Sequence record: PP763253.1
DNA from: Acinetobacter phage Ab1-TPeters
Length of the DNA: 64,000 nt
Reading direction: 5' to 3' (one strand)
Of the stretch, positions 1 through 64,000 are shown piece after piece. The position numbers and the translations under genes were made by a program. Within the stretch, counting starts at the first letter, position 1; every line of letters starts with the position of its first letter. The notes beneath the pieces are model-generated. The model made no database searches. It was given only the letters and a program-made list of their open reading frames with translations, and was not told the origin of the DNA.

Positions 1-1227
1 ATGTCTGAGTTATCCCATGTCGCAGCTCTAACTAACCCTGAAGTATTTCGTAGACTTCAGGGTACTTTAGATGATTTCCCTTGGGAGTCATCTTTAGCTA
101 AATCAGTTACTGAACAATTTAAATCAAATTTACCTGATATTGAAGTACCTGTTTTACGAAGCTTTCTCAGTAACAGTCTGATTGTAGAAGAAGTAAATGA
201 ATTTATTGAGCAAGTTAATGACTACCGTAGTTTGGAATCAGAAAGCTCAATTGAGTCAGTTACTAAATCTGTATTTGAGTATTACAGAAGTCGTTTATTT
301 GTTACTATTGTCACTAGTAATAAAGACTCTCTGGAAGATGCAATTGAGAAAGTTAAATCTATCCCAGATTCATCTCAAACAAAAGAATTAGTTCCTCTAA
401 ACTTAGGCCAACTAACACCATCTAAACTCTTCAAAGAAGAAATCGGTGGAGGTGAGGGTGTATTAAAGTCTCAGATGCGTTTAGTAAATGAGTCAACACC
501 ATTCAATGGCTACCTACCTGGATCTGTGGTAGGTGTTTGTATGGCTCCAGGTGTTGGTAAATCAGCTTACATGATGTATGAAGCAGTTCCGTGGGCGATG
601 CTGGGTAAGAAAATCCTTATGATTGTCTTGGGTGACTTGATGAAGTTTGACTTTATCACACGTTACACAGCTGTTGCTACTTCAACTGATTATTTTAAAG
701 TTGTAACTAACCCAGATCACTATTTTGATGGTGAAATTCGTGAGATCGCCAACAATTTTGATGTTTTAGTTGAACCAGCTCGTACTGTCTCAGTTGAAGA
801 TATTCTAAGGATTGTTTCTAAGAAACGTTATGACGTAGTTTGTGTTGACTATGATGCTAACTTGAAACAGCCTTTTGAGTCAAGCTATGAATCTGGTGGC
901 TATATCTATGACACACTTACTCAGATTGCTCGACCTAAAGATCAACCATATCGTTTAGTTATGGTGGCGTCTCAGGCTAAGAATATGTATTGGGAAGCTG
1001 AACGTATTCCTGAAGATGGTCTGGCAGATTCATCTAAGAAACAACATAACTTGGATATGTTGATTACTGGTGGTAAGGCTAACTCGAAGAGTCCTTGTGG
1101 TATATTTTCACTTGAGAAAGTTCGTCGTGGTAAACTAGGATCAGTTCCTTACTTGCGTACAGAATGTGGTCACTTCCAAGAGTTGACTGCAGAACAGTAT
1201 GCTATGAGAAAGTCATATGGTAAGTAA
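1..1227 (+). CDS. DnaB-like replicative DNA helicase (RecA-fold P-loop ATPase)
   Basis: 408-aa ORF starting at window position 1. It has a Walker A 'MAPGVGKS' followed by a hydrophobic strand 'ILMIVLGDLM', as in DnaB/T7 gp4 helicase cores. It sits in the replication gene block. Confidence 0.55.
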   Translation: MSELSHVAALTNPEVFRRLQGTLDDFPWESSLAKSVTEQFKSNLPDIEVPVLRSFLSNSLIVEEVNEFIEQVNDYRSLESESSIESVTKSVFEYYRSRLFVTIVTSNKDSLEDAIEKVKSIPDSSQTKELVPLNLGQLTPSKLFKEEIGGGEGVLKSQMRLVNESTPFNGYLPGSVVGVCMAPGVGKSAYMMYEAVPWAMLGKKILMIVLGDLMKFDFITRYTAVATSTDYFKVVTNPDHYFDGEIREIANNFDVLVEPARTVSVEDILRIVSKKRYDVVCVDYDANLKQPFESSYESGGYIYDTLTQIARPKDQPYRLVMVASQAKNMYWEAERIPEDGLADSSKKQHNLDMLITGGKANSKSPCGIFSLEKVRRGKLGSVPYLRTECGHFQELTAEQYAMRKSYGK

Positions 1228-1702
1228 AAAGGTAGCAGAATTCAAGTATACGGCTCGTGTAAGTAAATTACACAGCCTTAACAATATGTATCAGATAGGT
1301 AGAAAAGGAAAGGCTGCTTGGACTTTCCTTAATCCCTCTATTCAAAAAGTGAAAGATGAGATTCACGCTCAACTTAGACTTCAAGGATCTAAAGGTAATT
1401 TTGAACCATTTCTTGATGGCAGCTTCTCAATGGAGATTGACTTTAAGTTTATCTTCAGACAGAATTTTTGGGTTCGTGACGTTGATAATATGGTTAAATA
1501 TACTTCTGATGCGTTTACAGAAGCATCTGGACTAGATGACCGCTACACTATTAAAATGAGTCAAGAGAAGGTATTCAATAATCAGAATGACAATGAATTC
1601 GTAATTATTGAAGCCAGAATATTTGACGATAAGTTTAATTCACATAAAAACATTACTGACCCTGAATTTCAACAGCTCTGGAGTGCAAATGAAAAATCAT
1701 GA
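1217..1702 (+). CDS. rusA: RusA-like Holliday junction resolvase
   Basis: 161 aa. 'SLNNMYQ' and 'RDVDNMVKYTSDAFTEASGLDDRYTI' match the RusA 'PPSNNRYY' and '[27 protein letters not shown]' motifs, including the catalytic Asp cluster. Confidence 0.55.
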   Translation: MVSKKVAEFKYTARVSKLHSLNNMYQIGRKGKAAWTFLNPSIQKVKDEIHAQLRLQGSKGNFEPFLDGSFSMEIDFKFIFRQNFWVRDVDNMVKYTSDAFTEASGLDDRYTIKMSQEKVFNNQNDNEFVIIEARIFDDKFNSHKNITDPEFQQLWSANEKS

Positions 1703-1931
1703 TGGAAATGAAGTGAAAGATAGCTTAGGTCCATCAGCAGTAGCTACTTCATTTATGTTGCTAGCCTCATTGCCAATTGGAGATAAGTTAGAGACTCGTT
1801 ATGGTGATATCACCAGAACTAGTCTAAATGATTTCAAAATTACGATAAAACGTGAAAATGAACTGTCTGAGAAATACGTTGAACGGACTAAGAAAAATCC
1901 TATTGAGGAAATGCTAAATGCAAACAACTGA
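1691..1931 (+). CDS. hypothetical small protein
   Basis: The ORF track gives 1608..1931. An internal ATG at about 1691 avoids most of the overlap with the RusA-like gene. No recognisable motif. Confidence 0.3.
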
Positions 1932-2946
1932 CATTAAAACGCTTATAAAGTGTTCTAGTGTCGAGTTAGTAGAAAAGATTAATATTGAATTAGCACAAGA
2001 AAGAAAAGATTTAGTAAATGTTTTTATGTTGTGCTTATTCTTTATTATCAGGTATTCTAAGACTAACACCAATCTAACTAAGGACATGCTTCCTGAGTTA
2101 GGTGTGTCATTGTTTGTTGATATCTTTGGAAAACAGAAAGTAACCGTGAACCAACTTAATACATTTGTTCGCGGTGAGATCTGGGGAACTTTTGAATCAG
2201 CAATCTTGCAAAGGATTGATCTAGATAAGCCTTATGCTTGGAATATGGATTCGGATAATTATAGTGACGAAACTGAGACTGAGCGATTGGCTTTACTTGA
2301 GCTAGCTAGATCTAAGATGATTGATCTAGTACCAGAAAGGTTAATTCCTATTGTAAGATATTACATCGACACTGGTATACTCTCAATATCTCTACTAAGC
2401 GACACGGATAAGTTCTTAGTCCTGTTCTTCCTCAATAAACTAGGTGCAAGAATGGAAACTAATACTGAACTACTAAGTGAGCTTATTCCTAAAGACACTA
2501 GAGGTAAAGCTCTATTCTTATCTTCATTGTGCTCAAATAGAGAAGATTTATTTATTCTTTTGAATTTATTCGGAGATTTAAATAAATTGTTTATCCTATC
2601 TGAAGTCTTTGGAGGTCAGGAAATCAAAATACCAACTAGAGAAGAACTTACTTCTTTAGTAGAAGACTTAGCTAAATCTAGCTCTAAGTTTCAATCAGGT
2701 GAGGATGTATCTCAACAATTCTTATCAGCTTTTGTTAATTTAGATCCTAAGTCAGTAGCAGTAAATGTTACTCTTATTGACTATCTCAGAGAAACTCTAG
2801 ATATTGAGAACTCCCTATATATTAGAAATCTTAATAGAATAGCTAGTTCCCCAGATTCAAAACTTATTCTAAAAACCTTAACTGGTGAAATGAATAGCAC
2901 TGCTGGTGTCTTGTCTCGGATAGCGAAAGTTACGACTGACAAATGA
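1918..2946 (+). CDS. hypothetical protein
   Basis: 342-aa ORF, co-directional and tightly packed with its neighbours. No recognisable catalytic motif. Confidence 0.5.
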   Translation: MQTTDIKTLIKCSSVELVEKINIELAQERKDLVNVFMLCLFFIIRYSKTNTNLTKDMLPELGVSLFVDIFGKQKVTVNQLNTFVRGEIWGTFESAILQRIDLDKPYAWNMDSDNYSDETETERLALLELARSKMIDLVPERLIPIVRYYIDTGILSISLLSDTDKFLVLFFLNKLGARMETNTELLSELIPKDTRGKALFLSSLCSNREDLFILLNLFGDLNKLFILSEVFGGQEIKIPTREELTSLVEDLAKSSSKFQSGEDVSQQFLSAFVNLDPKSVAVNVTLIDYLRETLDIENSLYIRNLNRIASSPDSKLILKTLTGEMNSTAGVLSRIAKVTTDK

Positions 2947-2950
2947 GACC

Positions 2951-2967
2951 AACAGCTGTTTAAAGTG
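2951..2967 (+). promoter_or_regulatory. motif-2 palindromic element AACAGCTGTTTAAAGTG
   Basis: 55 nt upstream of the SSB-like gene. Confidence 0.45.
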
Positions 2968-3021
2968 CGGATGAACCGTAAACGTAACATTATCTCTTAT
3001 ATATTTAGTTTGGATTAAACC

Positions 3022-4014
3022 ATGAATTTAGATAAATTGAAAGCAATCACAAATAAACTAAGTGAAGAGCAACAGAAAAGTGGCGGTGACAATAACAATG
3101 GTGAATGGCCTGTAGTCTGTTTTCCACCTGAAGGTGTCACACGTGGTCGTTTTATTGTAGACCCAACTGGTGAGCTTTACGAAAAGTACTACAACTATGG
3201 CTACTTCAATAAAGGTATCCGTGATCCTGAGACTCTTGATCCTAAAGAGCTACCTGAACACTTCCACAATCGTCTCGGTGAACTGGCTAAGACATTGTCT
3301 AAAGATCATATGAAGTTCTCACGTGGTCGTAAGACTTCATTCTTAGTTTACTTCTATGTTACTTCAACTGACATTAAAGACGAGAAATTCAAACCGAATA
3401 CACTTGTTTGTCTAGTTGGTGACGGTCGTTTCGCTAATGCATTCAATGATGTTCTTCAATCATTAATGAAAGATGCTGCTGATAAATTGTTGAACTCTCT
3501 ATCTCCAGATAAGAAAGGTCCAATTATGGAAATCAACATTGTCCGTGGTACTCAGGGCAAGTGTGTTATTAGCCCTACTTTCTCTGAACTTGATCCTTTG
3601 GTTACTTTAACTGAAGAAGAACAAGCTCTTCCTGATGATCAACGTCAGAAATTAATTGCTGAAAAATTAGCTCCTCGTGGATATAAACCACTATCGATCT
3701 CTTATATTAAGCCTGGCTTCCAACAAGATAAGTATGATCGATTGGTTACTGAATATCAAGCTGAGCTAGATGAAATCATCGCTAAGAAGAAAGCTAAGGC
3801 TGGTGAAAATCCAGATCCTCAACCTGAATCTCAAGGTCAAGATCAAGCTGAACCTGCTCAAGAACAGAAAGCTGAAGAGCCTAAAGTTAGTGAAGCAGTT
3901 CCTGCAGAGTCAACTCCAGCTGTGAGTGAAACTCCTGCGGAATCAGTTTCTGAACCTAAGGTTTCAGAGCCAACTGCTACAGAAAATCCATTCGCTAAAT
4001 ACAAACGTAACTAA
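3022..4014 (+). CDS. putative ssDNA-binding protein (gp32-like)
   Basis: 330 aa with an aromatic-rich core and a long acidic, Pro/Glu-rich C-terminal tail ('PDPQPESQGQDQAEPAQEQKAEEPK'), as in phage SSBs. It follows a motif-2 promoter-like element and precedes an RNase H/FEN gene and a terminator. Confidence 0.45.
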   Translation: MNLDKLKAITNKLSEEQQKSGGDNNNGEWPVVCFPPEGVTRGRFIVDPTGELYEKYYNYGYFNKGIRDPETLDPKELPEHFHNRLGELAKTLSKDHMKFSRGRKTSFLVYFYVTSTDIKDEKFKPNTLVCLVGDGRFANAFNDVLQSLMKDAADKLLNSLSPDKKGPIMEINIVRGTQGKCVISPTFSELDPLVTLTEEEQALPDDQRQKLIAEKLAPRGYKPLSISYIKPGFQQDKYDRLVTEYQAELDEIIAKKKAKAGENPDPQPESQGQDQAEPAQEQKAEEPKVSEAVPAESTPAVSETPAESVSEPKVSEPTATENPFAKYKRN

Positions 4015-4018
4015 TAAG

Positions 4019-4047
4019 ATGAGGGGCTATATGCCCCTTTTCTTTTG
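4019..4047 (+). terminator. rho-independent terminator (GAGGGGC-TATAT-GCCCCTC + TTTTCTTTT)
   Basis: Perfect GC stem plus a T-run after the SSB-like gene. Confidence 0.7.
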
Positions 4048-4058
4048 GACTTGAATAA

Positions 4059-4892
4059 ATGAACATTATTGATGGAAACTGGTTAGTTCTTAGAAACTTC
4101 CATAAATGCGGTAGACCTCAGGATGAATCTGAACTCTTTAACAGTGTCTTAGGTTCGTTATTGAAGTACATTAAAGAATACGGTTATGAAAATAAATTAG
4201 TTGTAGCTTGGGATAATGGCAAGTATCGTTACCGATCAGAAACAAACGGTATTGCGTATAAAGGTGACCGAAGCTATGATGAATCTTTCCAGTGTGCTTG
4301 GAACACGATGGTCAGGCTTAGAGAATCACTACCTAGCTTAGGCATCCCTTGTCTTCATTTCCCAGGAGTTGAAGCAGATGATATTGGTTACTTCTTTGCA
4401 CATCATCCTAAATTTAAACGTGTAAGTAAAAAGCTGATTTGTAGTGATCTTGATTGGTTAATAAGCGTTACTGAAGACACTTTAGTTTATCGACCACTAC
4501 CGCAAGGTCTTGAAATCTACTCTGATTCAGTGCTGGAGGAGCAGTATCAATTAGAACATTATTCTGATTTCTTACTTTATAAAGCGATTAATGGTGATGC
4601 GTCAGACTCAATCCCAGGTCTTACTGGATCACATAGCAAAATTAAAACTTATTTAGAGGCTTATAAGCTGTCTAAAATAGAAGATGAAGAGATTCTTAAG
4701 AAAATTGAGAATAATATTCACTTAATGAGGCTGGATAGAATTGTTGATGATGAAGAGGTATGTGAAGCCTTAATCGAACAATTCTACCGCAAACCAACTA
4801 AAATTCCATTATCATTCATTTTACCTCCTAATTATCCAGTTTACTTTAATGGAATGATTAAGAAATATATGAAGTGTCAAGGATTAGCGTAA
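4059..4892 (+). CDS. 5'-3' exonuclease / flap endonuclease (T4 RNase H-like, FEN family)
   Basis: The N-terminal 'IDGNWLVLRNFH' is PIN-like. 'INGDASDSIPGLTG' matches the H3TH motif GDxSDNIPGVxGIG of Pol I-type 5' nucleases. Confidence 0.7.
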   Translation: MNIIDGNWLVLRNFHKCGRPQDESELFNSVLGSLLKYIKEYGYENKLVVAWDNGKYRYRSETNGIAYKGDRSYDESFQCAWNTMVRLRESLPSLGIPCLHFPGVEADDIGYFFAHHPKFKRVSKKLICSDLDWLISVTEDTLVYRPLPQGLEIYSDSVLEEQYQLEHYSDFLLYKAINGDASDSIPGLTGSHSKIKTYLEAYKLSKIEDEEILKKIENNIHLMRLDRIVDDEEVCEALIEQFYRKPTKIPLSFILPPNYPVYFNGMIKKYMKCQGLA

Positions 4893-7699
4893 TGTCTAAA
4901 ATCGTAAATTATACTCGTTTCTTAAATACAGCTGATATCCATATTCATGAATTTGTTCGTAATAACAAAGATAACTTCCGACTTGAGCAGTTCATTGGAC
5001 TAGCTCATCGGATGGTTGAAATCGGGAAGCAAACTGACACGAAAGCTCTGCTTATTGACGGTGACTTTGTTGAGTACGCAGTTCACAACCCTTTAGTAGC
5101 GCACTACACTTCCCAGTTTTTGCAGATTATTTGTGATGGTTTTGAATACGTAGGTTACGTTCTAGGTAACCACGACATTAATAGTAAGCAAGACAATGAA
5201 CACTTTGAGAACTCCGTAATTCCTTTACTGTTTCCAGAAGGAAAAGGTGAGTATTTGCATGAAAAAGTCTTCACTCTAAAGAATGGTAAGACTATAGCAT
5301 TTAGTAACTGGGTGCCTGAACAGAAGTGGGAATTCTTTGAAGGTCAAGTTGATGTAATGATCGGTCACATGTGCATTAGTAATCAGTTTGGTCAGGAATA
5401 TGACCCAACTCGATATAAGCTAGGCATCTTCGGTGATATTCACCATGCTCTTGAGTATGATAACGGACGAACTTGGACAGTAAACGTTCCTATTCCAAAT
5501 AAGTTAGGTGACGAGCAGAACGGTTCAGTGTTACTTCTTGACACTGACAAAATGTCTTGTGAGCGTATTCTTACTGAGTCTGAAAACTTCAAATATATGA
5601 AGATGTTCTATGAAGACTCAGTTCCTGAAGAAGATAAAGATAATCCTTACCTGTTCACTGTCAAACGTGCTTCTAAAGAAGTTGAAGGTGCTAAAATGCA
5701 CTTCAATGTTAAAGCTGAGTTGAACTTAGAATCAGTTATTGAGAATGTAGTTTTAGCTGGCGGATTTACTAAAATTCACCAGGAAGTTAAGACTAATTTC
5801 TTAAATGAAGCTGACTGCACACCTCTTGACTTCCAGTTTAACTTGAAGAAGATAGCTGTAGAGAACTTTCGTTCAATTGGATCATTTGAATATGAATTCC
5901 AAGATGGCTTACTCTGGATAAATGGTGAAATCGGTAGTGGTAAATCATCTCTTCTGAAAGCATTAAATTATGTTCTTACTAATAATGAAGAACCACGTGA
6001 TTGTTTGAAAGAAGGTGAGAAATCACTTCGAGTTGACCTTGAACTGGAATATCAAGGTCGTTTACATCGAATTGAGCGTAAATGGAGTGGAGGTCAATCT
6101 CTTAATTACTGGATTGACGGAGTTCCTGTTCATGGATCTAGTATTAAAGATCGATCACACATGCTTAACCAGAATCTTCCTTGGATTTCTCGATTCAACC
6201 TACTTTACCGTAGTCAAATGAGCCCTGGGCTTTTGTCTCAGTTTAGCTTCAATGACCGTATCAATCTTATCTCAGATATTCTGGGATTAAACACTATCAG
6301 TGCTTATTTAGATGCAGCTAAACGTTACATGGACGATAAATTCCGTGAATTAAAAGTTCATCAGAATGAGATTGAAATCCATGAACGAGTTTTACAAAGT
6401 CATGAAAATTTTGATGCTGAGAAGCTAGCTGAGTTACAGCAGATCGATTTTGAAGCTGCTAAGTCTGATCTTCAATCACAAAAATCTGAATTAAAGTCAA
6501 AGCTTCAAGCTATTCAGAATAAGAAATATCTAGTTCGTGAGGTTCAAACAGTAGAATCATCTATTGGTGAAGCTCCAACTTGTGAGATTTCTGAATCTGA
6601 GTTTAAGGAAGCTGAGCAAAGAATTCAAGAAGGTGAGGAAGTAAAAAGCCTTATCTCAATGGATATTGAAGCTATTAAGACAGAGATTTCAACTGCTAAA
6701 TCTGATCTATCTAACGCTGACAAACAGATTGCTGTGGTGAAATCTGGGTTAAGTTCACTAAAAGACAATTGTCCTACTTGTGGACATGATCTAGATATTG
6801 AAAGTAACAATAAGATCCGTCAGAACAGTGAGGCTCAAATTAATGAGCTAGCTGAAGCTAAATCTCACATCCAGAGCTTTATTTCTGAGAAAGAAGCTGA
6901 ACTGAATAAGACCAATAAAGACTACGAAGAAGCAGTAGCTTTATCTGAGACGTTTAGACAGAAGTTTTTCAAATATCGTGATTTCACGAAACAGGTTGAA
7001 ATTCACAATAAGCAAGTTGAAAAGTTAAATCAGCTAAAATCAAATCTTGACGCTGATTTAACTGACTTGAGTGAAGAAAGCAATCTTGAAAGTTCTCTAG
7101 CTGAAGTGGATTCTAATCTAAATATGCTAAGCAGAATGGAAGGTGAATACGACCAGCTCCGGAAGGTAGAGAATGCGATTAAGGAGAGTAAAGAGAAAAT
7201 CGAATCAAGCAAGAAGATTATTTCTGAACTTGAGATCGAGGCTAATCTATCTAGAAAGTACTACTCAATCTTCACTAATACTGGAGAAGTCACCTCTCTT
7301 ATCTTCAAGTCAGTCGCAGAGATTATGAGTGATGATCAACTTCAAGTGACAACTGTTCGTCAGTTAGCTTCAGGTGAAACTCGAATTGACTTTGATGTTG
7401 AGTTCAAGGTAGATAATATCTGGATGAAGTATAATAAGTTATCAGGTGGCCAGATGGGTCTAGCTGATTTGTTCTTCTTGAGTAAACTACTTAAGATGAG
7501 TAATGGCGCTGGGTTATTAATTCTGGATGAATCATTGGCTCATATTTCGGCAACTATGTTAGATGTAGCTATTGAAGAAATTCAAACTGTTCCAGCTAAC
7601 TTAGTTATATTCGTAACTCACGTTGCTTCATTCCCTCATTATAATTTCAAGATTGATGCCTATCGTGAAGCTAACACTACTCGTTACGTGGTAAACTAA
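4892..7699 (+). CDS. fused SbcD-SbcC (Mre11-Rad50-like) nuclease-ATPase
   Basis: The N-terminus carries all five calcineurin-type phosphoesterase motifs (DIH, GD, GNHD, GH, GDIHH). It is followed by a Rad50 Walker A 'GEIGSGKSSL', a long coiled coil with a CxxC zinc hook 'CPTCGH', the ABC signature 'LSGGQMGLADL' and a Walker B 'LLILDE'. Start moved to the ATG at 4892, which overlaps the upstream stop as taATG. Confidence 0.75.
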   Translation: MSKIVNYTRFLNTADIHIHEFVRNNKDNFRLEQFIGLAHRMVEIGKQTDTKALLIDGDFVEYAVHNPLVAHYTSQFLQIICDGFEYVGYVLGNHDINSKQDNEHFENSVIPLLFPEGKGEYLHEKVFTLKNGKTIAFSNWVPEQKWEFFEGQVDVMIGHMCISNQFGQEYDPTRYKLGIFGDIHHALEYDNGRTWTVNVPIPNKLGDEQNGSVLLLDTDKMSCERILTESENFKYMKMFYEDSVPEEDKDNPYLFTVKRASKEVEGAKMHFNVKAELNLESVIENVVLAGGFTKIHQEVKTNFLNEADCTPLDFQFNLKKIAVENFRSIGSFEYEFQDGLLWINGEIGSGKSSLLKALNYVLTNNEEPRDCLKEGEKSLRVDLELEYQGRLHRIERKWSGGQSLNYWIDGVPVHGSSIKDRSHMLNQNLPWISRFNLLYRSQMSPGLLSQFSFNDRINLISDILGLNTISAYLDAAKRYMDDKFRELKVHQNEIEIHERVLQSHENFDAEKLAELQQIDFEAAKSDLQSQKSELKSKLQAIQNKKYLVREVQTVESSIGEAPTCEISESEFKEAEQRIQEGEEVKSLISMDIEAIKTEISTAKSDLSNADKQIAVVKSGLSSLKDNCPTCGHDLDIESNNKIRQNSEAQINELAEAKSHIQSFISEKEAELNKTNKDYEEAVALSETFRQKFFKYRDFTKQVEIHNKQVEKLNQLKSNLDADLTDLSEESNLESSLAEVDSNLNMLSRMEGEYDQLRKVENAIKESKEKIESSKKIISELEIEANLSRKYYSIFTNTGEVTSLIFKSVAEIMSDDQLQVTTVRQLASGETRIDFDVEFKVDNIWMKYNKLSGGQMGLADLFFLSKLLKMSNGAGLLILDESLAHISATMLDVAIEEIQTVPANLVIFVTHVASFPHYNFKIDAYREANTTRYVVN

Positions 7700-7782
7700 A
7701 TGAAAATAGCTAAAATTGTTGGTTGGATTTTATTTTACTGCTTTTGTTTTTACTTAGGTAGGCTAAGTAATGAATAACAAAT

Positions 7783-7808
7783 AGGGAGCTTCGGTTCCCT
7801 ATTTTTAT
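7783..7808 (+). terminator. rho-independent terminator (AGGGAGCTTCGGTTCCCT + ATTTTTAT)
   Basis: After the SbcCD fusion gene. Confidence 0.65.
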
Positions 7809-7840
7809 CGTACTTTAAACGAATAAAAACTCCGAGAAGC

Positions 7841-7875
7841 TGTCCCTTATCGATTCTTAAAACCTGTTAAGTTGT
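7841..7875 (+). promoter_or_regulatory. motif-1 variant (..TTCTTAA-AACCTGTTAAGTTGT + GC hairpin)
   Basis: Degenerate first half-site. Upstream of 7927. Approximate coordinates. Confidence 0.35.
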
Positions 7876-7926
7876 GGGCGGGTTGGTTCGCTCCGTTGTT
7901 CTGTTATTTTACTGTGAGATACAATT

Positions 7927-8358
7927 ATGTCTATGACTATGGTTAAATTCGATTTAGCAAATTTCTTCAAAAATGCTAACCAAGCTGATATCGAAATGGC
8001 TAACAAACTTCTGTCAGTTCCATCAAATGCAATTTACTTCGATTTCGGAATTGAAGATGAATCCGCTTTAGCTTGGGACGCTGATTACCGTTTCATTGTA
8101 GAACAGGGTCAAACATTGCTGATTGAAGAAGGCCAGACTGCTTGCAGTGGTAGTGGTCATTCTCGAGTAGCTACATACAATGCTAACAAGATTGTTAAAA
8201 TGGAATGTGATGATAAGAAGACAGTTCTTAAAGCGTTAGCTTGCAAAACCCCAGACAGCTTTGAGCTAGAGTTTATTGATGATGATATGGATGAGAAAGA
8301 TCTGGATGATCTTACAGAAGCTCTTATGGCTTTGACAGAGTTCGTTGAAGTAAGATAA
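7927..8358 (+). CDS. hypothetical acidic protein
   Basis: 143-aa ORF with an Asp/Glu-rich C-terminus. Preceded by a motif-1-like element and followed by a hairpin. Confidence 0.45.
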   Translation: MSMTMVKFDLANFFKNANQADIEMANKLLSVPSNAIYFDFGIEDESALAWDADYRFIVEQGQTLLIEEGQTACSGSGHSRVATYNANKIVKMECDDKKTVLKALACKTPDSFELEFIDDDMDEKDLDDLTEALMALTEFVEVR

Positions 8359-8380
8359 GCTGAAACTCCCAAATGGCTCT

Positions 8381-8397
8381 AACAGCTGTTTGGGAGA
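8381..8397 (+). promoter_or_regulatory. motif-2 variant AACAGCTGTTTGGGAG inside hairpin CTCCCAAA..TTTGGGAG
   Basis: Upstream of the topoisomerase large-subunit gene. Confidence 0.35.
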
Positions 8398-8442
8398 GAC
8401 CGCCTTATGTCGGTATAATACTAACTTTACATGGTGTAAATT

Positions 8443-10422
8443 ATGTCTAATGAGATTAAAATCCACAAGTTGGAGTTTCCTGAAAACGTTCGTCAATTGA
8501 CGGGGATGTACCTAGGTGTTACAGATAACTTCACAACTCCGCTTCGTGAGATTATCAACAACGCTACAGATGAAATGTTAAACGGTCACGCTAACTGGAT
8601 TGACATCATCAATAAAGACACTCACAAAATGGTCATTGATAATGGTCGTGGCTTACCTGTCTACGTTGACCCAGATGAGCCTGAGAAGACAATCGCTCAT
8701 ACTACGATCACCTCACTTCACTCTGGCTCTAAATTTGTTGAATCGTCTGAAATTACTTCAGGTATCCATGGTTTAGGTGCGTCAGCTACATCTGCTGTAT
8801 CAACTAAATATTATATTGCGGTAAATCTCAAGAAGAAAGATATATCTACGACTTTACCGTGGATTCAAGAAGCTGCTAAGTCTCTTGAAAATCCGATTTA
8901 CCTGTTATGTTGTAAGCAAGGTTACTTTGTTGAGGACATGGTTCTCGATGGTGTTCAACAGCTTTCTGAATACGTCTCAAATGAAGAAGTTCGTCCTGAT
9001 TTCTCAACAGCTATCTACTTTGAGCCTGATACTGAGATCTATACTTCAGGTAAAGCTTCAGTAAGTTTACTTCCACTTCAAATTATCTTAGCTCGCAAAG
9101 ATGGTCTGGAAATCAACGTAAACGGCAATCTGATCGAGAAGTTTGACTTCAATAAAGAAGTAGCGAAAGGTGCTAAGTTATTCTTAGATGAAAAGGTTGA
9201 CTTTGAATACCGCTTCAATTCTCAGTTAACAGTATCTGGTTCAATTGGTTACGATAACGACCATGCCAGCTACAACAACGTTACCTTGATCAACTTGATT
9301 GAGAATACACAAGGTGGCTTTCTTGAACGTCGAATCTGCACTGCTCTTGGTCAGGCACTTTCTGCTATCAATAACGCTATCCAACCAGCTGATGCTAAGA
9401 TTGGTTTAATTCTGTTCAATAGCTCGTTCTCTTCATATAAGATGTCATTCTCCTCTCAGACTAAAGAGAAGTTGACTAATCTGGGTGAGACTTCACTTGA
9501 GCAAGTTAAGAAACGCTTACTGGCTAACGGTGTTTCAGAAAGCGAAGTTGATGCTGAAGCAGGTAAGACTTACTTGTATGAAAATCACTTCGTAGCTGGG
9601 TTACGTGATTACTTCATTGAGCTTATTAAGAAGAATCGTGAGTACTTTGATGCAATCATCTCGAAGATCATTGAGTATAAGCGTGCTCTGAATAAACTAT
9701 CTAACCAGGACTTCTTGAAGTCTAAGTTGATTATGGGTGACTCAGATCGAGATCGTGCCCGTCAGTCAGCTGAGATGGCTAAAGTATATGAAGCTCGCTC
9801 TCGTAAGTTTGCTGAGCGTGAACTGTACGTTACGGAAGGTTTATCTGCATCTGGTCACTTGATTAAGTATCGGAATAAAGACACTCAGTCAGTTCTTCCA
9901 CTTCGTGGTAAGATGAAGAACTCTATTAATATGGACTCGGTTGATCTTGTTGAGAATGGTGAGTTACTTGCTATTATCAATACAATTGGTTGCGGTATTG
10001 GATCACTTACAGATGTATCGAAGTCACGTTATGGTAAGATCATTATCTGTACAGATGCCGATTCAGATGGTCTTCACATCAGTAACTTGATCTTGGCTGT
10101 CTTCTTGAAGCACTGCCCAGAGTTAATTGAAGCTGGAATGTTGTATAAGCTTGAGACTCCATACTATGTAGTTGACGGCAATAAATACTTCTACTATCAT
10201 GAGAAAGACCAGATTGATTTTGAGAAATCTAAAGTTGAGAAACGTAAAGGTCTAGGTGCGTACACTCCTGAAGAAGCTAAGAAATTCATGTTATCTAAAG
10301 ATCGTCGACTAGTCCAAATCGTTATGGATGAAGATGAGGAAATCTTGAAAGAAGCTGAAACTCTTCTGTTCTCACCTAACTCGCGTAAGCAATTAATGAT
10401 CGATCTTGGTATTCTGGCGTAA
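8443..10422 (+). CDS. DNA topoisomerase II large subunit (GyrB-like ATPase + TOPRIM; T4 gp39-type)
   Basis: GHKL ATPase motifs 'EIINNATDE' and 'GIHGLGASA', plus TOPRIM motifs 'YVTEGLSASG' and 'CTDADSDGLHI'. Confidence 0.75.
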   Translation: MSNEIKIHKLEFPENVRQLTGMYLGVTDNFTTPLREIINNATDEMLNGHANWIDIINKDTHKMVIDNGRGLPVYVDPDEPEKTIAHTTITSLHSGSKFVESSEITSGIHGLGASATSAVSTKYYIAVNLKKKDISTTLPWIQEAAKSLENPIYLLCCKQGYFVEDMVLDGVQQLSEYVSNEEVRPDFSTAIYFEPDTEIYTSGKASVSLLPLQIILARKDGLEINVNGNLIEKFDFNKEVAKGAKLFLDEKVDFEYRFNSQLTVSGSIGYDNDHASYNNVTLINLIENTQGGFLERRICTALGQALSAINNAIQPADAKIGLILFNSSFSSYKMSFSSQTKEKLTNLGETSLEQVKKRLLANGVSESEVDAEAGKTYLYENHFVAGLRDYFIELIKKNREYFDAIISKIIEYKRALNKLSNQDFLKSKLIMGDSDRDRARQSAEMAKVYEARSRKFAERELYVTEGLSASGHLIKYRNKDTQSVLPLRGKMKNSINMDSVDLVENGELLAIINTIGCGIGSLTDVSKSRYGKIIICTDADSDGLHISNLILAVFLKHCPELIEAGMLYKLETPYYVVDGNKYFYYHEKDQIDFEKSKVEKRKGLGAYTPEEAKKFMLSKDRRLVQIVMDEDEEILKEAETLLFSPNSRKQLMIDLGILA

Positions 10423-10438
10423 TAAGGAACAAATTAAA

Positions 10439-11698
10439 ATGACTGCACAAGTAAATGTATCAGAATTTCTGACAAACAACTATGGTGAATACGGTTCTTA
10501 TGTGAACATTCACCGAGTGTCGGCAGGTGTGGATGGGCTCAAGCCCGTTCAACGTCGAATCTTGATTGCTCTTAATCAAGCTGCACGTGGTAAGTTGATT
10601 TCAACAGTAAATGCGATTGGTGCTACAATTGCATATCACCCTTTCGGTGACCAATCGATTGAGGGTGTTATTAATGACATGGCTCGTGTAGGTGTAATTG
10701 AGTCTCAAGGTGACTTCGGTGCTAAGTTGATGGAGAACATTTCTGCAGCTGCTGGCCGATATACTAAATGTGGTTTATCTGCAGCTAAAGCAGATCAGCT
10801 TTTTAACTTGGTTAACTACGTTCCGAAGATTGAAGGTGAAGAGAAGATTGAGCCAATGTATCTTCCAGTTCCAGTTCCATTCGCTTTGGTAACTGGATCA
10901 TTATGCTGGGGACTTGGAATGCTTGATCGTATTCCAGCATTCACTTATGAGTCACTTCTGGAAGCTTATAAACATGATGATCCTACTTTGCTTGAAGCAC
11001 AGTATGGATACATCATGGATAAGACTAAATCAGAATTACACCGACTCTGGAACGAAGGTGTTGGTAGAATCTATCTATCATATCAAGTAATTCGCCCATC
11101 TAAAGATGAGATCTTGATTACTGGTTCAGGTGAGGCATTTACTCCGAAACTTGAATGCTTCAAAAATCTCCAGCTTGATGGTCAGATTTTAGTTACAGAT
11201 GAGTCAGACTCAGACGTAGCTATTCGTATCTCGCGTGTCTCAGGTGCTCGTAAGGTGAATATGGACGAGGTTTATGAGGAAGCTAAACGAGTTGCCTCTC
11301 ACTTCAAACATTACACACTTCGCATGAGCTTAAATGGTAAAGCTCGCCGAGTAAGTATCAAAGCTTGGTTAGAAATCTGTATGAAGTTATACTCAGATGC
11401 CTTCAACAAGGCTAAAGAGAATGACATCACCCAGTTGAATAAATCAATTGAGGTGTTTACACGACTTCCTGAAATCGGTAAGATGGTTATTGCTGGTAAA
11501 TCAAATGAGGAGATTATTTCCACATTGAAGATCGGTGAGGATATCTTATCTGCAGCGTTGAAGAAGTCTATCAACCAGCTACGTCGAGATTCGTTCGAAT
11601 CCGAGATTGAAAGTTTACGTCAAAAGCTGAAAAATGTAGAAGAGTCAACTGTTGAGAAAGAAGTTGTCAAATTCAAAGATTTGTTCAAGAATCTTTAA
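10439..11698 (+). CDS. DNA topoisomerase II DNA-cleavage subunit (GyrA-like; T4 gp52-type)
   Basis: Canonical 'DGLKPVQRRIL' plus an active-site Tyr context 'RYTKCGL'. Start placed at the ATG at 10439; the track start is a non-ATG overlap. A terminator hairpin follows. Confidence 0.75.
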   Translation: MTAQVNVSEFLTNNYGEYGSYVNIHRVSAGVDGLKPVQRRILIALNQAARGKLISTVNAIGATIAYHPFGDQSIEGVINDMARVGVIESQGDFGAKLMENISAAAGRYTKCGLSAAKADQLFNLVNYVPKIEGEEKIEPMYLPVPVPFALVTGSLCWGLGMLDRIPAFTYESLLEAYKHDDPTLLEAQYGYIMDKTKSELHRLWNEGVGRIYLSYQVIRPSKDEILITGSGEAFTPKLECFKNLQLDGQILVTDESDSDVAIRISRVSGARKVNMDEVYEEAKRVASHFKHYTLRMSLNGKARRVSIKAWLEICMKLYSDAFNKAKENDITQLNKSIEVFTRLPEIGKMVIAGKSNEEIISTLKIGEDILSAALKKSINQLRRDSFESEIESLRQKLKNVEESTVEKEVVKFKDLFKNL

Positions 11699-11706
11699 TC
11701 ACAATG

Positions 11707-11742
11707 GACTGGGTCATTAAGGCTCAGTCCACTTTTATTTTA
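11707..11742 (+). terminator. terminator-like hairpin (GGACTGGGTCATTAAGGCTCAGTCC + ACTTTTATTTTAT)
   Basis: After the topoisomerase genes. Confidence 0.55.
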
Positions 11743-11757
11743 TCTGGAGTATTTATA

Positions 11758-13254
11758 ATGAAGCCTAAACTTAAAGTAGGTCTTACTTGCAATGGTGGCA
11801 TGATTCGTGGTATTTTCAAAGAAGAAATGAGCCACGCTAACTCAGCAGTTCTCGACAGTGTTATCTATAAAATGTTAGATCGTTTATACGATGTTACTTT
11901 TTATTTACTCAAACCTGCAGCTATGCGAACTACAGAAAAGCTTCTTATGAAAAAGCAAGCTGAAGGTGACGAATTTGCACTGCGTTTTGATCTAACTTAT
12001 AAAAAGGATGTTTCAGAATATCCTAAACATCTTGATCTAATTTTTGCTGGGCAAGGCTCAGATGTTTTGTTAATGACTGGTAATTTCCAGGGTGGTAAAT
12101 TCACTCATGCATTTAGCTACTTCTACACTTTAGCTATGTATCCAGAAGTCCCAGTGTTTGCTATTCAAACTGATTTTGTGACATATTTCCCAGTTACGGA
12201 AAGTTATGGTCACGGCATCTTTACAGGCATGTTTCCAGACCTTTTTGCGAATCGAGGGATGTTTATTATTCCAATGGGGACAACGCCCCAAGACAAGCAT
12301 ATTTATTTCGAAAGAAAGGCTGCAAACAGCTTACCAACACATAATTTTATGTTTACGTCTGTCGATCAACAGTTTATGATTGAACCAGACTGGAGTGATG
12401 CACGTGAGGTGCCTGAGCAAGTCAAAGGTGTAGCATTTGCTGGTAAGGATAGAACTCAAGGTAATCGACTAGGCTCATTCTTAGCCATGTCAAGAAGTGC
12501 ACCTAACGTTCCATTCTTTTTAATTGGTAAGTGGGATTCACAAGGTGCTGTTAATAATATCAAGAATTTTAGCGGTGGCAATGTAACAACAACTCCAAAG
12601 GCAGTTGACCATCATGAAGTTTTAGATTATTATAACGAATATGGCTTCACTGCTTATCTAAGCTGTGTTGAATATCGTAACTGTGCTACTATTACTTCAC
12701 GTTTTACTGACTCGTTAAAAGCAGGTGCAATTCCATTAATCTGGAAAGATGAGGCTGCTACATTTAAGAAGTACTTTGATCCATCTGTTATTGATCGAAT
12801 TACTGTAGATGAGAACAATGGCGCTGACGTAATAGCTTCACTTCAAGATTACTCAGAACGTGTTGAAATTATTAAATATTTGAAGTCACGTTACGAAGAG
12901 CTTCATAAGTTAGTCATTCCAGAAATTGAGGACTACTTAGTTAAAGTAGTTGAGTCAGCAGATGATCTATTTACTCCAATGACTTCAGCTGAATTAGCTA
13001 AACACATTAAGCACCACTTCATGACTCGAAAGAGTCGCCCATTCAAAGAGGAAGATGCTAATAACATTGCTTGCTCAAATGTCCAGTTCATCGGTAAATC
13101 ATTTGATGAGATTAAACATGCCCTACCTTATTCTACTAAGATTCACATGGGTCTATATGGAGTCGCTCGTGATCGTGAGACTTGGGATGATATGCCAGAA
13201 GCTGTAGATAAAGAAGTTACTCGTTTAATGGAATTCTTGCAAGCTCGTAATTGA
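11758..13254 (+). CDS. hypothetical protein (possible DNA-modification accessory)
   Basis: About 498 aa from the ATG at 11758, after a 'TCTGGAGTA' RBS-like element. No recognisable motif. Located between the topoisomerase and two glycosyltransferases. Confidence 0.45.
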   Translation: MKPKLKVGLTCNGGMIRGIFKEEMSHANSAVLDSVIYKMLDRLYDVTFYLLKPAAMRTTEKLLMKKQAEGDEFALRFDLTYKKDVSEYPKHLDLIFAGQGSDVLLMTGNFQGGKFTHAFSYFYTLAMYPEVPVFAIQTDFVTYFPVTESYGHGIFTGMFPDLFANRGMFIIPMGTTPQDKHIYFERKAANSLPTHNFMFTSVDQQFMIEPDWSDAREVPEQVKGVAFAGKDRTQGNRLGSFLAMSRSAPNVPFFLIGKWDSQGAVNNIKNFSGGNVTTTPKAVDHHEVLDYYNEYGFTAYLSCVEYRNCATITSRFTDSLKAGAIPLIWKDEAATFKKYFDPSVIDRITVDENNGADVIASLQDYSERVEIIKYLKSRYEELHKLVIPEIEDYLVKVVESADDLFTPMTSAELAKHIKHHFMTRKSRPFKEEDANNIACSNVQFIGKSFDEIKHALPYSTKIHMGLYGVARDRETWDDMPEAVDKEVTRLMEFLQARN

Positions 13255-13326
13255 GCTTAAAAGCTGTTTTGCTGTAGGTAGCGAGAGTTGCCTGCAGCTT
13301 TTTATTTAGCATTTACTGGAGTAAGC

Positions 13327-14484
13327 ATGGCTAAAATATTAATAATCTCAGACAACTATGTGCCGTTGCTGAAAGATAAAGTAATGGGTGGAGCTGAAGC
13401 TACTCTCATGAACCAGTTAGCTATCCTAACTGAAAAAGGACATGAAATCCGAGTTATTGCCCCAGATGATTCAGATATTGATTTGAAGCAATTAGTTCCA
13501 ATTGGGGAATATTCTAAAGTTTGGTATAATGAAATTGGTTCAGGTGCTCCACGTACTTTGAATAAATTAACTAACCAAGCTATTGATAATGAGATGCGGT
13601 TCTTTAAACCAGATCTGGTTTTGAATCACCATAAACAACCCTCTGTAATTAAGCATCTGTCCCTCTACTCTAAGACAGTTCCTGTTGTTTCTCATGTTCA
13701 CAATGCACCTATCTTTGGTATGCTAAGTGTTAATACTAATAAGGCTTATGCTCAACTAGCTCAAGCTAGAGGTAAGAACTGGGGAGTATCTGGCTGGTGT
13801 ACTCGAATGAACAACGGTTTAGTTGACGGTTGTGTTACTGATACATTCATTATGCAGATTGCACTTGAACGTAAGACAGTTAATCTTCCTGAATACTCTG
13901 CAGTTACTGTAGGACGTTTCGTTGATTGGAAGAACTTACATACTGGTATTGAAGCAATTACTTCAGGTAAGCTATCTGGCCGAGTTGTAGGCTATTCAGA
14001 AGACCCTGAAGATGACTACTGGTTAACTAAGATTAAGCCACTAGTGGAAGGCAATGAGAACTGGCTGACTGGGATCACTCATGCTGAGACTATGGACGTG
14101 GTATCTAGAGCAGTTGTATTCCTCCAGACTTCTCATTTAGAAACTTCGTCATGTACTCAATTTGAAGCAGCTCAACACGGAGTGCCTTCAATTGTTGTAA
14201 CTAAACGAAATGGACATGGTTCATTTGAAGACTCGTTCCTCCCAGACTGGGCTTATATTGAATTAGATAACTACCGTAAGGGTGGTGCATTTACCACTGA
14301 CAAGTTTGTTGAATTATATAACTTGTGGTTTAATTCAGAAACTGGCACCAGCTTGCCTGACTATACTCAACTTGAAGTTCGTCAAAAATTGGCTGATTAT
14401 ATCTACGATAACTTTAATAAAGAAGTCTGGTATTCTAAGTTCGTAGCTAAAGTTAATGATTCATTCAAAGGACAAATTCTGTGA
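13327..14484 (+). CDS. GT4-family (GT-B fold) glycosyltransferase
   Basis: The N-terminal 'KILIISDNYVPLLKDKVMGGAEATLMNQLAILTEKGHEIRVIAP' is typical of GT4 donor-binding N-domains. Start chosen at the ATG after 'ACTGGAGTAAGC'. Confidence 0.55.
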   Translation: MAKILIISDNYVPLLKDKVMGGAEATLMNQLAILTEKGHEIRVIAPDDSDIDLKQLVPIGEYSKVWYNEIGSGAPRTLNKLTNQAIDNEMRFFKPDLVLNHHKQPSVIKHLSLYSKTVPVVSHVHNAPIFGMLSVNTNKAYAQLAQARGKNWGVSGWCTRMNNGLVDGCVTDTFIMQIALERKTVNLPEYSAVTVGRFVDWKNLHTGIEAITSGKLSGRVVGYSEDPEDDYWLTKIKPLVEGNENWLTGITHAETMDVVSRAVVFLQTSHLETSSCTQFEAAQHGVPSIVVTKRNGHGSFEDSFLPDWAYIELDNYRKGGAFTTDKFVELYNLWFNSETGTSLPDYTQLEVRQKLADYIYDNFNKEVWYSKFVAKVNDSFKGQIL

Positions 14485-15593
14485 ATATTTTAATTGTTCA
14501 CTCCTACTTCCATGAATTAGGAGACCTAAATAAACCAGCTGGAGGTATTGAAACTCACACTGCTGGTTTATATAAAGCACTTACTCTTCTAGGTCATGAC
14601 GTAACTATTGCTGCAACTAAAGACTCTAAGTTACAAAAAGATATTAAATTCTTACCTATTGACAATAATTGTAAAGACGCTTCTGAAGGACGTTATTCTC
14701 AAGTTCTTGGTTACGAAAAGGTTACTCAGGAAATCTTAGATGGTGAATTTGATGTGGTTTTAAATAATAACCCGTCTATCTCAGCAATGAAGATAATTGA
14801 TACAGCTTGCCAATTCGCTGGAATAAAACACTTCTACTTTATTCATCAAGTTATTGAAGGCATTTCAGCTAAGTCAGCTATTGATGCTTTGAATCGCAGT
14901 CAAGCTGAACTTATTGCGGTTAGTTCGTATGTCGCTTCTCAAGTACGAAGTCAAGGATATACTGCTGGGCGGATTAAGGTTGTTAACTCAACCTTTGCTG
15001 AACCTGTTGAAAGTATTGTTCCATTTAGATATGAGAAGCAAGCAGTAATGTGTTGCCGAGTAGTTAAGATCCGTGAAGTTTTGTTAGCTGTAAAGACCTT
15101 TGGTGAACTACTTCCAGACTGGAACTTAATAGTTATTGGAGAAGGAGTAAATCACCCAGCTGAAATTCCTTACTTTAATCAAGTTAAAGAGGAAGCTGAG
15201 AAATATGAGAACGTAGACTTAGCTGGTCGTTTAAATCAGGATCAAGCTCACTGTATCATTGATCAATCTTCAGTCTTCTTGAATTTATGTCACTTCGAAG
15301 CCTTTGGTCTAGCTGCATTTGAAGCTCAGAAGTTAGGTATTCCAGTGGTTCACTTCTATAAGGGAGTTAAATCTGGAGTTAGTGACTTTATTCGTGATGA
15401 AGGACGTTATCCTAACACTGACACTGGTGTTGCAGTAAATGTTTCAGGTCTTCGTGAAACAGCACGTAAGAATGAGCTGAAAGAAGCCATCCTTAAGGCA
15501 ACTATGCTAGACAAAGGTTACATTAAAAAGCACTTCAGCAAGTACAGTTTGAAGTCATTTGCTGATGAATTAATGAGAATTATAGGAAGTTAA
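14481..15593 (+). CDS. GT4-family glycosyltransferase
   Basis: 'MNILIVHSYF...PAGGIETHTAGLYKAL..GHDVTIAA' at the N-terminus. A C-terminal 'EAFGLAAFEAQKLGIPVV' matches the GT4 E-x7-E motif. Confidence 0.65.
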   Translation: MNILIVHSYFHELGDLNKPAGGIETHTAGLYKALTLLGHDVTIAATKDSKLQKDIKFLPIDNNCKDASEGRYSQVLGYEKVTQEILDGEFDVVLNNNPSISAMKIIDTACQFAGIKHFYFIHQVIEGISAKSAIDALNRSQAELIAVSSYVASQVRSQGYTAGRIKVVNSTFAEPVESIVPFRYEKQAVMCCRVVKIREVLLAVKTFGELLPDWNLIVIGEGVNHPAEIPYFNQVKEEAEKYENVDLAGRLNQDQAHCIIDQSSVFLNLCHFEAFGLAAFEAQKLGIPVVHFYKGVKSGVSDFIRDEGRYPNTDTGVAVNVSGLRETARKNELKEAILKATMLDKGYIKKHFSKYSLKSFADELMRIIGS

Positions 15594-15595
15594 GT

Positions 15596-16072
15596 ATGTT
15601 TAATCCAGCTGAAGTGGTTCGTAAATACCGCTCAGCTTGGACTACTAACGAAGAGATCGAAGTAGAACAAGCTGTGTTTAGTAATTCTAAGATTCTGATA
15701 AAGCAGATGATTTACAGACTAAATAGATCACCTATTTCTCTGTTTCAACGACCTACCTTAAGAGATCGTGGTTATTTAATGAGTGAGTCAGAATCTGGTC
15801 ACGGTTACAATTTCTTATCTCCAGAAGGTAAGATGCTCTTGAATTTCAGAGAGATTAATCACATTGAGGCTGATTTCAATGCAATTGTTCGGAATGAAGA
15901 TCGAGTTAAAGACTGTGTATTGGAATTCAGAAAGACTAACAAGAGCTTGTCCGAGATCTCTCAAGAGTTCTTAACTATTAAGCCATTAATAATTGAAGCT
16001 CTTGTCAGCAAGGGCTTGATTGCAAAAGTAAAAGGTAAATATTACCGAATCGATTTATCCAATCCACTTTAA
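15596..16072 (+). CDS. hypothetical protein
   Basis: 158-aa ORF, no motif. Confidence 0.45.
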   Translation: MFNPAEVVRKYRSAWTTNEEIEVEQAVFSNSKILIKQMIYRLNRSPISLFQRPTLRDRGYLMSESESGHGYNFLSPEGKMLLNFREINHIEADFNAIVRNEDRVKDCVLEFRKTNKSLSEISQEFLTIKPLIIEALVSKGLIAKVKGKYYRIDLSNPL

Positions 16073-16082
16073 GAGAATTAAA

Positions 16083-16832
16083 ATGCCTAAATATATTGCT
16101 AACCCAGTTACAGTTGAAGCTACTCCAATGACTCGCCTTGAGTACAATAACCTACGTGGCTGGACTTTACCTTCCGATGAGAACGGTGATGACTTCGGTT
16201 ACTTAGTCACAGCTGATGGTCAAACTAACTGGTTACCTGAAGACCAGTTCAACTTACGTTACCATGCTCTTCCTGAAGCAGCTAAGACTTCCAACACTGT
16301 TACTAATGAATCGTTAGTAAATAAAATTAAGAAAGTTGACTATCTTCAACCAGAAGGTACTACTTTAACTATCTGTATCTTAACTGTTGAGAATGGATTT
16401 ACTTTCCGTGGTGAGTCAGCTTGTGCAGATCCTAATAACTTCAATAAAGAAACTGGTCGTCATTGGGCTTACAAAGATGCATTCTCTAAGATGTGGATGC
16501 CAGAAGGTTACTTACTTCGTCAAAAGATGCATGAGCGTGAACAATTAGGTCCAGATATTTGGGCAGATTTCCGCAGCTTACCAGCTCATGTTTTACGAAT
16601 GATTAAAGAGTGGGTTTGTTTAAATGATGCTACTAAGAAAGCTACTGATTTCTTAGCTCAAGAACAAAATAGTGAAACTGCTAAAGTAGGTATTTCAGAA
16701 GAAGATTGGAATCTACTAAAACAGCAAAATGATGCTCAATACGCTTACTTACGTGCCCTTTTAGCTCGTTTAGAAAAAGCTGGAGTTAGCTTTACTAAAT
16801 TGGATTCTGTGAAACTACCTAGCAGCTCTTAA
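16083..16832 (+). CDS. hypothetical protein
   Basis: 249-aa ORF, no motif. Confidence 0.45.
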   Translation: MPKYIANPVTVEATPMTRLEYNNLRGWTLPSDENGDDFGYLVTADGQTNWLPEDQFNLRYHALPEAAKTSNTVTNESLVNKIKKVDYLQPEGTTLTICILTVENGFTFRGESACADPNNFNKETGRHWAYKDAFSKMWMPEGYLLRQKMHEREQLGPDIWADFRSLPAHVLRMIKEWVCLNDATKKATDFLAQEQNSETAKVGISEEDWNLLKQQNDAQYAYLRALLARLEKAGVSFTKLDSVKLPSSS

Positions 16833-16862
16833 TTGAGTTCAACAGCTGTTTAAAGTACAATA
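16831..16862 (+). promoter_or_regulatory. motif-2 with partial upstream arm (AATTGAGTTCAACAGCTGTTTAAAGTACAATAAA)
   Basis: Upstream of the small basic ORF at 16891. Confidence 0.45.
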
Positions 16863-16890
16863 AACTCACAACTACACTGGAGTAGTAACA

Positions 16891-17037
16891 ATGGAAGAAT
16901 TTGATCTGCCTTATTTTGGTAAAACTCAGTCTAAGCATTACGCTGGTCAAAAGGCTGGCATTAAACCTCGCCAAGATAAAGCTCGAGCTGCATCTAAACG
17001 TGCACGCCAAGCTCGAAAGCTAAATCGCTCTAAATAA
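16891..17037 (+). CDS. small highly basic protein (48 aa)
   Basis: Not in the ORF track because it is under 60 aa. ATG after 'ACACTGGAGTAGTAACA'. Lys/Arg-rich C-terminus. Preceded by motif 2 and followed by a hairpin terminator. Confidence 0.3.
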   Translation: MEEFDLPYFGKTQSKHYAGQKAGIKPRQDKARAASKRARQARKLNRSK

Positions 17038-17040
17038 AAA

Positions 17041-17070
17041 CTAGGGAGCTAGCCTCCCTCCTTTAAATTA
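17041..17070 (+). terminator. terminator-like hairpin (GGGAGCTAGCCTCCC + TCCTTTAAATT)
   Basis: After the small basic ORF. Confidence 0.5.
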
Positions 17071-17091
17071 TAAACTTACTGGAGTAAGTAA

Positions 17092-17448
17092 ATGACTGGT
17101 CCAATTAATCAATCTAAAGACTTCAAGCAGTCTAATGAAACCAACCTAGTTAATATCGCTGTGAAAGTTGATGAAGCCTCAACTAACGTTGTGGCAGATA
17201 ACATCATTAAAATTCTCAAAGCATCTGATGAAGTGCGTGCTAACGACGAAATCATTCTAGCTGCTCTTCAAACACTGAAAGCTTCAGCTACTATCAGCAA
17301 CTTGACCTTTGATGGTTTCTCTGTTGTTAATGACAACTCCAGAACTACTAATGTTGAAGTTACTGGTGAAGGTGAAGTAGAAGGTCAAGGTATTGTTACT
17401 TCATCTCAAAATTACACTGGAGTTAAGGTATCTAACCCTTATGACTAA
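17092..17448 (+). CDS. hypothetical protein
   Basis: 118 aa. ATG after 'CTTACTGGAGTAAGTAA'. Confidence 0.4.
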   Translation: MTGPINQSKDFKQSNETNLVNIAVKVDEASTNVVADNIIKILKASDEVRANDEIILAALQTLKASATISNLTFDGFSVVNDNSRTTNVEVTGEGEVEGQGIVTSSQNYTGVKVSNPYD

Positions 17449-17557
17449 ATTCAACGCATTTAAAGTTGAAGGTGTAAATACTATCTCTATTTGCAATTCA
17501 ACGTTTGATTGTCGGGATCTACAAAAACCGAGAATTAAAATAAAAGTTAAGCAAGTC

Positions 17558-17603
17558 AAAACTCAAAATTGACCCCAAAAGCTGTTTAAAGTACAATAAA
17601 CCG
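17558..17603 (+). promoter_or_regulatory. extended motif-2 repeat (AAACTCAAAATTGACCCCAAAAGCTGTTTAAAGTACAATAAA)
   Basis: First of three near-identical ~45-nt copies in the RNA-rich region. Confidence 0.5.
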
Positions 17604-17974
17604 AGAGATCACCTCTCGTAGTAATTTTTACTTTAACTCAACATGAGGGTAAAATTATGAAATTTGCTCTAGTTTAATAATTAGGAATTAACATGTTTGG
17701 AATTTTGATTTTATTGCAAATCGTATTAAATTTTCCCATTAGTACGATTTCTGTAAAACAGTTCCCTAAACCCGCATCTTTCAAATCTTTCAACAAGTCG
17801 AGAGATTTCAAGATTTATAAGATGCACGATGGTCATTACCATCAAGTTTGGGAACGAAGTTGACCGTAAGGTCGCTGGGAAAATTTAGACCAACTTAGCC
17901 TCAAGTGCCGTAGAAATCGGTTAAATAAGCAACTCTGAGTGGACGTACAAACTTCACTGATGCAGCTTGAGATG

Positions 17975-18088
17975 AGAGTAAACACATGTGTGGTTAACGT
18001 GAGCGTAGCCATGTGTTTACTCTTAGGTAAGATTAGAAAATTCTGCAACTACATTTAACAGAGAATTTGGTCTGATCTTACCTAAGAG
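17975..18088 (+). repeat. two adjacent perfect 14-bp-stem hairpins sharing the junction (AGAGTAAACACATG/CATGTGTTTACTCT and CTCTTAGGTAAGAT/ATCTTACCTAAGAG)
   Basis: Read directly from the sequence in the ORF-free RNA-rich region. Candidate structured ncRNA or cis-acting site. Confidence 0.5.
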
Positions 18089-18237
18089 TAAATAAATCGA
18101 GATGATTAAGAACGACTGGAAGAAAGAAGCTGAGCTAAAGGCTTCGGTTAATCCAGTTCTAGTGAAGCTTGAGGGAGTAGAGCTAGCAGGGATTCCCTCA
18201 AATCTGAGGTTCTTGATTATCGCGATTTGTTTATTCA

Positions 18238-18280
18238 GAAACTCAAAATTGAGTTCAAAAGCTGTTTAAAGTGTAATCCA
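18238..18280 (+). promoter_or_regulatory. extended motif-2 repeat (AAACTCAAAATTGAGTTCAAAAGCTGTTTAAAGTGTAAT)
   Basis: About 120 nt upstream of tRNA-Arg. Candidate tRNA promoter. Confidence 0.5.
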
Positions 18281-18398
18281 CAAAGAATGGTAATTACTGC
18301 CTCACTTCAGTATTTTTAATCTTACTACCAGACTAAGTCTTTAGCTGGAGTAGAGGGTATTCCCTTAATTACCATTACTTTGTTGATTAGTCAGCAAT

Positions 18399-18475
18399 GC
18401 CTCGTTAGCTCAGTTGGATAGAGCATCCGCCTTCTAAGCGGAGGGTCACAGGTTCGAGCCCTGTACGTGGCGCCA
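18399..18475 (+). tRNA. tRNA-Arg (anticodon UCU)
   Basis: Cloverleaf read by eye. Acceptor GCCTCGT/ACGTGGC with one mismatch. D-arm GCTC..GAGC. Anticodon stem TCCGC/GCGGA with loop CTTCTAA. T-arm ACAGG-TTCGAGC-CCTGT. Encoded 3' GCCA. Coordinates +/-2. Confidence 0.8.
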
Positions 18476-18861
18476 GATTTGGAGTGGTGGCTCCAATAGA
18501 TAACTTAAGCTCAGCTATGAGAGAGCTTCTCTGATTTATTGACGAGTAGATCTTAAGGAGAGGACGTCAGTGCAATCCCGACAGTTATCGAGTAGGTACG
18601 TCTATGCTTCCTACTTAAAACCAGAATAGCATAGGTCTTGGAAAGTGACTGTCTTTCTAGGTTGATAACCTAGTAATTACTCATGTAATTGCTAAATAAT
18701 CTGGAGATATTATGATTGCGCACACGTTCTTGACTCCTTAGTAATTAAACAAGACGGTAAGAGACCAACGTCCTGTAAGTCTCAAGGTAGGATCGTACCT
18801 ACAAGTGGTTAGTTGAAATAGACTGTGTTAGATCACGTGACTGCTGAAAACTCTGGAAATA

Positions 18862-18936
18862 GGGACTGTAGCTGGAAGGTTCAAGCGTTCGACTCATAAT
18901 CGATTGATCTGGGTTCAATTCCCAGCAGTCCCACCA
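18862..18936 (+). tRNA. tRNA-Met (anticodon CAU; could be Met or lysidine-Ile)
   Basis: Acceptor GGGACTG/CAGTCCC is perfect. Anticodon stem TCGA/TCGA with loop CTCATAA. T-arm CTGGG-TTCAATT-CCCAG. Encoded ACCA. Coordinates +/-2. Confidence 0.75.
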
Positions 18937-18969
18937 TATTTCAAAATAACTACGCGCTGTAGTTTCTTA

Positions 18970-19004
18970 CCTGAGATGTTCCCCGATATCTCAGGTCTTT
19001 TTAT
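18970..19004 (+). terminator. rho-independent terminator (CCTGAGAT-GTTCCCCG-ATCTCAGG + TCTTTTTATTCTTT)
   Basis: About 35 nt downstream of tRNA-Met. Closes the tRNA transcription unit. Confidence 0.65.
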
Positions 19005-19493
19005 TCTTTAGTTATGGGAATGATGATAACGTCTAATCGCCTATTATAGCCTGAATTGGAATAATAGGACTGGGTAACTACGTAGTCCCAGCATTTCCAC
19101 CAGTTATTTAGGTAATTGTAATGAAAAGAAGTCACTCGAGAAGTACTTACCCTTTTGATAAACCGTTGCCTAGAGAGCTTAGCAGATGGTTTAACTCTCA
19201 AACTAAAAATGCTAAGAAAGTAGTTAAGAGTCTTCAGATTAGTAAGCAGAGATCTTACAATAAACAGTTATGTAAAGATGCCAGAGTAGAATCTGGATGT
19301 GCTAGTGACTGATCTAGTAAACGCTGCGACTTCTTCCCTCCGTCTGTCATAAAAGAAGTTCACGATCCATGAATACCAGCGTTAATGTGTAAACAGTCTA
19401 GACATAGGCAGAATTGTTTCAGTGGTGTAGTGAGCCACTGTGTCGAAAATCACTTTAGTCTGCTTCGGTGGACTATTTTCAGGATAAATAGCA

Positions 19494-19535
19494 ACTCAAA
19501 ATTGACTTCAAAAGCTGTTTAAAGTGTCGAAAAAT
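19494..19535 (+). promoter_or_regulatory. extended motif-2 repeat (CAACTCAAAATTGACTTCAAAAGCTGTTTAAAGTGTC)
   Basis: Third copy; upstream of the small TM ORF at 19542. Confidence 0.45.
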
Positions 19536-19541
19536 CCATGA

Positions 19542-19781
19542 GTGTTGCTAATGGGATTAGTATTCTTTACTGTGACAATCTGTCTTGTTATTTACATCTA
19601 TAAGGTGTATATGAAGGACGATGACATAACTCAACTTATGTCAATGAAACTAGAAGATATTGTAAGAGCACAGGCTCTAGCTGCTTTACTAGTTTTACTT
19701 ATATTCTTAGATATCTACTTCTTAGTAGACTTTCTAATTAGATTAGCCTTCGGAGATCTTCCTCTCCACAGCTATGAATAG
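19542..19781 (+). CDS. possible small two-TM membrane protein
   Basis: 79-aa ORF with two hydrophobic helices. It follows a motif-2 copy in the RNA-rich region and may start at an internal ATG. Weak. Confidence 0.25.
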   Translation: MLLMGLVFFTVTICLVIYIYKVYMKDDDITQLMSMKLEDIVRAQALAALLVLLIFLDIYFLVDFLIRLAFGDLPLHSYE

Positions 19782-20132
19782 TCTTGAAATGGTGGTGTTC
19801 CACTGAGCTTACTCGCCTATAATGAGCTCCCTCCAGTTGTAAGAGTAGTACTGGACAGATCCGGAAGGATTTGAAACTGAAGACCCATTGAAGTAACTGC
19901 ACGTTGCCCACTTACGTGTTAGTTAGGGTAAATTCAGGTGCGAGGTTTACTTAAGTGGGAAATGAGCCATGGCGTAAGAGTCGAAGACTGAGACTCAAGG
20001 GGAGTGCTCGGGATGGCGAACCACTCCCGTATCCTATCTATCCAGGGGGATGAAATAAGCGAGTGGAATCACTATCTTATTTTAATAAACTTACTAACTT
20101 ACCTGATTGATTTGAATCATTGATTTATTTCA

Positions 20133-20567
20133 GTGATCTATCTATCTGGATTAACTAACTGGAATTATTCAATGAATAGAATAATCAGCATATTGAATCG
20201 ATTGAAATTTAGTAATCTTAAACTCCAGACTTACAAAGATGAGTTCATCATTGTACGTAGAACTGGCCTTTCAGAACCTAATAACGTAGTAGCAATTCTA
20301 GTTCCATTAAATAATAAAGTAATAAATGCTTATTATGGATTTAAGCTAGAAGGATCTGAACTTACAGAATGTAAATATGTAGCTAATCTTAATGTAGAAC
20401 GTGTCCAGCCATTCTTATCTGCTTTATTTAAAAATCTATCTAATACAGATCTGGCAGTCTCGATTAACTTATGGATTACTAATACTAAACTAGAAGTGAA
20501 ATCAGTTCCATCTATGTTAGCAGAGCTTTACACCTCAGCTTCAGATGAGGACTTCTTTGATGAATAA
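20133..20567 (+). CDS. hypothetical protein
   Basis: 144-aa ORF. The track start looks non-ATG. Confidence 0.4.
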   Translation: MIYLSGLTNWNYSMNRIISILNRLKFSNLKLQTYKDEFIIVRRTGLSEPNNVVAILVPLNNKVINAYYGFKLEGSELTECKYVANLNVERVQPFLSALFKNLSNTDLAVSINLWITNTKLEVKSVPSMLAELYTSASDEDFFDE

Positions 20568-20817
20568 ACCAGAAGTAGTCTGGAGTAACAAAGATAAAGA
20601 TGTTAAAATTACGATATCTTTAGAGTCTTCAAATGGACGTTTATTCTTTGCCGGAGTTGGTGTAAGGTTAAGTACTGGTAAGGAAATGAGTAGACATTCA
20701 GCTGATGTACTTGAAGATGTAATGAAATGGGCAGTAATGGGAGGAGCTAGATTCCTGATGGATGACGCTATCTTTCTGAAGAAAGCCTACCAAGCAGAAG
20801 TTGAGAAATTAAAATGA
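20560..20817 (+). CDS. hypothetical protein
   Basis: Start placed at the ATG overlapping the upstream stop (track 20545). Confidence 0.4.
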   Translation: MNKPEVVWSNKDKDVKITISLESSNGRLFFAGVGVRLSTGKEMSRHSADVLEDVMKWAVMGGARFLMDDAIFLKKAYQAEVEKLK

Positions 20818-21830
20818 CACGAATAAGTGAATTAGTTAATAAACATAATCAGGTAGTTCCTGTTGAAGAAGCTATCCAGTTCGCTGCTAAGACTGAAGGT
20901 CGATACATGAAATATGTTGAGATGCTTAGTGGTAAGCTAAATTTAGGTGCTTTCTTAGGTCTAGTAAACATCAGTAAAGGTTATAAATTACCCCGCTATG
21001 TAGGCTTTACTTATGAGAAAGGCGTGATTGTAGCTAAGTGGACTAAGAAGAACTCTGGACATCTAGACCAGTTCATCCGAGTTAAGCTATATAAACGACC
21101 TAAACCAGGTGATTTCTCAATGACAGAGGAAGGTGTTGTTTCATTAAACGGAACTGAATCTGAGAATATTAGTAAGTTAAACACAGCTAAACAGATTGTG
21201 GTTAGTCTGGATCGAGAGCTTAAATTAGCTACTCCTGAAGAAGTGGAAAAAGACACTAAAGAGATTGAAGAACCCACTAAACTCAGCTCAGGAAAGACAA
21301 AGGTCATTGATCGAATAGAGAAAGTAAGTTTCGGAACAAAGTTTCATCTAAGCAAAAACGTTGAGCTATCTAGTGTTTCAGCTTACGTGAACAAAATTAT
21401 GAAAGAAAAGACTGGGTCTGCTGTTTCAGCTGCACCTAATTTTATTCTTGTAGAAAATCCTAATTTAGTAGAATTAGCTAAAAAAGTTATTGAAAGCTAC
21501 GACCCTAAAGCAGTAGTTAAAGCTCCTGAAGTGAAGAAAGCAGCTAAACCTAGCTCAAGTGCGAGATCTTCAGACAAGTTCGGTTTTGTTAAGGGTTCTG
21601 GTAAAGTTCCTCAACTCAAAGTAGGTACTCCAATCACAGTAAGAATGCCTGGTGGAACTAGATCAGGAACTATCACTGAAGAATGGAATATTGAATTTAG
21701 TGATAATAAAAACGATTTCACTGTGTCATATGAAAACAAAGATGGCGGTTGGTGGGCTTACGTTAGTGATATCGTATCTATTAATTACAAACCAGCCTCG
21801 AGTTATCCTGAATTAAATAAATTAAGATAA
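20814..21830 (+). CDS. hypothetical protein with conserved N-terminal leader 'MTRISELV' (leader-family member)
   Basis: 338 aa. The N-terminus resembles the MTRIGKILEINESL family below. Confidence 0.5.
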   Translation: MTRISELVNKHNQVVPVEEAIQFAAKTEGRYMKYVEMLSGKLNLGAFLGLVNISKGYKLPRYVGFTYEKGVIVAKWTKKNSGHLDQFIRVKLYKRPKPGDFSMTEEGVVSLNGTESENISKLNTAKQIVVSLDRELKLATPEEVEKDTKEIEEPTKLSSGKTKVIDRIEKVSFGTKFHLSKNVELSSVSAYVNKIMKEKTGSAVSAAPNFILVENPNLVELAKKVIESYDPKAVVKAPEVKKAAKPSSSARSSDKFGFVKGSGKVPQLKVGTPITVRMPGGTRSGTITEEWNIEFSDNKNDFTVSYENKDGGWWAYVSDIVSINYKPASSYPELNKLR

Positions 21831-21831
21831 T

Positions 21832-21872
21832 CCTGTTTCTTAAAAACTTCATAAGCCTGTTAAATTGTACAG
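21832..21872 (+). promoter_or_regulatory. motif-1 bipartite element CCTGTTTCTTAA-N11-CCTGTTAAATTGTACAGG
   Basis: Immediately after the stop of 20814..21830; 28 nt upstream of 21900. Confidence 0.5.
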
Positions 21873-21899
21873 GTTAAACCCAGGTAAAGGTAAATTAAA

Positions 21900-22202
21900 A
21901 TGACACGTATCGGTAAATTATTAGAAATTAACGAGTCTCTGAAAGTCGAAGAATCTAAAGTTTCTCCTGCTTGGACGACTACAGATAGACGAGAAATCTC
22001 GAAAGAAAAATTTGATGGTCTACTTTGGGAAATGACTTCCTCATTAAGAGGAAAAAGAGATCCATACCCTAGTGTAAATTCTTGGTCTTCAAAAGGAATA
22101 ACTGGAAATCAAAGATATGTTCGAAATTCTGGGTTTAGAACAATTGAATCTCAACACCACCTAGAAAGTGGACAAACTAAATATTTTATATTTAATAAAT
22201 AA
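21900..22202 (+). CDS. small protein with conserved N-terminal leader 'MTRIGKLLEINESL'
   Basis: 100 aa. Preceded by a motif-1 bipartite element. Confidence 0.55.
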   Translation: MTRIGKLLEINESLKVEESKVSPAWTTTDRREISKEKFDGLLWEMTSSLRGKRDPYPSVNSWSSKGITGNQRYVRNSGFRTIESQHHLESGQTKYFIFNK

Positions 22203-22214
22203 AGGTAAATCAAA

Positions 22215-22601
22215 ATGACACGTATTTCTCAAATTCTTGATATGAAAGCTAGGCTTGGTGATGTTAATGAATCTAAAAAGTCAGCTACTGTAAAGGAAGT
22301 TGAAGAATTTATTGGAAGAATTTCTAACAGCAGCCAAGTTGATGTTACTTTTGAAGGCGCAGGTAAATCACATGCTGTCTTTACTCCAGCTACAAGCTTC
22401 GATTTAAAAGGTACTTGGATCTCATTGTTAAAATTAGTTGGTTCAGAAAATGCTAAGTTTGAACCAACTAAAGAGACTAAAGAAGGGAAAGTATCAACTT
22501 GCACGTTTACTTTATCAGATGGTTCATTAAAAGCAACTCGACTTTTAACAAAACGTGGAGTAAAAGAGTTTGTCGCTAGCATAGAACTCATCCTTAAATA
22601 A
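22215..22601 (+). CDS. small protein with leader 'MTRISQILDMKARLGDVNES'
   Basis: 128-aa family member. Confidence 0.5.
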   Translation: MTRISQILDMKARLGDVNESKKSATVKEVEEFIGRISNSSQVDVTFEGAGKSHAVFTPATSFDLKGTWISLLKLVGSENAKFEPTKETKEGKVSTCTFTLSDGSLKATRLLTKRGVKEFVASIELILK

Positions 22602-22602
22602 T

Positions 22603-22655
22603 CCTGTTCCTTAAAATTTGCTGGAGCCTGTTTGTGTAACGGGCTTCGGTTCGCC
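22603..22655 (+). promoter_or_regulatory. motif-1 variant (CCTGTTCCTTAA-N12-CCTGTTTGTGTAA + hairpin GGGCTTCGGTTCGCC)
   Basis: Between 22215..22601 and the beta-prime C-terminal gene. Confidence 0.45.
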
Positions 22656-22683
22656 TAATATAATATCTCTGGAGTAATAAAGT

Positions 22684-24207
22684 ATGAATCCACATGTATC
22701 AAAGGATATGAATGAAATCCACCGCCTATTGGATATGAAGATTCTTAAATTGGGTTCTGCAGTTAAATTTAAAATGGAAGATGGCTGGGTTGATACTACA
22801 GCTGGACGTCTTCTAGTTTGGGAAATCTCTGGTTATCTTCCAGATGACTTCTTGAATAAATCAACAATTAAGAAGTTGATTACACATATCAACAGAAACT
22901 ACCCTGCAGCTGAAGCACTTCGTAGATTGAAGCGAGTTCAACAAATCGGATTTGAAACATCTACACAGAGTGGCATCTCACTTTGCTATGATGACTTTAA
23001 ATTCGACTTTGGAATTGACTTTAAAGAAGTTGAAGGTCAATTATCTAAGATGGAAAAAGATGAGCGTGTTGAGTATGCAGATAAGATTATCAATGAATGC
23101 ACAGCACGTTGGTGGAATGAGGTTGATAAGTCTAATCCTCTTCGTAAGATGGGCGTATCTGGAGCACGTGTAACTGATACCCAAGTTCGTCAAATGATTG
23201 TAGCTAAGGGCATCCTTGGTTCAATGGATGGCAGTATTGCTGATTATCCTATTATGGAATCACTTACAACTGGATTGGGAGTTAATAATTACTTCCAGAC
23301 ATGTGGCCCAGCTCGACGTGGTCTAGCTGATAACTTCTTCGTAGTTCCAGCGTCAGGTTACTTTGCTCGTCAGTTAGTTACTGTTGCACGTGACCTTAAA
23401 ATGGTTGAACATGATTGTGAGACAGTTGAGACGATTTACGTTCCAATTGAATTAGCTCGAGGTCGACATGAGTTAGGTAATCCGAATATCTTGACTAAGA
23501 AAGATATTGAGGAACGATCTGGTGAAATGATTAAGATGCGATCTCCAATTACATGTGAGTCAGCTCTAGGTGGAGTCTGTCAAAAATGTGCTGGTTTAGA
23601 TCCAGCTACTGAAGAGTACTGGCGTATTGGAATGGGTTTAGGTACAGCTTCAGGACAACATGTATCAGAACCTACCACTCAGTTAGGTTTACGTGGTAAG
23701 CACTTGTCAGGTGGTGTGACTCTAGCTGGATTGAAGAAGAATGTAAGTAACGTTCTTGCAGATACATTGAAGACACTAGGTGGTAAGGGTACTCACTTGA
23801 TTGGACCTCAACTAAGTAGCGCTAAAGGATTCCATGAGTATTACGCTGAAGAGAAAGATTGGGTCAAAGCTACAACTAATATTATGTTAGTGGTAACTGA
23901 CATCTTTAAGAATGCTGGAACGAACATCGCTTCAGTTCACTTTGAGATGATTCTTCGTGGTTGTACTGATATCGTCCAGCTAGCTGATGGAACTTCAGGT
24001 CTACGTTCTTTGGGTGCTGAGGGTCGAGTTATGCCGATTCATGTACACGGATATGGTCGTAAGGTTCCTAGCTGGTTGAAGCGACTAGGTTACGGTTACG
24101 TAAATGAGACCATTAAGAAAGCGGTTACTACAATGGAGCCGTCACTTGGTGGATATACAGAGCAAATTATTATGGCTCAATTCGAACACTTAGAAGAAGC
24201 TGAATAA
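22684..24207 (+). CDS. multisubunit RNA polymerase beta-prime subunit, C-terminal half (split gene)
   Basis: 'TTAGRLLVWEI..LP' aligns to the beta-prime region around E. coli residue 800. 'ASGQHVSEPTTQLGLRGKHLSGG' matches the trigger-loop/G-loop signature '[21 protein letters not shown]'. No N-terminal zinc finger or NADFDGD motif, so this is a C-terminal fragment encoded on its own. Confidence 0.7.
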   Translation: MNPHVSKDMNEIHRLLDMKILKLGSAVKFKMEDGWVDTTAGRLLVWEISGYLPDDFLNKSTIKKLITHINRNYPAAEALRRLKRVQQIGFETSTQSGISLCYDDFKFDFGIDFKEVEGQLSKMEKDERVEYADKIINECTARWWNEVDKSNPLRKMGVSGARVTDTQVRQMIVAKGILGSMDGSIADYPIMESLTTGLGVNNYFQTCGPARRGLADNFFVVPASGYFARQLVTVARDLKMVEHDCETVETIYVPIELARGRHELGNPNILTKKDIEERSGEMIKMRSPITCESALGGVCQKCAGLDPATEEYWRIGMGLGTASGQHVSEPTTQLGLRGKHLSGGVTLAGLKKNVSNVLADTLKTLGGKGTHLIGPQLSSAKGFHEYYAEEKDWVKATTNIMLVVTDIFKNAGTNIASVHFEMILRGCTDIVQLADGTSGLRSLGAEGRVMPIHVHGYGRKVPSWLKRLGYGYVNETIKKAVTTMEPSLGGYTEQIIMAQFEHLEEAE

Positions 24208-24216
24208 GCTTCTTCA

Positions 24217-24426
24217 TTGGAGAATAAAATGACTACACGCATTGGTAAAATTTTAGAAATTAATGAATCTTTGTCTAAAGTTTCTGAAGCTGAAAAAGGC
24301 TTTAGTCCGGAACTAAAACAAAAACTAGCTAAACTAAGAGAGAAATTTAATAAAGGTGAAATCTCTGTTGACTACTATAAGGCTATGTCTGAAAGAGCTA
24401 TTAAAGCAGAGCAAGAATCTAAATAA
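24217..24426 (+). CDS. small protein with leader 'MTTRIGKILEINESL'
   Basis: 69-aa family member. Confidence 0.5.
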   Translation: MENKMTTRIGKILEINESLSKVSEAEKGFSPELKQKLAKLREKFNKGEISVDYYKAMSERAIKAEQESK

Positions 24427-24427
24427 T

Positions 24428-24481
24428 CCTGTTTCTTAACAAATCCTAAAACCTGTTTGGTTGTGGGCGGGAGTTCCCCGC
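24428..24481 (+). promoter_or_regulatory. motif-1 (CCTGTTTCTTAA-N12-CCTGTTTGGTTGT + hairpin GCGGGAGTTCCCCGC)
   Basis: Upstream of 24486. Confidence 0.5.
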
Positions 24482-24485
24482 TGTT

Positions 24486-24968
24486 TTGTTAAGGAAATTT
24501 ATTATGACTACAATGGCTACAGCTTTAAACCAGATCGCTAATATTGCTTCAGCTTCACCTTGGGATGAAGCTGCAATCCTTAAGAGCAAGATGTCTACAG
24601 ATCAGTTTACATTGCTTGATCTTAAGGATCACATCGATAACTTCCTTGTTAAGGCAACTAAGACTGAGACATGTGAACAGCGTGTTGAGAAAATGAAACT
24701 GGTTGCGTTCAAGTATATCTCTATCCCAATGGGCTCATACTACGGTGATCTCTGGTATGGTTTGAAGAAGTCTGACGTTCCAATGCTTCAGGCTCAAATC
24801 GCTTCAGGTCACAATATGTTAATAACCCCAGCTGACTTGGTTAAGTTAATTGAGATTCAGAAGAAGCGTGGTTATCAGTTTGTATTGAATCTGGAAGTGA
24901 ATCCAGCTGTAGCTAAACACACTGGAGTTGTAAATGTGCAACTTCGTAATATAACTGTGAATGGGTAA
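24486..24968 (+). CDS. hypothetical protein
   Basis: 160 aa. Preceded by a motif-1 element plus a GC hairpin. Confidence 0.5.
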   Translation: MLRKFIMTTMATALNQIANIASASPWDEAAILKSKMSTDQFTLLDLKDHIDNFLVKATKTETCEQRVEKMKLVAFKYISIPMGSYYGDLWYGLKKSDVPMLQAQIASGHNMLITPADLVKLIEIQKKRGYQFVLNLEVNPAVAKHTGVVNVQLRNITVNG

Positions 24969-24973
24969 TCCAG

Positions 24974-25315
24974 ATGACTACGAGAATTGGTAAATTATTA
25001 AGCAGTAAACAAGCTCTTTCAGAAGTTACTGAATCATCTAAATTTGGTGATTGGCCAGATAATTTCAAGAAAGCTGACGCTCCATTTAATAAAATTAAAC
25101 AAGGTGATACCTTAGTATTTAACAAAGATGAAGAAACAGGCTACACTCCTGAAGGGATAGCTGTGTTTATGTCAGTAAACAATCACATTCTTATTAAACC
25201 TAAAACTAAAGCACCTGGTTCTTTACATCGTGATTTAGTAAGTATGGATGATGATAAATTGTACCTTATTCCTGGTTGGGAATTAGTTAAAGTAAACGGA
25301 AAACCTTTTAAATAA
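24974..25315 (+). CDS. small protein with leader 'MTTRIGKLLSSKQALSEVTES'
   Basis: 113-aa family member. Confidence 0.5.
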   Translation: MTTRIGKLLSSKQALSEVTESSKFGDWPDNFKKADAPFNKIKQGDTLVFNKDEETGYTPEGIAVFMSVNNHILIKPKTKAPGSLHRDLVSMDDDKLYLIPGWELVKVNGKPFK

Positions 25316-25327
25316 AGTAGGTGAAGT

Positions 25328-25606
25328 ATGAGCACACGTATTGGTAAAATCTTAGAAATTAACGAATCACTATCTAATGTAAATGAATCTACAACAAAAC
25401 CTGTAGCTTACCAAAGAGATGGTTGGGGTTATGCTATGATCAAAGAGGGTGGGTCTACTTATGTAGTTGCCCGTAAATCAGCTAGCCGTGATTATATGAA
25501 AGAAACTTTTGGTAGTGCAACTACAGCTAAGGAGCTATTTAAGATAGCTGAAACTCAGATGAGTAAAGGCTTCTTACTATATAAAGATGGAAAAAGAGTT
25601 GGTTAA
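25328..25606 (+). CDS. small protein with leader 'MSTRIGKILEINESL'
   Basis: 92-aa family member. Confidence 0.5.
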   Translation: MSTRIGKILEINESLSNVNESTTKPVAYQRDGWGYAMIKEGGSTYVVARKSASRDYMKETFGSATTAKELFKIAETQMSKGFLLYKDGKRVG

Positions 25607-25717
25607 TAAGCAATGAGCTTTTGGCCAAGTTATTATTAAATAAGCTTAAATAGCTTATTTTTATTAAATCCTGAATAAAAGGGATTGTACACTCAACACT
25701 CGAGATGGTTTATAACT

Positions 25718-26938
25718 ATGAAAACTATTATCAACGGCAATGTAATCTCTGTCAATGAAGCATTTACCGACCGTATGACACAGTACATTGACGATCGAGC
25801 TATTGATTATTTACGTAAAAACTTAGAAGACTCTAAGGCTACAGGTAAGCAATCAAAGTATGAATATTATTCAAACTTAGCAGATCGAACAAATGACCCT
25901 GTAATGAGAGTCTTCTATGAATTTGCTATGCTTCTTCCAGAAGAGCAAGCAATGAATTTAGCACGTGAGTATTATCAACGTGAAATTCGTTCAGGTACTA
26001 TTTCATATGATCAATATGAAGCAGAAAATGATGAAGGTGAATCAACTGGCGGTATGTTGAATACTAAGTTCTCAGTAAGCGCTGGTTTACTTGATAAAGG
26101 TATTTTCTCATCTATCGCTGCAGGTGAACGAGCTACTCCAGCACGTCAAGTAGAAGTTAACGATTTATTTGATAAGTTATTCTTTGAATATACTACTCGC
26201 CCAGCACGTTTAGTTCTTATTGCACGTTTACTTACAGGTTCTTCAACTGGACGAGTACGTAAGCATGACTCTGGTAAACTAGATTTATCTCGAGTAATGC
26301 ATCGCCTTCCTAAAGAGTACGCTGAAGTTATGGCTCAATATGAGCATTTCCTTGATTCAGGTATTCAAGAAGATGAGATTAGTGCTAAGGATCTTATCGT
26401 AGGTTGGAAACCGACTCAAGAACATCCAATCGAAATTAAGGGTATTTGGAACCACACAGCATGGCGTGATGGTCAACGTGATCTAGAAATTGCTATTCAC
26501 GATATGGTTGGTGACGGTTACGAAACTGTAGCTCAGATCCGTAAATTCTTTAACGTTAATGAAGAACTTATTACGTTTGAAGGAGGTGATCTGGATGAGG
26601 TTAATGAGTCAGCTCAAGAAGCTAACCGAATTAATAAAGCTATCGAGTTTATTCTTGCAGGTCAACCAGCTAAATATTCTGATGTAGTTCGTGCACTTAA
26701 GTTTGTTATTGCTGATAACTTAGCAACTAAATCACCAATGCTTAAGTCTAAATTATTTAAGAATCGTAAACCTAAATACGTTCTTGAAGCTATGTTGAAA
26801 ATGCTTAAGTCTGGGCGAGATGAACAAATCAAACAGGTTCAATTCGCTATTCTAGCTCCAGCATTGACACGTAACGTTAAAGCTAAGAAGATGATGATGA
26901 ACGTTTTGAATGCAAAAGGTCGTCAAGTATTAAAATAA
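25718..26938 (+). CDS. hypothetical protein
   Basis: About 406 aa from the internal ATG (track 25685). Followed by a GGGAGC..GCTCCC hairpin. Confidence 0.45.
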   Translation: MKTIINGNVISVNEAFTDRMTQYIDDRAIDYLRKNLEDSKATGKQSKYEYYSNLADRTNDPVMRVFYEFAMLLPEEQAMNLAREYYQREIRSGTISYDQYEAENDEGESTGGMLNTKFSVSAGLLDKGIFSSIAAGERATPARQVEVNDLFDKLFFEYTTRPARLVLIARLLTGSSTGRVRKHDSGKLDLSRVMHRLPKEYAEVMAQYEHFLDSGIQEDEISAKDLIVGWKPTQEHPIEIKGIWNHTAWRDGQRDLEIAIHDMVGDGYETVAQIRKFFNVNEELITFEGGDLDEVNESAQEANRINKAIEFILAGQPAKYSDVVRALKFVIADNLATKSPMLKSKLFKNRKPKYVLEAMLKMLKSGRDEQIKQVQFAILAPALTRNVKAKKMMMNVLNAKGRQVLK

Positions 26939-26973
26939 TCTAAGGGAGCTAATGCTCCCTGTTGGAGTTATAA

Positions 26974-29112
26974 ATGAGCATTAAAGATAATTTAGAATCA
27001 AAAACGTTCCAAGAAATTGGTGGAATTATTACAGAAAACCACCATGATGAGCAAACACGTGATATCAAATTGATTGCAGAATCATTGAGTAATCCAGATG
27101 AATTAAAAACTTATCTAACCTCTGATGCTGGTGTTGAGCCTATAACAGGCGTTGCTGATGGTAACTATTTCAATGTTCGCTCATCTAGTGATGAGCTATA
27201 TACTGATGAGTATCAGAATGTTAACGGTAGTGCTATTGCGACTGGTAAGCGGTGTTTGAGTGCATTAGGGGTGCAGATCCAAGATAAGCTAGCAAGCACT
27301 ATCAAAGATGTGAGTGGAAAGGATCAACAAGAGATTAATGATGAAAATAAAAATAGTCTATTCCGCGTGAATGGAAAAGCAATTGGTATTGTTCCGTTTC
27401 TGGATATTTCATCTGCCCTGTCTGGATTTTTAAATAGCAAAGATGTGCAAGAAATCTATCTAGACGGTGAATATCTACTGAACTCTCAAATTGTTGTGGA
27501 AGCTGGAGCAACACCTAAAAAGATTTTCTGTTCTGACAGCACAATATTGAAGCCAGCAGTTGCTGGAAGTTTGCCGTTATTTGATCTTTATTCATCGGTT
27601 GAATTTCATAACGCAACTTTTGACTACCAAAATGGCAATTGCTTTACGACTCTGAGATACCGACCGAACTGTGGCCTTGTTAAACTTAGAGATATTAAGA
27701 TAAAAAATATTAAAGACATGGTTAGTTCCTACGGAACAATCATTTTCTTTATTTCGACGGAGGGCAATAAACTAGATATTGATGGCGTTTCATTTGAGAA
27801 TTGTCTAAAATTAGGTAATGGCAGTATTACTGATAGTGCCGGATCATTGAACGGGATCTATTATTACGGGAATACTGGGTTGGTGCGAGGTGAAATTAAG
27901 AATATCTATGCCAAAGAATTTCACAATATCAATGCTTCATCTCAAATTATTATCGAAGATACGGCAGTAGTTTATCCTGCTACCGCAGGAGCATACACTC
28001 CTCTGACTATTGAAAACGTGATTGGTGATGAATTTGGAAAGCGACTAGTAAAGGCTCAATCATCAGGCATTACTTTTAGAAATATTCGCGGCACATCAAC
28101 AACAGGGGACTCACTATCTGTTCTTGGTATTCTGTCAGAGGTTGGTCAGTTTACATCAAACAATAATATTGTTTCTGGTGTGTATGCGCGCGGGAATATG
28201 GATTATGGATATGCAGATTCTGGGGTTAATACACAGGTCGATAACCTCGATATTGATTTATATGGATCAAATGCGCTAAATGATGGAAATCTGCACTTTG
28301 GCGCATATCTCGCATCACAGGCAAGGAAAAACACTATCTCTAATTCAAAAATCAAAGCTCGTAGACCTATAGGGATTAATCCATCGCTGATAGGAGAGCC
28401 CATTGAAGATTTGAACCTTGATAATGTTGATCTTGAACTGACTGATGCTGGAAATGTGTTTATCGACATTCCTGGAAATGCTTCTTTAACAAACGGTGCA
28501 ATTAAGCGATTGACAGCAAAACTGACACTAAGAACATCAACAACAAGAACAAAGGGCGCACAACTTATGAGCACATTTGATGCTCAAAAGAACTACAGCG
28601 ATTTTGACCTTGATGTTAAGTTTGTTGATAAATCTAGTGCTTCATGGAAAGCAGTTCTTGGTGGCTTTCACTATATTAAGAACTTAACATTAAGAGCTAA
28701 GTTTATTTCAGAAGGTGGCTTGGCTCCAGATCAAATTGGTGACTTAGCAACAATCAGTAACTCGTCTAACGTATTTGTGCATGTTGAGAGCGAGCAGAAG
28801 TTCAACCGTGGAATCATTGCTACAGCGAATAACGGTTTTAAAGTTTCAAAAGACTTTAAAATCGGATCAGCCACTATTGGTCAAATTGTAGCGACTGGCG
28901 CAGGAACAAAGTACGAAGTACCAGATCATATTGCTCTATTTAACGGATTAACCTCTGTTAATGAGGTTCTTCGTGGTTTCGGTTCTACGGCACAACGACC
29001 TGCAAACGCAACGATCGGTTTTCCATATTTTGACACAACTCTCGGTAAGATTGTAAATCTTAAAAGTGTAAACCCTAACGTGTGGGTGGATGCCACAGGT
29101 GTTACCGTTTAA
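26974..29112 (+). CDS. tail fiber/tailspike protein (beta-helix-like), paralog A
   Basis: 712 aa. The N-terminal 'KTFQEIGGIITENHHDEQTRDIKLIAESL' is shared with the 29799 gene. Repetitive Gly/Asn/Ser-rich beta-strand periodicity. Confidence 0.55.
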   Translation: MSIKDNLESKTFQEIGGIITENHHDEQTRDIKLIAESLSNPDELKTYLTSDAGVEPITGVADGNYFNVRSSSDELYTDEYQNVNGSAIATGKRCLSALGVQIQDKLASTIKDVSGKDQQEINDENKNSLFRVNGKAIGIVPFLDISSALSGFLNSKDVQEIYLDGEYLLNSQIVVEAGATPKKIFCSDSTILKPAVAGSLPLFDLYSSVEFHNATFDYQNGNCFTTLRYRPNCGLVKLRDIKIKNIKDMVSSYGTIIFFISTEGNKLDIDGVSFENCLKLGNGSITDSAGSLNGIYYYGNTGLVRGEIKNIYAKEFHNINASSQIIIEDTAVVYPATAGAYTPLTIENVIGDEFGKRLVKAQSSGITFRNIRGTSTTGDSLSVLGILSEVGQFTSNNNIVSGVYARGNMDYGYADSGVNTQVDNLDIDLYGSNALNDGNLHFGAYLASQARKNTISNSKIKARRPIGINPSLIGEPIEDLNLDNVDLELTDAGNVFIDIPGNASLTNGAIKRLTAKLTLRTSTTRTKGAQLMSTFDAQKNYSDFDLDVKFVDKSSASWKAVLGGFHYIKNLTLRAKFISEGGLAPDQIGDLATISNSSNVFVHVESEQKFNRGIIATANNGFKVSKDFKIGSATIGQIVATGAGTKYEVPDHIALFNGLTSVNEVLRGFGSTAQRPANATIGFPYFDTTLGKIVNLKSVNPNVWVDATGVTV

Positions 29113-29317
29113 GCATAAATCCCTTCGTGGATTTTTATTTTGTTTGAAAGTGATAAAACTTATATCGAGATTAGGCGTGGAAAATGAAAGCTATGAGATA
29201 GGCTTGAAAAGAAGATAGAAATATTGCAATCTGAAATCAGGACGCTGGCATACCACATCACACACGGCATACATTTGTTAATGAAGCTAATTAAACTTTA
29301 TCGTAGGTAAATTAATT

Positions 29318-29854
29318 ATGTTCAATCTTAAATTTGATTGGCGTATCATTCCGGCAGTAGCTTTCTTAGCTATTGTTGGATGGTTCACCTATAATTACAA
29401 TCACAATGCTTCTAAAGTTGAATCTCAAGCTGATACAATTACTAAATTAGAAGCTACCCTTAAATCAAATAAGGAACTCTATGAAACTAACATCGGGTTA
29501 CTTAAAGAACAAACTGATCTTCTAAACAGAACTGTTGAGATCGAGAGAGGTTACAATGAAAATATTAAATCATTGGAAAAAGTTATTGCTGCTAATAATT
29601 CTACTAATTCCAGCTTGCTCGTCTCTCTCAGAGACCTCAGATCCAGAAATCAGGAAACTCCAGCTTCCACTGAAACCTACATTCGACGAGTCGATGTTCT
29701 CACAAGATCACTCGAAGAAGTATCAAGAGGTTATGGTGAAGCAAGCTCAGACCATTCAAGAGCTAGAATAGAATTTAATAAATGTAAATCCTATCTGGAT
29801 GATATATACAAATCAAACGATTCAGTTGAGGAATCAAAAGATGCCACACATTAA
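29318..29854 (+). CDS. i-spanin (Rz-like: N-terminal TM + periplasmic coiled coil)
   Basis: TM segment 'IIPAVAFLAIVGWFTY' followed by heptad-rich sequence. An o-spanin-like lipoprotein ORF is embedded in the +1 frame. Confidence 0.5.
   Translation: MFNLKFDWRIIPAVAFLAIVGWFTYNYNHNASKVESQADTITKLEATLKSNKELYETNIGLLKEQTDLLNRTVEIERGYNENIKSLEKVIAANNSTNSSLLVSLRDLRSRNQETPASTETYIRRVDVLTRSLEEVSRGYGEASSDHSRARIEFNKCKSYLDDIYKSNDSVEESKDATH
29556..29771 (+). CDS. o-spanin (Rz1-like outer-membrane lipoprotein), embedded in the i-spanin gene
   Basis: Signal peptide and lipobox 'LLLIILLIPAC' then a short periplasmic domain. Lies entirely within 29318..29854 in another frame, the classic embedded spanin architecture. 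The track start 29535 was trimmed to an internal ATG. Confidence 0.45.
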   Translation: MKILNHWKKLLLLIILLIPACSSLSETSDPEIRKLQLPLKPTFDESMFSQDHSKKYQEVMVKQAQTIQELE

Positions 29855-31820
29855 TTTACAATCAAAAACTGCAGTTGAAATCGATAACCGAATTGCAGCT
29901 CAGCATCATGATCAACAGACAGCGGATATTAAAGCGTTAGCTTTAAAGACTGATTTAGAGCCAAATGAAGCTATAGCTTTAGCTGGAGCTGGAGTTTGGT
30001 CTGAGGTTCCAGCCTTATTAAATAAAGAAGGTCAAGCTAGTGAGTCCGGGAATGCTCAGGCACAAGCGTTAGTTGATCGAACTGATATGTTAAGATATGC
30101 CTCAGGCATATTAGATGAGAGTGGTCTAAGTCAACAAGAACTTAACCGAGACCTAGCATTTAAGTTCGGTCCATTAGCCAAAGGACCTTCTCGTACATTA
30201 TTGAATAAACTAGTAGAACAAGTTTCTATTCGAGATTTTGGTGCGATCGGCGATGGTGCGCTGCATACCGTCCAGGAATGGATTGATTCAGGTAAGTTCA
30301 GTAGCTTAGCTGACATCAAAACTGAATACCCGCATGTTACTGCATTGACGGACTCTGTGGACTGGGCGGCTATGCAGCTATGTATCAACATGCGAAAGAA
30401 TGTTTATGCACCTGCGGGGACTTATCATTTTGGTGATAAACGTCCAGATACTCCACATAGTGGAAGTCCGAACAGAGTTGATAGCTCTGCTTACATCTTT
30501 GGTGACGGTTGTAAAACGATATTTACTAGAAATGCAATAGCAGAGCCTGCAACACGTATCCTAAAGCCAGATGGAACACTGGATATTGATGCTACGGATG
30601 ACATCAACAACGCTGAGGCAGTGTTTGCTATACATGGATCTTACTACAAATTCTCAGACTTTATGATTCGGAACAGTCGTGTAGGCTTCTATTTCGGTCA
30701 AGATTTGAGAAATTTAACTGAAAAGTCGGCTTGTTATAAAAATATTATTAGGGACGTTCAGATTCGTAATTGCGGTACTGGTGTGTTGTTTAGTTCTGCT
30801 TATGGCAACCATTACAATGATATTTCAAACATTCACTTTATTGAAAACCAGATTGACTGTGAAATGCGCAACGGCAAGCATGATGTTGTAACCATTGCGA
30901 ACAATAACCGAAACTATTTCACAAACATCCGGTCAAATCGCTCGATTGTCGGTCTTTGGTGTACAGCTGGTGATACAAATCGGTTTACTTGTTGGGATGG
31001 TGAAGGGTGTGGTGCAAGCCCGACAAACAACCCTTACCCTGTGCCTGTTGGTTTACCTAAACTGGCCGATGGTGTTACGCAGATCACAAACGGTGTTCAC
31101 ATCTTTACTGGTAATGGTCAGCTAAATAAGATCTTTAACTGTCAGATGGAAGCATGTGATGTTGAGTTGTATAACAATAACTATCGAAATAGTTTTGTGA
31201 ACAACGGCTATCATGAGGCAGTCGCAAACAGCACCCAGGTCTACAACCTTCAAGAGCCTGGTTTGTGGCTCTCGCATAACACGGTATTTACGCCATCGTT
31301 CTATAGTATCTCCAATCTAAATACTAACGCTTTCCCGACAGCAACCGATTTCGGGTTTGTTGTAAAATCTATAGCTAGTAAGAACTATACAGGTACACAG
31401 GAAGTAAAAACATCTCGTACTGCATCTAACTATTCAAGAAAGCGTATTTACGACATTGGTGCAGTTGCTGCAAATGGCACAGCTACGGTTAATATTTGGG
31501 GTGACTCTGACCCGTCCTCTGCTGCAAATATCAAAGTAAAGGTAACAGCTTTATCATCCACAGGTATTTTATCATTTGCGAATGAAATGGCTATCAGTGC
31601 GTATAGATCATCAACAAAATCCTTATCGCGTTACTACATGCAAGAGTTGTATAAACTACGCGCATCTGGTCAAGGTGCAGGGGATTCCACCACTGTTATT
31701 GTTCCAACAGTTGCTAATGGTGGTTCATCTACAAGGGACTTGATTCTCACATTAACAATGCCAGCTTATGATATGGCTAGTGTTTTTGTTGAAGTTGAAA
31801 TTATTGTAGCAAAAGTATAG
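29799..31820 (+). CDS. tailspike/depolymerase with pectate-lyase-like beta-helix, paralog B
   Basis: The N-terminal adaptor is shared with 26974. 'IRDFGAIGDGALHT' matches the pectate_lyase_3 'DFGAKGDGxTDDT' signature of tailspike depolymerases. Confidence 0.6.
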   Translation: MIYTNQTIQLRNQKMPHINLQSKTAVEIDNRIAAQHHDQQTADIKALALKTDLEPNEAIALAGAGVWSEVPALLNKEGQASESGNAQAQALVDRTDMLRYASGILDESGLSQQELNRDLAFKFGPLAKGPSRTLLNKLVEQVSIRDFGAIGDGALHTVQEWIDSGKFSSLADIKTEYPHVTALTDSVDWAAMQLCINMRKNVYAPAGTYHFGDKRPDTPHSGSPNRVDSSAYIFGDGCKTIFTRNAIAEPATRILKPDGTLDIDATDDINNAEAVFAIHGSYYKFSDFMIRNSRVGFYFGQDLRNLTEKSACYKNIIRDVQIRNCGTGVLFSSAYGNHYNDISNIHFIENQIDCEMRNGKHDVVTIANNNRNYFTNIRSNRSIVGLWCTAGDTNRFTCWDGEGCGASPTNNPYPVPVGLPKLADGVTQITNGVHIFTGNGQLNKIFNCQMEACDVELYNNNYRNSFVNNGYHEAVANSTQVYNLQEPGLWLSHNTVFTPSFYSISNLNTNAFPTATDFGFVVKSIASKNYTGTQEVKTSRTASNYSRKRIYDIGAVAANGTATVNIWGDSDPSSAANIKVKVTALSSTGILSFANEMAISAYRSSTKSLSRYYMQELYKLRASGQGAGDSTTVIVPTVANGGSSTRDLILTLTMPAYDMASVFVEVEIIVAKV

Positions 31821-32135
31821 TTTGAGAAAGCCCTTCGAGGGTAAACCCCAACAAACCACCAACCCTAATCTAATTAAAGATCAGGGTTTATTTTACATTA
31901 AAATGCTACTCTAAGCAAAAAGTTATATGCAGGTTGAGCATTGAGCACGTTCGATATGTAAAGCAGTTCATATCTAGTCCACCTCTATTAATTCAATTAC
32001 CTAGCTTCGGCTGGGTAATTTCAGCATCGTTCAATTCCAGACTAGCTAACGACTGCCAGATGTCGTCAACGGCTGTATAACTTGTTATACTTTACACCAG
32101 CAGGGGGTAAATAAAATGAAGAGCGGAGTAAATAA

Positions 32136-32834
32136 GTGAAATTGATTTTAGTAAGACATGGTGAATCAGTAGCTAACGTTAATCCTAAGCTATATGATTC
32201 AATTCCAGATCACGCTATTCCTTTATCTGATGAAGGTAAGCTTCAAGCTAAATTTACTGGAGGTTTAATCAGTCGGTATCTTAAATCACAGATATGTAAT
32301 ATTCCAGTTGAACACTTGATATATTCTCCATACAATCGAACTAAAGAGACAACTGAGATTATCTACGATAACTTAAATGGTATAGGTATTAATAGTTTCG
32401 TTGAATATGTTGGAATTCATGAAATAGAAATCTATAATAATCACCCAGACATGCGTGAGAGTAATTGCTATAATATAGATGAAATGGAGGAATACGGTAA
32501 GTTCTGGTTCAAACGAGGTACTGCTGAGTCATTAGCTGATGTATATAAAAGAGCCAAACAGTTCTTACGTGATCTAATTGATCTGAATTTGCCTCAAGGA
32601 ACTCCAGTAATTGTTGTAAGTCATCGTGTGTTTTTGAGAGTTCTAACTTCTATTCTTGAGGGTCACACTATCAAGAAATTATGTAAATCCGGTATTAACT
32701 TTAACAATGCTGAAGCACGAGTGTATGACTTAGATACTCAAAACTCTAAGTTCGGAGTCCCTGAGATTTTAGGCATTAAGAAACTAAACGAAAACAAGGA
32801 ATTATCTTATGTTGAAAACTGCACTTTTAATTAG
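32136..32834 (+). CDS. histidine phosphatase superfamily protein (PGAM-like)
   Basis: N-terminal 'LILVRHGESVAN' RHG catalytic motif. Confidence 0.55.
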   Translation: MKLILVRHGESVANVNPKLYDSIPDHAIPLSDEGKLQAKFTGGLISRYLKSQICNIPVEHLIYSPYNRTKETTEIIYDNLNGIGINSFVEYVGIHEIEIYNNHPDMRESNCYNIDEMEEYGKFWFKRGTAESLADVYKRAKQFLRDLIDLNLPQGTPVIVVSHRVFLRVLTSILEGHTIKKLCKSGINFNNAEARVYDLDTQNSKFGVPEILGIKKLNENKELSYVENCTFN

Positions 32835-33081
32835 CACTATATTACTTCTGACTGGATGCACTGGCCCAGTAAATGTAGATCAGACTGTAGCTTATTCAGA
32901 AGCTATTCCAGATGAACTGAAAGATTGTTCATTTCACTTAGTAAAAGGTGATTGGACGACTAATCACATAACTGTTGTACGTTGCCCTAACTCCACTGTG
33001 TCAACAAGTTATATGCAAGGTAAGACTCAACAAACAGTTGTAGTTATTGATGGAGTAGAATATGTCAAACAAAATCCATAA
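32809..33081 (+). CDS. small lipoprotein
   Basis: Signal peptide plus lipobox 'LLLTGC'. Confidence 0.5.
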   Translation: MLKTALLISTILLLTGCTGPVNVDQTVAYSEAIPDELKDCSFHLVKGDWTTNHITVVRCPNSTVSTSYMQGKTQQTVVVIDGVEYVKQNP

Positions 33082-33289
33082 AATTAGTCAATATCATTAT
33101 GCGATTGCAGATGAAGGTGGCTGGTTACCTGGAGCTTACTATACTTACGAAGCAGCTGAGTTAGCTCTAAAACATAAGTCAAGAGAAGATTGGAGATTTC
33201 TTCAAAGACTTCAAGACATAGCCAATGAACAAGAAAATCCTGAAAACAGAGTTATTTCAGAGAAACTAATATTAGATAACTTAAATTAA
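33062..33289 (+). CDS. hypothetical 75-aa protein (tandem paralog 1)
   Basis: Same length and architecture as 33314..33541, with shared 'KIHKI..Y', 'EEAA.LA', 'RFLQ' and 'RVISE' motifs. Confidence 0.5.
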   Translation: MSNKIHKISQYHYAIADEGGWLPGAYYTYEAAELALKHKSREDWRFLQRLQDIANEQENPENRVISEKLILDNLN

Positions 33290-33313
33290 CAATTTAGCAG
33301 GGATTAAAGGGTT

Positions 33314-33541
33314 ATGCTAAGCAAAGTCCATAAAATAGACGATGGTTTCTATTTAATAAAAGACAATGGAAAGATTTTAGCTGGAGTTTACGACAGTGAA
33401 GAAGCAGCTATATTAGCTTACCGCAGGCGAAATGTTCAGAATGGCAGATTCCTGCAGAAAATCTGGAATAAAGTAAACCAGCGAAGGTTAGTAAGCGATA
33501 GAGTTATTTCAGAAAGGTTTATCATGGATAGCTTAAAATGA
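33314..33541 (+). CDS. hypothetical 75-aa protein (tandem paralog 2)
   Basis: Paralog of 33062..33289. Confidence 0.5.
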   Translation: MLSKVHKIDDGFYLIKDNGKILAGVYDSEEAAILAYRRRNVQNGRFLQKIWNKVNQRRLVSDRVISERFIMDSLK

Positions 33542-33957
33542 ATAGATTTGAACGTAAGTGGTGCAAACAAAATGGGATTCTTTCAGTTGGGAATTGTCCA
33601 GATAAGTATTTAACTAAAAATTCTGAAGGTGAGTATGAGTCTCAAGCTGTTGAGGCAGCTTATCAGGGATATAAGATGTGTGAAGGTAACATCTCTATTA
33701 TCTCAAGACTTTCAGCTGTAGCTATTGATTTAGAAAACAAAATAGAAAACCTATTTTCTAAATTTGAAGTAAGAACTCCAGCTATGAGAATGAGCTTGGA
33801 GTCAGATTTCAGATGCTGTAAAATGCAATATCAACATCTTATTAATTTTGATGAAAAATTTTATGAACTAGAAGAGCTTCAGTTTTATATTAATTTGCTT
33901 CAATCTAAAATGGATTTTGTCATCGAGAATATAACAGGATTGAAGACTCGCAAATAA
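33538..33957 (+). CDS. hypothetical protein
   Basis: 139 aa, no motif. Confidence 0.4.
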   Translation: MNRFERKWCKQNGILSVGNCPDKYLTKNSEGEYESQAVEAAYQGYKMCEGNISIISRLSAVAIDLENKIENLFSKFEVRTPAMRMSLESDFRCCKMQYQHLINFDEKFYELEELQFYINLLQSKMDFVIENITGLKTRK

Positions 33958-33960
33958 CGT

Positions 33961-33985
33961 CAACACCTGTTAAAGTGTAATAACA
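33961..33985 (+). promoter_or_regulatory. motif-2 variant (CAACACCTGTTAAAGTGTAATAACA)
   Basis: Upstream of 34020. A hybrid of the motif-1 and motif-2 half-sites. Confidence 0.35.
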
Positions 33986-34019
33986 CAAAGCCTAAACTTA
34001 AATTATCTGGAGTTACAAA

Positions 34020-34679
34020 ATGAATACATCTAACTTATTTCAAAACCTAAACAAAGCAATGATGGATCAACTTTTCTGTCGAATTGAAAACGTTGTTTGG
34101 GATTTAACAACTGGTGAAGTAGGAATCCTAACTAAAGATGAAATGATTGCAACTTTCACCCCTCCAGCTCTTGAAGAAGTTAACGAAGATTCTCAACCTA
34201 GTGACAACTGTGGTGTAGTTACTCACAATCCATTCTCTGCTATGTCGATGGCTCTTCCAGCTTATGGTCAAAAGATCTCTGCTAGTGAAGTTAAAATCGG
34301 TGACATCATCGTTACTAATAAACAAGCTTCTGGCTGGGTAACTGGAATCCGACCTAATGGTAAATTTGATATCCAGAAAGTTGACGGTAATACAACTAGC
34401 TTCAATCCTCCTAATGTTCAGATTATGGGTTCAGGAACTCAGAATGGCGTTATGGTAGTTCGTACCTTGGTTAACTTGACTGGAGGTAATCTAGGTGGAT
34501 TTAAAGATTCACTTATGCCACTTATGATGATGTCTGGCGGTAGCTTAGATGAGACTCAGTTTGACAAACTTATCCCAATGATGCTGATGGGTGGAATGAA
34601 CGGTGGATCAAATAACATGATGCAAATGTTCATGATGATGTCAATGATGGGTGGTAAGAAAGGTGGTCTACCTTTTTAA
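34020..34679 (+). CDS. hypothetical protein with Met/Gly-rich C-terminal tail
   Basis: 219 aa. The C-terminal 60 residues are dominated by M and G ('MMMSGGS..MMLMGGMNGGSNNMMQMFMMMSMMGGKKGG'). Preceded by a motif-2 variant. Confidence 0.5.
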   Translation: MNTSNLFQNLNKAMMDQLFCRIENVVWDLTTGEVGILTKDEMIATFTPPALEEVNEDSQPSDNCGVVTHNPFSAMSMALPAYGQKISASEVKIGDIIVTNKQASGWVTGIRPNGKFDIQKVDGNTTSFNPPNVQIMGSGTQNGVMVVRTLVNLTGGNLGGFKDSLMPLMMMSGGSLDETQFDKLIPMMLMGGMNGGSNNMMQMFMMMSMMGGKKGGLPF

Positions 34680-34960
34680 GTGCTAGTGAATCTGTAATTG
34701 AGAAGGGTGATAGTTACTTCGATCGCCCTCTTGGTTTACTAGCATTAAAGTACGAAATCTTAGCAAGAGAAGTACTAATTAAAGATTACGTCAATCTAAG
34801 TAACCCTGTTCCAGTTAAATTCACCAAGAGAAACCATAACGGTAAAGTTTTAGTTGAAGTTACTAATGAAGCTGGCGATGTAATCGTTGAATTTAATGGC
34901 AAGAGTATTAAATTCAAGAATGACTACGGATGGGTTAGAACCAGAGGTCAATACTTACAG

Positions 34961-35524
34961 GTGTTTGTGGCTGATCCTTTAGTTGAGAAATTCCAGATAG
35001 TTGGAATGCGCTATGGTGATTATTCTAATATCTATAAGCAAATGACTCTGGATCACTTGGATAGAGAGTTCAGATCAAAGAGCAGAAATGGTGAGAACAT
35101 TTATATGTTCAATGACCCATTCAATGAAGCTGATAAGACTGCAGTTGTATTAAGAGGATCTCGAGGTACATTTGGCTTCTTAGCTAAGAACTGTGCTGGC
35201 TATGGCTCAACTGAGAACATCCGTAGTATAATGGCAGCTTGTGATGAAGTCAAATTAGTTATCAAGGAGTTTACCCAGTCAGCTGCAGATAAGGGTATTG
35301 AGAGCGTAAAGTTTACTGGTGTAGTAGCTATTGACCACTTTGCCTTTGATCCAAAGCTAATTAAGATTAAAGTGCCAATTAGCTTAAACACAAGAACTCC
35401 ATTTGATTCTTACATAAACAACGCGTCTACTCCACCTGAAATTAGAGAACGATTCAGCAGAATTATAAACTCTGATTCCAGCTTTGACTGGGATCTTAAT
35501 CCATTATCGGATGAGGATTGGTAA
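34961..35524 (+). CDS. hypothetical protein (possibly longer: the open frame extends upstream to about 34658 without a start codon)
   Basis: The track ORF starts at a GTG. The same frame stays open for about 100 more codons upstream with no ATG/GTG/TTG, back into the 3' end of the preceding gene. Confidence 0.4.
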   Translation: MFVADPLVEKFQIVGMRYGDYSNIYKQMTLDHLDREFRSKSRNGENIYMFNDPFNEADKTAVVLRGSRGTFGFLAKNCAGYGSTENIRSIMAACDEVKLVIKEFTQSAADKGIESVKFTGVVAIDHFAFDPKLIKIKVPISLNTRTPFDSYINNASTPPEIRERFSRIINSDSSFDWDLNPLSDEDW

Positions 35525-36073
35525 ATGACTACCTTAATTAATATCTTTGGTGGACCTAGTGCTGGTAAAACAACACTTTCACTGGGTCTAACCTACGCCT
35601 TAAAGATGGCTGGATATAAAGCTGAATACGTTCACGAAGTAGCTAAATACCCAGCTTTAGTCAATGACATCAAGTACTTTGATTCCCAGTATCATGTCAC
35701 TAACAATCAACATAAGCTTCTTTCTGCTTACTTAGATAATGGTGATCTTGATTTCGTTATTACTGATGCTCCTTTACCATTGGGTTTAATCTATGGTGAG
35801 CATTATGGTAAACTCGACAAGATCACCAAAGAAGCTATTGAAGATCTTTGCTGTTCAGTTCGCTGTAAATCAGTGGTAAACATCCTCAAAGTATATGATC
35901 CAGAAGTAGCTTACGATCCTGTTGGTCGATATCAAATTCAGACAGAAGCTCACGAAATTCACCGTAAAATGACTAAGTTTATCGCTGGAGTAGATCACAT
36001 TCAGATCGGTAAACTTAACGATGAAGTAATCAAAGATCTCGTAACCAATTTAATAAAGAGACATTTTAAATGA
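35525..36073 (+). CDS. P-loop NTPase/kinase (AAA_28/NadR-kinase-like)
   Basis: N-terminal 'INIFGGPSAGKTTL' Walker A. Small size (182 aa). Directly upstream of the dNMP kinase. Confidence 0.45.
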   Translation: MTTLINIFGGPSAGKTTLSLGLTYALKMAGYKAEYVHEVAKYPALVNDIKYFDSQYHVTNNQHKLLSAYLDNGDLDFVITDAPLPLGLIYGEHYGKLDKITKEAIEDLCCSVRCKSVVNILKVYDPEVAYDPVGRYQIQTEAHEIHRKMTKFIAGVDHIQIGKLNDEVIKDLVTNLIKRHFK

Positions 36074-36663
36074 AGCTCATAATGATCAATGGTGCTCCTT
36101 ATTCTGGTAAGGATACAGTTGCAAATCACTTAATGGAGCGTAGTAACGTTTATCGTGCTCGTTTTAAAGATCCACTGTATGAGGCACTTTCTCTATTCTA
36201 CGGTCTTCCACTCAAAGAAGTTGAAGATCTTTGTAATTCACCTAAGGAAATCAAGGATTCACCTCATCCTAAATTCAATGGCAAGTCACCACGTGGTGCT
36301 TTGATTCATATGTCTGAAGATGTGATGAAGCCCAACTTCGGTCTGGATATTGTTAGTAAACTTACTGCTAAGAAAATTCAATGTCTTGAATTAGGTCGTG
36401 ATTACTTTGACTCTGAACTGGTTGTAGTTATGCCAGATTGTGGTTTCCCGAATGAAGTTGAAGAACTTCAGGCTATGTTAGGTCTAGATCGTTCAGACAT
36501 CTTCTTGATTCGAATTGAACGTGAAGGATGTAGTTTTGAGGGTGACTCAAGAACCTACGTACCTAATCCAGACTTAGTTATTTTCAATAACTCTAGTCTA
36601 GTTGACCTATATGCTGTTGTTAATTACAGCGTAATTAATTTTCTAAATAAAGGATCTAAATAA
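36070..36663 (+). CDS. deoxynucleoside monophosphate kinase (T4 gp1-like)
   Basis: 'MKLIMINGAPYSGKDTVANHLM' closely mirrors the T4 gene 1 dNMP kinase N-terminus 'MKLIFLSGVKRSGKDTTADFIM'. Confidence 0.65.
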   Translation: MKLIMINGAPYSGKDTVANHLMERSNVYRARFKDPLYEALSLFYGLPLKEVEDLCNSPKEIKDSPHPKFNGKSPRGALIHMSEDVMKPNFGLDIVSKLTAKKIQCLELGRDYFDSELVVVMPDCGFPNEVEELQAMLGLDRSDIFLIRIEREGCSFEGDSRTYVPNPDLVIFNNSSLVDLYAVVNYSVINFLNKGSK

Positions 36664-36935
36664 TGACCTCTGTAAATCGCTTAATGAAAGACGCAGTAGC
36701 TCGCGCAAATGGAGTAAAACCGCAAGTATTCGCTTTAGTTACTGCTGGTAATAAAGGTTTTGATTGCTGGTCTAACTCAGCTGATCCAGCTCAGACAGCA
36801 GGTATTCTGGTTTCAAATACAGTGGCTATTATTCAGAACCAAGTAAAACCAGAGAAGCAGAATGAAGTAATTGATTCTTTGATCAAAGTACTTGAGAAGG
36901 CTAAAGAGGCAATTGAGAATAAGCCTGTCTCTTAA
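36663..36935 (+). CDS. hypothetical protein
   Basis: 90 aa. Its stop codon lies inside the motif-1 first half-site. Confidence 0.4.
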   Translation: MTSVNRLMKDAVARANGVKPQVFALVTAGNKGFDCWSNSADPAQTAGILVSNTVAIIQNQVKPEKQNEVIDSLIKVLEKAKEAIENKPVS

Positions 36936-36960
36936 ATCGCTCCAAAACCTGTTTAGGTGT
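36925..36960 (+). promoter_or_regulatory. motif-1 (CCTGTCTCTTAA-N11-CCTGTTTAGGTGT)
   Basis: The first half-site encodes the last codons and stop of 36663..36935. Confidence 0.45.
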
Positions 36961-37089
36961 GGTTGGGACACTTCCCGCCTAAACAGGAGAGTAACATGTT
37001 CAGATCGATTATCATTAACATCTGGAAGTTTAAGTTGATCATAAAGCCATCTAAAATTAATTTATACTTTGTTTCTCACAATAAAGTAG

Positions 37090-37356
37090 GTGGTTCGAGA
37101 ATTCGCATTTCTCGTAAAATATTTTGAGGTCTTTATGAACTTAATGCATATAAAATTAATTCACAACGTTATCAGAGTTAACCCTGGAAGTAGATTCCCA
37201 GATGGTACAAGACGACCTGCTCTTTATCTTGGTAAAGATCAGTGCTCTTATACACCCTGTCGTGAGGAAGCTCTTAAGCTTAAAGACGAGATCATAGTAA
37301 ATTTCATACCTATGATTAAAGAAAACAATTGGTCAATAGTCCCTTGCTTTGACTAA
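37090..37356 (+). CDS. hypothetical protein
   Basis: 88-aa ORF. Confidence 0.35.
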   Translation: MVREFAFLVKYFEVFMNLMHIKLIHNVIRVNPGSRFPDGTRRPALYLGKDQCSYTPCREEALKLKDEIIVNFIPMIKENNWSIVPCFD

Positions 37357-37373
37357 GTTCACTAGGTGCTTAA

Positions 37374-37730
37374 TTGCACCTATTTTATTTTATGGAATTC
37401 AAAATGTCTGACAAATTACACTTAAATATGGAAGTGATCTTCTCAACTGAAGCGCGTTCACCTCAGGGAATCCTCATGAACGCTGTTAAGAAGATTTATT
37501 GTCTAAAAGAAAATGATTGGTCTATCTCCAAACACCCAGATGATCTTAAGATTTTAATTCTTAACGCTGAGTTAGATCACATTTCTGATGTAGACAAACT
37601 TCATGACTTGCTTATTGATAAAGCTAACCATGATCTAGTTCTCCAATTGAATATTGGGATAGGGTTTGTTGCTCTAAATGATCGAGTCAATAAGGATTAC
37701 ACCAACGTAGTTGGTTCTAGCAATGACTAG
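37374..37730 (+). CDS. hypothetical protein
   Basis: 118-aa ORF. Confidence 0.35.
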   Translation: MHLFYFMEFKMSDKLHLNMEVIFSTEARSPQGILMNAVKKIYCLKENDWSISKHPDDLKILILNAELDHISDVDKLHDLLIDKANHDLVLQLNIGIGFVALNDRVNKDYTNVVGSSND

Positions 37731-38109
37731 CGAATCTTCATATTTTCCGATGGATGGAAATGCCTCAACTTGGCATGGTCGTCAGATAGAGAAGCTCATT
37801 GGCAGATCATATCAGACGATAGTTAGGCAAGTTGAAGACAATTCCCACTTATTTCCAAGCAAGAATTATGTAATTGTGCCTCACCAGATTGTTAAGTCAG
37901 TTCCAGCTGGAGTTAAGAAGACTTCTTACCGTTGTATTAAGTTTGAAGTTAAAACCCTGATTATGTCAAAAGAAGACTGGATGACTTACTTGATAATGTT
38001 CAAGAATCCTTTTCAAGAAGACTTAGTTAAGCAAATTAAGAAAGGTTGGACATTCGCTGAACTAGAGATTCCACATAAGAAAGTTAAATACAGCCAATCT
38101 TCACAATAA
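37711..38109 (+). CDS. hypothetical protein
   Basis: 132-aa ORF. Confidence 0.35.
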   Translation: MVLAMTSESSYFPMDGNASTWHGRQIEKLIGRSYQTIVRQVEDNSHLFPSKNYVIVPHQIVKSVPAGVKKTSYRCIKFEVKTLIMSKEDWMTYLIMFKNPFQEDLVKQIKKGWTFAELEIPHKKVKYSQSSQ

Positions 38110-38147
38110 CCTGAAGAGCTGCTTTCTTAGATAAGGCAGGAGTTAAC

Positions 38148-38369
38148 ATGATAAAATTTATTAAATCTCTGTTAGTAAAGAAAGCTGAAGTAAAAGAGCA
38201 ACCTTACCATGCTTTAGATTCTGACATTCTGATTTACAGAACTGACAAACCTCATCAAGTGGTCATGGCCGTTAATGAGGAAGCTTTCCTTGAAGTTATT
38301 GTGGTTTCTAAATCAGATATGTCAAAACAACTGGCTAAATTTCAAACGGTGAAAGCAGATGAAAGTTGA
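38148..38369 (+). CDS. hypothetical protein
   Basis: 73-aa ORF. Confidence 0.3.
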   Translation: MIKFIKSLLVKKAEVKEQPYHALDSDILIYRTDKPHQVVMAVNEEAFLEVIVVSKSDMSKQLAKFQTVKADES

Positions 38370-38589
38370 ACCACTTAGACATTCACTTTGGTGTGGATTT
38401 GAAGTACTGGTTAGAGAGTTGTATCAGCCATTCGTTTTACGTAACGGTCAAACAACAATGCTAACTGAAACTAGCAACACTTTATGTGATCGTTACCATG
38501 GAGTAGTTTACACCACTAAAGAAGTGTTTGATAAAATGAAAGAAATCCCTGGATATAGAGAGGTTGAATTACCAAATGAACTTTCGTGA
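38359..38589 (+). CDS. hypothetical protein
   Basis: 76-aa ORF. Confidence 0.3.
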   Translation: MKVEPLRHSLWCGFEVLVRELYQPFVLRNGQTTMLTETSNTLCDRYHGVVYTTKEVFDKMKEIPGYREVELPNELS

Positions 38590-39166
38590 TGCTATGTTGC
38601 AAATGATGTTAGGTCGTAAAGTATTCCTAGAGAATAACGGATTCAGTACACCCAACTTTACCTTAAATAAGGAAGGTGTCTTAGTGGATTCTTCAACTAA
38701 CAAGTCAGTTAACATCACCAGACCAATGGTTGAGTCAGATCAGTGGCAGGTATTTGAGAATAGACAGTCTGGCCGAACTACTCGGATGATCAATAATCTT
38801 ATTTCGAGTTTCTTAGATGGACGAGCTTGCTATGTTCTATCTAATGCAACTCACTTGAATACTCTGAAAACTACTGTATTAAATCTAGCTAAAGAACGAC
38901 TAACTGAAGACCAGTTTAAGATATTTGAGAAATCAGTTAAGTTTGAGACACCTGGTAGTTTAGGAGTAAAACAGGAGTCCCACATAGGTAACAACCCTTA
39001 TGTGGATTTTGTAAATAAGAGATTAAAACATGCTCATCCTAATTGCCAGCTATTCATAGATCATTACTTCTATGAGCAAGTGGTTGACAAAGAGTGGAAA
39101 ATAATTGATTGGTCACTTAATAAATCAACTGAATTCACAAAGGCTAGTGAAGATCAAGGAATTTAA
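38564..39166 (+). CDS. hypothetical protein
   Basis: 200-aa ORF. Confidence 0.4.
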   Translation: MNYQMNFRDAMLQMMLGRKVFLENNGFSTPNFTLNKEGVLVDSSTNKSVNITRPMVESDQWQVFENRQSGRTTRMINNLISSFLDGRACYVLSNATHLNTLKTTVLNLAKERLTEDQFKIFEKSVKFETPGSLGVKQESHIGNNPYVDFVNKRLKHAHPNCQLFIDHYFYEQVVDKEWKIIDWSLNKSTEFTKASEDQGI

Positions 39167-39548
39167 TATGCCCAATCAAGAATTAGAGAGACTTTCTGAA
39201 AGATGGGGAGTTGAATTAAGAGGTTTTGAAAATCTGATTATTCCATTAAAAAAGGATGAATACACTGGGATAGGAAAAGAGGCTAATTTAGTAGCTAAAT
39301 TGTTAGAGAAGAGAGGTTATAGACTTAGAGGTTTAAATTTTCAATACAATGAACCTTATGTTGTTGTATTTGATAATGGAACTTATGGATTTACACACAA
39401 CATTCCAAACGATATTTCTAAATTTAAATTTAGAAATATTAAAGACATAAAAGGTGAGCAGATCGTAGACAAAAATTTATTCTTTGGTTTTGTTTATGGG
39501 TCAGTTTTCGGTATTTTAATTACAATTTTCGTAATCTGGTTAATGTGA
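39105..39548 (+). CDS. hypothetical C-terminally membrane-anchored protein
   Basis: 147 aa with a C-terminal TM segment 'FGFVYGSVFGILITIFVIWLM'. Confidence 0.4.
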   Translation: MIGHLINQLNSQRLVKIKEFNMPNQELERLSERWGVELRGFENLIIPLKKDEYTGIGKEANLVAKLLEKRGYRLRGLNFQYNEPYVVVFDNGTYGFTHNIPNDISKFKFRNIKDIKGEQIVDKNLFFGFVYGSVFGILITIFVIWLM

Positions 39549-39613
39549 ATCCAGTTAATTAAAAAGTAAAGCATCTATACCAGATGCAGTAAAATGTTTT
39601 AGAGATAATATCA

Positions 39614-39832
39614 ATGCAAAATAAAACTTACACAGATAATTTAGAAGTATCTGGAGAGGACGAGCTATCTGAGATCAAGAAGAATGCTCCAAGAGGTGCA
39701 AAAGGCTATGCTGAGGTAAATGATAAAGTTATTTACTTTATTAAATCAGCTGTTGGTTGGCGTCAGATTAAAGGTAACTTAATCAGCTTTCACGATAGTG
39801 GTTTACCTTCTCAAATGATAAAGCTCCTTTAA
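39614..39832 (+). CDS. hypothetical protein
   Basis: 72-aa ORF. Confidence 0.3.
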   Translation: MQNKTYTDNLEVSGEDELSEIKKNAPRGAKGYAEVNDKVIYFIKSAVGWRQIKGNLISFHDSGLPSQMIKLL

Positions 39833-40034
39833 TGGGGCTTTATTCACGCCAGTTGAATCTCTGGAATAAGACCAAGAGCTGTTAAGTTAGAGCAGCTGAT
39901 AATAAGGAATAATCAATGGCTACACTGTTAATTAAATTTGCTTTAATTTCGCTTTTTATTTTAGCTTTAATCGGGATTTTGTTTCTGATGAATCAGGCTA
40001 AACACGATTACATAAAACATGAGGAAGATGATCA

Positions 40035-40508
40035 ATGAAGAATTGGTACTCTAGAACTCCGTCTGATTGTTTGATTCCGACATTCACAACTAAAGAGCAT
40101 CGCTGGTTGAGTAACATGTGGCCAGCTAAGTTGATTATAGCTGGAATTGAGTATAATTCTAGTGAGAACGCATATCAAGCATTCAAGTATATCTCTGATA
40201 CTCAGCGCAGATATATAGCTAAACTTACCCCAGCTCACTCTAAGCATTATAGTAAAGAGAATCCACTAACTAATCCTCTATTTGAAGCAAGAAAGGTGGA
40301 GATTATGAGGCAAGCTCTTTATGCTAAATTTACGCAGAATCCTGATCTACGTGATCGTCTTACTTCAACTGGTGATTTGATCCTAGTTGAAGGGAATTGG
40401 TGGGGTGATTTATTCTGGGGAGTAAATAAGGACACTGGATTAGGTCAGAATAACCTAGGTGTTTTACTTATGGAAGTAAGGAGTGCTCTGCGTGACCAAC
40501 AAAGTTAA
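40035..40508 (+). CDS. NADAR / YbiA-like (DUF1768) N-glycosidase-fold protein
   Basis: 'FTTKEHRWLSNMW', 'YNSSENAYQAFKY' and 'GDLILVEGNWWGDLFWGV..GQNNLGVLLMEVR' match the conserved YbiA/NADAR blocks (SN..F, E..YQA.KF, W.G.G..G.N.LG..LM.VR). Confidence 0.65.
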   Translation: MKNWYSRTPSDCLIPTFTTKEHRWLSNMWPAKLIIAGIEYNSSENAYQAFKYISDTQRRYIAKLTPAHSKHYSKENPLTNPLFEARKVEIMRQALYAKFTQNPDLRDRLTSTGDLILVEGNWWGDLFWGVNKDTGLGQNNLGVLLMEVRSALRDQQS

Positions 40509-40719
40509 GTCAATGTATGTCAGTTTCAATGGAGCTCCTAACGGTGACTTCCTCCAGAAATTGAATTTGTCAGGTAAGATAGAGAGCCACGTGCTTAACA
40601 CCAATTCAACTCTTATTGTCTTCTCTAAACTATTAACTAAGGAAGAAGCACTAAAATTTTTACTTAGTTTTGAGTTTGACATCAATAAGGTTAGCTTTAC
40701 ATTCAAAAGGGATAAGTAA
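40483..40719 (+). CDS. hypothetical protein
   Basis: 78-aa ORF overlapping the 3' end of the NADAR gene. Confidence 0.3.
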   Translation: MLCVTNKVKSMYVSFNGAPNGDFLQKLNLSGKIESHVLNTNSTLIVFSKLLTKEEALKFLLSFEFDINKVSFTFKRDK

Positions 40720-41000
40720 TGCAGGATCAAGTAAATAAACGAACCAGAGAAGTTCAGTTTAGCGTTGTTGATTCATATATTGAATACCAGCGTCAGAAAG
40801 GACTTAATTTTCAAGAGATGGCTAAAGCTATTGGTATGTCAGTTCTTAAGTTTCAAAATATGGTCACTGGTCACGATGAGTTTAATATTCATGACCTAGC
40901 TAAAATCTCCAGTGTCATTTCAATGGACTTTGATCTAGTGTTCAAGAAGCAAGATTCAGTTCCTGAAGCTCCACCTACATCTTTTACATTAAGTAACTGA
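40719..41000 (+). CDS. putative HTH DNA-binding protein (Cro/C1-like)
   Basis: 'FQEMAKAIGMSVLKFQNMVTGHDEFNIHDLAKI' has the helix-turn-helix pattern of XRE-family regulators. Weak. Confidence 0.3.
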   Translation: MQDQVNKRTREVQFSVVDSYIEYQRQKGLNFQEMAKAIGMSVLKFQNMVTGHDEFNIHDLAKISSVISMDFDLVFKKQDSVPEAPPTSFTLSN

Positions 41001-41064
41001 GCGTTAGTTATGATTTTAAATTTCTTATTAAAACTATTTAGCTTCGGCTCAAGTTTAGACACTT

Positions 41065-41292
41065 ATGAGGATGAGCATGATTCAAGTAATCACAATGAAC
41101 TCAGCTAAGGATTATAAAATCCGTAAATTTGGTTCTTTACATGACCTTAAGAAGTTCTTAAGTCACCGTGGCTTATTTACCAAATTTCATTCCAGAGTTG
41201 AGTTCAAAGGTCAGCTCTGGAAATCATTTACAGTGATGTCACGTGAAAAGGATGTGACTCCACAATTCAAAGAGGTCTTAGTTGAATTATGA
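41065..41292 (+). CDS. hypothetical protein
   Basis: 75-aa ORF. Confidence 0.3.
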   Translation: MRMSMIQVITMNSAKDYKIRKFGSLHDLKKFLSHRGLFTKFHSRVEFKGQLWKSFTVMSREKDVTPQFKEVLVEL

Positions 41293-41606
41293 ACAAAGAA
41301 ATAACAGTAGACTTAAGAGTTGATGAAATTGATTCTTTCGGCAGCATCACTTCTCGTTTAGGTCAAACAGTAATTCAGTCAACACATCGCATAGCTAAGC
41401 TATATGGATCTAAATTCAGTGACGAAATGAATGATCTGAAGAAGCTCTACACTGACCATGCTTGTGATCTAGCTAAAGAGATTATTAAAGGAACTGGAAA
41501 TACTATCACTGTGATGGTTACTGAATCAACAGTTGACAGTTTCAATAAAGTTCTTAAATCAACTAGTCGTGGTATCTTAATAACTAATGAGGTCAAAAAG
41601 AAATGA
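41289..41606 (+). CDS. hypothetical protein
   Basis: 105-aa ORF. Confidence 0.35.
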   Translation: MNKEITVDLRVDEIDSFGSITSRLGQTVIQSTHRIAKLYGSKFSDEMNDLKKLYTDHACDLAKEIIKGTGNTITVMVTESTVDSFNKVLKSTSRGILITNEVKKK

Positions 41607-42163
41607 CTGAGATCAAGGGACAACCTACGCTGTCACCTAAAGGTAGTAATATCAATGAAGCCGCAGTAAAGTCTGTTATTAAAGCAGTTGAGAAAAGTTT
41701 ATATGAATCAACTTTAGTTGGCGACTTTAGTCACAAGCCTTTTAATCCAATGGACTTAAAAACTAACTTAGGTCTTCAAGGTCAATACGTTCTTGAAGAA
41801 AACTCCTATGATCCTGTTTCTGGCTTATTAAAAATAGATTTCAAAGGTAAGCCTACAGCTGATGATTTAATAACTTTAGCTAAAGCTGGAATTATCGACA
41901 GCTCTAACGCACTATCTCAATTCAAGCAGTTATTGCCTAAGCAAGTAGGTTTGTCTTTCTCAATTGAGGCTAAAGGTGAAGTTACTGAAGATGAGAACGG
42001 AAGTACTGTATTCTTGAATAAGGGAGCTGAGCCTCAGGACTTCTTTAACGACTTAGAGACGACTAAGAAATTTAAGTCTATTCTAGATCGATGGAATAAT
42101 GGAATGCCAGTAACTAAAAAGGAATTTGACGATCTTTATAAATCGTATAAGGAAGAATTCTAA
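41603..42163 (+). CDS. hypothetical protein
   Basis: 186-aa ORF. Confidence 0.4.
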   Translation: MTEIKGQPTLSPKGSNINEAAVKSVIKAVEKSLYESTLVGDFSHKPFNPMDLKTNLGLQGQYVLEENSYDPVSGLLKIDFKGKPTADDLITLAKAGIIDSSNALSQFKQLLPKQVGLSFSIEAKGEVTEDENGSTVFLNKGAEPQDFFNDLETTKKFKSILDRWNNGMPVTKKEFDDLYKSYKEEF

Positions 42164-42852
42164 TGACTATCGAATTAGATGTATTTAATTTAGTAGACAG
42201 TGGAGCTGCATTTAAGAACACAATTGACACTTCAGTTTCTGATTCAGCTGTATCAAATATGAAGAGTGGCTTTGATAACTTACTGCAAGATCCAGTTAAG
42301 ATGGCTAAGTTAGAAGAAGCTGGTATTACTGACGTTGATCTACGTGAGTACCAAGATAAACTAAGTGGTGTTCAAGAAGTTGCTAATAAGTTAAACAGTC
42401 ACGTTGGAGAAAGCCTCAGTCAGATTAATTCAAAGCTAAGTCTGGCTAGTTCATATACTAACATCATGAAACGACTTGGATCACCAGTGGCTGGTTGCGA
42501 TGCTTCATCTAGTTTGTTGGGTTCAATAATGGGAGGTGGTGGAGCTTTCCTCAGTTCTCTAGCTGACCAAGCTGCTGGATTTATGTCACTTATTGAAGGC
42601 GGTATAGATAACGTTCAAGAATGGGTAGGTAAGTTTAATGGCCTAGTCTCTTCAATTATGGCAATTCCTAGTCAGATTGAAGATATGATTAATGCTGAAA
42701 TCCAGGCGATGAGAGACATGCTTAATAAGTGTGTAGCTGCTGGTTTAGCTTTCGGTTTAGGGTCACTGTTAGGTGACGATTGTGCTGCAGCTGTGTTAGA
42801 ATCAGTTGCTACTCCAGAAATGGGTGAATTAATGGGAAAATTTAAATTATGA
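42163..42852 (+). CDS. hypothetical Gly/Ala/Ser-rich protein
   Basis: 229 aa with G/A/S-rich stretches. Confidence 0.4.
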   Translation: MTIELDVFNLVDSGAAFKNTIDTSVSDSAVSNMKSGFDNLLQDPVKMAKLEEAGITDVDLREYQDKLSGVQEVANKLNSHVGESLSQINSKLSLASSYTNIMKRLGSPVAGCDASSSLLGSIMGGGGAFLSSLADQAAGFMSLIEGGIDNVQEWVGKFNGLVSSIMAIPSQIEDMINAEIQAMRDMLNKCVAAGLAFGLGSLLGDDCAAAVLESVATPEMGELMGKFKL

Positions 42853-43091
42853 AAAATCAAAAAGGTTCAAGCTGGTTAGAAGTTATTATCGGTTTAGTTT
42901 TTATTTGTATTATTCTTTTAGCTGGCAAAGTCTTTGGTTACGTAGGTTGCCAGAGCTATTCATCTAATACAGATCGATCAGTTAAATATAGTCTTCTTTC
43001 AGGTTGCTATGTAAAGACTCAACAGGGATGGATACCTAAAGATGAAATCGGTGAACGAGTAATGTCAGAGAGCGTGCCTAAAGATGACTAA
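42849..43091 (+). CDS. small membrane protein
   Basis: 80 aa with an N-terminal TM segment 'SSWLEVIIGLVFICIILLAG'. Confidence 0.4.
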   Translation: MKNQKGSSWLEVIIGLVFICIILLAGKVFGYVGCQSYSSNTDRSVKYSLLSGCYVKTQQGWIPKDEIGERVMSESVPKDD

Positions 43092-43201
43092 AGAATATGA
43101 ATGTCGTGATTGCGAATACGTTTCTGATGAGTACGAACTATTAGATCCTGATCAACCAGAGTGTCCTGAGTGTGGATCTGCAGATGTAGAAGAGATAGGG
43201 T
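43084..43201 (+). CDS. tiny zinc-ribbon protein (~38 aa)
   Basis: Not in the track. 'MTKEYECRDCEYVSDEYELLDPDQPECPECGSADVEEIG' has a CxxC..CxxC pair. Confidence 0.3.
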
Positions 43202-43204
43202 AAG

Positions 43205-43245
43205 CTGTCTCTTAACCAGGTTAAAAACCTGTTAAGTTGTACAGG
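43205..43245 (+). promoter_or_regulatory. motif-1 (CTGTCTCTTAA-N11-CCTGTTAAGTTGTACAGG)
   Basis: Upstream of 43301. Followed by hairpin GGAGACTTCGGTCTCC-TTTTT. Confidence 0.45.
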
Positions 43246-43267
43246 GGAGTTGCCCTTTTTATCTAAG

Positions 43268-43292
43268 GAGACTTCGGTCTCCTTTTTCATTG
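43268..43292 (+). terminator. terminator-like hairpin (GGAGACTTCGGTCTCC + TTTTTCATT)
   Basis: Between a motif-1 copy and the ATG at 43301. Possible attenuator. Confidence 0.45.
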
Positions 43293-43300
43293 GAATCATC

Positions 43301-43588
43301 ATGACTAACCAAAATTTATTAAACCTTCAAATTCTTCTAGAGTCTAAGCGTGAGTTGGAATCACATCTTCTAGTTTCTGGGTGGAAGCAAGAACTGGATG
43401 AGCTCCATTTCTATACTCACAAAGATCACCCCCAGTTTGTTGTTCAAATCATTACTGATGCAGTAAATTTATCTTGCAGCTTAGCTCTATTTAACGGAAC
43501 TGAAAAAGTTTCAACTTGCCTGTCAATTCATAAATTAAATTTAGATATCAAGGAGTATTCAAAATGGCTAACTACACAATCGGCTTAA
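43301..43588 (+). CDS. hypothetical protein
   Basis: Track start 43250 lies inside a terminator-like hairpin. The ATG at 43301 is the likelier start. Confidence 0.4.
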   Translation: MTNQNLLNLQILLESKRELESHLLVSGWKQELDELHFYTHKDHPQFVVQIITDAVNLSCSLALFNGTEKVSTCLSIHKLNLDIKEYSKWLTTQSA

Positions 43589-43776
43589 TCGGTTCAGGAT
43601 TACTGTTGTCTTCTAAGAATGTGGAGTCTGAACCAGAATTCACTAAAGTTCTGGATGATGTGTTCTATTTTCACACACGTGAAGCTGCGGAAGAATTGAT
43701 GGAAGCAATTAACTTAGATAATATGCTGGAATTGATTACACTAAATGAGGAAGTAACGCAGGAAGAGATATTATGA
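43564..43776 (+). CDS. hypothetical protein
   Basis: 70-aa ORF. Confidence 0.3.
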   Translation: MANYTIGLIGSGLLLSSKNVESEPEFTKVLDDVFYFHTREAAEELMEAINLDNMLELITLNEEVTQEEIL

Positions 43777-44372
43777 AGTCCGAAATAAAATATAGCATTG
43801 ATGCTAAAATGATAGCTAATTTCCCAGCTGACCATAAGATCTGGTTTAATAGAGCTTACTACTCTGCAGTATTTGAATCAGCGATAGCTCAATTAGGTGA
43901 TATGTTAATAAACAATCCAGACTCTTTTGTAATAAATAAGTTTTTGAATAACTTATGTGACTGGGTTAAGCAAGATAAGTCTACCAACAACCTAACTAAT
44001 TTTCCAGGCGGAGGTTATTCTCCACTGTCTAGGTATGGTCAATCTTCAGATGTGTTTAATTTTTGTGTTTTAGAGAATGTCTGCAAAGAGTGGCGAGGAA
44101 TAGTCGTTAATGAAGTTCTTTGTGTTCCTGTAATAAATACTAATAATCTAAATTTATCTGAGAAGATTATTTCTGAACTCACCCTTAATTCAAATAAGTT
44201 CAAGGATAGCAAGATAGCTGAATTAAAGGCTAAATACCCAGATAAGAAAGATATACTTCCTAATCTTAGAACTGGTATAGTAGTTCTCTCAGACCTTAAT
44301 GTTAGTGTGTTACTAGCTAACTTGGATAAATTTAAAATGTCTGGATTAAGTAATGATACGAATTTTAAATAG
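43773..44372 (+). CDS. hypothetical protein
   Basis: 199-aa ORF. Confidence 0.4.
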   Translation: MKSEIKYSIDAKMIANFPADHKIWFNRAYYSAVFESAIAQLGDMLINNPDSFVINKFLNNLCDWVKQDKSTNNLTNFPGGGYSPLSRYGQSSDVFNFCVLENVCKEWRGIVVNEVLCVPVINTNNLNLSEKIISELTLNSNKFKDSKIAELKAKYPDKKDILPNLRTGIVVLSDLNVSVLLANLDKFKMSGLSNDTNFK

Positions 44373-44694
44373 AAGACGAAAAGATCCTGAACTTCCTGGC
44401 CTTACTGTTTACATAGGTAGGCCAAGTAAGTGGGGTAATCCTTATTCACATAAGCCTGAGACTCTTGCTGAAATCAAAGTGAAATCAAGAGAAGAGGCAG
44501 TAAGGTTATATGAGGCTCACTTCGAGGAATTACTTAAGAATCCTGACATAAGAAGAGACTTCGATAATCTGGCTGAGCAAGCTAGACATGGCCACTTGAA
44601 TCTCGAATGCTGGTGTTATCCAGCTCAATGCCACGGTGAAGTAATTAAGCAGAAGATAGAAAGTATCTTAATATCTGAGCGCAGAGGAGGTTGA
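44353..44694 (+). CDS. DUF4326-like protein
   Basis: 'VYIGRPSKWGNPY' and the C-terminal 'LECWCYPAQCHGEVI' match my recollection of the DUF4326 signature (GRxSxWGNPF ... CxCxPxxCHxxxL). Confidence 0.45.
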   Translation: MIRILNRRRKDPELPGLTVYIGRPSKWGNPYSHKPETLAEIKVKSREEAVRLYEAHFEELLKNPDIRRDFDNLAEQARHGHLNLECWCYPAQCHGEVIKQKIESILISERRGG

Positions 44695-44710
44695 AAATAT
44701 TTTCAACTTT

Positions 44711-44747
44711 CCTGTTTCTTAACCAATCTCAAAGCCAGTTAAATTGT
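44711..44747 (+). promoter_or_regulatory. motif-1 (CCTGTTTCTTAA-N12-CCAGTTAAATTGT + hairpin)
   Basis: Upstream of 44785. Confidence 0.5.
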
Positions 44748-44784
44748 CGGGGGCAGTTCCCGCTGTCTAATCTGGAGCTATCTT

Positions 44785-45126
44785 ATGAACGTATTCGTTG
44801 CACGCACTAATATCCTAATACACGCTGATATCGGTTCACTTTCTTCAAAGTCTGAAGTGGTTTTCAGTCCTTCTAAAGTTTTTAATTTAAGCGAAGGTGA
44901 ATACTATGAGGTGATCATCAAGGAGAGTGCTAAATCTAAACGTCACTGGGATTTATTCCTGGAAGGTTCTGATGGTAAGATAGGTGAATACGTTGGAGTA
45001 ATTCGTCTTCCTAAAGGAGAATCAGTTAAGGGTGTTAACTTCACACACTCTAAGTTGAAGCGAATTGAAGGAAACAAAATCAGACTAGACTTCCACATGG
45101 AGAATTACTGGTCTGACGAAGAATAA
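44785..45126 (+). CDS. hypothetical protein
   Basis: 113 aa. Preceded by motif 1 and 'CTGGAGCTATCTT'. Confidence 0.45.
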   Translation: MNVFVARTNILIHADIGSLSSKSEVVFSPSKVFNLSEGEYYEVIIKESAKSKRHWDLFLEGSDGKIGEYVGVIRLPKGESVKGVNFTHSKLKRIEGNKIRLDFHMENYWSDEE

Positions 45127-45127
45127 T

Positions 45128-45164
45128 CCTGTTTCTTAACAATCCTTAGAACCTGTTAAATTGT
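45128..45164 (+). promoter_or_regulatory. motif-1 (CCTGTTTCTTAA-N12-CCTGTTAAATTGT)
   Basis: Directly after the stop of 44785..45126; upstream of 45219. Confidence 0.5.
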
Positions 45165-45218
45165 CGGGCTGAAACGTCTCGGTTCTATCACGTAACCAAC
45201 CAATAGATAGGTACAATT

Positions 45219-45587
45219 ATGCATCAGTTTAATATTACTAAATTCCCTATGACTTCAGAGCTTCTTGAACGTGAGAAAGCTCCTAAGATTGCTGACATCT
45301 TACAAAACTTGCTGGCTGATTTGCAAGTTGAAGCTGAAGTCGATCTTCGAACTGATTACTCTGGTCGATTTATGTACGGCTCAACTTGTTTAGGTTTAGT
45401 TGGAATGCCAGCTGATCTTGAAAATGTTATCAATTCCTTCCTTATGTTTATCACATTAGATCTTGCTGATTCAGATCCAGACTGGCTTCAGAACTTGATA
45501 ACTATGATTAACAGTCGTTGCATAGATGACATGGGTAAGGGTAAGATCTATTACTGGCCTATGTTCTCTAACGAATCTACATATTAA
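45219..45587 (+). CDS. hypothetical protein
   Basis: 122 aa. Preceded by motif 1. Confidence 0.45.
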   Translation: MHQFNITKFPMTSELLEREKAPKIADILQNLLADLQVEAEVDLRTDYSGRFMYGSTCLGLVGMPADLENVINSFLMFITLDLADSDPDWLQNLITMINSRCIDDMGKGKIYYWPMFSNESTY

Positions 45588-45658
45588 TTAAAATCTTGTT
45601 GAGAGAAGTTGCTAGCTTCTCTCACATCCTCAACAATCAATAGATAGGATATATTAAA

Positions 45659-46018
45659 ATGCGTCACTTCGTTCTTCAATGGAAACATACTCGTCAATTC
45701 GAATTCGTTCAGGGGGATAGCTGGAAGGATGCCTTCGAAGGTAACTTTCATCCTAAGGCAATGGCTAATGTCTTCAACTACGAAGAACTTTACCCTCACT
45801 TCATGCTACCTAAAATCCCAGAGGGAGTTGTACCTTTAACTATTCTGTTCTCTGAATCAGGTCATGGCTTGATGATTAGAATGGTACGTGGGTCAGTTAC
45901 TCCTGAGCTAAGATCTGCTTTAATCTCTAAAAAGCTGTATAAAGATAGATCATACATGGAGAAAGCTGTGTATAAAGCTTTCAATGAGCTGTATAACTCG
46001 GGAGTGTCTAATGTCTAA
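45659..46018 (+). CDS. hypothetical protein
   Basis: 119-aa ORF. Confidence 0.4.
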   Translation: MRHFVLQWKHTRQFEFVQGDSWKDAFEGNFHPKAMANVFNYEELYPHFMLPKIPEGVVPLTILFSESGHGLMIRMVRGSVTPELRSALISKKLYKDRSYMEKAVYKAFNELYNSGVSNV

Positions 46019-46421
46019 ACCACTATTAGTTCAAGGAAGCTACGTAAAACTACGTGCTGGATCAGTAGCTGAAGTTATTTCGGTTCTGAAGTCTAAGGGT
46101 TATATTTACGCTCCTGTAAGTAATTGTCGTTACTTGGCAACGATTTTCTCGATAACTCTTCGTGATTTGCTTAGTAATGGTGAGTTCAGGGAGGTTACTC
46201 TGAACTATGTCAAGAAAGAGCCTAATTTATATCTTCAATACGAAAACAGCAGAGAGCTTAGCAAGTCTGGCAGTAATATAGTCGATGTAATTTCCAAAGA
46301 GGATTACATTAAAATTACTCTGGATAGTTTACAAAAGATATACGACACTAATCGGAATAAAATAGCTGACATGAAGGCTCAACAGAAATCAATTAAATCT
46401 TTAATGGAGACTTTAGCATGA
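46011..46421 (+). CDS. hypothetical protein
   Basis: Track 45984. An internal ATG overlapping the upstream stop is the likelier start. Confidence 0.35.
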   Translation: MSKPLLVQGSYVKLRAGSVAEVISVLKSKGYIYAPVSNCRYLATIFSITLRDLLSNGEFREVTLNYVKKEPNLYLQYENSRELSKSGSNIVDVISKEDYIKITLDSLQKIYDTNRNKIADMKAQQKSIKSLMETLA

Positions 46422-46669
46422 AAGAATTACTGTCAGGTTACCCTGTAGGTCAGATAGTTTGTATTAGCTCTGAGCGAGTTATTAATCCAGTTTCTATTCC
46501 ACTAGAGGAAGCTGAAAAGCTAGTTGCTGATTACACTGCTGGTTTAGATATTCACTCAGAACGAGCTCGTCGTGAATTTGGTGATAACTTCACTCCAGAA
46601 CAGCGACTAATTGCTAAACGTAAAAACTTCTTGAGCTTCTATAGCTCATCATTACCTAAAAACAAATAA
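46418..46669 (+). CDS. hypothetical protein
   Basis: 83-aa ORF. Confidence 0.35.
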   Translation: MKELLSGYPVGQIVCISSERVINPVSIPLEEAEKLVADYTAGLDIHSERARREFGDNFTPEQRLIAKRKNFLSFYSSSLPKNK

Positions 46670-46681
46670 GAGAGAACTTCT

Positions 46682-47143
46682 ATGAAACTTAATTTTAATA
46701 AAGGCAACAATGAGGCTTCAGTTGCTAAGTGGAATAACATCGTTGTATTATTAACTTCTGGGGAAACTGGCGAACAAGAAGTTATGTTCACTGGTGTATC
46801 TAAATCTGGTAAGGCTTTGTTTGCTAAATTGGCAGATGGAGTTAAAGTCAATGCTCCTGAGGGAGTTCGCTCAACTGGGTCAATGTGCTGTGAGTACGGT
46901 CATGGTTTAGATGAGAACAACATTGAATATGACTTTACTCCTGGTTTAATGCACCGTTACTTATACATTTCCAGATACGAGCCTAGCTTCCCTCAGTTTA
47001 CTACCCCAGCTATTGGTGGGATCTACTACTTGACTCAGTACAAAGGTGACTGGAAAGTTGCTGGTGTAGATGACCCTAGCTTGTTGAATGACTTCCTTCA
47101 CTTAAACACAACTTACCAATCTCTGGAGAAGTCAAATGGCTAA
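46682..47143 (+). CDS. hypothetical protein
   Basis: 153-aa ORF. Confidence 0.4.
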   Translation: MKLNFNKGNNEASVAKWNNIVVLLTSGETGEQEVMFTGVSKSGKALFAKLADGVKVNAPEGVRSTGSMCCEYGHGLDENNIEYDFTPGLMHRYLYISRYEPSFPQFTTPAIGGIYYLTQYKGDWKVAGVDDPSLLNDFLHLNTTYQSLEKSNG

Positions 47144-47507
47144 TGTAAGAATTCGTCACGTACGTCCAGGCAAAACAGTTTACGTAGCTTCTCCTTATTA
47201 CGATGGCTTAGAGAAGTGGGTTCTTCAGTCTGGCCCAGTTGATACAATTGTAGGCTCAAAGGACTTCGTAAATGTAAAGGCAACTTGCCTTAAGTCTGGA
47301 TATGAACTTAAATTTATGAGTCAGCGTTCCCTTAAAGATGCTGGGATTATTCCTAATAACTATAACGGAGCACGTTCGTTTACTAAATTAAGCGAAGCTA
47401 AGCGCTGGTTAAAACAGGCACATAAGGATCCTAGTCTTATTGACATTCTTAATCCTAAAGAAGACTCTGATTTTATTGATATGGATTGGGGTGATTATTG
47501 GGAATGA
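47136..47507 (+). CDS. hypothetical protein
   Basis: 123 aa. Its stop abuts motif 1. Confidence 0.4.
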   Translation: MANVRIRHVRPGKTVYVASPYYDGLEKWVLQSGPVDTIVGSKDFVNVKATCLKSGYELKFMSQRSLKDAGIIPNNYNGARSFTKLSEAKRWLKQAHKDPSLIDILNPKEDSDFIDMDWGDYWE

Positions 47508-47508
47508 T

Positions 47509-47545
47509 CCTGTTTGTTAAACATTGTTCAAACCTGTTAAGGTAA
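47509..47545 (+). promoter_or_regulatory. motif-1 (CCTGTTTGTTAA-N12-CCTGTTAAGGTAA)
   Basis: After the stop of 47136..47507; upstream of 47585. Confidence 0.45.
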
Positions 47546-47584
47546 GGGCGTCTGTCTTTACTTTAACAAACTGAGATTTACATT

Positions 47585-47779
47585 ATGCTAAAAATTCTTG
47601 TATTAATCGTTGGGTTCGCTATTCTCTTGACTTTAGGTTTCCTTATCAACAAACGTCAAAAAGCCTACGAAGCTAAATTGAGAGAAGAAGCTAAACAACG
47701 TCGCTTGAAGTCTTTACGTGATCGTCAATTAAGCAAACGTGAACTAGCTGCTATTGAATATAATCTGGAGTGTGACTGA
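47585..47779 (+). CDS. small single-TM protein
   Basis: 64 aa. N-terminal TM 'ILVLIVGFAILLTLGFLI' then a highly charged tail. Preceded by motif 1. Confidence 0.4.
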   Translation: MLKILVLIVGFAILLTLGFLINKRQKAYEAKLREEAKQRRLKSLRDRQLSKRELAAIEYNLECD

Positions 47780-47949
47780 TGATCACTCTTAAGTTCTTTC
47801 TTGAATCAATTGTAATAGCTGCTATAGCTTGCTTGTTCATGATCGCAATGATAAAGGCTAGTGATCGTGAATTCAGACTCAAACTGGAACATGAATGTAG
47901 TTCAGGTGACTTATATTCATGTTCTGAATTAAATAAAATTCCGGAGTAA
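47779..47949 (+). CDS. small single-TM protein (56 aa)
   Basis: Not in the track. 'MITLKFFLESIVIAAIACLFMIAMIKASD..'. ATG overlaps the upstream stop (ATGA) after 'AATCTGGAGTGTGACTG'. Confidence 0.3.
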   Translation: MITLKFFLESIVIAAIACLFMIAMIKASDREFRLKLEHECSSGDLYSCSELNKIPE

Positions 47950-48048
47950 TATTGTGAGTAAACAAGTTGACAAACGAATTGCAGTTATTGCTGAGCGCTT
48001 AATGGTTATTAAGCTTCGTCGTAATTTAGAAAGAAAGAAGGTGAAGAA

Positions 48049-48303
48049 GTGAGATCTATGTATCATGGATGGAGAACTGATTTGATTCTACTTAGATTCA
48101 AAGAGCTTCACCCTAAACGTAAAGCACTCAAGATGAAGATAAAGGCACGTGGCTTACCTGAGTCTATGGAACTGTGCCGATTGACTATGTGTATTATTGA
48201 AATGAGATCTGTCCTCAAATATCGTGGAGTCACTAATATTAAAGAAGCACTTCGAGATCCAGCTAATTTAGTCTGGAGTTGCCCAGTTAAGGAAGTTAGG
48301 TAA
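48049..48303 (+). CDS. hypothetical protein
   Basis: 84-aa ORF. Confidence 0.35.
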   Translation: MRSMYHGWRTDLILLRFKELHPKRKALKMKIKARGLPESMELCRLTMCIIEMRSVLKYRGVTNIKEALRDPANLVWSCPVKEVR

Positions 48304-48536
48304 TGCCTATTTCAGTTCGAATTTACAATAACGGTGACACAATTATCAACGTTGTTCACCCAGACCACATTGCTGACCACATTGAATACAATTGTGATTT
48401 CAGATGGGGATGTGCACTGGTAGTTGATGGTGAGATCAAGAATAAAGGATATCTGGATGAGTCTCGAATTATGGAGATTTATAATTCAGCAAAACTACCT
48501 GACCCAACTAAATTCACACCAATACCTTACCGCTAG
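48303..48536 (+). CDS. hypothetical protein
   Basis: 77 aa. Followed by a strong terminator. Confidence 0.4.
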   Translation: MPISVRIYNNGDTIINVVHPDHIADHIEYNCDFRWGCALVVDGEIKNKGYLDESRIMEIYNSAKLPDPTKFTPIPYR

Positions 48537-48547
48537 AATCTCTAAAC

Positions 48548-48590
48548 TCCCCTCAAGAGCTGTTTACTTTTGAGGGGAGTTTTTATTTAC
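48548..48590 (+). terminator. rho-independent terminator (CTCCCCTCAAGAGCTGTTTACTTTTGAGGGGAG + TTTTTATTT)
   Basis: Long perfect stem plus a T-run after 48303..48536. Confidence 0.7.
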
Positions 48591-48899
48591 CCAACAATCG
48601 AGGATATTATGAAGAAATACATTATGTCAGTGGAGGTGCCGTCAGTTCTTGACTCACCTTTAATTCAATTTAATACAATGCTAAATGACAAGACTCATCG
48701 TGAGGCTTTTAAGCTAGTTATCAAACAAGAAGCTCTTTCACCTAACTATCTGGATAAGTTGAATAATTCTGAGGTTCGTGAACGAGTTGCTAAGGTAATT
48801 GCCAAGTCAATAGATAAATTTGTTGAGTCAGGTTCAGTTCTTACTTCAAAGACTAATCGAACACCTTCAGTTAGAATTTCAGTAAAACCTGTTCCTTAA
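48570..48899 (+). CDS. hypothetical protein
   Basis: 109 aa. Its stop lies inside the motif-1 first half-site. Confidence 0.4.
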   Translation: MRGVFIYPTIEDIMKKYIMSVEVPSVLDSPLIQFNTMLNDKTHREAFKLVIKQEALSPNYLDKLNNSEVRERVAKVIAKSIDKFVESGSVLTSKTNRTPSVRISVKPVP

Positions 48900-48926
48900 C
48901 ATTGGATAAAGCCTGTTTAAAATGAT
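48888..48926 (+). promoter_or_regulatory. motif-1 (CCTGTTCCTTAA-N12-CCTGTTTAAAATGAT + hairpin GGGGAAAGCCCC)
   Basis: The first half-site contains the stop of 48570..48899; upstream of 48955. Confidence 0.45.
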
Positions 48927-48954
48927 AGGGGAAAGCCCCGCAGGAGTATAAATC

Positions 48955-49260
48955 ATGTATAAAACAGCTTTAATCGCGACTATTTGCCTCTTAGCGGCAG
49001 GGAAACCTTCCGCTTTAATTTGGGAATATAATACCTCAAATGAGCGTGAAATGGTCATAAAACGTACAGTTCAGAAGGATTTACGCTTACCTTACGATGA
49101 ACGTCATAAAGTTGCGAGATATGATGCTTCAGTATATTATAAGTGTGAGTCTGGAATTGCTATGAAATACAATGTTAAGACAGGTGAAGTCGTTGAGATC
49201 AAGTCAGGTTGTTATCTAGATGTACCTGAGGGTAAATCTAGATTGCCTCGATTCCTATAA
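48955..49260 (+). CDS. secreted protein (signal peptide)
   Basis: N-terminal 'MYKTALIATICLLAAGKPSA'. Preceded by motif 1. Confidence 0.45.
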   Translation: MYKTALIATICLLAAGKPSALIWEYNTSNEREMVIKRTVQKDLRLPYDERHKVARYDASVYYKCESGIAMKYNVKTGEVVEIKSGCYLDVPEGKSRLPRFL

Positions 49261-49270
49261 ACCAACCAAT

Positions 49271-49310
49271 CGAAAACTCGAAATTGACTCCAAACGCTGT
49301 TTAAGTGCCG
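49271..49310 (+). promoter_or_regulatory. extended motif-2 variant (AAAACTCGAAATTGACTCCAAACGCTGTTTAAGTGCC)
   Basis: Upstream of the DNA ligase gene. Confidence 0.45.
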
Positions 49311-49375
49311 GCAGGGGGCAGGATTTCAGAGAGTTTAATGAGTGGAGTTAATAAGTAATTTATTAATTTAATTAA

Positions 49376-51217
49376 GTGAGAAGTGAAGTGATTGAATTAG
49401 AAAATAAGGTAGTTGAAGCAAGTAAGGCTTACTATTCAGGTAATCCTATAATGAGTGACTCAGCATTTGATGAAATGATTGATGAGTTACGTAAAGTACA
49501 TCCTGAGTCAGAGTTGTTAAATACAGTTGGCTGGGGAGGTGAAGTAAATGAATCTCACTTAGAGAAATTCCCTCATTCTACTTTCATTGGTGGACTTCCT
49601 GAAATTAAGATTCACAATATTGAATCATTACCAGAATCTGAATTCTATGTTGAGTCAGATAAACTGGATGGAATTACAGGTGTAGCTTACTATGAAAACG
49701 GTGAACTAGTTCGAGTTCTTACTCGATTTGATGGTAAAGAAGGACTTGATATAACTAAGAACTTAGAGTATGCTAATATTCCTAAATCAGTTCCTGTAGG
49801 AATCAAATCAGTTCGAGGTGAAGTTCTTATTACCAGAAAGGATTTTGATGAAGTCTTATCTGAGCATTATTCGAATGAGCGTAACGCTGTAGCTGGAATG
49901 TGTAATCAGAAGAATCTAAGTGATGAACTTAAGAAATATATTAAGTTTGTTGCATATGATATTCCTGAATCAGAAGATTTACCTCACTTGAAATCTAAGT
50001 GGGATAAGCTACGTATGATTGAAGCATGTAAATTTAACCCAGTAAACTATACAGTTCACCTATCTAGAGACTCAGTAATTCAGAGTTTAAAAGAATTCAA
50101 TCCCTACGAGAGATCAATTGAATTTCTTCTTGATGGCGCAGTTGTAGATATCCAGTCTGAAAATAAAACTGTCAAGGTAAAGTACCCAGCTGTAATAAAA
50201 GAAGTTGAAGTAGTCTGTGTAATCTGGCAGCAATCAAAACACGGTAAACTTATTCCAGTAATTCAGACTAAACCAATTGAACTTGACGGAGCAATGGTTA
50301 CTCGGTTTAGTGGATTCAATGCTAAGGCCATTAGCGATAACGGAATTGGAGCTGGAGCAATAATTAAAGTTTGTAGATCAAACATGGTTATTCCTCACTG
50401 GCATTCAACAGTAAAATCAACTCAACCAGATTTACCTGAAGAGGTATATGGTGAAAAGGTTTATTGGGATGGTGTTCATCTAGCTGTGTCAGTGGATGTA
50501 AAGAAACCTTTCCTACATAACTTACTAGCAGTGAATAAGGTTGACGGAATAGGCTGGACTGCAATCACAGAAGCAGTTTCAGTTCTAGGAATTCAAGATG
50601 CATCTCAACTGGTTAACATTTCTAGATTGATCAAAGAGCATAAACCCACAGCTAACTTGATTGTCGGAACTAAGAATCTCTTAGATCACTTCGGGGACAG
50701 TGTTCGTTACCATAAGTTAATTCAAACTTTAGAGAACATCACTAGCCGGACTTACACAATTGCGGATTTGATCGAAATGATGAATCTGAAAGGTGTAGGT
50801 GGAACTGCAGCTCATACTATTGGTCGTGAGGTAAGTCATGGTGAATTCCTATGGATGCTAAGTGATGGAGCTCTTTCAGAAGATCTGGCTAAGAAGTTAC
50901 CTAATTACGTAGCTTGTAATTCTATTATTGAGAATAGATCATATATTCTTGAAATTCTAGAATTAGATCTTGAGATTGTAGACTACGTAGTTGAAGAGCC
51001 TAAAGAAGGATTGAAGGTATGTGCAACTGGGTCACTTTCAATGACTAGAAGCAAGTTGTTTAATGAATGGGCTAAACACGGAGTAATTGAGACAGATGCT
51101 GGAAAAGCTGACGTTTTAGTTTGTTCAGGTGAGGGCTCATCTAAGTGGAAAACTGCTAAGAAACGTGGTATTCCTATTTTAACTGAAGAAGAGTTCGTCT
51201 CTCAATATCTCAAGTGA
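49376..51217 (+). CDS. NAD+-dependent DNA ligase (LigA-like)
   Basis: N-terminal Ia-like 'KAYYSGNPIMSDSAFDEMIDELRKV'. Adenylation motif I 'KLDG'. 'TRFDGKEGLDIT' matches LigA motif III 'TRGDGxxGEDIT'. 613 aa. GTG start per track; preceded by an extended motif-2 copy. Confidence 0.7.
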   Translation: MRSEVIELENKVVEASKAYYSGNPIMSDSAFDEMIDELRKVHPESELLNTVGWGGEVNESHLEKFPHSTFIGGLPEIKIHNIESLPESEFYVESDKLDGITGVAYYENGELVRVLTRFDGKEGLDITKNLEYANIPKSVPVGIKSVRGEVLITRKDFDEVLSEHYSNERNAVAGMCNQKNLSDELKKYIKFVAYDIPESEDLPHLKSKWDKLRMIEACKFNPVNYTVHLSRDSVIQSLKEFNPYERSIEFLLDGAVVDIQSENKTVKVKYPAVIKEVEVVCVIWQQSKHGKLIPVIQTKPIELDGAMVTRFSGFNAKAISDNGIGAGAIIKVCRSNMVIPHWHSTVKSTQPDLPEEVYGEKVYWDGVHLAVSVDVKKPFLHNLLAVNKVDGIGWTAITEAVSVLGIQDASQLVNISRLIKEHKPTANLIVGTKNLLDHFGDSVRYHKLIQTLENITSRTYTIADLIEMMNLKGVGGTAAHTIGREVSHGEFLWMLSDGALSEDLAKKLPNYVACNSIIENRSYILEILELDLEIVDYVVEEPKEGLKVCATGSLSMTRSKLFNEWAKHGVIETDAGKADVLVCSGEGSSKWKTAKKRGIPILTEEEFVSQYLK

Positions 51218-51224
51218 GGTAACT

Positions 51225-51602
51225 ATGAAATATATCCTTGGTTTACTCTTACTAATTCCATTAAGCTCTTTGGCTAAACCAGCTAAACTAACTGCAGATC
51301 AGATTGATTGTTCAGCAGTTAGAGCTATGTCTTATGAAATAATGGTTAAGCGTCAGTATTCAACTGAAACTCCTGAATCTTTGTTTAATAAAGTTAATAA
51401 ATCTGCATATCTGGATAACAAAGTTAAGTCGGCATTCGAAGTTATCATATACGATTCTTTTGACTATGACTTAGCTGAAACTAAACAAGGTAAAGATTAC
51501 AGAGTCAAAGATTTCTCTGACTTCTGGTATAGAAAATGTAATTACGGCAGATACTTTTACTCAGATCCAGTTAATAGAGTTATAAATTGGACAAAGTACT
51601 AA
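51225..51602 (+). CDS. secreted protein (signal peptide)
   Basis: N-terminal 'MKYILGLLLLIPLSSLAKP'. Confidence 0.45.
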   Translation: MKYILGLLLLIPLSSLAKPAKLTADQIDCSAVRAMSYEIMVKRQYSTETPESLFNKVNKSAYLDNKVKSAFEVIIYDSFDYDLAETKQGKDYRVKDFSDFWYRKCNYGRYFYSDPVNRVINWTKY

Positions 51603-51634
51603 AAACACTTTAAAAGTAGGAAAAACGCTGTTTT

Positions 51635-51690
51635 CCTGTTTCTTAAACAATCTACAAGCCTGTTGAAATGTCGGGGCGGTTCGAACCGCC
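51635..51690 (+). promoter_or_regulatory. motif-1 (CCTGTTTCTTAA-N12-CCTGTTGAAATGT + perfect hairpin GGCGGTTCGAACCGCC)
   Basis: Upstream of 51725. Followed by TATAATAT and ACTGGAGT. Confidence 0.5.
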
Positions 51691-51724
51691 TTATACTTTT
51701 ATAATATACACTGGAGTTTATATC

Positions 51725-52345
51725 ATGGCTACTAAAATTTCGAAAATCGTTGTTGCTTTAGAAGGTGCTGCAATTGAGGTTAACGGTCTATCTTACAAAG
51801 TAAGTCAAGGTGCTTTGTATGATGCAGATGGTGAAAAATTAACTCCACGAAAGTTAGGCACAACTTGGTCTGAAATCTTCGAAATGTCTGGAATAAATTT
51901 GGATCCTAAGAAATCTGAACTTGCTTCTTCAGAAGACATTATTGAAGAAGTAAAGAATACTAAGGTAGATGTTCCTGAGAATAAGGATGACTCTTCAAAC
52001 AATCAACAAGACAGTAAACAAGATAGTCAGAACGATCAACAGGATAACCGAGGTCGTCAACCTCGAAAAGAGATAGCTTCTGACGCTAACTTGGAATATT
52101 ACACAACTCCAGGACAGAAAGCTGCTCTAGCTCCAATTTATGAGAAGTCTGATAATAAGACAGCTCAAATGATTATGAGCTACTGGAAAGATGAGATGGA
52201 TCGTGCCACAGTTGTACGAGTTAATCGCGATCAAGTTCTTGAGCTTGATGAAGTGTTTAAGGCTGCGTTAGAAACAGGTGAACACAATATCCCATCACGT
52301 ACATTGAATTCGTTGAAAGCGAAACACGTTGCATTATCTAAATAA
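51725..52345 (+). CDS. hypothetical protein with acidic/Gln-rich linker
   Basis: Track start 51668 lies inside the motif-1 hairpin. The ATG at 51725 after 'TATAATATACACTGGAGTTTATATC' is the likelier start. Confidence 0.45.
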   Translation: MATKISKIVVALEGAAIEVNGLSYKVSQGALYDADGEKLTPRKLGTTWSEIFEMSGINLDPKKSELASSEDIIEEVKNTKVDVPENKDDSSNNQQDSKQDSQNDQQDNRGRQPRKEIASDANLEYYTTPGQKAALAPIYEKSDNKTAQMIMSYWKDEMDRATVVRVNRDQVLELDEVFKAALETGEHNIPSRTLNSLKAKHVALSK

Positions 52346-52351
52346 GATTAC

Positions 52352-52380
52352 GGGGAGTTTAGGCTCCCCTAATTTTTGTA
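52352..52380 (+). terminator. rho-independent terminator (GGGGAGTTTAGGCTCCCC + TAATTTTTG)
   Basis: After 51725..52345. Confidence 0.65.
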
Positions 52381-52418
52381 CTTAGGATTTACGCTGGATA
52401 GGTCTCTGAAATAACCTG

Positions 52419-52436
52419 AAAAGCTGTTTTTAGTAG
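52419..52436 (+). promoter_or_regulatory. motif-2 core (AAAAGCTGTTTTTAGTAG)
   Basis: Upstream of the P-loop kinase at 52448. Confidence 0.4.
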
Positions 52437-52447
52437 AGGTGAATAAG

Positions 52448-53170
52448 ATGTCGTTAAACAAATATTCAGTGGTTTTCTCAGGGACTCAAGGTTCAGGTAA
52501 AACCACTTTAACAAACGCTTGGTCAAAATTAGCTGGAATTCCATATAAAGCAGTTGAGACTAGAAAGTACGTGCCTGAGGGCATTTCTTCACATAAAGAT
52601 ATTATTAATCTTTCTGTAACTAACCCTGAAGTAGCTATTAAATTCCAATCTGATTTAATTCAGAACCGATTCAAACTCTTCAGTGAGTTAATGGAATCAG
52701 ATCAAAAGTTCACTAGTGATCGTGCTGTCATTGACAGTTATGTTTATTACTTGATGCATAACTCAATGTTTGCATGTGAAGAGAACAATCTAGCAAATAA
52801 TGGATTTACTCAAGCAAGTGTTGGTCTATACGATCTAACTGTCTTAATAAATCCTAAGCCTATACATGTTGAAGACGACAGCTTCAGAATTTCAAATTTA
52901 TTCTACAACCGTGCCTATGCTGATTTACATAAGGCTACAACACTTAGAATTTATGATGCGATTTTCGGTAATGCTAAGACATTGTCTAGCTACTCTCACG
53001 AAGGTGAGTTATACAATAATCTTCGCTCTTCAATAACTATGCATGTAGCTAAAACTCAATCTGGATATAAGCGTGGATTGATTATTCTTAATGAACCAGA
53101 TGGTATGATTCCAACTGAAAAACGCTTAAACCTAATTTCTAACGCAGTAAATGCATTTGACCAAATGTAA
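52448..53170 (+). CDS. P-loop nucleoside/nucleotide kinase-like protein
   Basis: 'VVFSGTQGSGKTTLTN' Walker A at the N-terminus. About 240 aa. Directly upstream of the TS-fold enzyme and preceded by motif 2. Confidence 0.5.
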   Translation: MSLNKYSVVFSGTQGSGKTTLTNAWSKLAGIPYKAVETRKYVPEGISSHKDIINLSVTNPEVAIKFQSDLIQNRFKLFSELMESDQKFTSDRAVIDSYVYYLMHNSMFACEENNLANNGFTQASVGLYDLTVLINPKPIHVEDDSFRISNLFYNRAYADLHKATTLRIYDAIFGNAKTLSSYSHEGELYNNLRSSITMHVAKTQSGYKRGLIILNEPDGMIPTEKRLNLISNAVNAFDQM

Positions 53171-53179
53171 GGAAATAAA

Positions 53180-54229
53180 ATGAAATCTTTTGCAGTGCAA
53201 AGTGCCAATCAAGCATTATATGAGTTGACTCAAGAATGTAAGAATGAAGGCTTTAGTTATTCAACAGAAACTTCTCATAATTCAACACCAGTTGTTTCAC
53301 TAGGTCTAACTCACTTAGAGCTTACTAATCCACTAAATCGCTTTATTAATATTAAAGGTCGAAATACTAACATCTTTGGTATTATTGGTGAGTGCATCTG
53401 GGTTCTATCTGGTTCAGCTGAACTAGGTGATTGGATGAAAACTTTAGTTCCTCGATCACCAGATTATGCAGATAATGGTGATACATGGCGTGCAGGTTAT
53501 GGCGAACGAATCTATTACAATGGTCAGATCAACTCTGTAATTGACAGATTAAAACGAGATAATAAAACTCGTCAAGCAGTTCTCTCAATTTATGACCCTA
53601 GCCGTGACACAGATGCTGGAATTAGTGCGGAAATCGGTTCTATTAATACCAAAGATCACGTTTGTAATATGTCAATGGCGTTTAAGATTCGTGATGGCAA
53701 GCTAAACATGACTCTGTTCAACCGCAGTAATGATATCTACTGGGGTTTGTTAAATGTTAACGTTCCAGAATTCACTCTTATTCAAGAGATCATTGCTGCT
53801 TACGTTGGTGTTGAAGTCGGTTCATATAATATTATCTCAGATGATTGTCATATGTATCAAATGCCAGTCATCATGAAACAAGCAGAAGCTGTAATTGAAA
53901 ATTATAACTGGATTGATTCGACAGGTCATGACGATCGTAAGTTGGAATTAAGCCCTAAGATTAATAATATTAATCTTTTGAGAAAGTTCTGTGAGCGAAT
54001 TATCTTTGAATCTGAGATTACTAACGAGAATTCAATTGAGGATTATGATCGTCGAATTCTTTCTATTATTGAAGAGTTTAAAGTTACTGGCAAATTAGCA
54101 GATTACGTTAAAATGGCTTGTTACTATTATGCTTCAACTCTAGGTGTAATTTACCCACGCCTTCGTGATTTAGAATCGTCTTATCTGGAAGAGTTAATCG
54201 ATAACTCTTACTTCAATCCCACGAAGTAA
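53180..54229 (+). CDS. divergent thymidylate-synthase-fold enzyme (dNMP C5-methylase/hydroxymethylase family)
   Basis: 'CNMSMAFKIRDGKLNMTLFNRSNDIYWGLLNVNVPEFTLIQEII..DDCHMY' aligns block-for-block with ThyA '[50 protein letters not shown]'. The catalytic Cys and the R-S pair are conserved, and an Asn sits near the ThyA N177 position. The canonical CH..QFYV block is not conserved. Confidence 0.65.
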   Translation: MKSFAVQSANQALYELTQECKNEGFSYSTETSHNSTPVVSLGLTHLELTNPLNRFINIKGRNTNIFGIIGECIWVLSGSAELGDWMKTLVPRSPDYADNGDTWRAGYGERIYYNGQINSVIDRLKRDNKTRQAVLSIYDPSRDTDAGISAEIGSINTKDHVCNMSMAFKIRDGKLNMTLFNRSNDIYWGLLNVNVPEFTLIQEIIAAYVGVEVGSYNIISDDCHMYQMPVIMKQAEAVIENYNWIDSTGHDDRKLELSPKINNINLLRKFCERIIFESEITNENSIEDYDRRILSIIEEFKVTGKLADYVKMACYYYASTLGVIYPRLRDLESSYLEELIDNSYFNPTK

Positions 54230-54237
54230 GATCCGTC

Positions 54238-54270
54238 AGCTCTTGATTCCGGTCAAGAGCTTTTTATTTT
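54238..54270 (+). terminator. rho-independent terminator (AGCTCTTGATTCCGGTCAAGAGCT + TTTTATTTT)
   Basis: After the TS-fold gene, before the HD gene ATG. Confidence 0.65.
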
Positions 54271-54296
54271 GTAATAAACAACGTAAGAGAAATGTA

Positions 54297-54980
54297 ATGA
54301 ACCCAACCAAATTAGTTTCAAAGATTCTCTCCGTATTCCGTTTCGCTGGAATACCTATTATTGGCGATCGTTTAAACATTGCTGAGCATTCATATGAAGT
54401 TAGTTTATATGCAACTAAACTAGCTCGTCAACTTCTTAAAGATGGTCACATTGATGGAGCGAAAGCCCATCTTATTGTTGAACATGCTGTCCTACATGAC
54501 ATACCTGAAACGATGACTGGAGATATTCCTTACCCAGTTAAATCTCAATATCCACAGTTAAAAGAAATTTTAGATAAAATCGAGGAAGATATTACCTTTT
54601 CTGAGTTGTCAATCTTTCCTATTCATTATGACACTGACGTTTTATTCATTGTTAAACTATGTGATCTTTTAGCGGTATTCCGTGAAATGTCTGCTGAATT
54701 AGATTTAGGAAATTATGAATTGAATGAGGGTTATGTTAAATCTAACTGTCTAAAAATTTTAGAAACAGCTATTAATAAATATAAGCTAGACACTCCAGCT
54801 AAAGTAGCTGCAATGCAAGAGATCGCTTTTGACTTTATGTCACTTAAGAGTAAAAATGAGTTGAAAGGAATCTTAGTTTCAGCTATTCTCTGTCAGTTAG
54901 AATTTAATGGTGTAGATAAAGATGAATATCGAGAGCTTGATCAAAGATTTACAGAAGAGTGTAAAGCCTCAGTCTCTTAA
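54297..54980 (+). CDS. HD-domain phosphohydrolase (YfbR-like 5'-deoxynucleotidase-like)
   Basis: 'HSYEVSLYA..' and 'AVLHDIPETMTGDIP' give the H...HD...D metal-binding pattern. The track start is a TTG inside the upstream terminator hairpin; an ATG at about 54297 is likelier. Confidence 0.55.
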   Translation: MNPTKLVSKILSVFRFAGIPIIGDRLNIAEHSYEVSLYATKLARQLLKDGHIDGAKAHLIVEHAVLHDIPETMTGDIPYPVKSQYPQLKEILDKIEEDITFSELSIFPIHYDTDVLFIVKLCDLLAVFREMSAELDLGNYELNEGYVKSNCLKILETAINKYKLDTPAKVAAMQEIAFDFMSLKSKNELKGILVSAILCQLEFNGVDKDEYRELDQRFTEECKASVS

Positions 54981-55926
54981 TGCACGTGTATTTAATGGCC
55001 GAGCTAAAGAGTTTGATCCAGCTGAACATGAAGTACTTGGAGAATCAACTGATCATTATCACTATAACTGTCCTTTCTGTTTAGAAGAAAGAGGTAAGGA
55101 AGATGATGATGGTAAGTTCTATTGGAACTTCCAAAAATTTGTAGGTTGGTGTTTTAAGTGCAAAACTATCGGATTCCTCAAGACAGATAAACCAATTGAG
55201 CAAGTTAAGATTGATATGATGCTACAGTCATTTATATCGAATGCTTCAAGAATTGAGTATGAGCTAATGAGAGAAATCTTTAACTCATCAATTAGCTTTA
55301 ACTGTCTTGATTTTTCATCTAAGTTGTCTGAAAGAGCTTTAAACTATCTAGATGAACGTATTCCGTTTTACTCAGAAGTAGCAGAAGCTCTAGGATTTAC
55401 TGAAGTAAGTGAAACTGGGGTTTTAATTCCAACTTACATTAGAGGTCAATGTAAATCATATAACATTCGACTTTATAATCCTACAGGTAAAATGAAGTAT
55501 TACCTAGCTAAGAATGTTGAGAAGTATCCGTATTCACCAACTCGTGTATTTGATAAGGCTGGATCAGTTGGCCAAATCACATTAGTAGAGGGAGCATTTG
55601 ATGCTTTGGGAGCCTACTTCGATGGTTATTCAAACCCAATTGCATTGAATGGCTTATCTATAACTCCTATGATTGCCTTTCTACTAAAAACAATTATCCC
55701 AGAGTCAGTGGTAATTTATCTGGATGATGAAGAAAAATCTCAGAAGATTAAGCGAGATATTCGTAGAATATTTCCAACTGTGTCTAGTATAAGGGTTCGG
55801 AAAACATGGGGTCAAGATCCTGAAGAAGTATTTAAGTACAAATTAGGAAGAGCTTCTCCAGAGTATCTACTAGGTGTTTTAGAAAGAATTAATAAACTAA
55901 AGGAACTTAATAATGAATCCACGTGA
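54922..55926 (+). CDS. DnaG-type DNA primase (zinc ribbon + TOPRIM)
   Basis: 'CPFCLEERG..(22)..CFKCKT' zinc-binding domain. TOPRIM 'VEGAFDALGAY' and 'IYLDDEEKSQ'. Overlaps the HD gene by about 59 nt. Confidence 0.6.
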   Translation: MNIESLIKDLQKSVKPQSLNARVFNGRAKEFDPAEHEVLGESTDHYHYNCPFCLEERGKEDDDGKFYWNFQKFVGWCFKCKTIGFLKTDKPIEQVKIDMMLQSFISNASRIEYELMREIFNSSISFNCLDFSSKLSERALNYLDERIPFYSEVAEALGFTEVSETGVLIPTYIRGQCKSYNIRLYNPTGKMKYYLAKNVEKYPYSPTRVFDKAGSVGQITLVEGAFDALGAYFDGYSNPIALNGLSITPMIAFLLKTIIPESVVIYLDDEEKSQKIKRDIRRIFPTVSSIRVRKTWGQDPEEVFKYKLGRASPEYLLGVLERINKLKELNNEST

Positions 55927-56644
55927 GGCCATGCTGACCTCGATCTTCAACTTTCCTGAGGAGTTTCGAGTAACTTCGAACCCTCGACCTAGAAAGGGGT
56001 TGTTCATTGGTAGTATCAATAAATGTGCACGTTATCTTCTAATTGCAATGAAAGTACCTAAGCAGTTAAATGGTATTAATGTAGTTTACTTAGAAAACGT
56101 TCAGATGTCTTCTAACGCTGATTATATCGTTAGCATGGGCAATGAGATTGAGAATGTCATGAGACGACATTTGAAATATCGTAAAGTGCCAATCCATGCA
56201 GATCAAATGCAGATAACTGAACTGGACGGTAAGATCAGAGGATTCCTTGACTTCGGTGTTGAAGTTGAAGGAATTGGTATGATTATTATTGATGCCAAGG
56301 GAATGAGTGAATCTGTATTTGCTCGATTCACTGCTGCAGCAACTTTGCTGGATTTCAAAGAAGATTACTTCTATCAGGTTCTTCATTACATCAATTCAGT
56401 TAAGCTAGAATATGGCTATATTGTTGGTGTTAATAGATCAACTGGGCAAGTTGCGGTTAAGGAAGTTTCTCGAGCTAAATACCAAGACTTATATAATAAG
56501 TCAATGGAACGTAGCAAGAAAATAATTGTTACTCCTATTGAAGAGTATCATACTCTTGAAGCTGCACCAGATAATGAATGTACTCAATGTGAATTCGTAT
56601 CTGCGTGCCGCCCAGAATTTTACGCCAGTTTAGGTGTAAATTGA
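55913..56644 (+). CDS. putative PD-(D/E)xK nuclease with C-terminal Cys cluster (Cas4/RecB-nuclease-like)
   Basis: 'GIGMIIIDAKG' resembles the (D/E)xK core. C-terminal 'ECTQCEFVSACRP' is a Cx2Cx5C cluster, as in Cas4-type FeS nucleases. Confidence 0.4.
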   Translation: MNPREAMLTSIFNFPEEFRVTSNPRPRKGLFIGSINKCARYLLIAMKVPKQLNGINVVYLENVQMSSNADYIVSMGNEIENVMRRHLKYRKVPIHADQMQITELDGKIRGFLDFGVEVEGIGMIIIDAKGMSESVFARFTAAATLLDFKEDYFYQVLHYINSVKLEYGYIVGVNRSTGQVAVKEVSRAKYQDLYNKSMERSKKIIVTPIEEYHTLEAAPDNECTQCEFVSACRPEFYASLGVN

Positions 56645-56647
56645 GAT

Positions 56648-56665
56648 CAACAGCTGTTTAATTTG
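56648..56665 (+). promoter_or_regulatory. motif-2 core (CAACAGCTGTTTAATTTG)
   Basis: Upstream of the DEAH helicase. Confidence 0.45.
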
Positions 56666-56689
56666 AAAGCGTAATATTAAGGTAAAATT

Positions 56690-58375
56690 ATGATTCCTGT
56701 GAGTGAATTGCTAGACGAAGTGGTTTCTACTTATTGTCCTGACTTTGTCTTCCGTCCAAATCAACGTGAATGTGTTATTGCAATTCTAGATAACTTCATT
56801 AATAAAGGTCAGAAATTTGTTTTACTTAATTCTGACACTGGTACTGGTAAATCTTGGATTGCTTGGTTAGTTGGTATGTGTGTAAACACATTTGAACGAA
56901 TTAACTCAGCAACTGAGGAGGAAGCTAAGGAAGTAAACAGTTTGTATCTTACTAAGACAATCAGTCTTCAGCATCAGTATCACCATGACTTTAAGAATAT
57001 GAAGTTGCTTAAGTCAGCTTCAAATTACTCGTGTCATACAACTGAATCTTTGCCGATTAATCCTAAACTCAAAGTTCATGAAAGTTGTATGTTTACAAGA
57101 GACTCTGGTCAATGTTTATATTCTCGAGCTAAAAGTGACTTTAATCGTTCAGATATGAGACTTCTCAATTATGCTTATTTCCTAGCTTTCCAGCGTAATT
57201 CAATTAGTCCTATGTCAAGTACACTGCTGGTAGTGGATGAAGCACACACTCTTCCGTCTTACTTAATCGATTTTAGTTCAATTGAACTAAACTTTGATAT
57301 TCTGTCAAAACATGCTGCAATGACTAAAGATGTCAAAGATTATTTCCCTCTTGGACATTTTCACCGTAGCGATTTTCTTCAAACAGAAGACTTGAAGAAA
57401 ATTCTGGATTACTGTTTTGATGCTTCATCTGATTTAGATGAGAGAATCATGTCAGTTATGGATGAGATGGAAGGAGCTTCTGGTCATTCAGTAGCTGAGT
57501 TGATTGAAAGATCTCTTAAACCTTTAAATGCAGCTTCAAACTATTTCACTGATCTTGGTGGTAAACTTTACCTTATGCTAAACTCAACTAACCCTGATAA
57601 CTGGGTTCAAGAGAAATGTACAGTAGAGCTCCAGACTAAGACTAATGAAATCTTTGAATTTAAATCGCTTGAAGTTGATTCTACCATGCTTAACATTATT
57701 CATGAGAACTCAAAATATGTTCTTTTGATGTCAGGTACTTGTGGTCGTTTAATCAAAGACTTAAATATCGGTGAAGATAACGTAGCTGTCATGTCTAGTC
57801 CTTATGTATTCCCAATTGAGAATCGTCCATTCATCTCGATGTCTGACTTGCCTCCATTGAACTATAGCACTCGAGATACAGTTATTCCAAACTACTTGAA
57901 GCGTATTGATGAACTTCTGGACATGATGCCAGATGACTCAGGCTTAATTCACTCAGTAAGCTACACGAATGCCAACTATATAAAAGAGAATAGCCGACAT
58001 AAGAATCGAATTTACATTCCTAATAAGGAAGAACTTCGAGATATTAAGTCAGTTGTTCAGAAAGGACGAGTTCTTATCTCTCCAGCTATGATTGAAGGTA
58101 TTGACCTTAAAGGCGATGCTGCTAACTTCCAAATCTTCATTAAAGTTCCATATCCTTCACTTGGGTCTAAATGGATGAAGAAGAAAGTTAAAATGGATCA
58201 AGACTGGTACAATTTTGAAACTTTAGTCTCAATTCAACAAGGATCAGGTCGTGCTATTCGTTGTGCTGAAGACGTTGCAGTAACGTTTATGCTAGATCCA
58301 GCTTTCCGTTCACTTTACCAGAAAACCAAACAGTATATCCCTAGTTGGTTTGATAAAACTATTGTATGGAATTAA
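56690..58375 (+). CDS. SF2 DEAH-box DNA helicase (DinG/Rad3-like)
   Basis: Walker A 'DTGTGKSW' and Walker B 'LVVDEAHTLPS'. 561 aa. Preceded by motif 2. Confidence 0.55.
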   Translation: MIPVSELLDEVVSTYCPDFVFRPNQRECVIAILDNFINKGQKFVLLNSDTGTGKSWIAWLVGMCVNTFERINSATEEEAKEVNSLYLTKTISLQHQYHHDFKNMKLLKSASNYSCHTTESLPINPKLKVHESCMFTRDSGQCLYSRAKSDFNRSDMRLLNYAYFLAFQRNSISPMSSTLLVVDEAHTLPSYLIDFSSIELNFDILSKHAAMTKDVKDYFPLGHFHRSDFLQTEDLKKILDYCFDASSDLDERIMSVMDEMEGASGHSVAELIERSLKPLNAASNYFTDLGGKLYLMLNSTNPDNWVQEKCTVELQTKTNEIFEFKSLEVDSTMLNIIHENSKYVLLMSGTCGRLIKDLNIGEDNVAVMSSPYVFPIENRPFISMSDLPPLNYSTRDTVIPNYLKRIDELLDMMPDDSGLIHSVSYTNANYIKENSRHKNRIYIPNKEELRDIKSVVQKGRVLISPAMIEGIDLKGDAANFQIFIKVPYPSLGSKWMKKKVKMDQDWYNFETLVSIQQGSGRAIRCAEDVAVTFMLDPAFRSLYQKTKQYIPSWFDKTIVWN

Positions 58376-58376
58376 A

Positions 58377-58742
58377 ATGATTCATCATAACTTAACGATT
58401 CTTGAGGGAGCGATTATTAAAGTAGAGCAGTGTTTTAGTAACACTGTCTCTCTTTCTCAAGAAAACAAATCAAATCCTATCTTACGTAAGATTAACCTTA
58501 ATAGAAATGGATTTATTCTAACTCCTAAAACTACAGTGCATATTCAAGTTGGATTTGATTATGACTACTGTGCTTACCATTTAAATGATGTGAAGCCATC
58601 TAAAGCAGTTCGTGAAAGTAATTTAATTTTAAATAATTTTTACGTAGATGAAGGAAAGACGTTTGTAACTGTAACTAATATGAATTCTTCTAATTCTGTG
58701 AGACTAGAACCTGGTGAGGTTTTAGGCTCTATAATGATGTAA
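58377..58742 (+). CDS. hypothetical protein
   Basis: Track 58350. The ATG just after the helicase stop is the likelier start. Confidence 0.4.
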   Translation: MIHHNLTILEGAIIKVEQCFSNTVSLSQENKSNPILRKINLNRNGFILTPKTTVHIQVGFDYDYCAYHLNDVKPSKAVRESNLILNNFYVDEGKTFVTVTNMNSSNSVRLEPGEVLGSIMM

Positions 58743-58757
58743 AAAGCTGTTTAATAA
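58741..58757 (+). promoter_or_regulatory. motif-2 core (AAAAGCTGTTTAATAAA)
   Basis: About 22 nt upstream of the DNA polymerase start. Confidence 0.45.
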
Positions 58758-58778
58758 AAGAAGTGTAAGGAAAACGTA

Positions 58779-61700
58779 ATGACCAAATTTTTGACTGACT
58801 TGACTTTACAAGATCAGGCTGTTTTTATTCTGTTATCTCAAACCAACAACTCAAGAGCATTTGAGAATGGTTATGCTGCTGACTTCTTAAATTTTGTTAC
58901 TATTAACTCTCCTCATCGAATTGGTTATGTTGAAATTACCAATGAAAATGAAGAGCATGTTCTTAATCAAGAAGAAATTTCTAAGTTGAAAGATTTAGTT
59001 GGAAACCGTAAGGTTATTCTTTTAGGTAAGAACACAGTAAAAGCAATTGCTGGTGAGTTGATTAACAACCGAGTTCGTTATTTATCTTTGTTGGATATGT
59101 CATACTTGACTTGTGCTAACTTAGGTAAAGTAGCGATTTGTGGTCACCCAATGTCTTACAAAGACGTCTTTAAAGGAAATGTTGATGCTCAACAGAAACT
59201 TATTCTACGTGTTGATGAGTTAATTCAGCCACGTGCTAAAGAATATGAAGTTGAAATTGTAGCTCCCTCACTGGACGATCTTGAAGACATCTTAAATCTA
59301 TGTGCCAATCAACCAGCCATTGGTTACGACATTGAAGCAAACGATTTAGATATTTGGGCAGCTCACTGGGAAAAGAACTTATTTAGTCTGTCAGTGTTCG
59401 AATCAGAATCTAAACTTATGTCATTCTGGTTTAACTGGCGTGAATTTACTTCGGATCATAAGAGATTATTTGAAAATTTCTTAGATAAGAATCAGTCTAA
59501 AATTTGGACTTACAACTGTACATATGAAATCCAAGCAGCTTGGAGAGTCTTCGGTAAACGTTACTTATTTCAAGATGCTTTGATCTTAACTACTATGGAT
59601 GCTAACCGTGGTGATCTTAAGACTAACGCTCGTAAGTATTTGAAATGTGATTTCTGGGAAGATGAGCTAGCGAGTATTCGTGATGTTTATGAAGCCTTTT
59701 TCAAATTATTCTTAGATAAAGGTAAAAAGAATTCAATACATGATGAGTTCAAAGCTTTTGTTAAATCAGATCAATTCCAGAATTTAGATAATCTTCGTGA
59801 GTTTCTGATTTCTAAGGGTAGAAAACCAGAATGGATGAATGATATTAATGATTTAGCAGTTGCTTTAGGTGAAGATGAAGTAGTCAAAGGTATCTCTGAA
59901 TTTCCATATCAGTGGTCAGCAGTTCCATTCGACATTTTAGGTAAATACTGTTGTTACGATTCAGCTTACACTCTGCCAATTGCAGCTAAACTGTACGGTA
60001 AGTATGAGAAAGGATATAAACATTACATCAAACACCCTTGGTTAGCTTGTATCTTTGAAGCATGGGGATGTGGTTGGGATGAATCTAAAGCTAAGGAAGT
60101 TGAGAAAGATTATTTACGTTTGATGAATGAATCTCTAAGTGAATTGATCTTAAATCTTCAACCTAAGTTAGGTCTTCGAGCTCTAGATGTTAAACCGATT
60201 CTTCAGTGGAAATTACCACATGAGGCTACTTCATACACAGCTACAGGTAAAGAACGTAAACATAAGGTGTTGTCTGAGTACGATCGTCATGGTTGGATTA
60301 AAGGTATTTACAATCCTGGTTCAAACACGGCTGATGCTCGAGCTGTATTCTGGGATGTTTACTTAACAGAACGAGTTGAGTTAGCAACATTTGCATATAC
60401 TCTTGTCAATGATCTTCGATTCAGAGGAATCTGGGAGAAGTTACTGATTAAGATGATTGAAATGACAGAGTTCAAGTCTAAAGATGAAAGTAAGACTGAG
60501 AACGAATTCTTAACTGAATATGGTGCAGCTCAAGTTCTTGAAATGTTGTCAGTATTCTTAGAAAATCCAAATTTAACTGATCGTGAGACAGTTAAGATCT
60601 TGGCTTCTAGTTTCACTGAGACGAATAAGACCTATAAAGACAATACTGGACGTAACGCTAAAGAAGTAATGGCAGCTCAGTATGAGATTCAATGTCAATT
60701 CTTTGGTGTTGACATTGATGATGAATCTACTTGGACTCCTGAATTCAAGATTCTATTCTTACTTCAGAAATATAAGAAAGTAGCGAAAGCTCTGTCTACT
60801 TATGTTAATGGTAAGTTAGGTCGAGGATGTGTATGGTTGTCTAAAGTATTTCCAGATCGTCCTCCAGTTCGATTGAAACCTTATCATGAGGTTGAGGAAG
60901 GATATAAACTTAAACTTGATGAGAAGTTAATTGCATTCTATGACTTTAATAGTTTGTCTGCATCAACTCACCGTTGGGGATCTGGATTCCATACTATTAG
61001 CCCAGGTGTAGCTATCCGCAGTGCTTTAGTTCCGTACTACAGCAATCAGATCTGGACTCATATTGACTTTAGTCAGGCTGAGTTGGTGATGTTGGCATTC
61101 TTCAGTCAAGACCCTAACATGATTAAAGTATTCATGGAAGGTGGAGATATGCACAGATATGTAGCTAGTCTAGTGTATCAGAAGAAGCCTGAGGATGTTA
61201 CTTCAGAAGAACGTCGTGTAGCTAAGACAGTATCATTTGGTATTGTTTACGGTAAGGGTATTGAGAACTTAGCTCTAGAAATCACTGGAGGTGATGTTCC
61301 TCGTGCTCAAGCAATTTTCGATGCTTTCTTCGTGTCATTCCCTGGAATCAAGAAATGGATGGATGAGCGTAAGACTCAAGGTCGTGAAACAGGTAAGGTG
61401 ACTAATCTGTTTGGTGCATTGATTGAGGTGGAAGATGGCTTCAGTAAAGGTAACGCTATTGATCGTCACTCAGTAAACTACCCAATCCAGTCTTCATCTT
61501 CAATGGTTGCTGGTGGTTCAATGTACGACTTGTGTTCTACAGTTGACCAACAAGGAATCTTTGGAACTGGAGTTGGATTCGTGCACGATGCATTAGATCA
61601 TACAGTTGATATCGACAATCTGGTTAACTTCTTAGTTTATTCTAAGAAAGTGATGCAGGATCAAGTTTATGAAGAACTTGGTACTCCGATGAAGATTGAC

Positions 61701-61988
61701 CAAGAGATTGGTGCGACAGCTCTAGACTTATGTGAGCTGAAGAGCTTCACTGAACTTGAAAATGGTTTAGAAATCATTCTCGGAGGTGACGAAGAGGCTG
61801 TAAATAAACTGGTTGACAAGTTTAGAGTAGAGAGTGCTAAGTACGTTATTGACAACACTGAAATCATTGACAGTTCAGACTCATATACATCTTGGGAAGG
61901 ATTGTTTACTGAGAAAGGTGCATATAGTTCAGATCGTGGTCAAACGTTAAAGAAAGTTAAGACTAAAGTGACTCTTCGCTATAGTTAA
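58779..61988 (+). CDS. family A DNA polymerase (Pol I-like, with 3'-5' exonuclease domain)
   Basis: Exo I 'YDIEAN'. Motif A 'IDFSQAELVMLAFFS' (DYSQIELR). Motif B 'RRVAKTVSFGIVYGKG' (RxxxKxxxFGxxYG). Motif C 'VHDAL' (VHDE). Preceded by motif 2; a hairpin terminator follows. Confidence 0.8.
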   Translation: MTKFLTDLTLQDQAVFILLSQTNNSRAFENGYAADFLNFVTINSPHRIGYVEITNENEEHVLNQEEISKLKDLVGNRKVILLGKNTVKAIAGELINNRVRYLSLLDMSYLTCANLGKVAICGHPMSYKDVFKGNVDAQQKLILRVDELIQPRAKEYEVEIVAPSLDDLEDILNLCANQPAIGYDIEANDLDIWAAHWEKNLFSLSVFESESKLMSFWFNWREFTSDHKRLFENFLDKNQSKIWTYNCTYEIQAAWRVFGKRYLFQDALILTTMDANRGDLKTNARKYLKCDFWEDELASIRDVYEAFFKLFLDKGKKNSIHDEFKAFVKSDQFQNLDNLREFLISKGRKPEWMNDINDLAVALGEDEVVKGISEFPYQWSAVPFDILGKYCCYDSAYTLPIAAKLYGKYEKGYKHYIKHPWLACIFEAWGCGWDESKAKEVEKDYLRLMNESLSELILNLQPKLGLRALDVKPILQWKLPHEATSYTATGKERKHKVLSEYDRHGWIKGIYNPGSNTADARAVFWDVYLTERVELATFAYTLVNDLRFRGIWEKLLIKMIEMTEFKSKDESKTENEFLTEYGAAQVLEMLSVFLENPNLTDRETVKILASSFTETNKTYKDNTGRNAKEVMAAQYEIQCQFFGVDIDDESTWTPEFKILFLLQKYKKVAKALSTYVNGKLGRGCVWLSKVFPDRPPVRLKPYHEVEEGYKLKLDEKLIAFYDFNSLSASTHRWGSGFHTISPGVAIRSALVPYYSNQIWTHIDFSQAELVMLAFFSQDPNMIKVFMEGGDMHRYVASLVYQKKPEDVTSEERRVAKTVSFGIVYGKGIENLALEITGGDVPRAQAIFDAFFVSFPGIKKWMDERKTQGRETGKVTNLFGALIEVEDGFSKGNAIDRHSVNYPIQSSSSMVAGGSMYDLCSTVDQQGIFGTGVGFVHDALDHTVDIDNLVNFLVYSKKVMQDQVYEELGTPMKIDQEIGATALDLCELKSFTELENGLEIILGGDEEAVNKLVDKFRVESAKYVIDNTEIIDSSDSYTSWEGLFTEKGAYSSDRGQTLKKVKTKVTLRYS

Positions 61989-61989
61989 T

Positions 61990-62030
61990 TAAGATTGGGA
62001 TTCTTCGGAATCCCGATTTTTAGGGCAGTT
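61990..62030 (+). terminator. terminator-like hairpin (GGGATTCTTCGGAATCCC + GATTTTTAGG)
   Basis: Directly after the DNA polymerase stop. Confidence 0.6.
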
Positions 62031-62049
62031 TGAAACTCGCAAATGAGTC

Positions 62050-62066
62050 TAAAAGCTGTTTCTTAG
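62050..62066 (+). promoter_or_regulatory. motif-2 core (AAAAGCTGTTTCTTAG)
   Basis: After the polymerase terminator; merges into a motif-1-like copy. Confidence 0.35.
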
Positions 62067-62142
62067 AAAGTGTTGAAGCCTGTTCTTTTTACAGGGCTTT
62101 GGCACTTTAGGTGCAGGATAAAGTAGGGGAAACAGCTGTTTT

Positions 62143-62179
62143 CCTGTCTCTTAAAAGTTGCTAAAACCTGTTTCGTTGT
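62143..62179 (+). promoter_or_regulatory. motif-1 (CCTGTCTCTTAA-N12-CCTGTTTCGTTGT)
   Basis: Upstream of 62243. Preceded at about 62053-62095 by a second degenerate copy (GCTGTTTCTTAG..CCTGTTCTTTTTACAGG). Confidence 0.45.
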
Positions 62180-62242
62180 AGGGGTTATATTTTCTTTTAT
62201 GATCTTGCTATTGTGTTCTTAATTTTTGTTCGGGTATTTGTA

Positions 62243-62824
62243 ATGTCTTCAGAAAGGCAATCTACTTTAGCTCTATCCTTAAATGAGTTAGAGTTTATTA
62301 ATCCAGATGCATACTTAAATGCGTCTAATTCCACCTCCTTACGGGATTTCGATTATTGGCATTCGCGTGCAACTAACAACGCGAGCTATACCGAGAACCT
62401 TATTCAGGAGGAGTATCGTCGTCAGTATCCGAATTACGATCGCGTAACTCAGATGCATTCCTCGTCAACTGAGGTAACACCTGGAATGAACGGGGGTTCA
62501 GTCCAGAGTTTAATTTCAAGTGCAATACCTGAAATTGATCCTCAGAAAGAGTCAGAGTTTTTGATTCTAGTTCAATCTATCTTGAATAGGTTTGATTTCT
62601 TCGAAAATGAGCAGAAATTGAATCTTATTAAGGTATTTGGTTTTACTATCAATGCCGCTGGCTTATCGACACATCATCCAGACCTAGTTGAGCATGTCTC
62701 TCACTTTAGAGAAATTAAGTTTCCTAATATAGCTGATTTACATCGGTATGTTGGATCACGAACTAAAGCAGATGAAGCACGTAAACTTTTCAAAAACATT
62801 GCAGCAGAATATTTCTTAGGGTAA
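62243..62824 (+). CDS. hypothetical protein
   Basis: Track 62213 with a non-ATG start. An ATG at about 62243 is preceded by both motif-2-like and motif-1 elements. Confidence 0.4.
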   Translation: MSSERQSTLALSLNELEFINPDAYLNASNSTSLRDFDYWHSRATNNASYTENLIQEEYRRQYPNYDRVTQMHSSSTEVTPGMNGGSVQSLISSAIPEIDPQKESEFLILVQSILNRFDFFENEQKLNLIKVFGFTINAAGLSTHHPDLVEHVSHFREIKFPNIADLHRYVGSRTKADEARKLFKNIAAEYFLG

Positions 62825-62830
62825 TTAATA

Positions 62831-64000
62831 ATGAATAACCGTATCAACCTAGTATTAAGCGTAGCTCGTGATTCAGACATCCGCAAGACTACCAATGGGG
62901 AAGTAACTAACATCGGTTTATATAATTTTAGATTCAAAGAGCCTGTTCCATTTGAGGGTGGATTATTCTGTCAAAAGATTTTTGGGCCAATCAAAGACTA
63001 CACTTGTGCATGCGGTGCACGTAAAGGTGGTAAGACAGTTGATGGTAAAGCACCATCTTGCGAGATCTGTGGGGTAGATCTAGTGAAGTCTGAGGTTCGT
63101 TCAAAACGTGAAGGTTATATTGATGCGAAAGTACATTATGTAAATGCATATGCAATGCCACTCTTGGGTGCAATTCTTCAAATTGGTGAGGGTAATATTG
63201 AAGGAATATGCAATGGTACTATGTATTTCCGTTTTAAAGAATCAATGAACGGTCTTCGTTCAATGTCTGGTAAGTTTTATTCAATTGAGCTATCAAAAGA
63301 AGACAAGACTTGGGGTACTTCTGCTGAGGAGCTCCTGGATGCAATTCAAGATCTTGATTTGGATTCTGCTTACATTATGAAGAACTGCAATAGCCGAGAC
63401 GTGAATCGCTATCACGATAAGGGTTACACTATTTCAGACTTCTTCTGCTCTCACGTGCGAGTGTCCCCTCCACGTACTCGTGATATGTCCGTAGTAAATA
63501 AGGATATATCATTTCACCCAGTAAACAACATCTACGCTCGTATCGTTCGAATTGGAGCACGAGTAGCAACTTTAACCAACCAGATTCTGGAATATGATGG
63601 TGAGTTAAACTTAGAGCAATTAAAACAAGTGATTCGTGGTGAATCAATTGTGCTCCAAGCGCTAATTGATGCCTTGTTGTTTAAAGGAGCTACAGATTAC
63701 CGTGGAAATGAGATTCCATCAGTTATCTCTTCACTTGGAGGTAAGGAAGGTATCGTCCGTGGTAACTTACTGGGTAAACGAGTTGACTTCTCTGGTCGAT
63801 CTGTGATCATTTCCGGACCTGAACTTCCGTTAGATACAATCGGTGTTCCTTGGAAAATGATGTATGAGTTGCTTAAGCCGTTTATTCTGAATAAGCTAAT
63901 TGAGCATCTTGAGGATCTTGATGGTATTTTAACCAGCCAGACTTTGAAGAAAGCTCGAACTATGTATGCTAACAAGAGCACAGAAGCAATGATGTTTATG
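62831..64000 (+). CDS. multisubunit RNA polymerase beta-prime subunit, N-terminal part (runs off the window end)
   Basis: Not in the ORF track because there is no stop in the window. My own translation from the ATG at 62831 stays open to 64000. 'LFCQKIFGPIKDYTCACGARKG..CEICGVDL' is the beta-prime N-terminal zinc finger. 'GNLLGKRVDFSGRSVIISGPELPLDTIGVPWKMMYELLKPFI' matches the near-invariant 'NLLGKRVDYSGRSVIVVGP.L....CGLP..MA.ELFKPF' block. Confidence 0.75.
   Translation, partial: MNNRINLVLSVARDSDIRKTTNGEVTNIGLYNFRFKEPVPFEGGLFCQKIFGPIKDYTCACGARKGGKTVDGKAPSCEICGVDLVKSEVRSKREGYIDAKVHYVNAYAMPLLGAILQIGEGNIEGICNGTMYFRFKESMNGLRSMSGKFYSIELSKEDKTWGTSAEELLDAIQDLDLDSAYIMKNCNSRDVNRYHDKGYTISDFFCSHVRVSPPRTRDMSVVNKDISFHPVNNIYARIVRIGARVATLTNQILEYDGELNLEQLKQVIRGESIVLQALIDALLFKGATDYRGNEIPSVISSLGGKEGIVRGNLLGKRVDFSGRSVIISGPELPLDTIGVPWKMMYELLKPFILNKLIEHLEDLDGILTSQTLKKARTMYANKSTEAMMFM

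Follow-up and report, generated by a model that had tools for sequence, protein, structure and literature searches.

Jumbo phages with split beta/beta' RNA polymerases have phage-specific promoter consensuses: AACA-N6-T(A/G) for the late and AAATATATATTAT-N6-G for the early promoters of AR9, and TATG for the late promoters of phiKZ (PMC5312081). These promoters have one short box, they are strand-specific and intergenic, and separate classes serve different gene sets. At AR9 late promoters transcription starts at the final base of the motif, and the template strand of uracil-containing DNA is recognised by a non-virion polymerase with a fifth, promoter-specificity subunit (gp226/gp68-like). 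The T7-group single-subunit promoters are 23 bp long and run from -17 to +6. T7 phi10 transcripts begin with a stable stem-loop, and the class II termination signal of T7 is ATCTGTT. The middle promoters of T4 combine a MotA box (consensus TGCTTtA) near -30 with a TAnnnT hexamer, and the bacterial extended -10 element is TGnTATAAT. Transcription in the RP13-like phage group is so far uncharacterised. In YerA41, a distant relative, polymerase subunits were found in virions (PMC7354516), and its published genome carries only software-predicted sigma-70 promoters (PMC9023294).

This work concerns a window of Acinetobacter phage Ab1-TPeters (PP763253.1), by which we mean the whole stretch of 64,000 nucleotides, extended by the following 8 kb. 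It contains two families of repeated elements, class A and class B. We believe class A is probably a one-strand, lineage-specific two-box promoter of about 32-36 bp that bears a downstream box and is read by the phage's multisubunit RNA polymerase. The two classes are most likely sub-classes of one promoter type that co-evolves with this enzyme. The consensus is new and apparently previously undescribed, the kind of signal is familiar, and the phages are little studied and have their own multisubunit polymerase. The searchable literature holds no description of the motif, and a text search for the motif cores returned no phage paper.

A sequence-only reading had proposed a repeated palindrome upstream of replication genes and tRNAs. 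The repeat is real and larger than first described. AACAGCTGTTTAAAGT occurs 7 times with up to 2 mismatches against 0.05 expected, and AACAGCTGTT occurs 18 times with up to 1 mismatch against 3.3 expected. The AGCTGTTT core makes up the downstream box of a longer element in fixed register, aaCTCnnAAaTgAnnnnAAnAGCTGTTTAAagt, which is our class A. A position matrix finds 16 copies in the window and 3 in the following 8 kb, 19 together. Two boxes, CTCnnAAaT upstream and AAnAGCTGTTTAAAGT(G/A) downstream, stand in a fixed, ungapped register, with CTC exactly 18 nt 5' of AGCTG in nearly all copies. About 13 of the 19 contain TAnnnT, with the TG shifted by one base, by our own reading of the copies. 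Several upstream boxes are CTCnnnnnnGAG. The information content is 30.8 bits, and leave-one-out scores range from 19.7 to 41.5 bits; in simulated sequence the best score averages 8.9 bits. Class B is CCTGTtTCTTAA-N9-AAaCCTGTTaantTGT plus a GC hairpin, with 13 copies in the window and 26.1 bits. It shares its architecture and register with class A, and the box sequences differ. With both classes taken together, leave-one-out scoring gives 19.7-56.6 bits, and the simulated maxima are 8.9 and 5.5 bits.

Strand and position are strongly biased. Matches above 15 bits number 21 on the + strand and 0 on the - strand for class A, and 14 and 0 for class B. Every class A copy lies on the coding strand, and all except one fall within the 8% of non-ORF sequence. 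Likewise 26 of the first 27 sites fall in the 8% free of + strand ORFs, and the elements at these 26 sites end 3-145 nt 5' of a start codon or RNA gene. A terminator-like hairpin lies within 110 nt upstream of 10 of 33 elements, compared with 5% for random positions. Replication, nucleotide-metabolism and DNA-modification genes and a tRNA/small-RNA cluster lie downstream of the class A sites, which in the window are:

2932..2967, + strand: class A, 54 nt before a 330-aa gene (3022..4014); ortholog copy in phage vB_AbaM_3098 at 1054
8362..8397, + strand: class A, before a topoisomerase II B-like gene (8443..10422); copies in 3098 at 6340 and in phage IME392 at 44101
13240..13275, + strand: class A, before a glycosyltransferase-like gene; its 3' end overlaps a terminator hairpin (13271-13298)
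16822..16857, + strand: class A, before a small basic ORF (ATG 16873); 3098 copy at 15992
17558..17593, + strand: class A, extended form, before a conserved 56-aa ORF (17693..17863)
18238..18273, + strand: class A, extended form, 126 nt before tRNA-Arg (18399-18475); terminator-like hairpin upstream (18196-18209)
19491..19526, + strand: class A, extended form, before a conserved 79-aa ORF (19542..19781); terminator-like hairpin upstream (19458-19473)
33943..33978, + strand: class A, ACCTGTTAAAGTGT variant, before a 219-aa gene (34020..34679); 3098 copy at 37198
39855..39890, + strand: class A, AGCTGTTAAGTT variant, before a 40-aa ORF and 40035..40508
48536..48571, + strand: class A, inside the loop of a terminator-like hairpin, AAACTCCCCTC...GAGGGGAGTTTTT
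49273..49308, + strand: class A, CGCTG variant of the extended form, before an NAD-dependent DNA ligase (49376..51217); IME392 ligase copy at 9037
52400..52435, + strand: class A, abutting the RBS (52436-52441) of a dNMP-kinase-like gene, ATG 52448
54236..54271, + strand: class A, weaker, AGCTTTTT variant, at the start of a 5'-deoxynucleotidase-like gene
56630..56665, + strand: class A, before an XPD/DinG-like helicase (56690..58375)
58723..58758, + strand: class A, before a family-A DNA polymerase (58779..61988); IME392 DNA polymerase copy at 28251
62032..62093, + strand: hybrid A/B, class-B-like anchor at 62078; terminator just upstream (61995-62016)

The copies that the sequence-only reading had named upstream of its listed genes are all present, at or near the positions it gave. 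The protein of gene 3022, which it labelled SSB-like, has no match in Pfam or PHROGs. Its extended form holds as well: 48-nt copies at 17559, 18239 and 19492 are 71-100% alike, and a variant lies at 49273. The RNA region around the first three was said to be ORF-free, which is incorrect, as the small ORFs 17693..17863 and 19542..19781 lie there and are conserved in a sister phage. Between 16800 and 20300 the only Rfam matches at the family gathering score are tRNAs. At 8362..8397 the core sits in the loop of a ACTCCCAAA/TTTGGGAG hairpin. This copy (8384) and those at 13262 and 48558 are bound up with hairpins or terminators and are possibly not active as promoters.

Class B mostly precedes small unknown genes and polymerase genes:

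7838..7877, + strand: class B with GC hairpin, downstream of a terminator (7780-7803)
21831..21870, + strand: class B, before 21900..22202
22602..22641, + strand: class B, directly before the RNA polymerase beta' C-part gene
24427..24466, + strand: class B with GC hairpin, before 24486..24968; the orthologous 3098 site at 25461 is likewise class B
36923..36962, + strand: class B with hairpin
43203..43242, + strand: class B with hairpin
44710..44749, + strand: class B
45127..45166, + strand: class B with hairpin
47508..47547, + strand: class B with hairpin
48887..48926, + strand: class B
51634..51673, + strand: class B
62142..62181, + strand: class B, before gene 62245..62824 and the RNA polymerase beta' N-part gene

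The candidate enzyme for reading these elements is encoded in two beta' parts:

22684..24207, + strand: RNA polymerase beta' C-terminal part, Pfam Rpb1_3/4/5
62831..64000, continuing to 64147 beyond the window, + strand: RNA polymerase beta' N-terminal part, Pfam Rpb1_1/2

The N-terminal part is homologous to an IME392 ORF (16457..18025) that matches Rpb1_1/2, and the same domains are listed for the gene in L001. The C-terminal part matches bacterial beta' in the PDB with E = 4e-31, and its best 60 PDB matches include no AR9 or phiKZ chain. It is 78.5% identical to its counterpart in 3098, 49% in IME392 and 39% in RP13. The beta' relationship to AR9 is distant, 29.8% identity over 43% of the query. 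No beta subunit genes were located in the sequence examined, the window showed no gene for a single-subunit polymerase, and no candidate tested had a Pfam match to a sigma factor. A conserved 417-aa all-alpha protein encoded near the polymerase genes has no significant match. A phmmer search with AR9 gp226 against six-frame ORFs of the 72 kb, 3098, the complete IME392 and 50 kb of RP13 returned nothing at E <= 10; members of this family become too divergent to recognise by sequence, so one may still be present.

The sister Acinetobacter phage vB_AbaM_3098, whose proteins are 45-79% identical to those of our phage, has elements of both classes at orthologous genes. Its copies precede the orthologs of the 330-aa and 219-aa genes, the topoisomerase, three ORFs (the small basic one and those of 56 and 79 aa) and tRNA-Arg, and the class, A or B, is identical at orthologous sites. 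In this footprinting comparison, CTC, AAT and AAnAGCTGTTTA are kept and the flanks have diverged. The deposited 3098 genome is apparently incomplete, and all its proteins are annotated as hypothetical. The E. coli phage IME392 has a diverged version, aaCCGCTCTTTT-N8-cgAAAGGCTGTTAAagTGT, in 25 copies. Every one of them is in the early/replication arm, on its coding strand, and the structural arm has 0; they include sites 5' of the DNA polymerase, topoisomerase and ligase. The Ralstonia phage RP13 has another, AACGACkCTAT-N9-AGACCTTGTAAG, on the + strand only. A k-mer count over the first 50 kb of YerA41 found no such over-represented motif. The DNA of several relatives has been reported to be sequencing-resistant. 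The relatives' genomes are about 110-170 kb, and some have hypermodified thymidine rather than uracil (PMC12686479).

The consensus thus varies with the phage and polymerase lineage and not with the host (3098, IME392, RP13 and L014; beta' 78%, 49% and 39%). This drift is the pattern known from phage-polymerase promoters. Our phage would belong to the "RP13-like" myoviruses with a split bacterial-type multisubunit polymerase, several of which are reported or annotated with hypermodified thymidine. The polymerase, probably virion-delivered, together with a putative specificity factor, would read the element. The RBS begins 15-18 nt past the anchor at 52422 and at 66463 (in the 8-kb extension), and 16 nt past it at IME392 61181; any start site of those genes should therefore lie no further than about position 14, and 52400..52435 is the tightest constraint. 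Initiation would occur at or just past the conserved T-(G/A), about 13-14 nt past the A of AGCTG, which would place the element at about -31 to +1. Genes for replication, nucleotide metabolism and DNA modification would be driven by class A, as would the tRNA/small-RNA cluster. Class B would drive mostly small unknown genes and the polymerase genes, with a GC hairpin at the transcript start. The position of class B 5' of the polymerase genes means that a pre-made (virion) polymerase or the host polymerase is needed.

The elements are like the AR9 and phiKZ promoters in being strand-specific and intergenic, in having a phage-specific consensus alongside split beta/beta' polymerases (the reading enzyme here being the presumed one), in forming separate classes for different gene sets, and in having a conserved block that probably extends to the start site. 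They differ in sequence, and instead of one short box they have two boxes about 20 bp apart in a fixed register. The polymerase here is also more like bacterial beta', and a homologue of AR9 gp226 is undetectable. The AR9 consensus AACA-N6-T(A/G) had been given correctly in the sequence-only reading (PMC5312081), but it fits only 5 of the 19 copies and is not enriched: in 72 kb it occurs 60 times on the + strand and 59 on the - strand against 65 expected. At the AACA position 8 copies have AAAA, and of the 19 third bases 10 are A, 6 are C and 3 are G. The fit is coincidental.

The likeness to the T7 group lies in a long, highly conserved, many-copy consensus that drifts between related phages along with the polymerase and is often sited after a terminator, and class B transcripts would, as predicted from their sequence, start with a stem-loop like those of T7 phi10. 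The two-box layout is unlike the T7 group, and the enzyme family is unrelated because beta' genes are present here. T4 middle promoters also serve replication and nucleotide-metabolism genes and tRNAs. Here too an upstream box stands near -30 to -37 along with a TAnnnT-like hexamer, and AGCTGTTTA is loosely similar to the MotA box. Unlike T4, there is a conserved block between box and hexamer, the phage has its own polymerase, and the consensus differs among phages whose hosts share sigma-70. The downstream box in IME392 and class B contains TGT-TAAAGT or TGT-TAAGTT, which resembles the extended -10. Unlike an extended -10, it has additional invariant flanks on either side, class A is off register by one base, and the RBS positions favour a start nearer the box.

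It is important to consider whether host RNA polymerase reads these sites, with sigma-70 acting on an extended -10 (TGn-TAnnnT) either alone or remodelled by the phage as by T4 AsiA/MotA. The downstream box fits TGn-TAnnnT in TGTTAAAGT, TGTTAAGTT and TGTTAAATT (IME392, class B and part of class A), and CTC lies 23-25 nt 5' of the hexamer, the place of a -35 or MotA-type box, so a sigma-70-family holoenzyme could read it. Three class A copies contain TTGAnn-N17-TAcAAT, among them 16822..16857 (TTGAGT-N17-TACAAT) and 17558..17593 (TTGACC-N17-TACAAT). The first expression of the phage polymerase genes, which lie behind class B, also needs a pre-existing enzyme. However, AAnAGC, CTC and the upstream box, which hold most of the conserved information, lie outside the sigma-70 contacts, and the consensus shifts with the phage lineage though the hosts share a sigma-70 consensus. 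The class A TG is one base off register, the TTGAnn/TAcAAT pairs are absent at the orthologous copies in 3098, which infects the same host species, and sigma-70-type sites number 47 against 53 expected. A start 5-8 nt past the hexamer would fall in or beyond the RBS at 52422, 66463 (extension) and IME392 61181. We consider a host promoter unlikely. We also rejected TTGACA-N16-18-TATAAT as the conserved part, since 3-4 of 19 copies fit, the fit is lost in 3098 and there is no enrichment. Two earlier claims are supported: that this is an intergenic, strand-specific signal of promoter-like kind 5' of replication and nucleotide-metabolism genes and tRNAs, and that it probably belongs to the phage's own transcription system and not to host sigma-70.

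The element could also act in RNA, as a pause or terminator for the phage polymerase or as a site of polycistronic processing. The CTGTT core is similar to ATCTGTT, copies are located just past stop codons, terminator hairpins with T-runs overlap the copies at 13262 and 48558, and in 3098 a T-run comes after AGCTGTTTAgatatcTAAACAGCT at the 11435 site. Such signals, however, need no conserved, fixed-register upstream box 18 nt away. RNAalifold predicts 0 pairs and no consensus fold for 24 copies from two phages, and ordinary hairpin terminators already exist, usually upstream of the element and not downstream. One copy lies within an ORF, 293 nt ahead of the next gene, and three serial copies each stand 5' of an RNA or small gene. 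A role in termination or processing seems to us very improbable.

The palindrome AACAGCTGTT, perhaps with the upstream CTC-N6-GAG, could instead be an operator bound by a dimeric phage regulator, a repressor or activator of neighbouring promoters. The cores are perfect 10-bp palindromes in 6 of 19 copies, CTCnnnnnnGAG recurs in the upstream boxes and the placement is promoter-proximal. A symmetric site would not require the single orientation seen throughout, however, and the symmetric core positions 3 and 8 do not covary. Conservation runs asymmetrically into TTTAAAGT, and CTC-N6-GAG is lost in 3098. The palindrome is missing from class B (AAAACCTGTT), IME392 (AAAGGCTGTT) and RP13. The palindrome, which had been taken for the functional unit, is incidental, and we give an operator very little credence.

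An AR9-type late promoter, along the lines of the sequence-only reading, would have its template strand recognised by a non-virion polymerase that carries a fifth subunit like gp226. This would find agreement in AACAGCTGTTTA, which matches the published consensus (PMC5312081), in the distantly related split beta' genes, and in a start near the box end (giving an AR9-like tetranucleotide, then N6-7 and T-purine), but it is scarcely credible when the relatives carry AAAGGCTGTTAA or AGACCTTGTAAG and the IME392 and RP13 versions never fit, when the bases conserved here are the unconserved N6 of AR9 and the upstream box is absent from AR9 promoters, when no gp226 homologue appears at E <= 10 and bacterial beta' is the nearer match of the beta' part (4e-31), and when the copies serve replication, nucleotide metabolism and tRNAs and not late genes (25 of 25 in the non-structural arm of IME392).

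Returning to a two-box promoter read by the phage polymerase, a consensus at 25-35 copies per genome arm is a ready map of transcription units. The copies are also in vitro templates for a polymerase that resembles bacterial beta' more than those of AR9 and phiKZ do. They offer a way to ask how, and with which factor, a multisubunit polymerase finds its promoters, possibly on heavily modified DNA. There is practical interest as well, since vB_AbaM_3098 is under development as a therapy against A. baumannii. A bolder version, which we hold only tentatively, is that the -31 to +1 promoter is ancestral to a whole clade and is read by a virion-delivered split polymerase with an unrecognised specificity subunit. 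Its T-rich core CTGTTTAA would perhaps depend on hypermodified thymidine, and the sub-classes would form an immediate-early/replication switch. The clade would comprise this phage, vB_AbaM_3098, E. coli IME392/EP_H11 and Ralstonia RP13. If true, phage multisubunit polymerases would have a third way of recognising promoters, beside those of phiKZ and AR9.

The two motifs had been described as separate promoter classes. They are distinct, but they are not independent, as they share architecture and register and stand in tandem before one gene (62032-62181). At the hybrid 62032..62093 the class A downstream box, AAAAGCTGTTTCTTAG, is also the upstream box of the class-B-like element. The relative L014 has the same layout, and the order of terminator, elements and gene is kept.

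The window is one arm of the phage genome, with 37% G+C and two tRNAs, and its + strand carries essentially all of the long ORFs. The palindromic motif that a sequence-only reading had picked out upstream of replication genes and tRNAs is real: AACAGCTGTTTAAAGT occurs 7 times with up to 2 mismatches versus 0.05 expected, and the 10-mer named in that reading 18 times with up to 1 mismatch versus 3.3 expected. Its length was underestimated, as the true element proves longer when the copies are aligned on AGCTG. This element, class A, consists of CTC, AAaT(G)A, 4 variable bases and then AAnAGCTGTTTAAagt, with CTC exactly 18 nt 5' of AGCTG in almost all copies. Scanning with a position matrix gives 16 copies in the window plus 3 in the next 8 kb, a continuation (contig L001 of the Logan assembly; coordinates marked ext) whose overlap with the window is exact. 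Leave-one-out scores run from 19.7 to 41.5 bits, versus a mean of 8.9 bits reached by simulated 72-kb sequences, and matches above 15 bits number 21 on the + strand and 0 on the - strand. An extended form of 45-48 nt, reported for four places, is indeed present at 17559, 18239 and 19492, with a variant at 49273.

The palindrome had been presented as the key feature, and this part of the claim fails. It is perfect in only 6 of 19 cores, its two symmetric variable positions show no covariation, and the homologous boxes elsewhere are asymmetric; the AGCT symmetry is incidental. At several places the AGCTGTTT core takes part in a hairpin (window 13271-13298, 48541-48586 and 8364-8397, and 11435-11460 of L002, from the record of the sister Acinetobacter phage vB_AbaM_3098). 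The core provides the 5' arm for a terminator at 13271, sits within the loop of a long hairpin at 48558 and 8384, and in vB_AbaM_3098 lies in a perfect inverted repeat, AGCTGTTTA/TAAACAGCT, with a T-run. Such places may be promoters that overlap terminators, or else decayed copies.

A second family, class B, was first met as weaker matches of the class A matrix. It has the form aatCCTGTtTCTTAA-N9-aAAaCCTGTTnAntTGTnGGGG, with 13 copies in the window and 1 beyond, and must be the other motif of the sequence-only reading. Its box sequences are unlike those of class A but the register is common to both, C/T-T-C lying 18 nt 5' of (A/G)CCTG in class B. A GC-rich hairpin directly 3' of class B has a mean folding energy of -9.2 versus -5.9 kcal/mol in controls (p = 0.001), and a 5' hairpin after class A does not differ from background (p = 0.9). 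The idea that the boxes are direct repeats of one unit is convincing only in class B (CCTGTT twice, 24 nt apart) and is not significant elsewhere.

The two motifs had been proposed to govern gene sets that do not overlap. They are distinct sequence classes, and class is kept between the sister phages. However, one gene is preceded by a tandem series at 62032-62181, made up of a class A element, a hybrid and a class B element, in which the class A downstream box AAAAGCTGTTTCTTAG doubles as the class B upstream box. The gene sets therefore meet, and both motifs are variants of a single architecture. Class A is found ahead of the topoisomerase, the ligase, the kinase/thymidylate-synthase/nucleotidase genes, the primase-like and nuclease-like genes, the helicase, the DNA polymerase, the sugar-nucleotide genes and the tRNA cluster. 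Class B is found ahead of the RNA polymerase genes and mostly small ORFs without known function. As a pattern of gene content this would suit an early versus delayed-early split.

The relatives can be ordered by the C-part of beta' of the split phage RNA polymerase, which is 78.5% identical in vB_AbaM_3098, 49% in the E. coli phages EP_H11 and IME392 and 39% in Ralstonia phage RP13. An 'RP13-like' grouping takes in these phages together with YerA41, Carin-5 and SP-15 (PMC12686479). Proteins of vB_AbaM_3098 are 45-79% identical to those of the window, and its intergenic DNA is not alignable by megablast. The matrix finds 10 convincing class A copies in this phage, each on the + strand, and 7 precede orthologues of window genes that bear class A: the 330-aa gene, the topoisomerase, the small basic ORF, the 56-aa and 79-aa ORFs, tRNA-Arg and the 219-aa gene. 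When the copies are aligned pairwise, CTC, AAT and AAnAGCTGTTTA are kept within diverged flanks. Class B in this phage reads AAGCTGTTTCTTAA-N10-AAAACCTGTTAAGGT and lies at orthologous class B positions. A 3.7-kb contig of a third relative (L014) has the same order as window 61995-62181: DNA polymerase 3' end, terminator, class A upstream box with hybrid box, class B, a second class B, and the gene. In IME392 the top over-represented 10-mer is AAAGGCTGTT, and the full element is aaCCGCTCTTTT-N8-cgAAAGGCTGTTAAagTGT. All 25 copies lie in the early/replication arm on the coding strand, none in the structural arm, and 21 are outside ORFs; they precede, among others, the DNA polymerase, topoisomerase, ligase and the orthologue of the 330-aa gene. 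Counting k-mers gave no late-promoter motif in the IME392 structural arm and no comparable over-represented motif in the first 50 kb of YerA41. The 50 kb of RP13 hold about 12 copies, on the + strand only, of an analogous element, AACGACkCTAT-N9-(c)AGACCTTGTAAG. Its upstream box AACGACTCTATAGAGA (e.g. 8975-9025 and 49238-49290 of the RP13 record, L008) resembles the T7 promoter core ACGACTCACTATAGGGAGA; the likeness is probably due to chance, and a gene for a single-subunit polymerase was not seen. Since it is found in vB_AbaM_3098, the third relative, IME392 and RP13, we conclude that a two-box signal of the same geometry is conserved across phages of Acinetobacter, Escherichia and Ralstonia, with a sequence that drifts as the polymerase diverges.

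We believe the two-box element is most likely a promoter. Of the first 27 sites found (both classes), 26 are outside ORFs although ORFs take up 92% of the + strand, and their 3' ends are 3-145 nt upstream of a start codon or RNA gene. A terminator lies upstream of 10 of 33 sites versus 5% of random positions, and a search for a common RNA fold among 24 copies predicted 0 pairs. The argument is thus one of single orientation, intergenic placement before genes and RNA genes, frequent placement after terminators, conservation of site and class, and lack of a common RNA fold. In class A the conserved sequence stops at T-(G/A), 13-14 nt past the A of AGCTG; in class B, IME392 and RP13 it stops at TGT, and the hairpins of class B start directly past this point. 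The distance from the anchor to the start of the ribosome-binding site is 15 nt at 52422, 18 nt at ext 66463 and 16 nt at IME392 61181. A predicted start near position 13-14 fits all three sites, with GCTG then at about -12 to -9 and CTC at about -31. Making TAAAGT the -10 hexamer instead, with TGn before it and CTC at -37 to -35, looks attractive on paper, but it would put the start inside or beyond those three ribosome-binding sites.

The main uncertainty is which polymerase reads the element. The genes that bear on this question are:
22684-24207, beta' C-part of the phage multisubunit RNA polymerase
62831-64147, beta' N-part of the same enzyme
25685..26938, a 417-aa protein, 73% identical to its vB_AbaM_3098 counterpart

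Reading by host sigma-70 polymerase is a poor fit. A TTGAnn-N17-TAcAAT reading can be made for 3-4 copies but is lost in the orthologous vB_AbaM_3098 copies, sigma-70-type sites show no enrichment (47 versus 53 expected), and the bulk of the conserved bases lie beyond the reading range of sigma-70. The phage encodes its own multisubunit polymerase and the sigma-70 fit is poor, so we favour the phage enzyme, which together with a putative specificity factor would recognise the element. Searched against the PDB, the beta' C-part matches bacterial beta' at 4e-31, and the best 60 matches include neither an AR9 nor a phiKZ chain. Class B lies directly 5' of both beta' genes, so either the polymerase is virion-borne or class B is read by the host polymerase; polymerase subunits have been detected in YerA41 virions (PMC7354516). 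The element is not a member of the AR9 promoter family, whose consensus, AACA-N6-T(A/G) with the last base as the start, had been given correctly (PMC5312081): only 5 of 19 copies fit, matches number 60 on the + strand and 59 on the - strand versus 65 expected, the relatives do not fit, the bases conserved here are the N6 of AR9, the genes served are not late, and no homologue of AR9 gp226, the promoter-specificity subunit, was detectable. The likeness to AR9 may be one of mechanism: a phage multisubunit enzyme that reads a box a short way from the start.

No sigma domain was recognised by Pfam in ORFs close to the polymerase genes, in structural-arm ORFs of IME392 or in the YerA41 candidates, and among the ORFs of IME392 and the window Pfam gave neither a sigma factor nor a beta subunit. 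The 'sigma factor' of the 2020 YerA41 paper is absent from the 100 kb examined of the 145.6-kb GenBank record. The 417-aa protein is a candidate accessory or specificity subunit of the polymerase. Its conservation equals that of the polymerase, and in IME392 too it lies near the polymerase genes. Among 1.84 billion representatives 29 homologues were found; the structure model is all-alpha (pLDDT 68), and there is no Pfam, PDB-sequence or significant fold match. Another candidate for an extra subunit is the 193-aa protein 62245..62824. The beta' N-part gene looks interrupted (L001 4353-6200; window 62831-64000 and beyond). A single continuous IME392 ORF is matched by two ORFs here, ext 62831-64147 and 64502-64678, and the gap of about 350 nt between them holds a 107-aa ORF; the interruption could be an intron or an inserted element.

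These motifs are not described in the searchable literature. The only promoter listing in the YerA41 genome paper is of BPROM sigma-70 predictions (PMC9023294), and the SP-15 genome paper does not mention promoters. A promoter consensus for a phage polymerase is already well known as a kind; what is new is the two-box layout, the clade in which it occurs and the combination with a bacterial-like split polymerase.

The best matches of the DNA polymerase are about 30% identical and in the same phages as those of the beta' C-part, and in a 5.8-billion-protein set the phage itself is the sole match. Megablast against the phage collection returned only tRNA-sized matches and one 157-bp stretch, and pattern and protein scans of IMG/VR found no relatives. 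Three single-copy JGI metagenome matches to a 20-base degenerate pattern lack protein similarity and are chance. The DNA of YerA41, RP13 and Carin-5 resisted sequencing; hypermodified thymidine has been demonstrated in YerA41, Carin-5 and SP-15, and RP13 is annotated with thymine modification (PMC12686479). Such sequencing-resistant DNA may be why nothing close is found in IMG/VR, the JGI metagenomes or the 5.8-billion-protein set, and why the vB_AbaM_3098 record is collinear only with window 1918..48899. That deposited genome of a therapeutic phage (PV081573.1) is 55.6 kb and labelled 'complete, circular'. It is without ligase, helicase, DNA polymerase and structural genes except a tailspike homologue. 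The assembly is almost certainly partial, which would be no surprise if this DNA, like that of some relatives, is difficult to sequence. The window has a thymidylate-synthase homologue and dNMP-kinase-like, 5'-deoxynucleotidase-like and glycosyltransferase-like genes; no homologue of 5-hmdU DNA kinase was found within the 72 kb of window and continuation.

The capsule-depolymerase-type tailspike at 29799-31820 lies in an otherwise non-structural arm. It is 51% identical to that of the Acinetobacter podovirus Acibel007, and its resemblance to vB_AbaM_3098 is confined to the N-terminal 110 residues, which suggests exchange of a receptor-binding module.

The supposed RNA-only region holds two small ORFs, 17693-17863 (56 aa) and 19542-19781 (79 aa), kept in vB_AbaM_3098 at 57% and 44% identity, and a class A element precedes each in both phages. 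Between the small-RNA cluster and the gene at 20133 lie 330 ORF-poor nt (19800-20130) with G+C-rich inverted repeats, e.g. GGGGAGTGCTCGGGATGGCGAACCACTCCC, and no significant Rfam match. The stretch from tRNA-Arg to tRNA-Met (18476-18861) matches no Rfam family and folds better than 100 of 100 shuffles (z = -3.55). Identity to vB_AbaM_3098 is 87.5% over the last 157 nt (18702-18858), next to DNA that is not alignable; a conserved non-coding RNA and a tRNA leader are both possible readings of the stretch.

Follow-up and report, generated by a model that had tools for sequence, protein, structure and literature searches.

Three open reading frames lie in succession at positions 11758–15593 of the window (the whole 64-kb stretch of phage DNA that was analysed), all on the + strand. 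The first (11758–13254) encodes a 498 aa BGT-like DNA glycosyltransferase when the start is taken as ATG 11758; a GGAG is found 9 nt 5′ of that ATG. The second, termed GT4-a (13327–14484), starts at ATG 13327, here too with a GGAG upstream, and encodes a GT-B family 4 glycosyltransferase of 385 aa. The third, GT4-b (14481–15593), is a 370 aa paralogue of GT4-a, and its open reading frame overlaps that of GT4-a by 4 nt. Both GT4 genes are intact. The predicted role of the BGT-like protein is base-proximal sugar attachment, that of GT4-a is glycan extension, and GT4-b would be a second glycan-extending transferase.

A terminator-like hairpin of 11 pairs followed by CTTTTATTTT (11705–11731, + strand) separates the topoisomerase II A-like gene from the BGT-like gene; strong elements of this hairpin-plus-T-run type number only four on the + strand of the 64 kb. 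Another terminator-like hairpin, of 11–12 pairs followed by TTTTTATTTA (13271–13298, + strand), is between the BGT-like gene and GT4-a. A 516 aa version of the BGT-like open reading frame, starting at ATG 11704, was rejected as an overcall because this ATG falls within the terminator-like hairpin.

The genes 5′ of the trio are a homologue of the RP13 replicative helicase, RusA, a 5′–3′ exonuclease, a Rad50/SbcC-like ATPase, and the large and A-like subunits of topoisomerase II. On the 3′ side are tRNA-Arg and tRNA-Met, followed by RNA polymerase pieces. Directly 3′ of GT4-b is an open reading frame (15596–16072, + strand) for a basic protein of 158 aa (pI 9.2) with no known function, which gave no family match in Pfam, PHROG and NCBIfam searches. 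It is kept at the same position in contig L020 and is missing from Acinetobacter phage vB_AbaM_3098. It may be an accessory gene, and its membership of the system is uncertain.

The 498 aa protein alone yields nothing in single-sequence Pfam, PHROG or NCBIfam searches. The family profile of this protein matches the T4 beta-glucosyltransferase (BGT) with an E-value of 2.6e-15, and hhalign gives a 97.65% probability with an alignment that begins at BGT residue 1. The AF2 model (pLDDT 92.5, pTM 0.91) has as its closest solved structures both T4 DNA glucosyltransferases. A GT-B catalytic core homologous to T4 BGT covers approximately residues 1–364, and an all-helical C-terminal domain, absent from T4 BGT, covers approximately 365–498. 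Five residues are invariant in the family, R232 and R315 among them, and the near-invariant residues include D139 and R237. D139, R232, R237 and R315 align with T4 D100, R191, R195 and R269, respectively; T4 D100 is cited as the catalytic residue of BGT (bioRxiv 10.1101/2023.12.21.572611). The protein is thus a T4 BGT homologue, with the catalytic Asp and UDP-binding Arg residues kept. The analysis shows this homology, the fold and the residues, while acceptor, donor and linkage are inferences. T4 BGT works on 5-hmC, and a 5-hmU activity of the BGT-like family remains an inference. The family is small, with only 26 representatives among 1.84 billion proteins. Only 3 of 27 family members reach the Pfam family PF09198, and these weakly; the window protein itself matches no Pfam family.

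GT4-a and GT4-b were assigned by Pfam scores that exceed the gathering cut-offs. GT4-a scores 33.8 bits with Glyco_transf_4 (cut-off 28.5). GT4-b scores 45.8 with Glycos_transf_1 (cut-off 26.4), 45.5 with Glyco_transf_4 (28.5) and 31.4 with GT4-conflict (26), and is also above the cut-off for Glyco_trans_1_4. An E-x7-E motif is present in the C-terminal domain of both, ETSSCTQFE at E272–E280 of GT4-a and EAFGLAAFE at E273–E281 of GT4-b, and is conserved in the orthologues of both; in the GT4-a orthologue alignment (mean column identity 71%) it is invariant. The N-terminal motif is GGAE in GT4-a, and GT4-b has a GGIE motif. The GT4-b orthologue profile matches GT4-a with an E-value of 2.3e-22, which shows their paralogy. 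For both proteins the best PDB sequence match is tetrahydrobiopterin glucosyltransferase (9v0l for GT4-a), and GT4-a has a weak match to the phage HY126 glycosyltransferase 9iqz. ORF112 of Ralstonia phage RP13 is a GT4-b homologue (26% identity). A comparison with 5.8 billion clusters gave, at E ≤ 1e-5, no relatives of the GT4s other than phage proteins with the same gene order. No close characterised LPS or teichoic-acid relatives were found, and every NCBIfam match is far under its cut-off. That these enzymes extend a DNA-bound sugar is an inference; the substrate is untested and a non-DNA acceptor could apply.

A preliminary description of this DNA, made from sequence alone, had placed two tandem GT4 enzymes and a 498 aa protein among replication genes, between topoisomerase II and the RNA/tRNA region. 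The open reading frames, Pfam matches and neighbours bear this out. Its statement that one glycosyltransferase has a clean E-x7-E held in part, as both GT4s carry the motif. Its view of the 498 aa protein as unannotatable failed; profile searches of the three proteins lead to T4 BGT for this one and to GT4 Pfam families for the others, and the number of glycosyltransferases is corrected from two to three. It had also named characterised LPS or teichoic-acid enzymes, as closest relatives of the GT4s, as an outcome that would refute it, and this outcome was not met.

The trio is present in the same order in vB_AbaM_3098 (62%, 53% and 48% identity for BGT-like, GT4-a and GT4-b) and in the metagenomic contig L012 (34%, 46% and 41%). 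Because order and sequence are conserved, these are not chance open reading frames. Topoisomerase II precedes the BGT-like gene in the window, vB_AbaM_3098, L012, L005 and Maribacter phages. The BGT-like gene adjoins a 5-hmdU DNA kinase gene in L012 and in coliphage EP_H11, is beside dCMP deaminase and a dUTPase in L005, and is beside RNA polymerase subunits, a nucleotidyltransferase and ribonucleotide reductase in L016. In Maribacter phages a TS-fold gene is directly 3′ of it. A shorter BGT-like homologue is present in EP_H11 and IME392. Over the contigs that show recognisable neighbours, to which this survey is confined, those neighbours are phage replication or nucleotide-metabolism genes.

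Two side observations concern vB_AbaM_3098 and amount to circumstantial support only. Its 55.6-kb record, labelled “complete”, is colinear with window positions 1918–48900 only, and commercial kits failed with its DNA.

The only TS-fold gene in the window (53180–54229, + strand) is about 38 kb away from the glycosyltransferase genes. It encodes a 349 aa protein (Pfam Thymidylat_synt, 1.1e-15), predicted to be a dUMP hydroxymethylase that forms 5-hmdUMP. On its 5′ side (52439–53170, + strand) is a P-loop nucleotide kinase (AAA_28/dNK-like, Pfam), a predicted 5-hmdUMP kinase. On its 3′ side (54243–54980, + strand) is an HD-domain YfbR-like 5′-deoxynucleotidase (Pfam YfbR-like, 3e-15; NCBIfam 5′-deoxynucleotidase), predicted to deplete a canonical dNMP, probably dTMP. 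In E. coli ThyA numbering the TS-fold enzyme has C146, R166, S167, D169 and N177. Position 143 holds Asp, as it does in the aligned hydroxymethylases of PhiW-14, Det7 and T4 (gp42). N177 is of the uracil-specific type. The D169N rule marks 5hoC synthases (PMC13326640), and by this rule the enzyme, which keeps D169, is not a 5hoC synthase. The base predicted from these active-site residues is 5-hydroxymethyl-uracil and not 5-hydroxymethyl-cytosine. The best phage relatives of the enzyme are in RP13, EP_H11, IME392, ViI-like phages and PhiW-14. In PhiW-14 the dUMP hydroxymethylase gene is followed by a dNMP kinase gene. EP_H11 and L012 have homologous kinases beside the TS-fold gene cluster and an HD nucleotidase next to the TS-fold gene; in both, these genes are within a few kb of the BGT-like and 5-hmdU DNA kinase genes. 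Two points count against the hypermodification reading set out below: the distance of this gene from the trio, and the lack in the window of an enzyme that would supply dUMP (dCMP or dCTP deaminase, dUTPase).

The reading favoured here, with moderate confidence, is that the trio serves DNA hypermodification, with an oligosaccharide built on a base that takes the place of thymine (5-hmdU). It is based on homology and gene context, and there is no nucleoside chemistry for this phage or for vB_AbaM_3098. The TS-fold enzyme would convert dUMP to 5-hydroxymethyl-dUMP, the adjoining kinase would phosphorylate the product, and the adjoining HD 5′-deoxynucleotidase would help clear the canonical nucleotide that competes with it. 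The A-family polymerase of the phage would then put 5-hmdU where T would be. The basis for this step is inference, from the active-site residues, the gene context and the relatives. After replication, 5-hmdU would be flipped out by the BGT-like enzyme and the first sugar transferred from a UDP-sugar to the hydroxymethyl oxygen; inversion as in T4 BGT would give a beta linkage, and the product would be a base-J-like nucleotide. The second and third sugars would be added by the paralogous GT4s, which belong to a retaining transferase family. What has been shown for them is GT4 membership with intact motifs; that they act on a DNA-bound sugar is inferred by analogy with the GT4-like transferases of DLP3 and RL38JI. 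As no NDP-sugar-making enzyme is encoded in the 64-kb window, the donors would likely come from host pools, e.g. UDP-Glc, UDP-Gal or UDP-GlcNAc. If this is correct, the bulky glycan would guard the phage DNA against restriction enzymes and other nucleases, which is probably its purpose. It should be noted that the window is part of a genome, and a kinase or linker-forming enzyme could lie beyond it.

The preliminary description had favoured the addition of sugar to DNA over the synthesis of a polysaccharide, with a hydroxymethyl-pyrimidine from the TS-fold enzyme as the possible acceptor. All computational tests that were run support this, at the level of homology and gene context and without nucleoside chemistry. 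Synteny with the TS-fold gene is seen in the relatives described above. The pyrimidine had been left general, with hm-dC as the T-even example, and is refined to a predicted 5-hydroxymethyl-uracil. The T-even alpha/beta pair offered as a model is likewise refined, the best analogues of the GT4s being the GT4-like enzymes that transfer the second and third sugars in DLP3 and RL38JI (PMC13326640).

The wider group may not rely on direct O-glycosylation of 5-hmdU, because a 5-hmdU DNA kinase adjoins the BGT-like gene in L012 and EP_H11, and the characterised relatives use a linker and phosphate. The leading alternative, possible and ranked below the favoured reading, is of the SP-15/YerA41/Carin-5 type. 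A 5-hmdU DNA kinase outside the window would activate 5-hmdU, a non-sugar linker, possibly with phosphate, would be attached, and the three glycosyltransferases would build on the linker or phosphate and not directly on the hydroxymethyl oxygen. The window polymerase and TS-fold enzyme group with RP13, EP_H11 and IME392, which are listed with Carin-5, YerA41 and SP-15 (PMC12686479), and Carin-5 thymidine bears an 88-Da linker, phosphate, two hexoses, HexNAc and a 216-Da residue. The kinase next to the BGT-like gene in L012 and EP_H11 is of the PF18723 type, a WbqC gene is found in L012 and RP13, and a PIG-L gene is near the glycosyltransferases in L012, vB_AbaM_3098 and the related contig L019. 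Against this, even unfiltered HMM searches detected no 5-hmdU DNA kinase homologue in the 64-kb window or in the 55.6-kb record of vB_AbaM_3098, and the kinase slot of L012 is empty in the window. PIG-L, WbqC, epimerase and nucleotidyltransferase genes are all missing from the window, and the glycosyltransferase genes proposed for Carin-5/YerA41 (one KDO-transferase-like) adjoin the polymerase gene, i.e. a different location.

A split of functions appears unlikely and ranks below the linker reading. Here the BGT-like enzyme alone would modify DNA, giving a mono-glycosylated base, and the targets of the GT4s would lie elsewhere, e.g. a protein of phage or host, a small molecule or a glycan of the host envelope; or the acceptor base would not be 5-hmdU. 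GT4 enzymes act mostly on lipids, small molecules and glycans, and GT4-b has a further match to PF20706 (“GT4 in conflict systems”). The BGT-like gene may be a separate transcription unit, since terminator-like hairpins separate it from both neighbours, and several family members have no adjacent GT4 genes (Maribacter phages, L016, L014, EP_H11). However, the GT4 pair remains directly 3′ of the BGT-like gene across 34%–63% identity, the GT4s have no close cellular relatives, and the GT4-like enzymes of DLP3 are demonstrated DNA-glycan extenders. The sole TS-fold gene in the window has a uracil-type active site. Least favoured, and very unlikely, is that the trio makes or alters a polysaccharide or glycoconjugate (host surface conversion, virion protein glycosylation) and that it lies among the replication genes only by chance. 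Phages are known to carry glycosyltransferases that convert the host surface or glycosylate virions, and the Pfam/NCBIfam similarity is only to generic GT4 enzymes (glycogen synthase, BshA, EPS and LPS enzymes). Yet the lead enzyme is structurally closest to the two T4 DNA glucosyltransferases, with catalytic residues kept, and its relatives repeatedly co-locate with 5-hmdU DNA kinase, TS-fold, deaminase and dUTPase genes. There are no flippase, polymerase, lipid-carrier or structural genes near the trio, and a pattern scan of 185,579 bacterial and archaeal genomes detected no BGT-like family member.

The favoured hypermodification reading can be compared with four known systems. T4 BGT (CAZy GT63, Pfam PF09198; PDB 1BGT/1C3J/1J39) shares profile-level homology, the catalytic Asp and the UDP-binding Arg residues with the window protein. 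Its gene is also among phage replication/nucleotide-metabolism genes, and T4 bgt adjoins the TS-fold hydroxymethylase gene 42. However, the identity is only about 13%, and T4 BGT has 351 aa compared with 498 aa in the window protein, whose extra helical domain is about 135 aa. The acceptor is 5-hmdC in T4 and predicted to be 5-hmdU in the window, where the donor sugar is unknown. T4 has no pair of GT4 genes, and its alpha- and beta-glucosyltransferases add single sugars. Base J of kinetoplastids (beta-D-glucosyl-hydroxymethyluracil) is of the same chemical type as the first product predicted here, in which the 5-hmU hydroxymethyl in DNA would carry an O-linked sugar. It differs in being a single glucose only, and in its synthesis after replication by JBP thymidine hydroxylases and JGT, whereas the window 5-hmdU is predicted to arise at the nucleotide level via the TS-fold enzyme. 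JGT is grouped with GT-A fold enzymes (bioRxiv 10.1101/2023.12.21.572611), in contrast to the GT-B fold BGT homologue of the window.

The “RP13-like” set comprises RP13, IME392 and EP_H11 together with YerA41, Carin-5 and SP-15 (PMC12686479). RP13 DNA is reportedly heavily modified, which hinders sequencing, and oligosaccharide-substituted thymidine is found in YerA41, Carin-5 and SP-15 (PMC12686479, PMC9023294, PMC5977210). The glycan-building enzymes of this set have no experimental assignment. Among phages, the window DNA polymerase and TS-fold enzyme match RP13, IME392 and EP_H11 best, and EP_H11 has the same gene order as the window: kinase, TS-fold, HD nucleotidase, primase-like, helicase, PolA. 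EP_H11 and IME392 carry the BGT-like homologue and RP13 the GT4-b homologue. The identities are low (about 32% for the polymerase, 38%–46% for the TS-fold enzyme), EP_H11 encodes a 5-hmdU DNA kinase that the window lacks, and the measured modifications of SP-15, YerA41 and Carin-5 contain a linker and phosphate.

The poly-glycosylated 5-hydroxycytosine systems of DLP3, RB69 and RL38JI (PMC13326640) differ in the base, which is cytosine (5hoC, with the diagnostic D169N), compared with D169 and N177 in the window, which predict 5-hmdU. Their base-proximal transferases have MshA-like or epimerase-like folds and are not BGT homologues, they have their own UDP-arabinose or UDP-Galf pathways, whereas the window has no sugar-nucleotide enzyme, and their GT4s have no detectable sequence similarity to the window GT4s at E ≤ 1e-5. 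DLP3 gp76 and gp77 are confirmed by experiment and RL38JI gp237 is predicted; BshA, PimA and tetrahydrobiopterin glucosyltransferase are among the structures that the GT4-like enzymes of these systems match (PMC13326640). The likeness is in the overall design: a nucleotide kinase gene beside the TS-fold gene, a TS-fold enzyme leading to a hydroxylated pyrimidine nucleotide, one base-proximal transferase, and GT4-like GT-B enzymes for the second and third sugars.

All genes of the window are on one strand, and three consecutive + strand genes occupy positions 11758–15593. The first (11758–13254, +) encodes a 498 amino acid protein and has an ATG at 11758 with a GGAG sequence 9 nt upstream. A 516-aa version of this open reading frame is an overcall; its ATG falls inside a terminator-like hairpin at 11705–11731. 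The second gene, termed GT4-a (13327–14484, +), encodes 385 aa and its ATG at 13327 is preceded by a hairpin and a GGAG sequence. The third, GT4-b (14481–15593, +; 370 aa), overlaps GT4-a by 4 nt. Upstream of the trio are a replicative helicase homologue, RusA, an exonuclease, a Rad50-like ATPase and two topoisomerase II subunits; downstream are tRNA-Arg and tRNA-Met and then an RNA polymerase beta′-like fragment. The preliminary description, which placed two GT4 glycosyltransferases and a 498-aa protein amid replication genes, is correct in this respect and the surroundings are as it described. An Rfam search shows nothing beyond the two tRNAs, and megablast did not find a close phage genome.

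Only four strong terminator-like hairpins with a T-run are present on the + strand in the 64 kb, at 11705–11731, 13271–13298, 18969–18996 and 54238–54261. Two of these flank the gene for the 498-aa protein, one follows tRNA-Met, and one is directly 3′ of the gene for a TS-fold enzyme (53180–54229, +). Given these hairpins, it is possible that the two DNA-modification genes are transcriptionally insulated or timed. The last hairpin covers the called TTG start (54243) of the adjacent HD-domain gene, thus this start is probably wrong.

Several other open reading frames in the window may be mentioned. Directly 3′ of GT4-b is a basic 158-aa open reading frame of unknown function (15596–16072, pI 9.2), which is found at the same position in a related contig (L020) and is absent from Acinetobacter phage vB_AbaM_3098. 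The gene that follows it (16083–16832) has N4 gp49/Sf6 gp66 and crAss001_48 (“Sequestin”) domains. The RNA polymerase beta′-like fragment (22684–24207) carries Rpb1 domains 3–5 and is followed by three short open reading frames; large open reading frames of 417, 712 and 673 aa, matching no Pfam family, are found at 25685–31820. The latter may also belong to a multisubunit phage RNA polymerase that has been split. Another related contig (L016) encodes beta′ and beta subunits that can be recognised as such. A NADAR-domain protein (40035–40508) and a histidine-phosphatase-superfamily protein (32136–32834) are also encoded.

The 498-aa protein shows no match in single-sequence searches of Pfam, PHROGs, NCBIfam and the PDB, and no Pfam family is found at E ≤ 1. 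Searches with tblastn yield a 63% homologue in vB_AbaM_3098 and 22% homologues in Maribacter phages Molly and Colly, the latter annotated as “beta glucosyl transferase”. When 1.84 billion representative proteins were searched exhaustively with an HMM, only 26 family members were found, mostly 460–515 aa in length. A profile of 27 sequences detects the T4 DNA beta-glucosyltransferase, BGT (1BGT, E-value = 2.6e-15, BGT residues 47–338); a profile of 5 sequences missed it. An hhalign comparison with BGT gives a 97.65% probability, with the alignment starting at BGT residue 1.

An AlphaFold2 model built from 25 sequences (pLDDT 92.5, pTM 0.91) has T4 BGT as its top-ranking Foldseek match, and the protein has a GT-B two-Rossmann fold that is closest to that of T4 BGT. 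(An initial model from 3 sequences, with a pLDDT of 49.7, was unusable and was discarded.) Among the 27 family members, R232 and R315 belong to the five invariant residues, and D139 and R237 are near-invariant. Positions D139, R232, R237 and R315 align with T4 D100, R191, R195 and R269. D100 is the catalytic residue of T4 BGT (bioRxiv 10.1101/2023.12.21.572611), and Arg191, Arg195 and Arg269 bind the UDP phosphates. The 498-aa protein is a relative of T4 BGT as shown by homology, fold and catalytic residues; its activity is inferred. The view in the preliminary description that it could not be annotated is therefore not upheld, as both the family profile and the structure model identify it.

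An additional all-helical domain at residues ~365–498 is absent from T4 BGT and its role is unknown. Only 3 of the 27 family members reach PF09198 (best E-value = 0.0012), and the window protein itself does not match it. Since homology is seen only at the profile-to-sequence and profile-profile levels and PF09198 is not reached, the BGT-like proteins are treated as a sister family of T4 BGT that is outside PF09198 as now defined.

The two GT4 proteins are paralogues: a profile of GT4-b orthologues matches GT4-a with an E-value of 2.3e-22. GT4-b exceeds the Pfam gathering cut-offs for both PF00534 (45.8 vs 26.4) and PF13439 (45.5 vs 28.5), whereas GT4-a is above the cut-off for PF13439 (33.8 vs 28.5) and below it for PF00534 (22.0 vs 26.4). 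The preliminary description noted a clean E-x7-E motif in one glycosyltransferase; this held in part, in that the motif is present in the C-terminal domain of both, at E272–E280 of GT4-a (ETSSCTQFE) and E273–E281 of GT4-b (EAFGLAAFE). It is kept in the orthologues, where the second Glu is invariant.

Among 5.8 billion clusters, a threshold of E ≤ 1e-5 leaves GT4-b with only three relatives, namely itself and homologues of 74% and 48%, all on phage-like contigs with an unchanged gene order. ORF112 of Ralstonia phage RP13 is a 26% homologue. With respect to the NCBIfam equivalogs for LPS, teichoic-acid and EPS glycosyltransferases, GT4-b does not reach any curated cut-off; the best match is Agl16 (34 bits vs a cut-off of 575), the rest are likewise far below, and GT4-a has no NCBIfam match. 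Thus the finding that would have refuted the proposal of DNA modification, closest relatives that are characterised LPS or teichoic-acid enzymes, was looked for and is not met. The best PDB sequence match of both proteins is the tetrahydrobiopterin glucosyltransferase. GT4-like enzymes resembling BshA and this glucosyltransferase are experimentally confirmed as the second and third arabinosyltransferases acting on the DNA of phage DLP3, and similar enzymes in RL38JI are predicted glucosyltransferases (PMC13326640).

The window has a single TS-fold gene (53180–54229), flanked by genes for a P-loop nucleotide kinase (52439–53170) and an HD-domain YfbR-like 5′-deoxynucleotidase (54243–54980). Kinase, TS-fold enzyme and nucleotidase are the usual set by which a non-canonical dNTP is produced while its canonical counterpart is depleted. 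The enzyme was aligned with E. coli ThyA, T4 gp42, PhiW-14 gp230 and the sequences from Det7, RP13, EP_H11 and Colly, using the residue rules of PMC13326640. It retains C146, R166, S167 and D169 (motif NRSND). A D169N change is diagnostic for a 5-hydroxy-dCMP synthase (PMC13326640), and a 5hodCMP synthase of the RB69 gp48/DLP3 gp80 type is rejected as D169 is kept. Position 177 is Asn, as in uracil-specific enzymes; a dCMP hydroxymethylase is rejected on this basis, as T4 gp42 has Asp. Position 143, which is tied to hydroxymethylation of the product as opposed to methylation (PMC13326640), is Asp as in T4 gp42, PhiW-14 gp230 and Det7, and is Leu in ThyA. The best phage relatives are RP13, EP_H11 and IME392, followed by ViI-like phages and a PhiW-14 gene annotated as a deoxyuridylate hydroxymethyltransferase. 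On the basis of its residues, relatives and flanking genes, the enzyme is predicted to form 5-hmdUMP, a product that has not been assayed. The earlier suggestion of a hydroxymethyl-pyrimidine is thereby supported, with 5-hmdU as the inferred base.

Three separate P-loop nucleotide-kinase-like proteins are encoded in the window, at 35525–36073 (AAA_28), 36070–36663 (DNMK-like) and 52439–53170 (AAA_28/dNK). This is more than phosphorylation of 5-hmdUMP alone would require.

In vB_AbaM_3098 the trio is found in the same order after topoisomerase II, with identities of 62%, 53% and 48%. In a metagenomic contig (L012), topoisomerase II, PIG-L, WbqC, a methyltransferase-like gene and a fourth GT4-like gene precede a 5-hmdU DNA kinase (PF18723), the BGT-like gene, GT4-a, GT4-b and three short open reading frames; then follow dCTP deaminase, an epimerase, the TS-fold gene, YfbR, a kinase, two more genes and a helicase. 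Contig L005 displays the order topoisomerase A-like gene, dCMP deaminase, dUTPase and BGT-like gene. In L016 the BGT-like gene lies between the RNA polymerase subunits and a nucleotidyltransferase-cupin gene, after which comes ribonucleotide reductase.

Coliphage EP_H11 has a shorter BGT-like protein of 359 aa (family HMM E-value = 1.3e-7), whose gene is directly 5′ of a 5-hmdU DNA kinase gene (E-value = 4.4e-35). Beyond these lie genes for a kinase, the TS-fold enzyme and YfbR, then two short genes, and then those for a primase-like protein, a helicase and PolA; the order from kinase to PolA is close to that of window positions 52439–61988. The BGT-like protein of phage IME392 is 98% identical to that of EP_H11. 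The neighbours in these relatives show that the BGT-like family recurs alongside genes for the metabolism of deoxyuridine and 5-hmdU.

In both EP_H11 (11343–15958) and IME392 the BGT-like protein and the 5-hmdU DNA kinase, upstream of kinase, TS-fold gene and YfbR, are annotated as hypothetical. From sequence alone, this block is inferred to be a compact thymidine-hypermodification cluster in cultured coliphages, which the GenBank record does not label in this way. In Molly and Colly (Colly_1 69830–74589) the order is topoisomerase II, UDP-glucose dehydrogenase, a nucleotide-sugar epimerase, the BGT-like gene and a uracil-type TS-fold gene. This gene context raises the possibility of uronic acid transfer to 5-hmdU in these marine phages.

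The accessory genes vary: a PIG-L deacetylase is present in vB_AbaM_3098 and L012, WbqC in L012 and RP13, and the nucleotidyltransferase-cupin gene in vB_AbaM_3098 and L016. The glycan therefore probably differs between relatives. A search of the window did not find dCMP/dCTP deaminase, dUTPase, PIG-L, WbqC, epimerase, UDP-glucose dehydrogenase or nucleotidyltransferase. No 5-hmdU DNA kinase was detected in six-frame translations of the window or of vB_AbaM_3098 (phmmer and unfiltered HMM); as the window is a partial genome, absence from the whole phage is unproven.

The A-family polymerase of the window has its best match in RP13, at 32% identity across 95% of the query, followed by IME392 and EP_H11; these three also lead for the TS-fold enzyme. 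Next for the polymerase are the Rhizobium RHph_TM30 group and then LIS04, phiLo, SP-15 and Carin-5; YerA41 is not among the listed matches. These phages are the set named “RP13-like” and listed with YerA41, Carin-5 and SP-15 (PMC12686479). By the relationship of its polymerase and TS-fold enzyme to this group, the window is RP13-like; a glycan on virion DNA is inferred. Thymidine in Carin-5 carries a linker, a phosphate and an oligosaccharide (PMC12686479), that of YerA41 has a substituent of ~1 kDa with oligosaccharide character, and for RP13 heavy modification of the DNA and difficulty in sequencing it are reported.

According to its authors, commercial kits did not work for extracting the DNA of vB_AbaM_3098. 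Its 55.6-kb record (PV081573.1), labelled complete and circular and with all 102 CDS annotated as hypothetical, is colinear only with window positions 1918–48900 and has no homologue of the window's polymerase (PolA), ligase, TS-fold enzyme or helicase. It appears to be a partial assembly of a larger phage, possibly with hypermodified DNA. The kit failure and the partial record fit DNA that is modified and hard to handle, which is circumstantial evidence only.

Relatives are scarce in databases. A homologous-protein search with the 27-sequence alignment yields only the three proteins already known. Pattern scans for the BGT-like and GT4-a families show no relatives in JGI metagenomes or GTDB genomes, and in IMG/VR only the distant homologue of Maribacter phage Molly. 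All other family members whose source was checked come from Logan assemblies of raw reads or from a few cultured phages. This scarcity may reflect an under-sampling of phages with heavily modified DNA, and a published suggestion to that effect is consistent with the scans.

We favor, with moderate confidence, the reading that the trio builds a glycan on 5-hmdU in DNA. Homology, fold, catalytic residues, synteny and co-occurrence are shown. In the proposed process, the TS-fold enzyme, kinase and nucleotidase would provide 5-hmdUTP in place of dTTP for incorporation by the phage polymerase. The BGT-like enzyme would then place a first sugar on the hydroxymethyl oxygen; if, like T4 BGT, it is an inverting enzyme, a beta linkage and a base-J-like nucleotide would result. 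GT4-a and GT4-b, from a family of retaining transferases, may add up to two further sugars. As no NDP-sugar enzyme is encoded in the window, the donors are likely to be UDP-sugars of the host. Acceptor, donors, linkages, order and biological role are all inferred.

The main alternative, which remains possible, is that the sugars are attached through a linker or phosphate, as in the chemistry of SP-15 and Carin-5, a route that would depend on enzymes encoded outside the window, a 5-hmdU DNA kinase or others. The kinase gene adjoins the BGT-like gene in L012 and EP_H11, which favors this alternative, but it is undetectable in the window and in the vB_AbaM_3098 record. It is also possible that the BGT-like enzyme alone acts on DNA: terminator-like hairpins bracket its gene and several family members are without adjacent GT4 genes. 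The conserved trio argues against this. A role outside DNA, in surface polysaccharide or virion glycosylation, is rejected as unlikely given the BGT homology of the lead enzyme and the lack of polysaccharide export or structural genes nearby.

Glycosylated bases are a major route by which phages pass restriction enzymes and some CRISPR systems, and glycosylating enzymes including T4 BGT are now tools for mapping modified bases. Phage DNA glycosylation, multi-sugar chains built by GT4-like enzymes (a recent finding) and measured oligosaccharide-modified thymidine are already known. What appears to be new is the rare, distinct family that is sister to T4 BGT and has an added domain, together with the conserved module of a BGT-like gene and two GT4 genes beside topoisomerase II, and the predicted action of a BGT-like enzyme on 5-hmdU, not 5-hmdC. 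For YerA41, Carin-5 and SP-15 there are measurements of thymidine bearing an oligosaccharide, but no assembly enzyme has been assigned, and a literature search of incomplete coverage did not find a paper that assigns enzymes to phage thymidine glycosylation, an absence that is unproven. The cluster offers a compact three-gene candidate set for assembly of such a glycan, in which the base-proximal enzyme can be identified. If a BGT-type enzyme takes 5-hmU as its acceptor, it might serve as a reagent for labelling 5-hmU or base J precursors whatever the surrounding sequence. Phage vB_AbaM_3098, the closest relative in culture, is a candidate for therapy of extensively drug-resistant Acinetobacter baumannii; hypermodified DNA would explain its extraction and assembly problems and bears on the assessment of safety and host range.

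T4 BGT (GT63/PF09198) uses UDP-Glc to glucosylate 5-hydroxymethylcytosine in duplex DNA, whereas the TS-fold residues in the window predict 5-hmU as the acceptor instead. For the extension step, the second and third arabinosyltransferases of DLP3 are a direct GT4-like precedent. A bolder reading, which we see as slightly less likely than not, is that in this phage lineage thymine is replaced by a glycan-bearing 5-hydroxymethyluracil, with the first sugar placed directly on the hydroxymethyl group by the sister BGT family, not recognised before, and extended by the GT4 enzymes to a di- or trisaccharide. If true, no enzymes would have been assigned before to the O-glycosylation of thymidine in a bacterial virus, and these would be the first of the BGT family to act on 5-hmU. 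The modified base would then be a phage counterpart of the base J of kinetoplastids, formed by a GT-B enzyme that is unrelated.

Follow-up and report, generated by a model that had tools for sequence, protein, structure and literature searches.

Six genes in the window (the whole 64-kb stretch of DNA analysed here) begin with a common N-terminal peptide, and these 16 to 22 residues are probably a cleavable propeptide that targets packaged cargo proteins to the capsid, by way of the prohead core. A six-frame scan for M[ST]?TRI returned exactly six such starts, at 20814, 21900, 22215, 24229, 24974 and 25328, all of them at ORF starts on the + strand within a span of 4.8 kb, which bears out the six-gene family claimed in the initial annotation; block shuffles of the window held 0.82 on average and 4 at most (200 trials). 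For an independent test, an HMM was trained on the nine leaders of Acinetobacter phage vB_AbaM_3098 (hereafter phage 3098), the closest relative, alone. Run against 1044 candidate N-termini from the window, this 3098-only HMM retrieved five of the six leader genes (E = 4e-11 to 2e-6) and missed the one at 20814 (MTRISELVNKHNQVVPVEEA), which diverges most from the rest of the family. In the window ORFs (20.9 k residues) the strict motif [VI][ND]E[SA] was counted 12 times, and eight of these occurrences fall inside the first 26 residues of a protein. The six-gene leader family is confirmed as real. The genes and elements of the locus are as follows (arrows mark candidate cut sites; E values of leaders are those of the 3098-only HMM):

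20814..21830, + strand: leader gene 1, 338 aa; mature part 35 kDa, pI 9.5
20814-20870, + strand: putative leader of gene 1, residues 1-19, MTRISELVNKHNQVVPVEE↓A
21828..21843, 22599-22614 and 24424-24439, + strand: intergenic motif TAATCCTGTTTCTTAA, directly 3' of leader genes 1, 3 and 4
21900..22202, + strand: leader gene 2, 100 aa; mature part 9.5 kDa, pI 10.0
21900-21953, + strand: leader of gene 2, MTRIGKLLEINE↓SLKVEE↓S; E = 2.7e-7
22215..22601, + strand: leader gene 3, 128 aa; mature part 11.8 kDa, pI 9.3
22215-22271, + strand: leader of gene 3, MTRISQILDMKARLGDVNE↓S; E = 1.9e-6
22684..24207, + strand: C-terminal fragment of a split multisubunit RNA polymerase beta' subunit (Pfam RNA_pol_Rpb1_5, E = 2e-14)
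24229..24426, + strand: leader gene 4, 65 aa; mature part 5.2 kDa, pI 9.4
24229-24288, + strand: leader of gene 4, MTTRIGKILEINE↓SLSKVSE↓A; E = 2e-8
24510..24968, + strand: conserved 152-aa gene inside the cluster, 49% identical to a phage 3098 gene
24974..25315, + strand: leader gene 5, 113 aa; mature part 10.5 kDa, pI 7.9
24974-25033, + strand: leader of gene 5, MTTRIGKLLSSKQALSEVTE↓S; E = 1.2e-7
25328..25606, + strand: leader gene 6, 92 aa; mature part 8.0 kDa, pI 9.7
25328-25387, + strand: leader of gene 6, MSTRIGKILEINE↓SLSNVNE↓S; E = 4e-11
25718..26938, + strand: conserved protein of 406 aa that begins with the short peptide MKTIINGNVISVNE↓A

Five of the gene starts first annotated stand, while that of the fourth gene, a TTG at 24217, was rejected for the ATG at 24229, which has a GGAG 7 nt upstream and agrees with the 65-aa gene found in Logan (P0100/L004), so that the proteins range from 65 to 338 aa and not from 69 to 338 aa. 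The surroundings of the cluster comprise an RNA polymerase gene, tail-fibre-like genes and DNA-metabolism genes; the lysis genes that had been placed downstream have a single weak spanin-like match as their basis. The beta' fragment lies within the cluster without carrying a leader and is not a member of the family; the corresponding gene in phage 3098 shares 78.5% identity with it, and those in EP_H11 and IME392 share 49%. RNA polymerase subunits are particle-associated only in YerA41, a distant relative (PMC7354516). The canonical leader is also absent from the 152-aa gene, for which a PHROG search gave no match; a leader may persist in degenerate form in its N-terminus, MTTMATALNQIANIASASPWDEA.

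Alignment of 15 leaders, six from the window and nine from phage 3098, gave the consensus M-[TS]-(T)-R-I-x-x-[IL]-L-...-[VI]-[NDSTE]-E↓[SA] over 16 to 22 residues, with R and E invariant, I and V near-invariant, and S or A after the E in 14 of the 15. Cleavage had initially been placed at (I/L)-x-E tripeptides: a hydrophobic-x-Glu site holds up, but ILE, LSE and ISE do not form the common one. What aligns is a [VI]-x-E at residues ~16-22 with S or A as the next residue, and this distal [VI]-x-E↓[SA] is the likely cleavage site, INE↓S being an additional upstream site in 21900, 24229 and 25328 only, three of the six genes in the window. The leaders are amphiphilic to polar, with a charged residue every 3-4 positions. 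A Sec, Tat or lipoprotein signal peptide was ruled out, as the leaders contain no hydrophobic core of 10 residues or more, no RR motif and no Cys.

Beyond the leader, the proteins are as unrelated as the initial annotation had described them, all-against-all blastp of the 15 mature parts giving no detectable similarity (best E = 0.2). The expectation that the same leader would be found on different cargos in a related phage was borne out at the syntenic locus of phage 3098, where nine leader genes, against six in the window, include no counterpart of any window cargo, and the genes flanking the cluster are 49-78% identical between the two. The cargos have been wholly replaced between two close phages while the leader has been kept. 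In size the mature cargos are 5-12 kDa, with one of 35 kDa; the six in the window contain 8.5-20% Lys and have a pI of 7.9-10.0, five of them above 9, a value exceeded by only 20% of the other window genes. Among 1.84 billion representatives, the sole homologue of leader gene 1 was P0102 (E = 9e-5), which matches its C-terminal 100 aa and has a leader-like N-terminus of its own (MTSLIGQMLDKFEHNEK). Structure prediction, suggested earlier as a way to place the cargos, yielded no recognisable fold, the single-sequence AlphaFold2 model of leader gene 3 being of low confidence (pLDDT 45), and no cargo could be assigned to a family. In the phage 3098 paper, spectra were matched only to the proteome of the host and to a database of contaminants (PMC12656882).

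The head module is absent from the 64-kb window and from the 55.6-kb phage 3098 record, and head proteins were compared in complete relatives, namely E. coli phage IME392, Ralstonia phage RP13 and metagenomic contigs. This phage clade appears to combine a T4 gp23-type capsid protein with a fused head-maturation protease/scaffold. The IME392 capsid protein scores 26.5 bits with Pfam Gp23, for which the threshold is 24.4 bits, precomputed PF07068 is present on many capsid-protein homologues, and the 478-aa ORF adjoining the IME392 capsid gene matches phrog_207, head maturation protease (E = 9.5e-16). Peptidase_S77 (T4 gp21) gave weak, collinear matches in three diverged protease homologues (E = 0.012-0.042, below the Pfam threshold), and PDB sequences searched with a profile of the protease/scaffold gave no match. 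The leader's terminal motif recurs in these proteins: [VI]-[ND]-E-[SA] lies at residues ~11-14 of the major capsid protein in complete relatives, and ~50 capsid-protein homologues have a 9-15-residue N-terminal peptide ending in [IV]-N/D-E-[S/A] (e.g. MSTKIKTLAQINESS and MTNRVKSLAEINESS). The coiled-coil half of the protease/scaffold holds at least 10 [VIL][NDE]E[SA] sites, vs 32 in the whole 55-k-residue ORF set, and is likewise motif-rich in contigs L013 and L014. Analogous leaders were found on small ORFs, that is, on ORF65, 66, 75, 77, 79 and 80 in the head module of RP13, on an 88-aa ORF between portal and protease in IME392, and on a 97-aa ORF in L013. When 7355 candidate N-termini were ranked, ungapped, by similarity to capsid-protein N-termini, the four EINES leaders took ranks 1, 2, 4 and 6 with scores of 33-40 against a background of 11.7 ± 5.2, leader gene 6 being at the top; two non-genic ORF starts equal the leader scores in this ranking.

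Wherever the T4-like capsid-targeting reading could be checked by computation, the outcome spoke for it, and the leader-bearing proteins are best read as small, basic, hypervariable internal or ejected proteins. We infer the following course of docking, cleavage, packaging, ejection and function: (i) the precursors would be made late in infection, (ii) the leader, M-[TS]-(T)-R-I-x-x-[IL]-L-..., would dock them onto the scaffolding core during prohead assembly, (iii) the prohead protease would cut after the conserved Glu of [VI]-[NDSTE]-E↓[SA], with a second cut at the upstream INE↓S in some members, (iv) a small, mostly basic mature protein would thereby be freed inside the head, and (v) it would remain with the DNA and be ejected into the next host. 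With the address alone under constraint, cargo genes could be exchanged without restriction, and the cassette would become hypervariable. Since none of the cargos could be matched to a fold or family, any effector role is conjectural; by analogy with T4 IPI*, the cargos would most plausibly act early, in host takeover or against host defences, which a phage from a clade with hypermodified thymidine DNA would naturally need.

The leader proteins could also reach the prohead and be cut there as assembly components, i.e. core, scaffold-accessory or DNA-condensing proteins comparable to T4 gp67, gp68 and IPIII, in which case the variability of the cargos would reflect weak constraint instead of an arms race and they would not be injected effectors. 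Most leader-bearing small ORFs of RP13 and IME392 do lie within the head module, basic, Lys-rich cargos would suit DNA binding in the head, and T4 IPIII influences head assembly (PMC9026906). A structural role, however, hardly fits the full exchange of cargos between two phages with 78% identity in beta', nor a gene number of six in one and nine in the other, and the window cluster is outside any head module; we consider this explanation unlikely.

Alternatively, the leader may be a module unrelated to the capsid, which docks the proteins to some shared partner, for example the phage RNA polymerase encoded mid-cluster, or marks them for degradation or processing by some other protease, its likeness to capsid-protein N-termini being coincidental. 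Consistent with this, the cluster encloses the beta' gene in both the window phage and phage 3098, the leader-bearing ORF143 of RP13 is directly upstream of beta', and an HMM of capsid N-termini gave no significant match to the window leaders (5-7 bits, from the INES part alone). The beta' fragment itself is nevertheless devoid of a leader, the leaders top the 7355 N-termini for capsid-N-terminus similarity, and the terminal [VI]-N/D-E-[S/A] recurs clade-wide in the protease/scaffold, capsid N-termini and head-module ORFs, so that this possibility appears quite remote.

Codon use bears on a third explanation. Where two leaders have the same 13-residue core, different codons encode 3-6 of the 12-13 residues that they share (23-46% of identical residues), Arg being encoded by CGA, CGT, CGC or AGA and Ile by ATA, ATC or ATT, and no conservation was found in the DNA upstream of the leader genes. 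The different codons noted in the initial annotation are thus confirmed, the conservation is not one of nucleotides only, and selection acts on the leader peptide and not on the DNA, because identical residues use different codons. A shared start without peptide function, be it a remnant of recent tandem duplication, a product of 5' cassette recombination or an RNA-level translation-initiation element, is extremely improbable: the leader genes are tandem and co-oriented, and translation can be boosted by short conserved stretches at the 5' end of a coding region, but this explanation is opposed by the codon differences and the unconserved upstream sequence, by the retention of the leader in two phages though every cargo was replaced, and by a third lineage (contig L015), in which two adjacent genes have a common, related but different leader (MTSLIGQMLDKFEHNE and MTTQVGQLLNKFEGKE).

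Under the capsid-targeting reading, the closest known parallel is T4, whose internal proteins are basic, diverse and 8-20 kDa in size, and have as their only common part a capsid-targeting sequence (CTS) of 10-19 residues that is removed by gp21 (PMC3012670, PMC9026906). Like the CTS on IPI, IPII, IPIII and Alt, the leader is a short N-terminal propeptide on otherwise unrelated small basic proteins (16-22 residues in the window family), it ends in hydrophobic-x-Glu, a site of the prohead-protease type that is here read from sequence, its cargo genes are unconserved between related phages, and a gp23-type capsid protein is present, here in relatives. The CTS of T4 IPIII is MKTYQEFIAE, in which, to our knowledge, there is no evident likeness to MTTRIGKILEINES except for the terminal x-E; given this lack of evident similarity to the CTS as we know it, the leader system would be an analogue of the T4 CTS and not a member of its sequence family. 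It also differs from T4 in (i) having V/I at P3, N/D at P2 and S/A at P1', (ii) two tandem sites in several leaders, (iii) resembling the very start of the capsid protein of its own clade, (iv) being spread over 6-9 genes in a single tandem array around an RNA polymerase gene, and (v) belonging to a clade with hypermodified thymidine and its own multisubunit RNA polymerase, outside the Tevenvirinae, with predicted packaging of internal proteins. T4-like tagged internal proteins would here fall in a different, little-studied phage group.

Cleavage after Glu is common to the prohead proteases of T4, phiKZ and SPN3US, which differ by lineage in the residue at P3 (PMC5694885). In phiKZ, 201phi2-1 and SPN3US (protease family S80), several head-internal proteins are likewise cut after Glu at x-X-E by a T4-related prohead protease, multisubunit RNA polymerases are encoded, and the SPN3US paralogues gp53 and gp54 share an identical 15-residue N-terminus that was read as CTS-like (PMC5694885). 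In contrast to the leaders here, the propeptides of these giant phages are mostly longer than 100 residues, with A, S or G at P3, and their cargos form large paralogous families, not a set of unrelated proteins of 5-12 kDa; the window phage is also smaller (relatives 111-171 kb) and has a gp23-Pfam capsid protein. The anti-restriction Dar proteins of phage P1 are reported to be built into the head at morphogenesis and delivered with the DNA (PMC9024508, PMC12810830). Head-packaged proteins delivered with DNA are what is proposed for the leader proteins as well, whereas the Dar proteins are large. Their incorporation is hierarchical, via protein-protein interactions, and we know of no common short cleavable leader among them.

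The intergenic motif TAATCCTGTTTCTTAA, whose copy at 21828..21843 overlaps the stop codon, has 10 + strand copies vs 2.15 expected and belongs to a bipartite element with a second CCTGTT and a GC hairpin; it was not found in phage 3098, and is a possible transcription signal punctuating the cluster. The 406-aa protein downstream, for which Pfam and PHROG gave no family, has homologues in phage 3098 (73%), IME392 (32%) and RP13 (ORF87; 28%), with VNE↓A, VDE↓A, IVE↓S or ISE↓A at the N-terminus. Similarity to these homologues starts immediately after the motif, and the protein is likely to be a further protease substrate or packaged protein.

The peptide pattern M[ST]?TRI occurs exactly six times in the window, both in the ORF listing and in a six-frame scan, and all six matches lie at ORF starts (20814, 21900, 22215, 24229, 24974 and 25328) on the + strand inside 4.8 kb; after block shuffling, the count averaged 0.82 (maximum 4 in 200 trials). 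For the fourth gene, the initial annotation was right about membership of the family but not about the start, which is placed at ATG 24229 (GGAG 7 nt upstream) rather than at TTG 24217. On a public Logan contig, genes called independently include the same 65-aa product.

The window has 37% G+C, with genes nearly all on one strand, and its gene set includes topoisomerase II subunits, two glycosyltransferases, an SMC-like ATPase, an NAD-dependent DNA ligase, a thymidylate-synthase homologue, a primase, a helicase and a family-A DNA polymerase. Directly downstream of the leader cluster lie genes for tail-fibre-like proteins. The glycosyltransferases, the thymidylate-synthase homologue and the family-A DNA polymerase agree with the gene content described for phages whose thymidine is sugar-hypermodified (PMC12686479).

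Features of the window outside the leader genes
22684-24207: multisubunit RNA polymerase beta' subunit, C-terminal fragment
13288-15593, 53180-54229, 58779-61988: two GT4-family glycosyltransferases, thymidylate-synthase homologue and family-A DNA polymerase
18399-18475, 18862-18936: tRNA-Arg(TCT) and tRNA-Met(CAT), upstream of the cluster where genes are sparse

No nucleotide-level relatives of the region were found by megablast among 50,697 phage records, nor any relatives in IMG/VR and JGI metagenome contigs when these were scanned with the beta' protein and alignment and with a degenerate leader DNA pattern. Ranked by protein similarity of beta', the nearest relatives were Acinetobacter phage vB_AbaM_3098 (78.5% identity; hereafter phage 3098), the E. 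coli phages EP_H11 and IME392 (49%) and Ralstonia phage RP13 (39%). IME392 and RP13, together with YerA41 and Carin-5, form a group with hypermodified thymidine DNA that is hard to sequence; Carin-5 DNA was amplified with that phage's own DNA polymerase (PMC12686479). The phage 3098 record (PV081573.1; 55.6 kb, labelled as a complete circular genome) is probably an incomplete assembly, because it is collinear with part of the 64-kb window and contains no head, portal or terminase genes; this is consistent with the sequencing trouble reported for hypermodified-thymidine phages. The head genes of the window phage itself lie outside the window. An upstream Logan contig carried RNR and helicase genes only and no head genes, and the gene at the downstream window end (62213-62824), used to extend toward the head genes, retrieved no record. 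Three capsid-protein homologues (P0002, P0005 and P0058) were rejected as the window phage's own, since they derive from other samples.

In phage 3098, nine ORFs at the syntenic locus around beta' start in a like manner, for example MTTRIGKILEINESLSEVNES, MTTRIEQILIKQQGLKSVNES, MSRIKDIKEKQSGLVSVDES and MTRIATLLAKTKSVNEA, and their cargos are dissimilar to those of the window. All 15 leaders could be aligned, with Arg and Glu invariant and Ile and Val near-invariant, to the consensus M-[TS]-(T)-R-I-x-x-[IL]-L-(5-9 residues)-[VI]-[NDSTE]-E, with S/A as the next residue in 14 of them. An HMM built from the nine phage 3098 leaders only recovered five of the six window genes (E = 4e-11 to 2e-6; 1044 candidate N-termini), missing the 20814 gene, which is the weakest member of the family. 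Together, the shuffles and this independent HMM exclude a chance pattern. No additional members were detected elsewhere in the window or in the examined 50 kb of phage 3098. Midway through the cluster, a conserved gene of 152 aa (24510-24968) has no canonical leader; it begins MTTMATALNQIANIASASPWDE↓A (the arrow marking the putative cleavage point), its phage 3098 counterpart reads ...ATASPWDE↓V, and this N-terminus could be a degenerate or alternative leader.

Conservation of the leader as a peptide and not as nucleotide sequence, as initially claimed, was upheld by the DNA alignment of the 15 gene starts: synonymous codons vary freely, pairs with an identical 13-residue core differing in codon at 3-6 of 12-13 identical residues, and the upstream sequence is not conserved. 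As codons vary, an RNA-level element was ruled out as the cause of the shared start; a secretion signal was likewise ruled out, the leader having no hydrophobic core.

Beyond the leader, the proteins are indeed unrelated. No pair among the 15 mature parts is significantly similar (best E = 0.2), and neighbouring genes are conserved between the window and phage 3098 (406-aa protein, 73%; 152-aa protein, 49%; beta', 78%). The six window cargos, concatenated, had no match at E ≤ 1 in phage records (tblastn), and nothing above noise in Pfam and PHROG families. They are hydrophilic and basic (pI 7.9-10.0; Lys 8.5-20%), five being of 5-12 kDa and one of 35 kDa; among the other window genes, 20% have a pI above 9. 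AlphaFold2 models built from single sequences were unusable for both the 338-aa member (pLDDT 33) and the 128-aa member (pLDDT 45).

The leader family is almost missing from public databases. A phmmer search of 1.84 billion representatives with the 338-aa member returned only itself and one weak C-terminal match. In a database of 5.8 billion proteins, the concatenated full-length proteins gave nothing at E ≤ 10, their own entries being missed too, and a 40-residue leader profile gave only the window's own 65-aa protein; recall of these searches is incomplete and both negatives are weak. A weak homologue of the 338-aa member (P0102) is encoded on a 1.5-kb Logan contig (L015, from SRR25904983; region 211-1468); it starts MTSLIGQMLDKFEHNEK and the adjoining gene starts MTTQVGQLLNKFEGKED, with MTSLIGQMLDKFEHNE and MTTQVGQLLNKFEGKE as the related leaders, which suggests that the tandem arrangement of leader genes also exists in a third lineage.

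The key evidence for the proposed role of the leader is the spread of its terminal motif over other proteins. The strict form, [VI][ND]E[SA], occurs 12 times in the 20.9 k residues encoded by the window, and 8 of these occurrences lie no further than residue 26 from a protein's start. Among the carriers is the 406-aa clade-conserved protein encoded just downstream of the cluster (25718-26938), which begins MKTIINGNVISVNE↓A; its first 14 residues end SVNE↓A, similarity to its homologues starts right after, and each of the homologues opens with a short peptide of its own that ends x-E↓[SA]. In IME392 and RP13 the homologue's gene adjoins that of the DNA polymerase, and the 406-aa protein may be a conserved packaged protein. 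Two more ORFs (17092-17448 and 41603-42163) carry the strict motif near the N-terminus behind different leaders, as VDEA (residue 26) in one and INEA (residue 17) in the other. No family was matched by either of them, and they may be extra substrates of the protease or mere coincidences.

In the complete IME392 genome, the head module consists of terminase, portal, an 88-aa ORF, a 478-aa ORF and a capsid protein, the last above the Pfam threshold for Gp23, the T4 major capsid protein. The 478-aa ORF matches PHROG 207, head maturation protease (E = 9.5e-16), and with two diverged homologues it gives weak, collinear, sub-threshold matches to Peptidase_S77, the family of the T4 prohead protease gp21; a profile of the protease N-domain had no match in PDB sequences, nor did the RP13 capsid protein (phmmer). 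The C-terminal coiled-coil half of the 478-aa ORF contains at least 10 of the 32 [VIL][NDE]E[SA] sites in the whole-genome ORF set, a pattern that would be expected for a scaffold chopped by the protease. The IME392 capsid protein begins MTKQNIVLSNVDE↓A and has VNE↓S again at residue 43 and at residue 69, and the 88-aa ORF begins MNKSELLMQAVDE↓S. Among 94 capsid-protein homologues from public assemblies, about 50 start with a peptide of 9-15 residues that ends [IV]-[ND]-E-[S/A], as in MNTKIKTLAEINESS (RP13), MSTKIKTLAQINESS and MTNRVKSLAEINESS, and a second site, R-[IV]-N-E↓S, is conserved around residue 45. In RP13 (LC554890), at least eight more ORFs, namely ORFs 65, 66, 75, 77, 79, 80, 131 and 143, all annotated as hypothetical proteins, have 9-16-residue N-terminal leaders ending [IV]-N/S-E-[S/A]; six are in the head module and one is directly upstream of the beta' gene, and the adjacent pairs ORF65/66 and ORF79/80 each have leader variants in common. 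Two metagenomic contigs (L013 and L014) display the same pattern.

The leader also resembles the N-terminus of the capsid protein, MSTRIGKILEINESL and MSTKIKTLAQINESS being identical by eye at 8 of 15 residues. In an ungapped BLOSUM62 ranking of 7355 candidate N-termini from four genomes, the four EINES-type leaders took ranks 1, 2, 4 and 6 (scores 33-40, against a background of 11.7 ± 5.2), with two spurious ORF starts scoring equally high; as a group, the resemblance is beyond chance, though the peptide is short. An HMM of the capsid-protein N-terminus, run on all candidate N-termini, scored the window leaders below significance (5-7 bits), and for this reason we claim a top-ranking resemblance and not homology.

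In T4, the principle of an address tag was recognised as early as the 1990s. T4's internal proteins as well as Alt carry a capsid targeting sequence (CTS) of 10-19 residues that binds the scaffolding core and is afterwards cut away by gp21. With masses of 8-20 kDa, the internal proteins are basic, number hundreds of copies and are ejected together with the DNA; those of T-even phages are unconserved save for the CTS, and one of them, IPI*, acts by blocking a restriction enzyme that is modification-dependent (PMC3012670, PMC9026906). The prohead proteases of T4, phiKZ, 201phi2-1 and SPN3US cut after Glu in x-X-E, the first position being lineage-specific (PMC5694885). The parallel with these internal proteins drawn in the initial annotation agrees with the window cluster on every point that sequence can address. 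To our knowledge, the window leader has no evident similarity to the T4 CTS, so that the likeness is one of function and not of sequence family. Unlike in T4, (i) the clade's leader, which seems unrelated to the CTS, is longer, sometimes double-site, and resembles the capsid protein's own N-terminus, (ii) the protease motif would be [VI]-[ND]-E↓[SA], and (iii) a hypervariable array of 6-9 genes surrounds the RNA polymerase gene. The literature retrieved contained no description of a T4-like address tag for the IME392/RP13/3098 clade.

We consider it fairly probable that the leader serves as a cleavable propeptide for prohead targeting and that the products of the six genes are head-internal proteins. 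An identity of these proteins as injected anti-defence or takeover effectors is put forward tentatively, as plausible because of the turnover of cargos, the precedent of T4 and the clade's modified DNA. A wider proposal, somewhat unlikely as a whole, is that the clade uses a portable, self-removing address, imitating the first ~13 residues of its own major capsid protein, to load a rapidly evolving set of 6-9 unrelated small basic proteins per genome into the head for co-injection, the cargos being unshared between close phages and forming a reservoir of new inhibitors of modified-DNA-sensing host defences, and the leader being usable as it stands to tag foreign proteins for packaging into therapeutic Acinetobacter phages. 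Purely structural or assembly roles for the cargos seem improbable. A non-capsid function of the leader, such as binding to the polymerase whose gene the cluster surrounds, we regard as quite improbable, for it leaves unexplained the motif on capsid, scaffold and head-module proteins. An origin of the shared start as an RNA-level element or duplication remnant is very hard to credit, being contradicted by the codon data and by a leader kept through complete cargo replacement.

If a prohead-targeting role is correct, the T4 scheme of a capsid address tag with interchangeable injected proteins would extend to a distant, poorly sequenced phage group, whose relatives have heavily modified DNA, and the prohead-protease specificity of the group would be defined as [VI]-[ND]-E↓[SA]. 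Some 15 orphan proteins, with further ones in RP13-like phages, would become candidate injected host-takeover or anti-defence factors, and a simple annotation rule would be available for virion-internal proteins in genomes where almost everything is 'hypothetical'. The tag of 16-22 residues could also serve for loading cargo proteins into therapeutically interesting phages of Acinetobacter; one cocktail already includes phage 3098 (PMC12656882).

A separate observation concerns a bipartite intergenic element, (TAA)TCCTGTTTCTTAA, which often overlaps a stop codon and is followed ~25 nt downstream by a second CCTGTT (CCAGTT in one copy) and usually then by a GC-rich hairpin.

Copies of the bipartite intergenic element
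21828, 22599, 24424, 36920, 44707, 45124, 47505, 48884, 51631, 62139: + strand

The ten copies, all on the coding strand, compare with 2.15 expected. The element is absent from phage 3098, IME392 and RP13, has no Rfam family, and may be a phage-specific terminator/promoter cassette.
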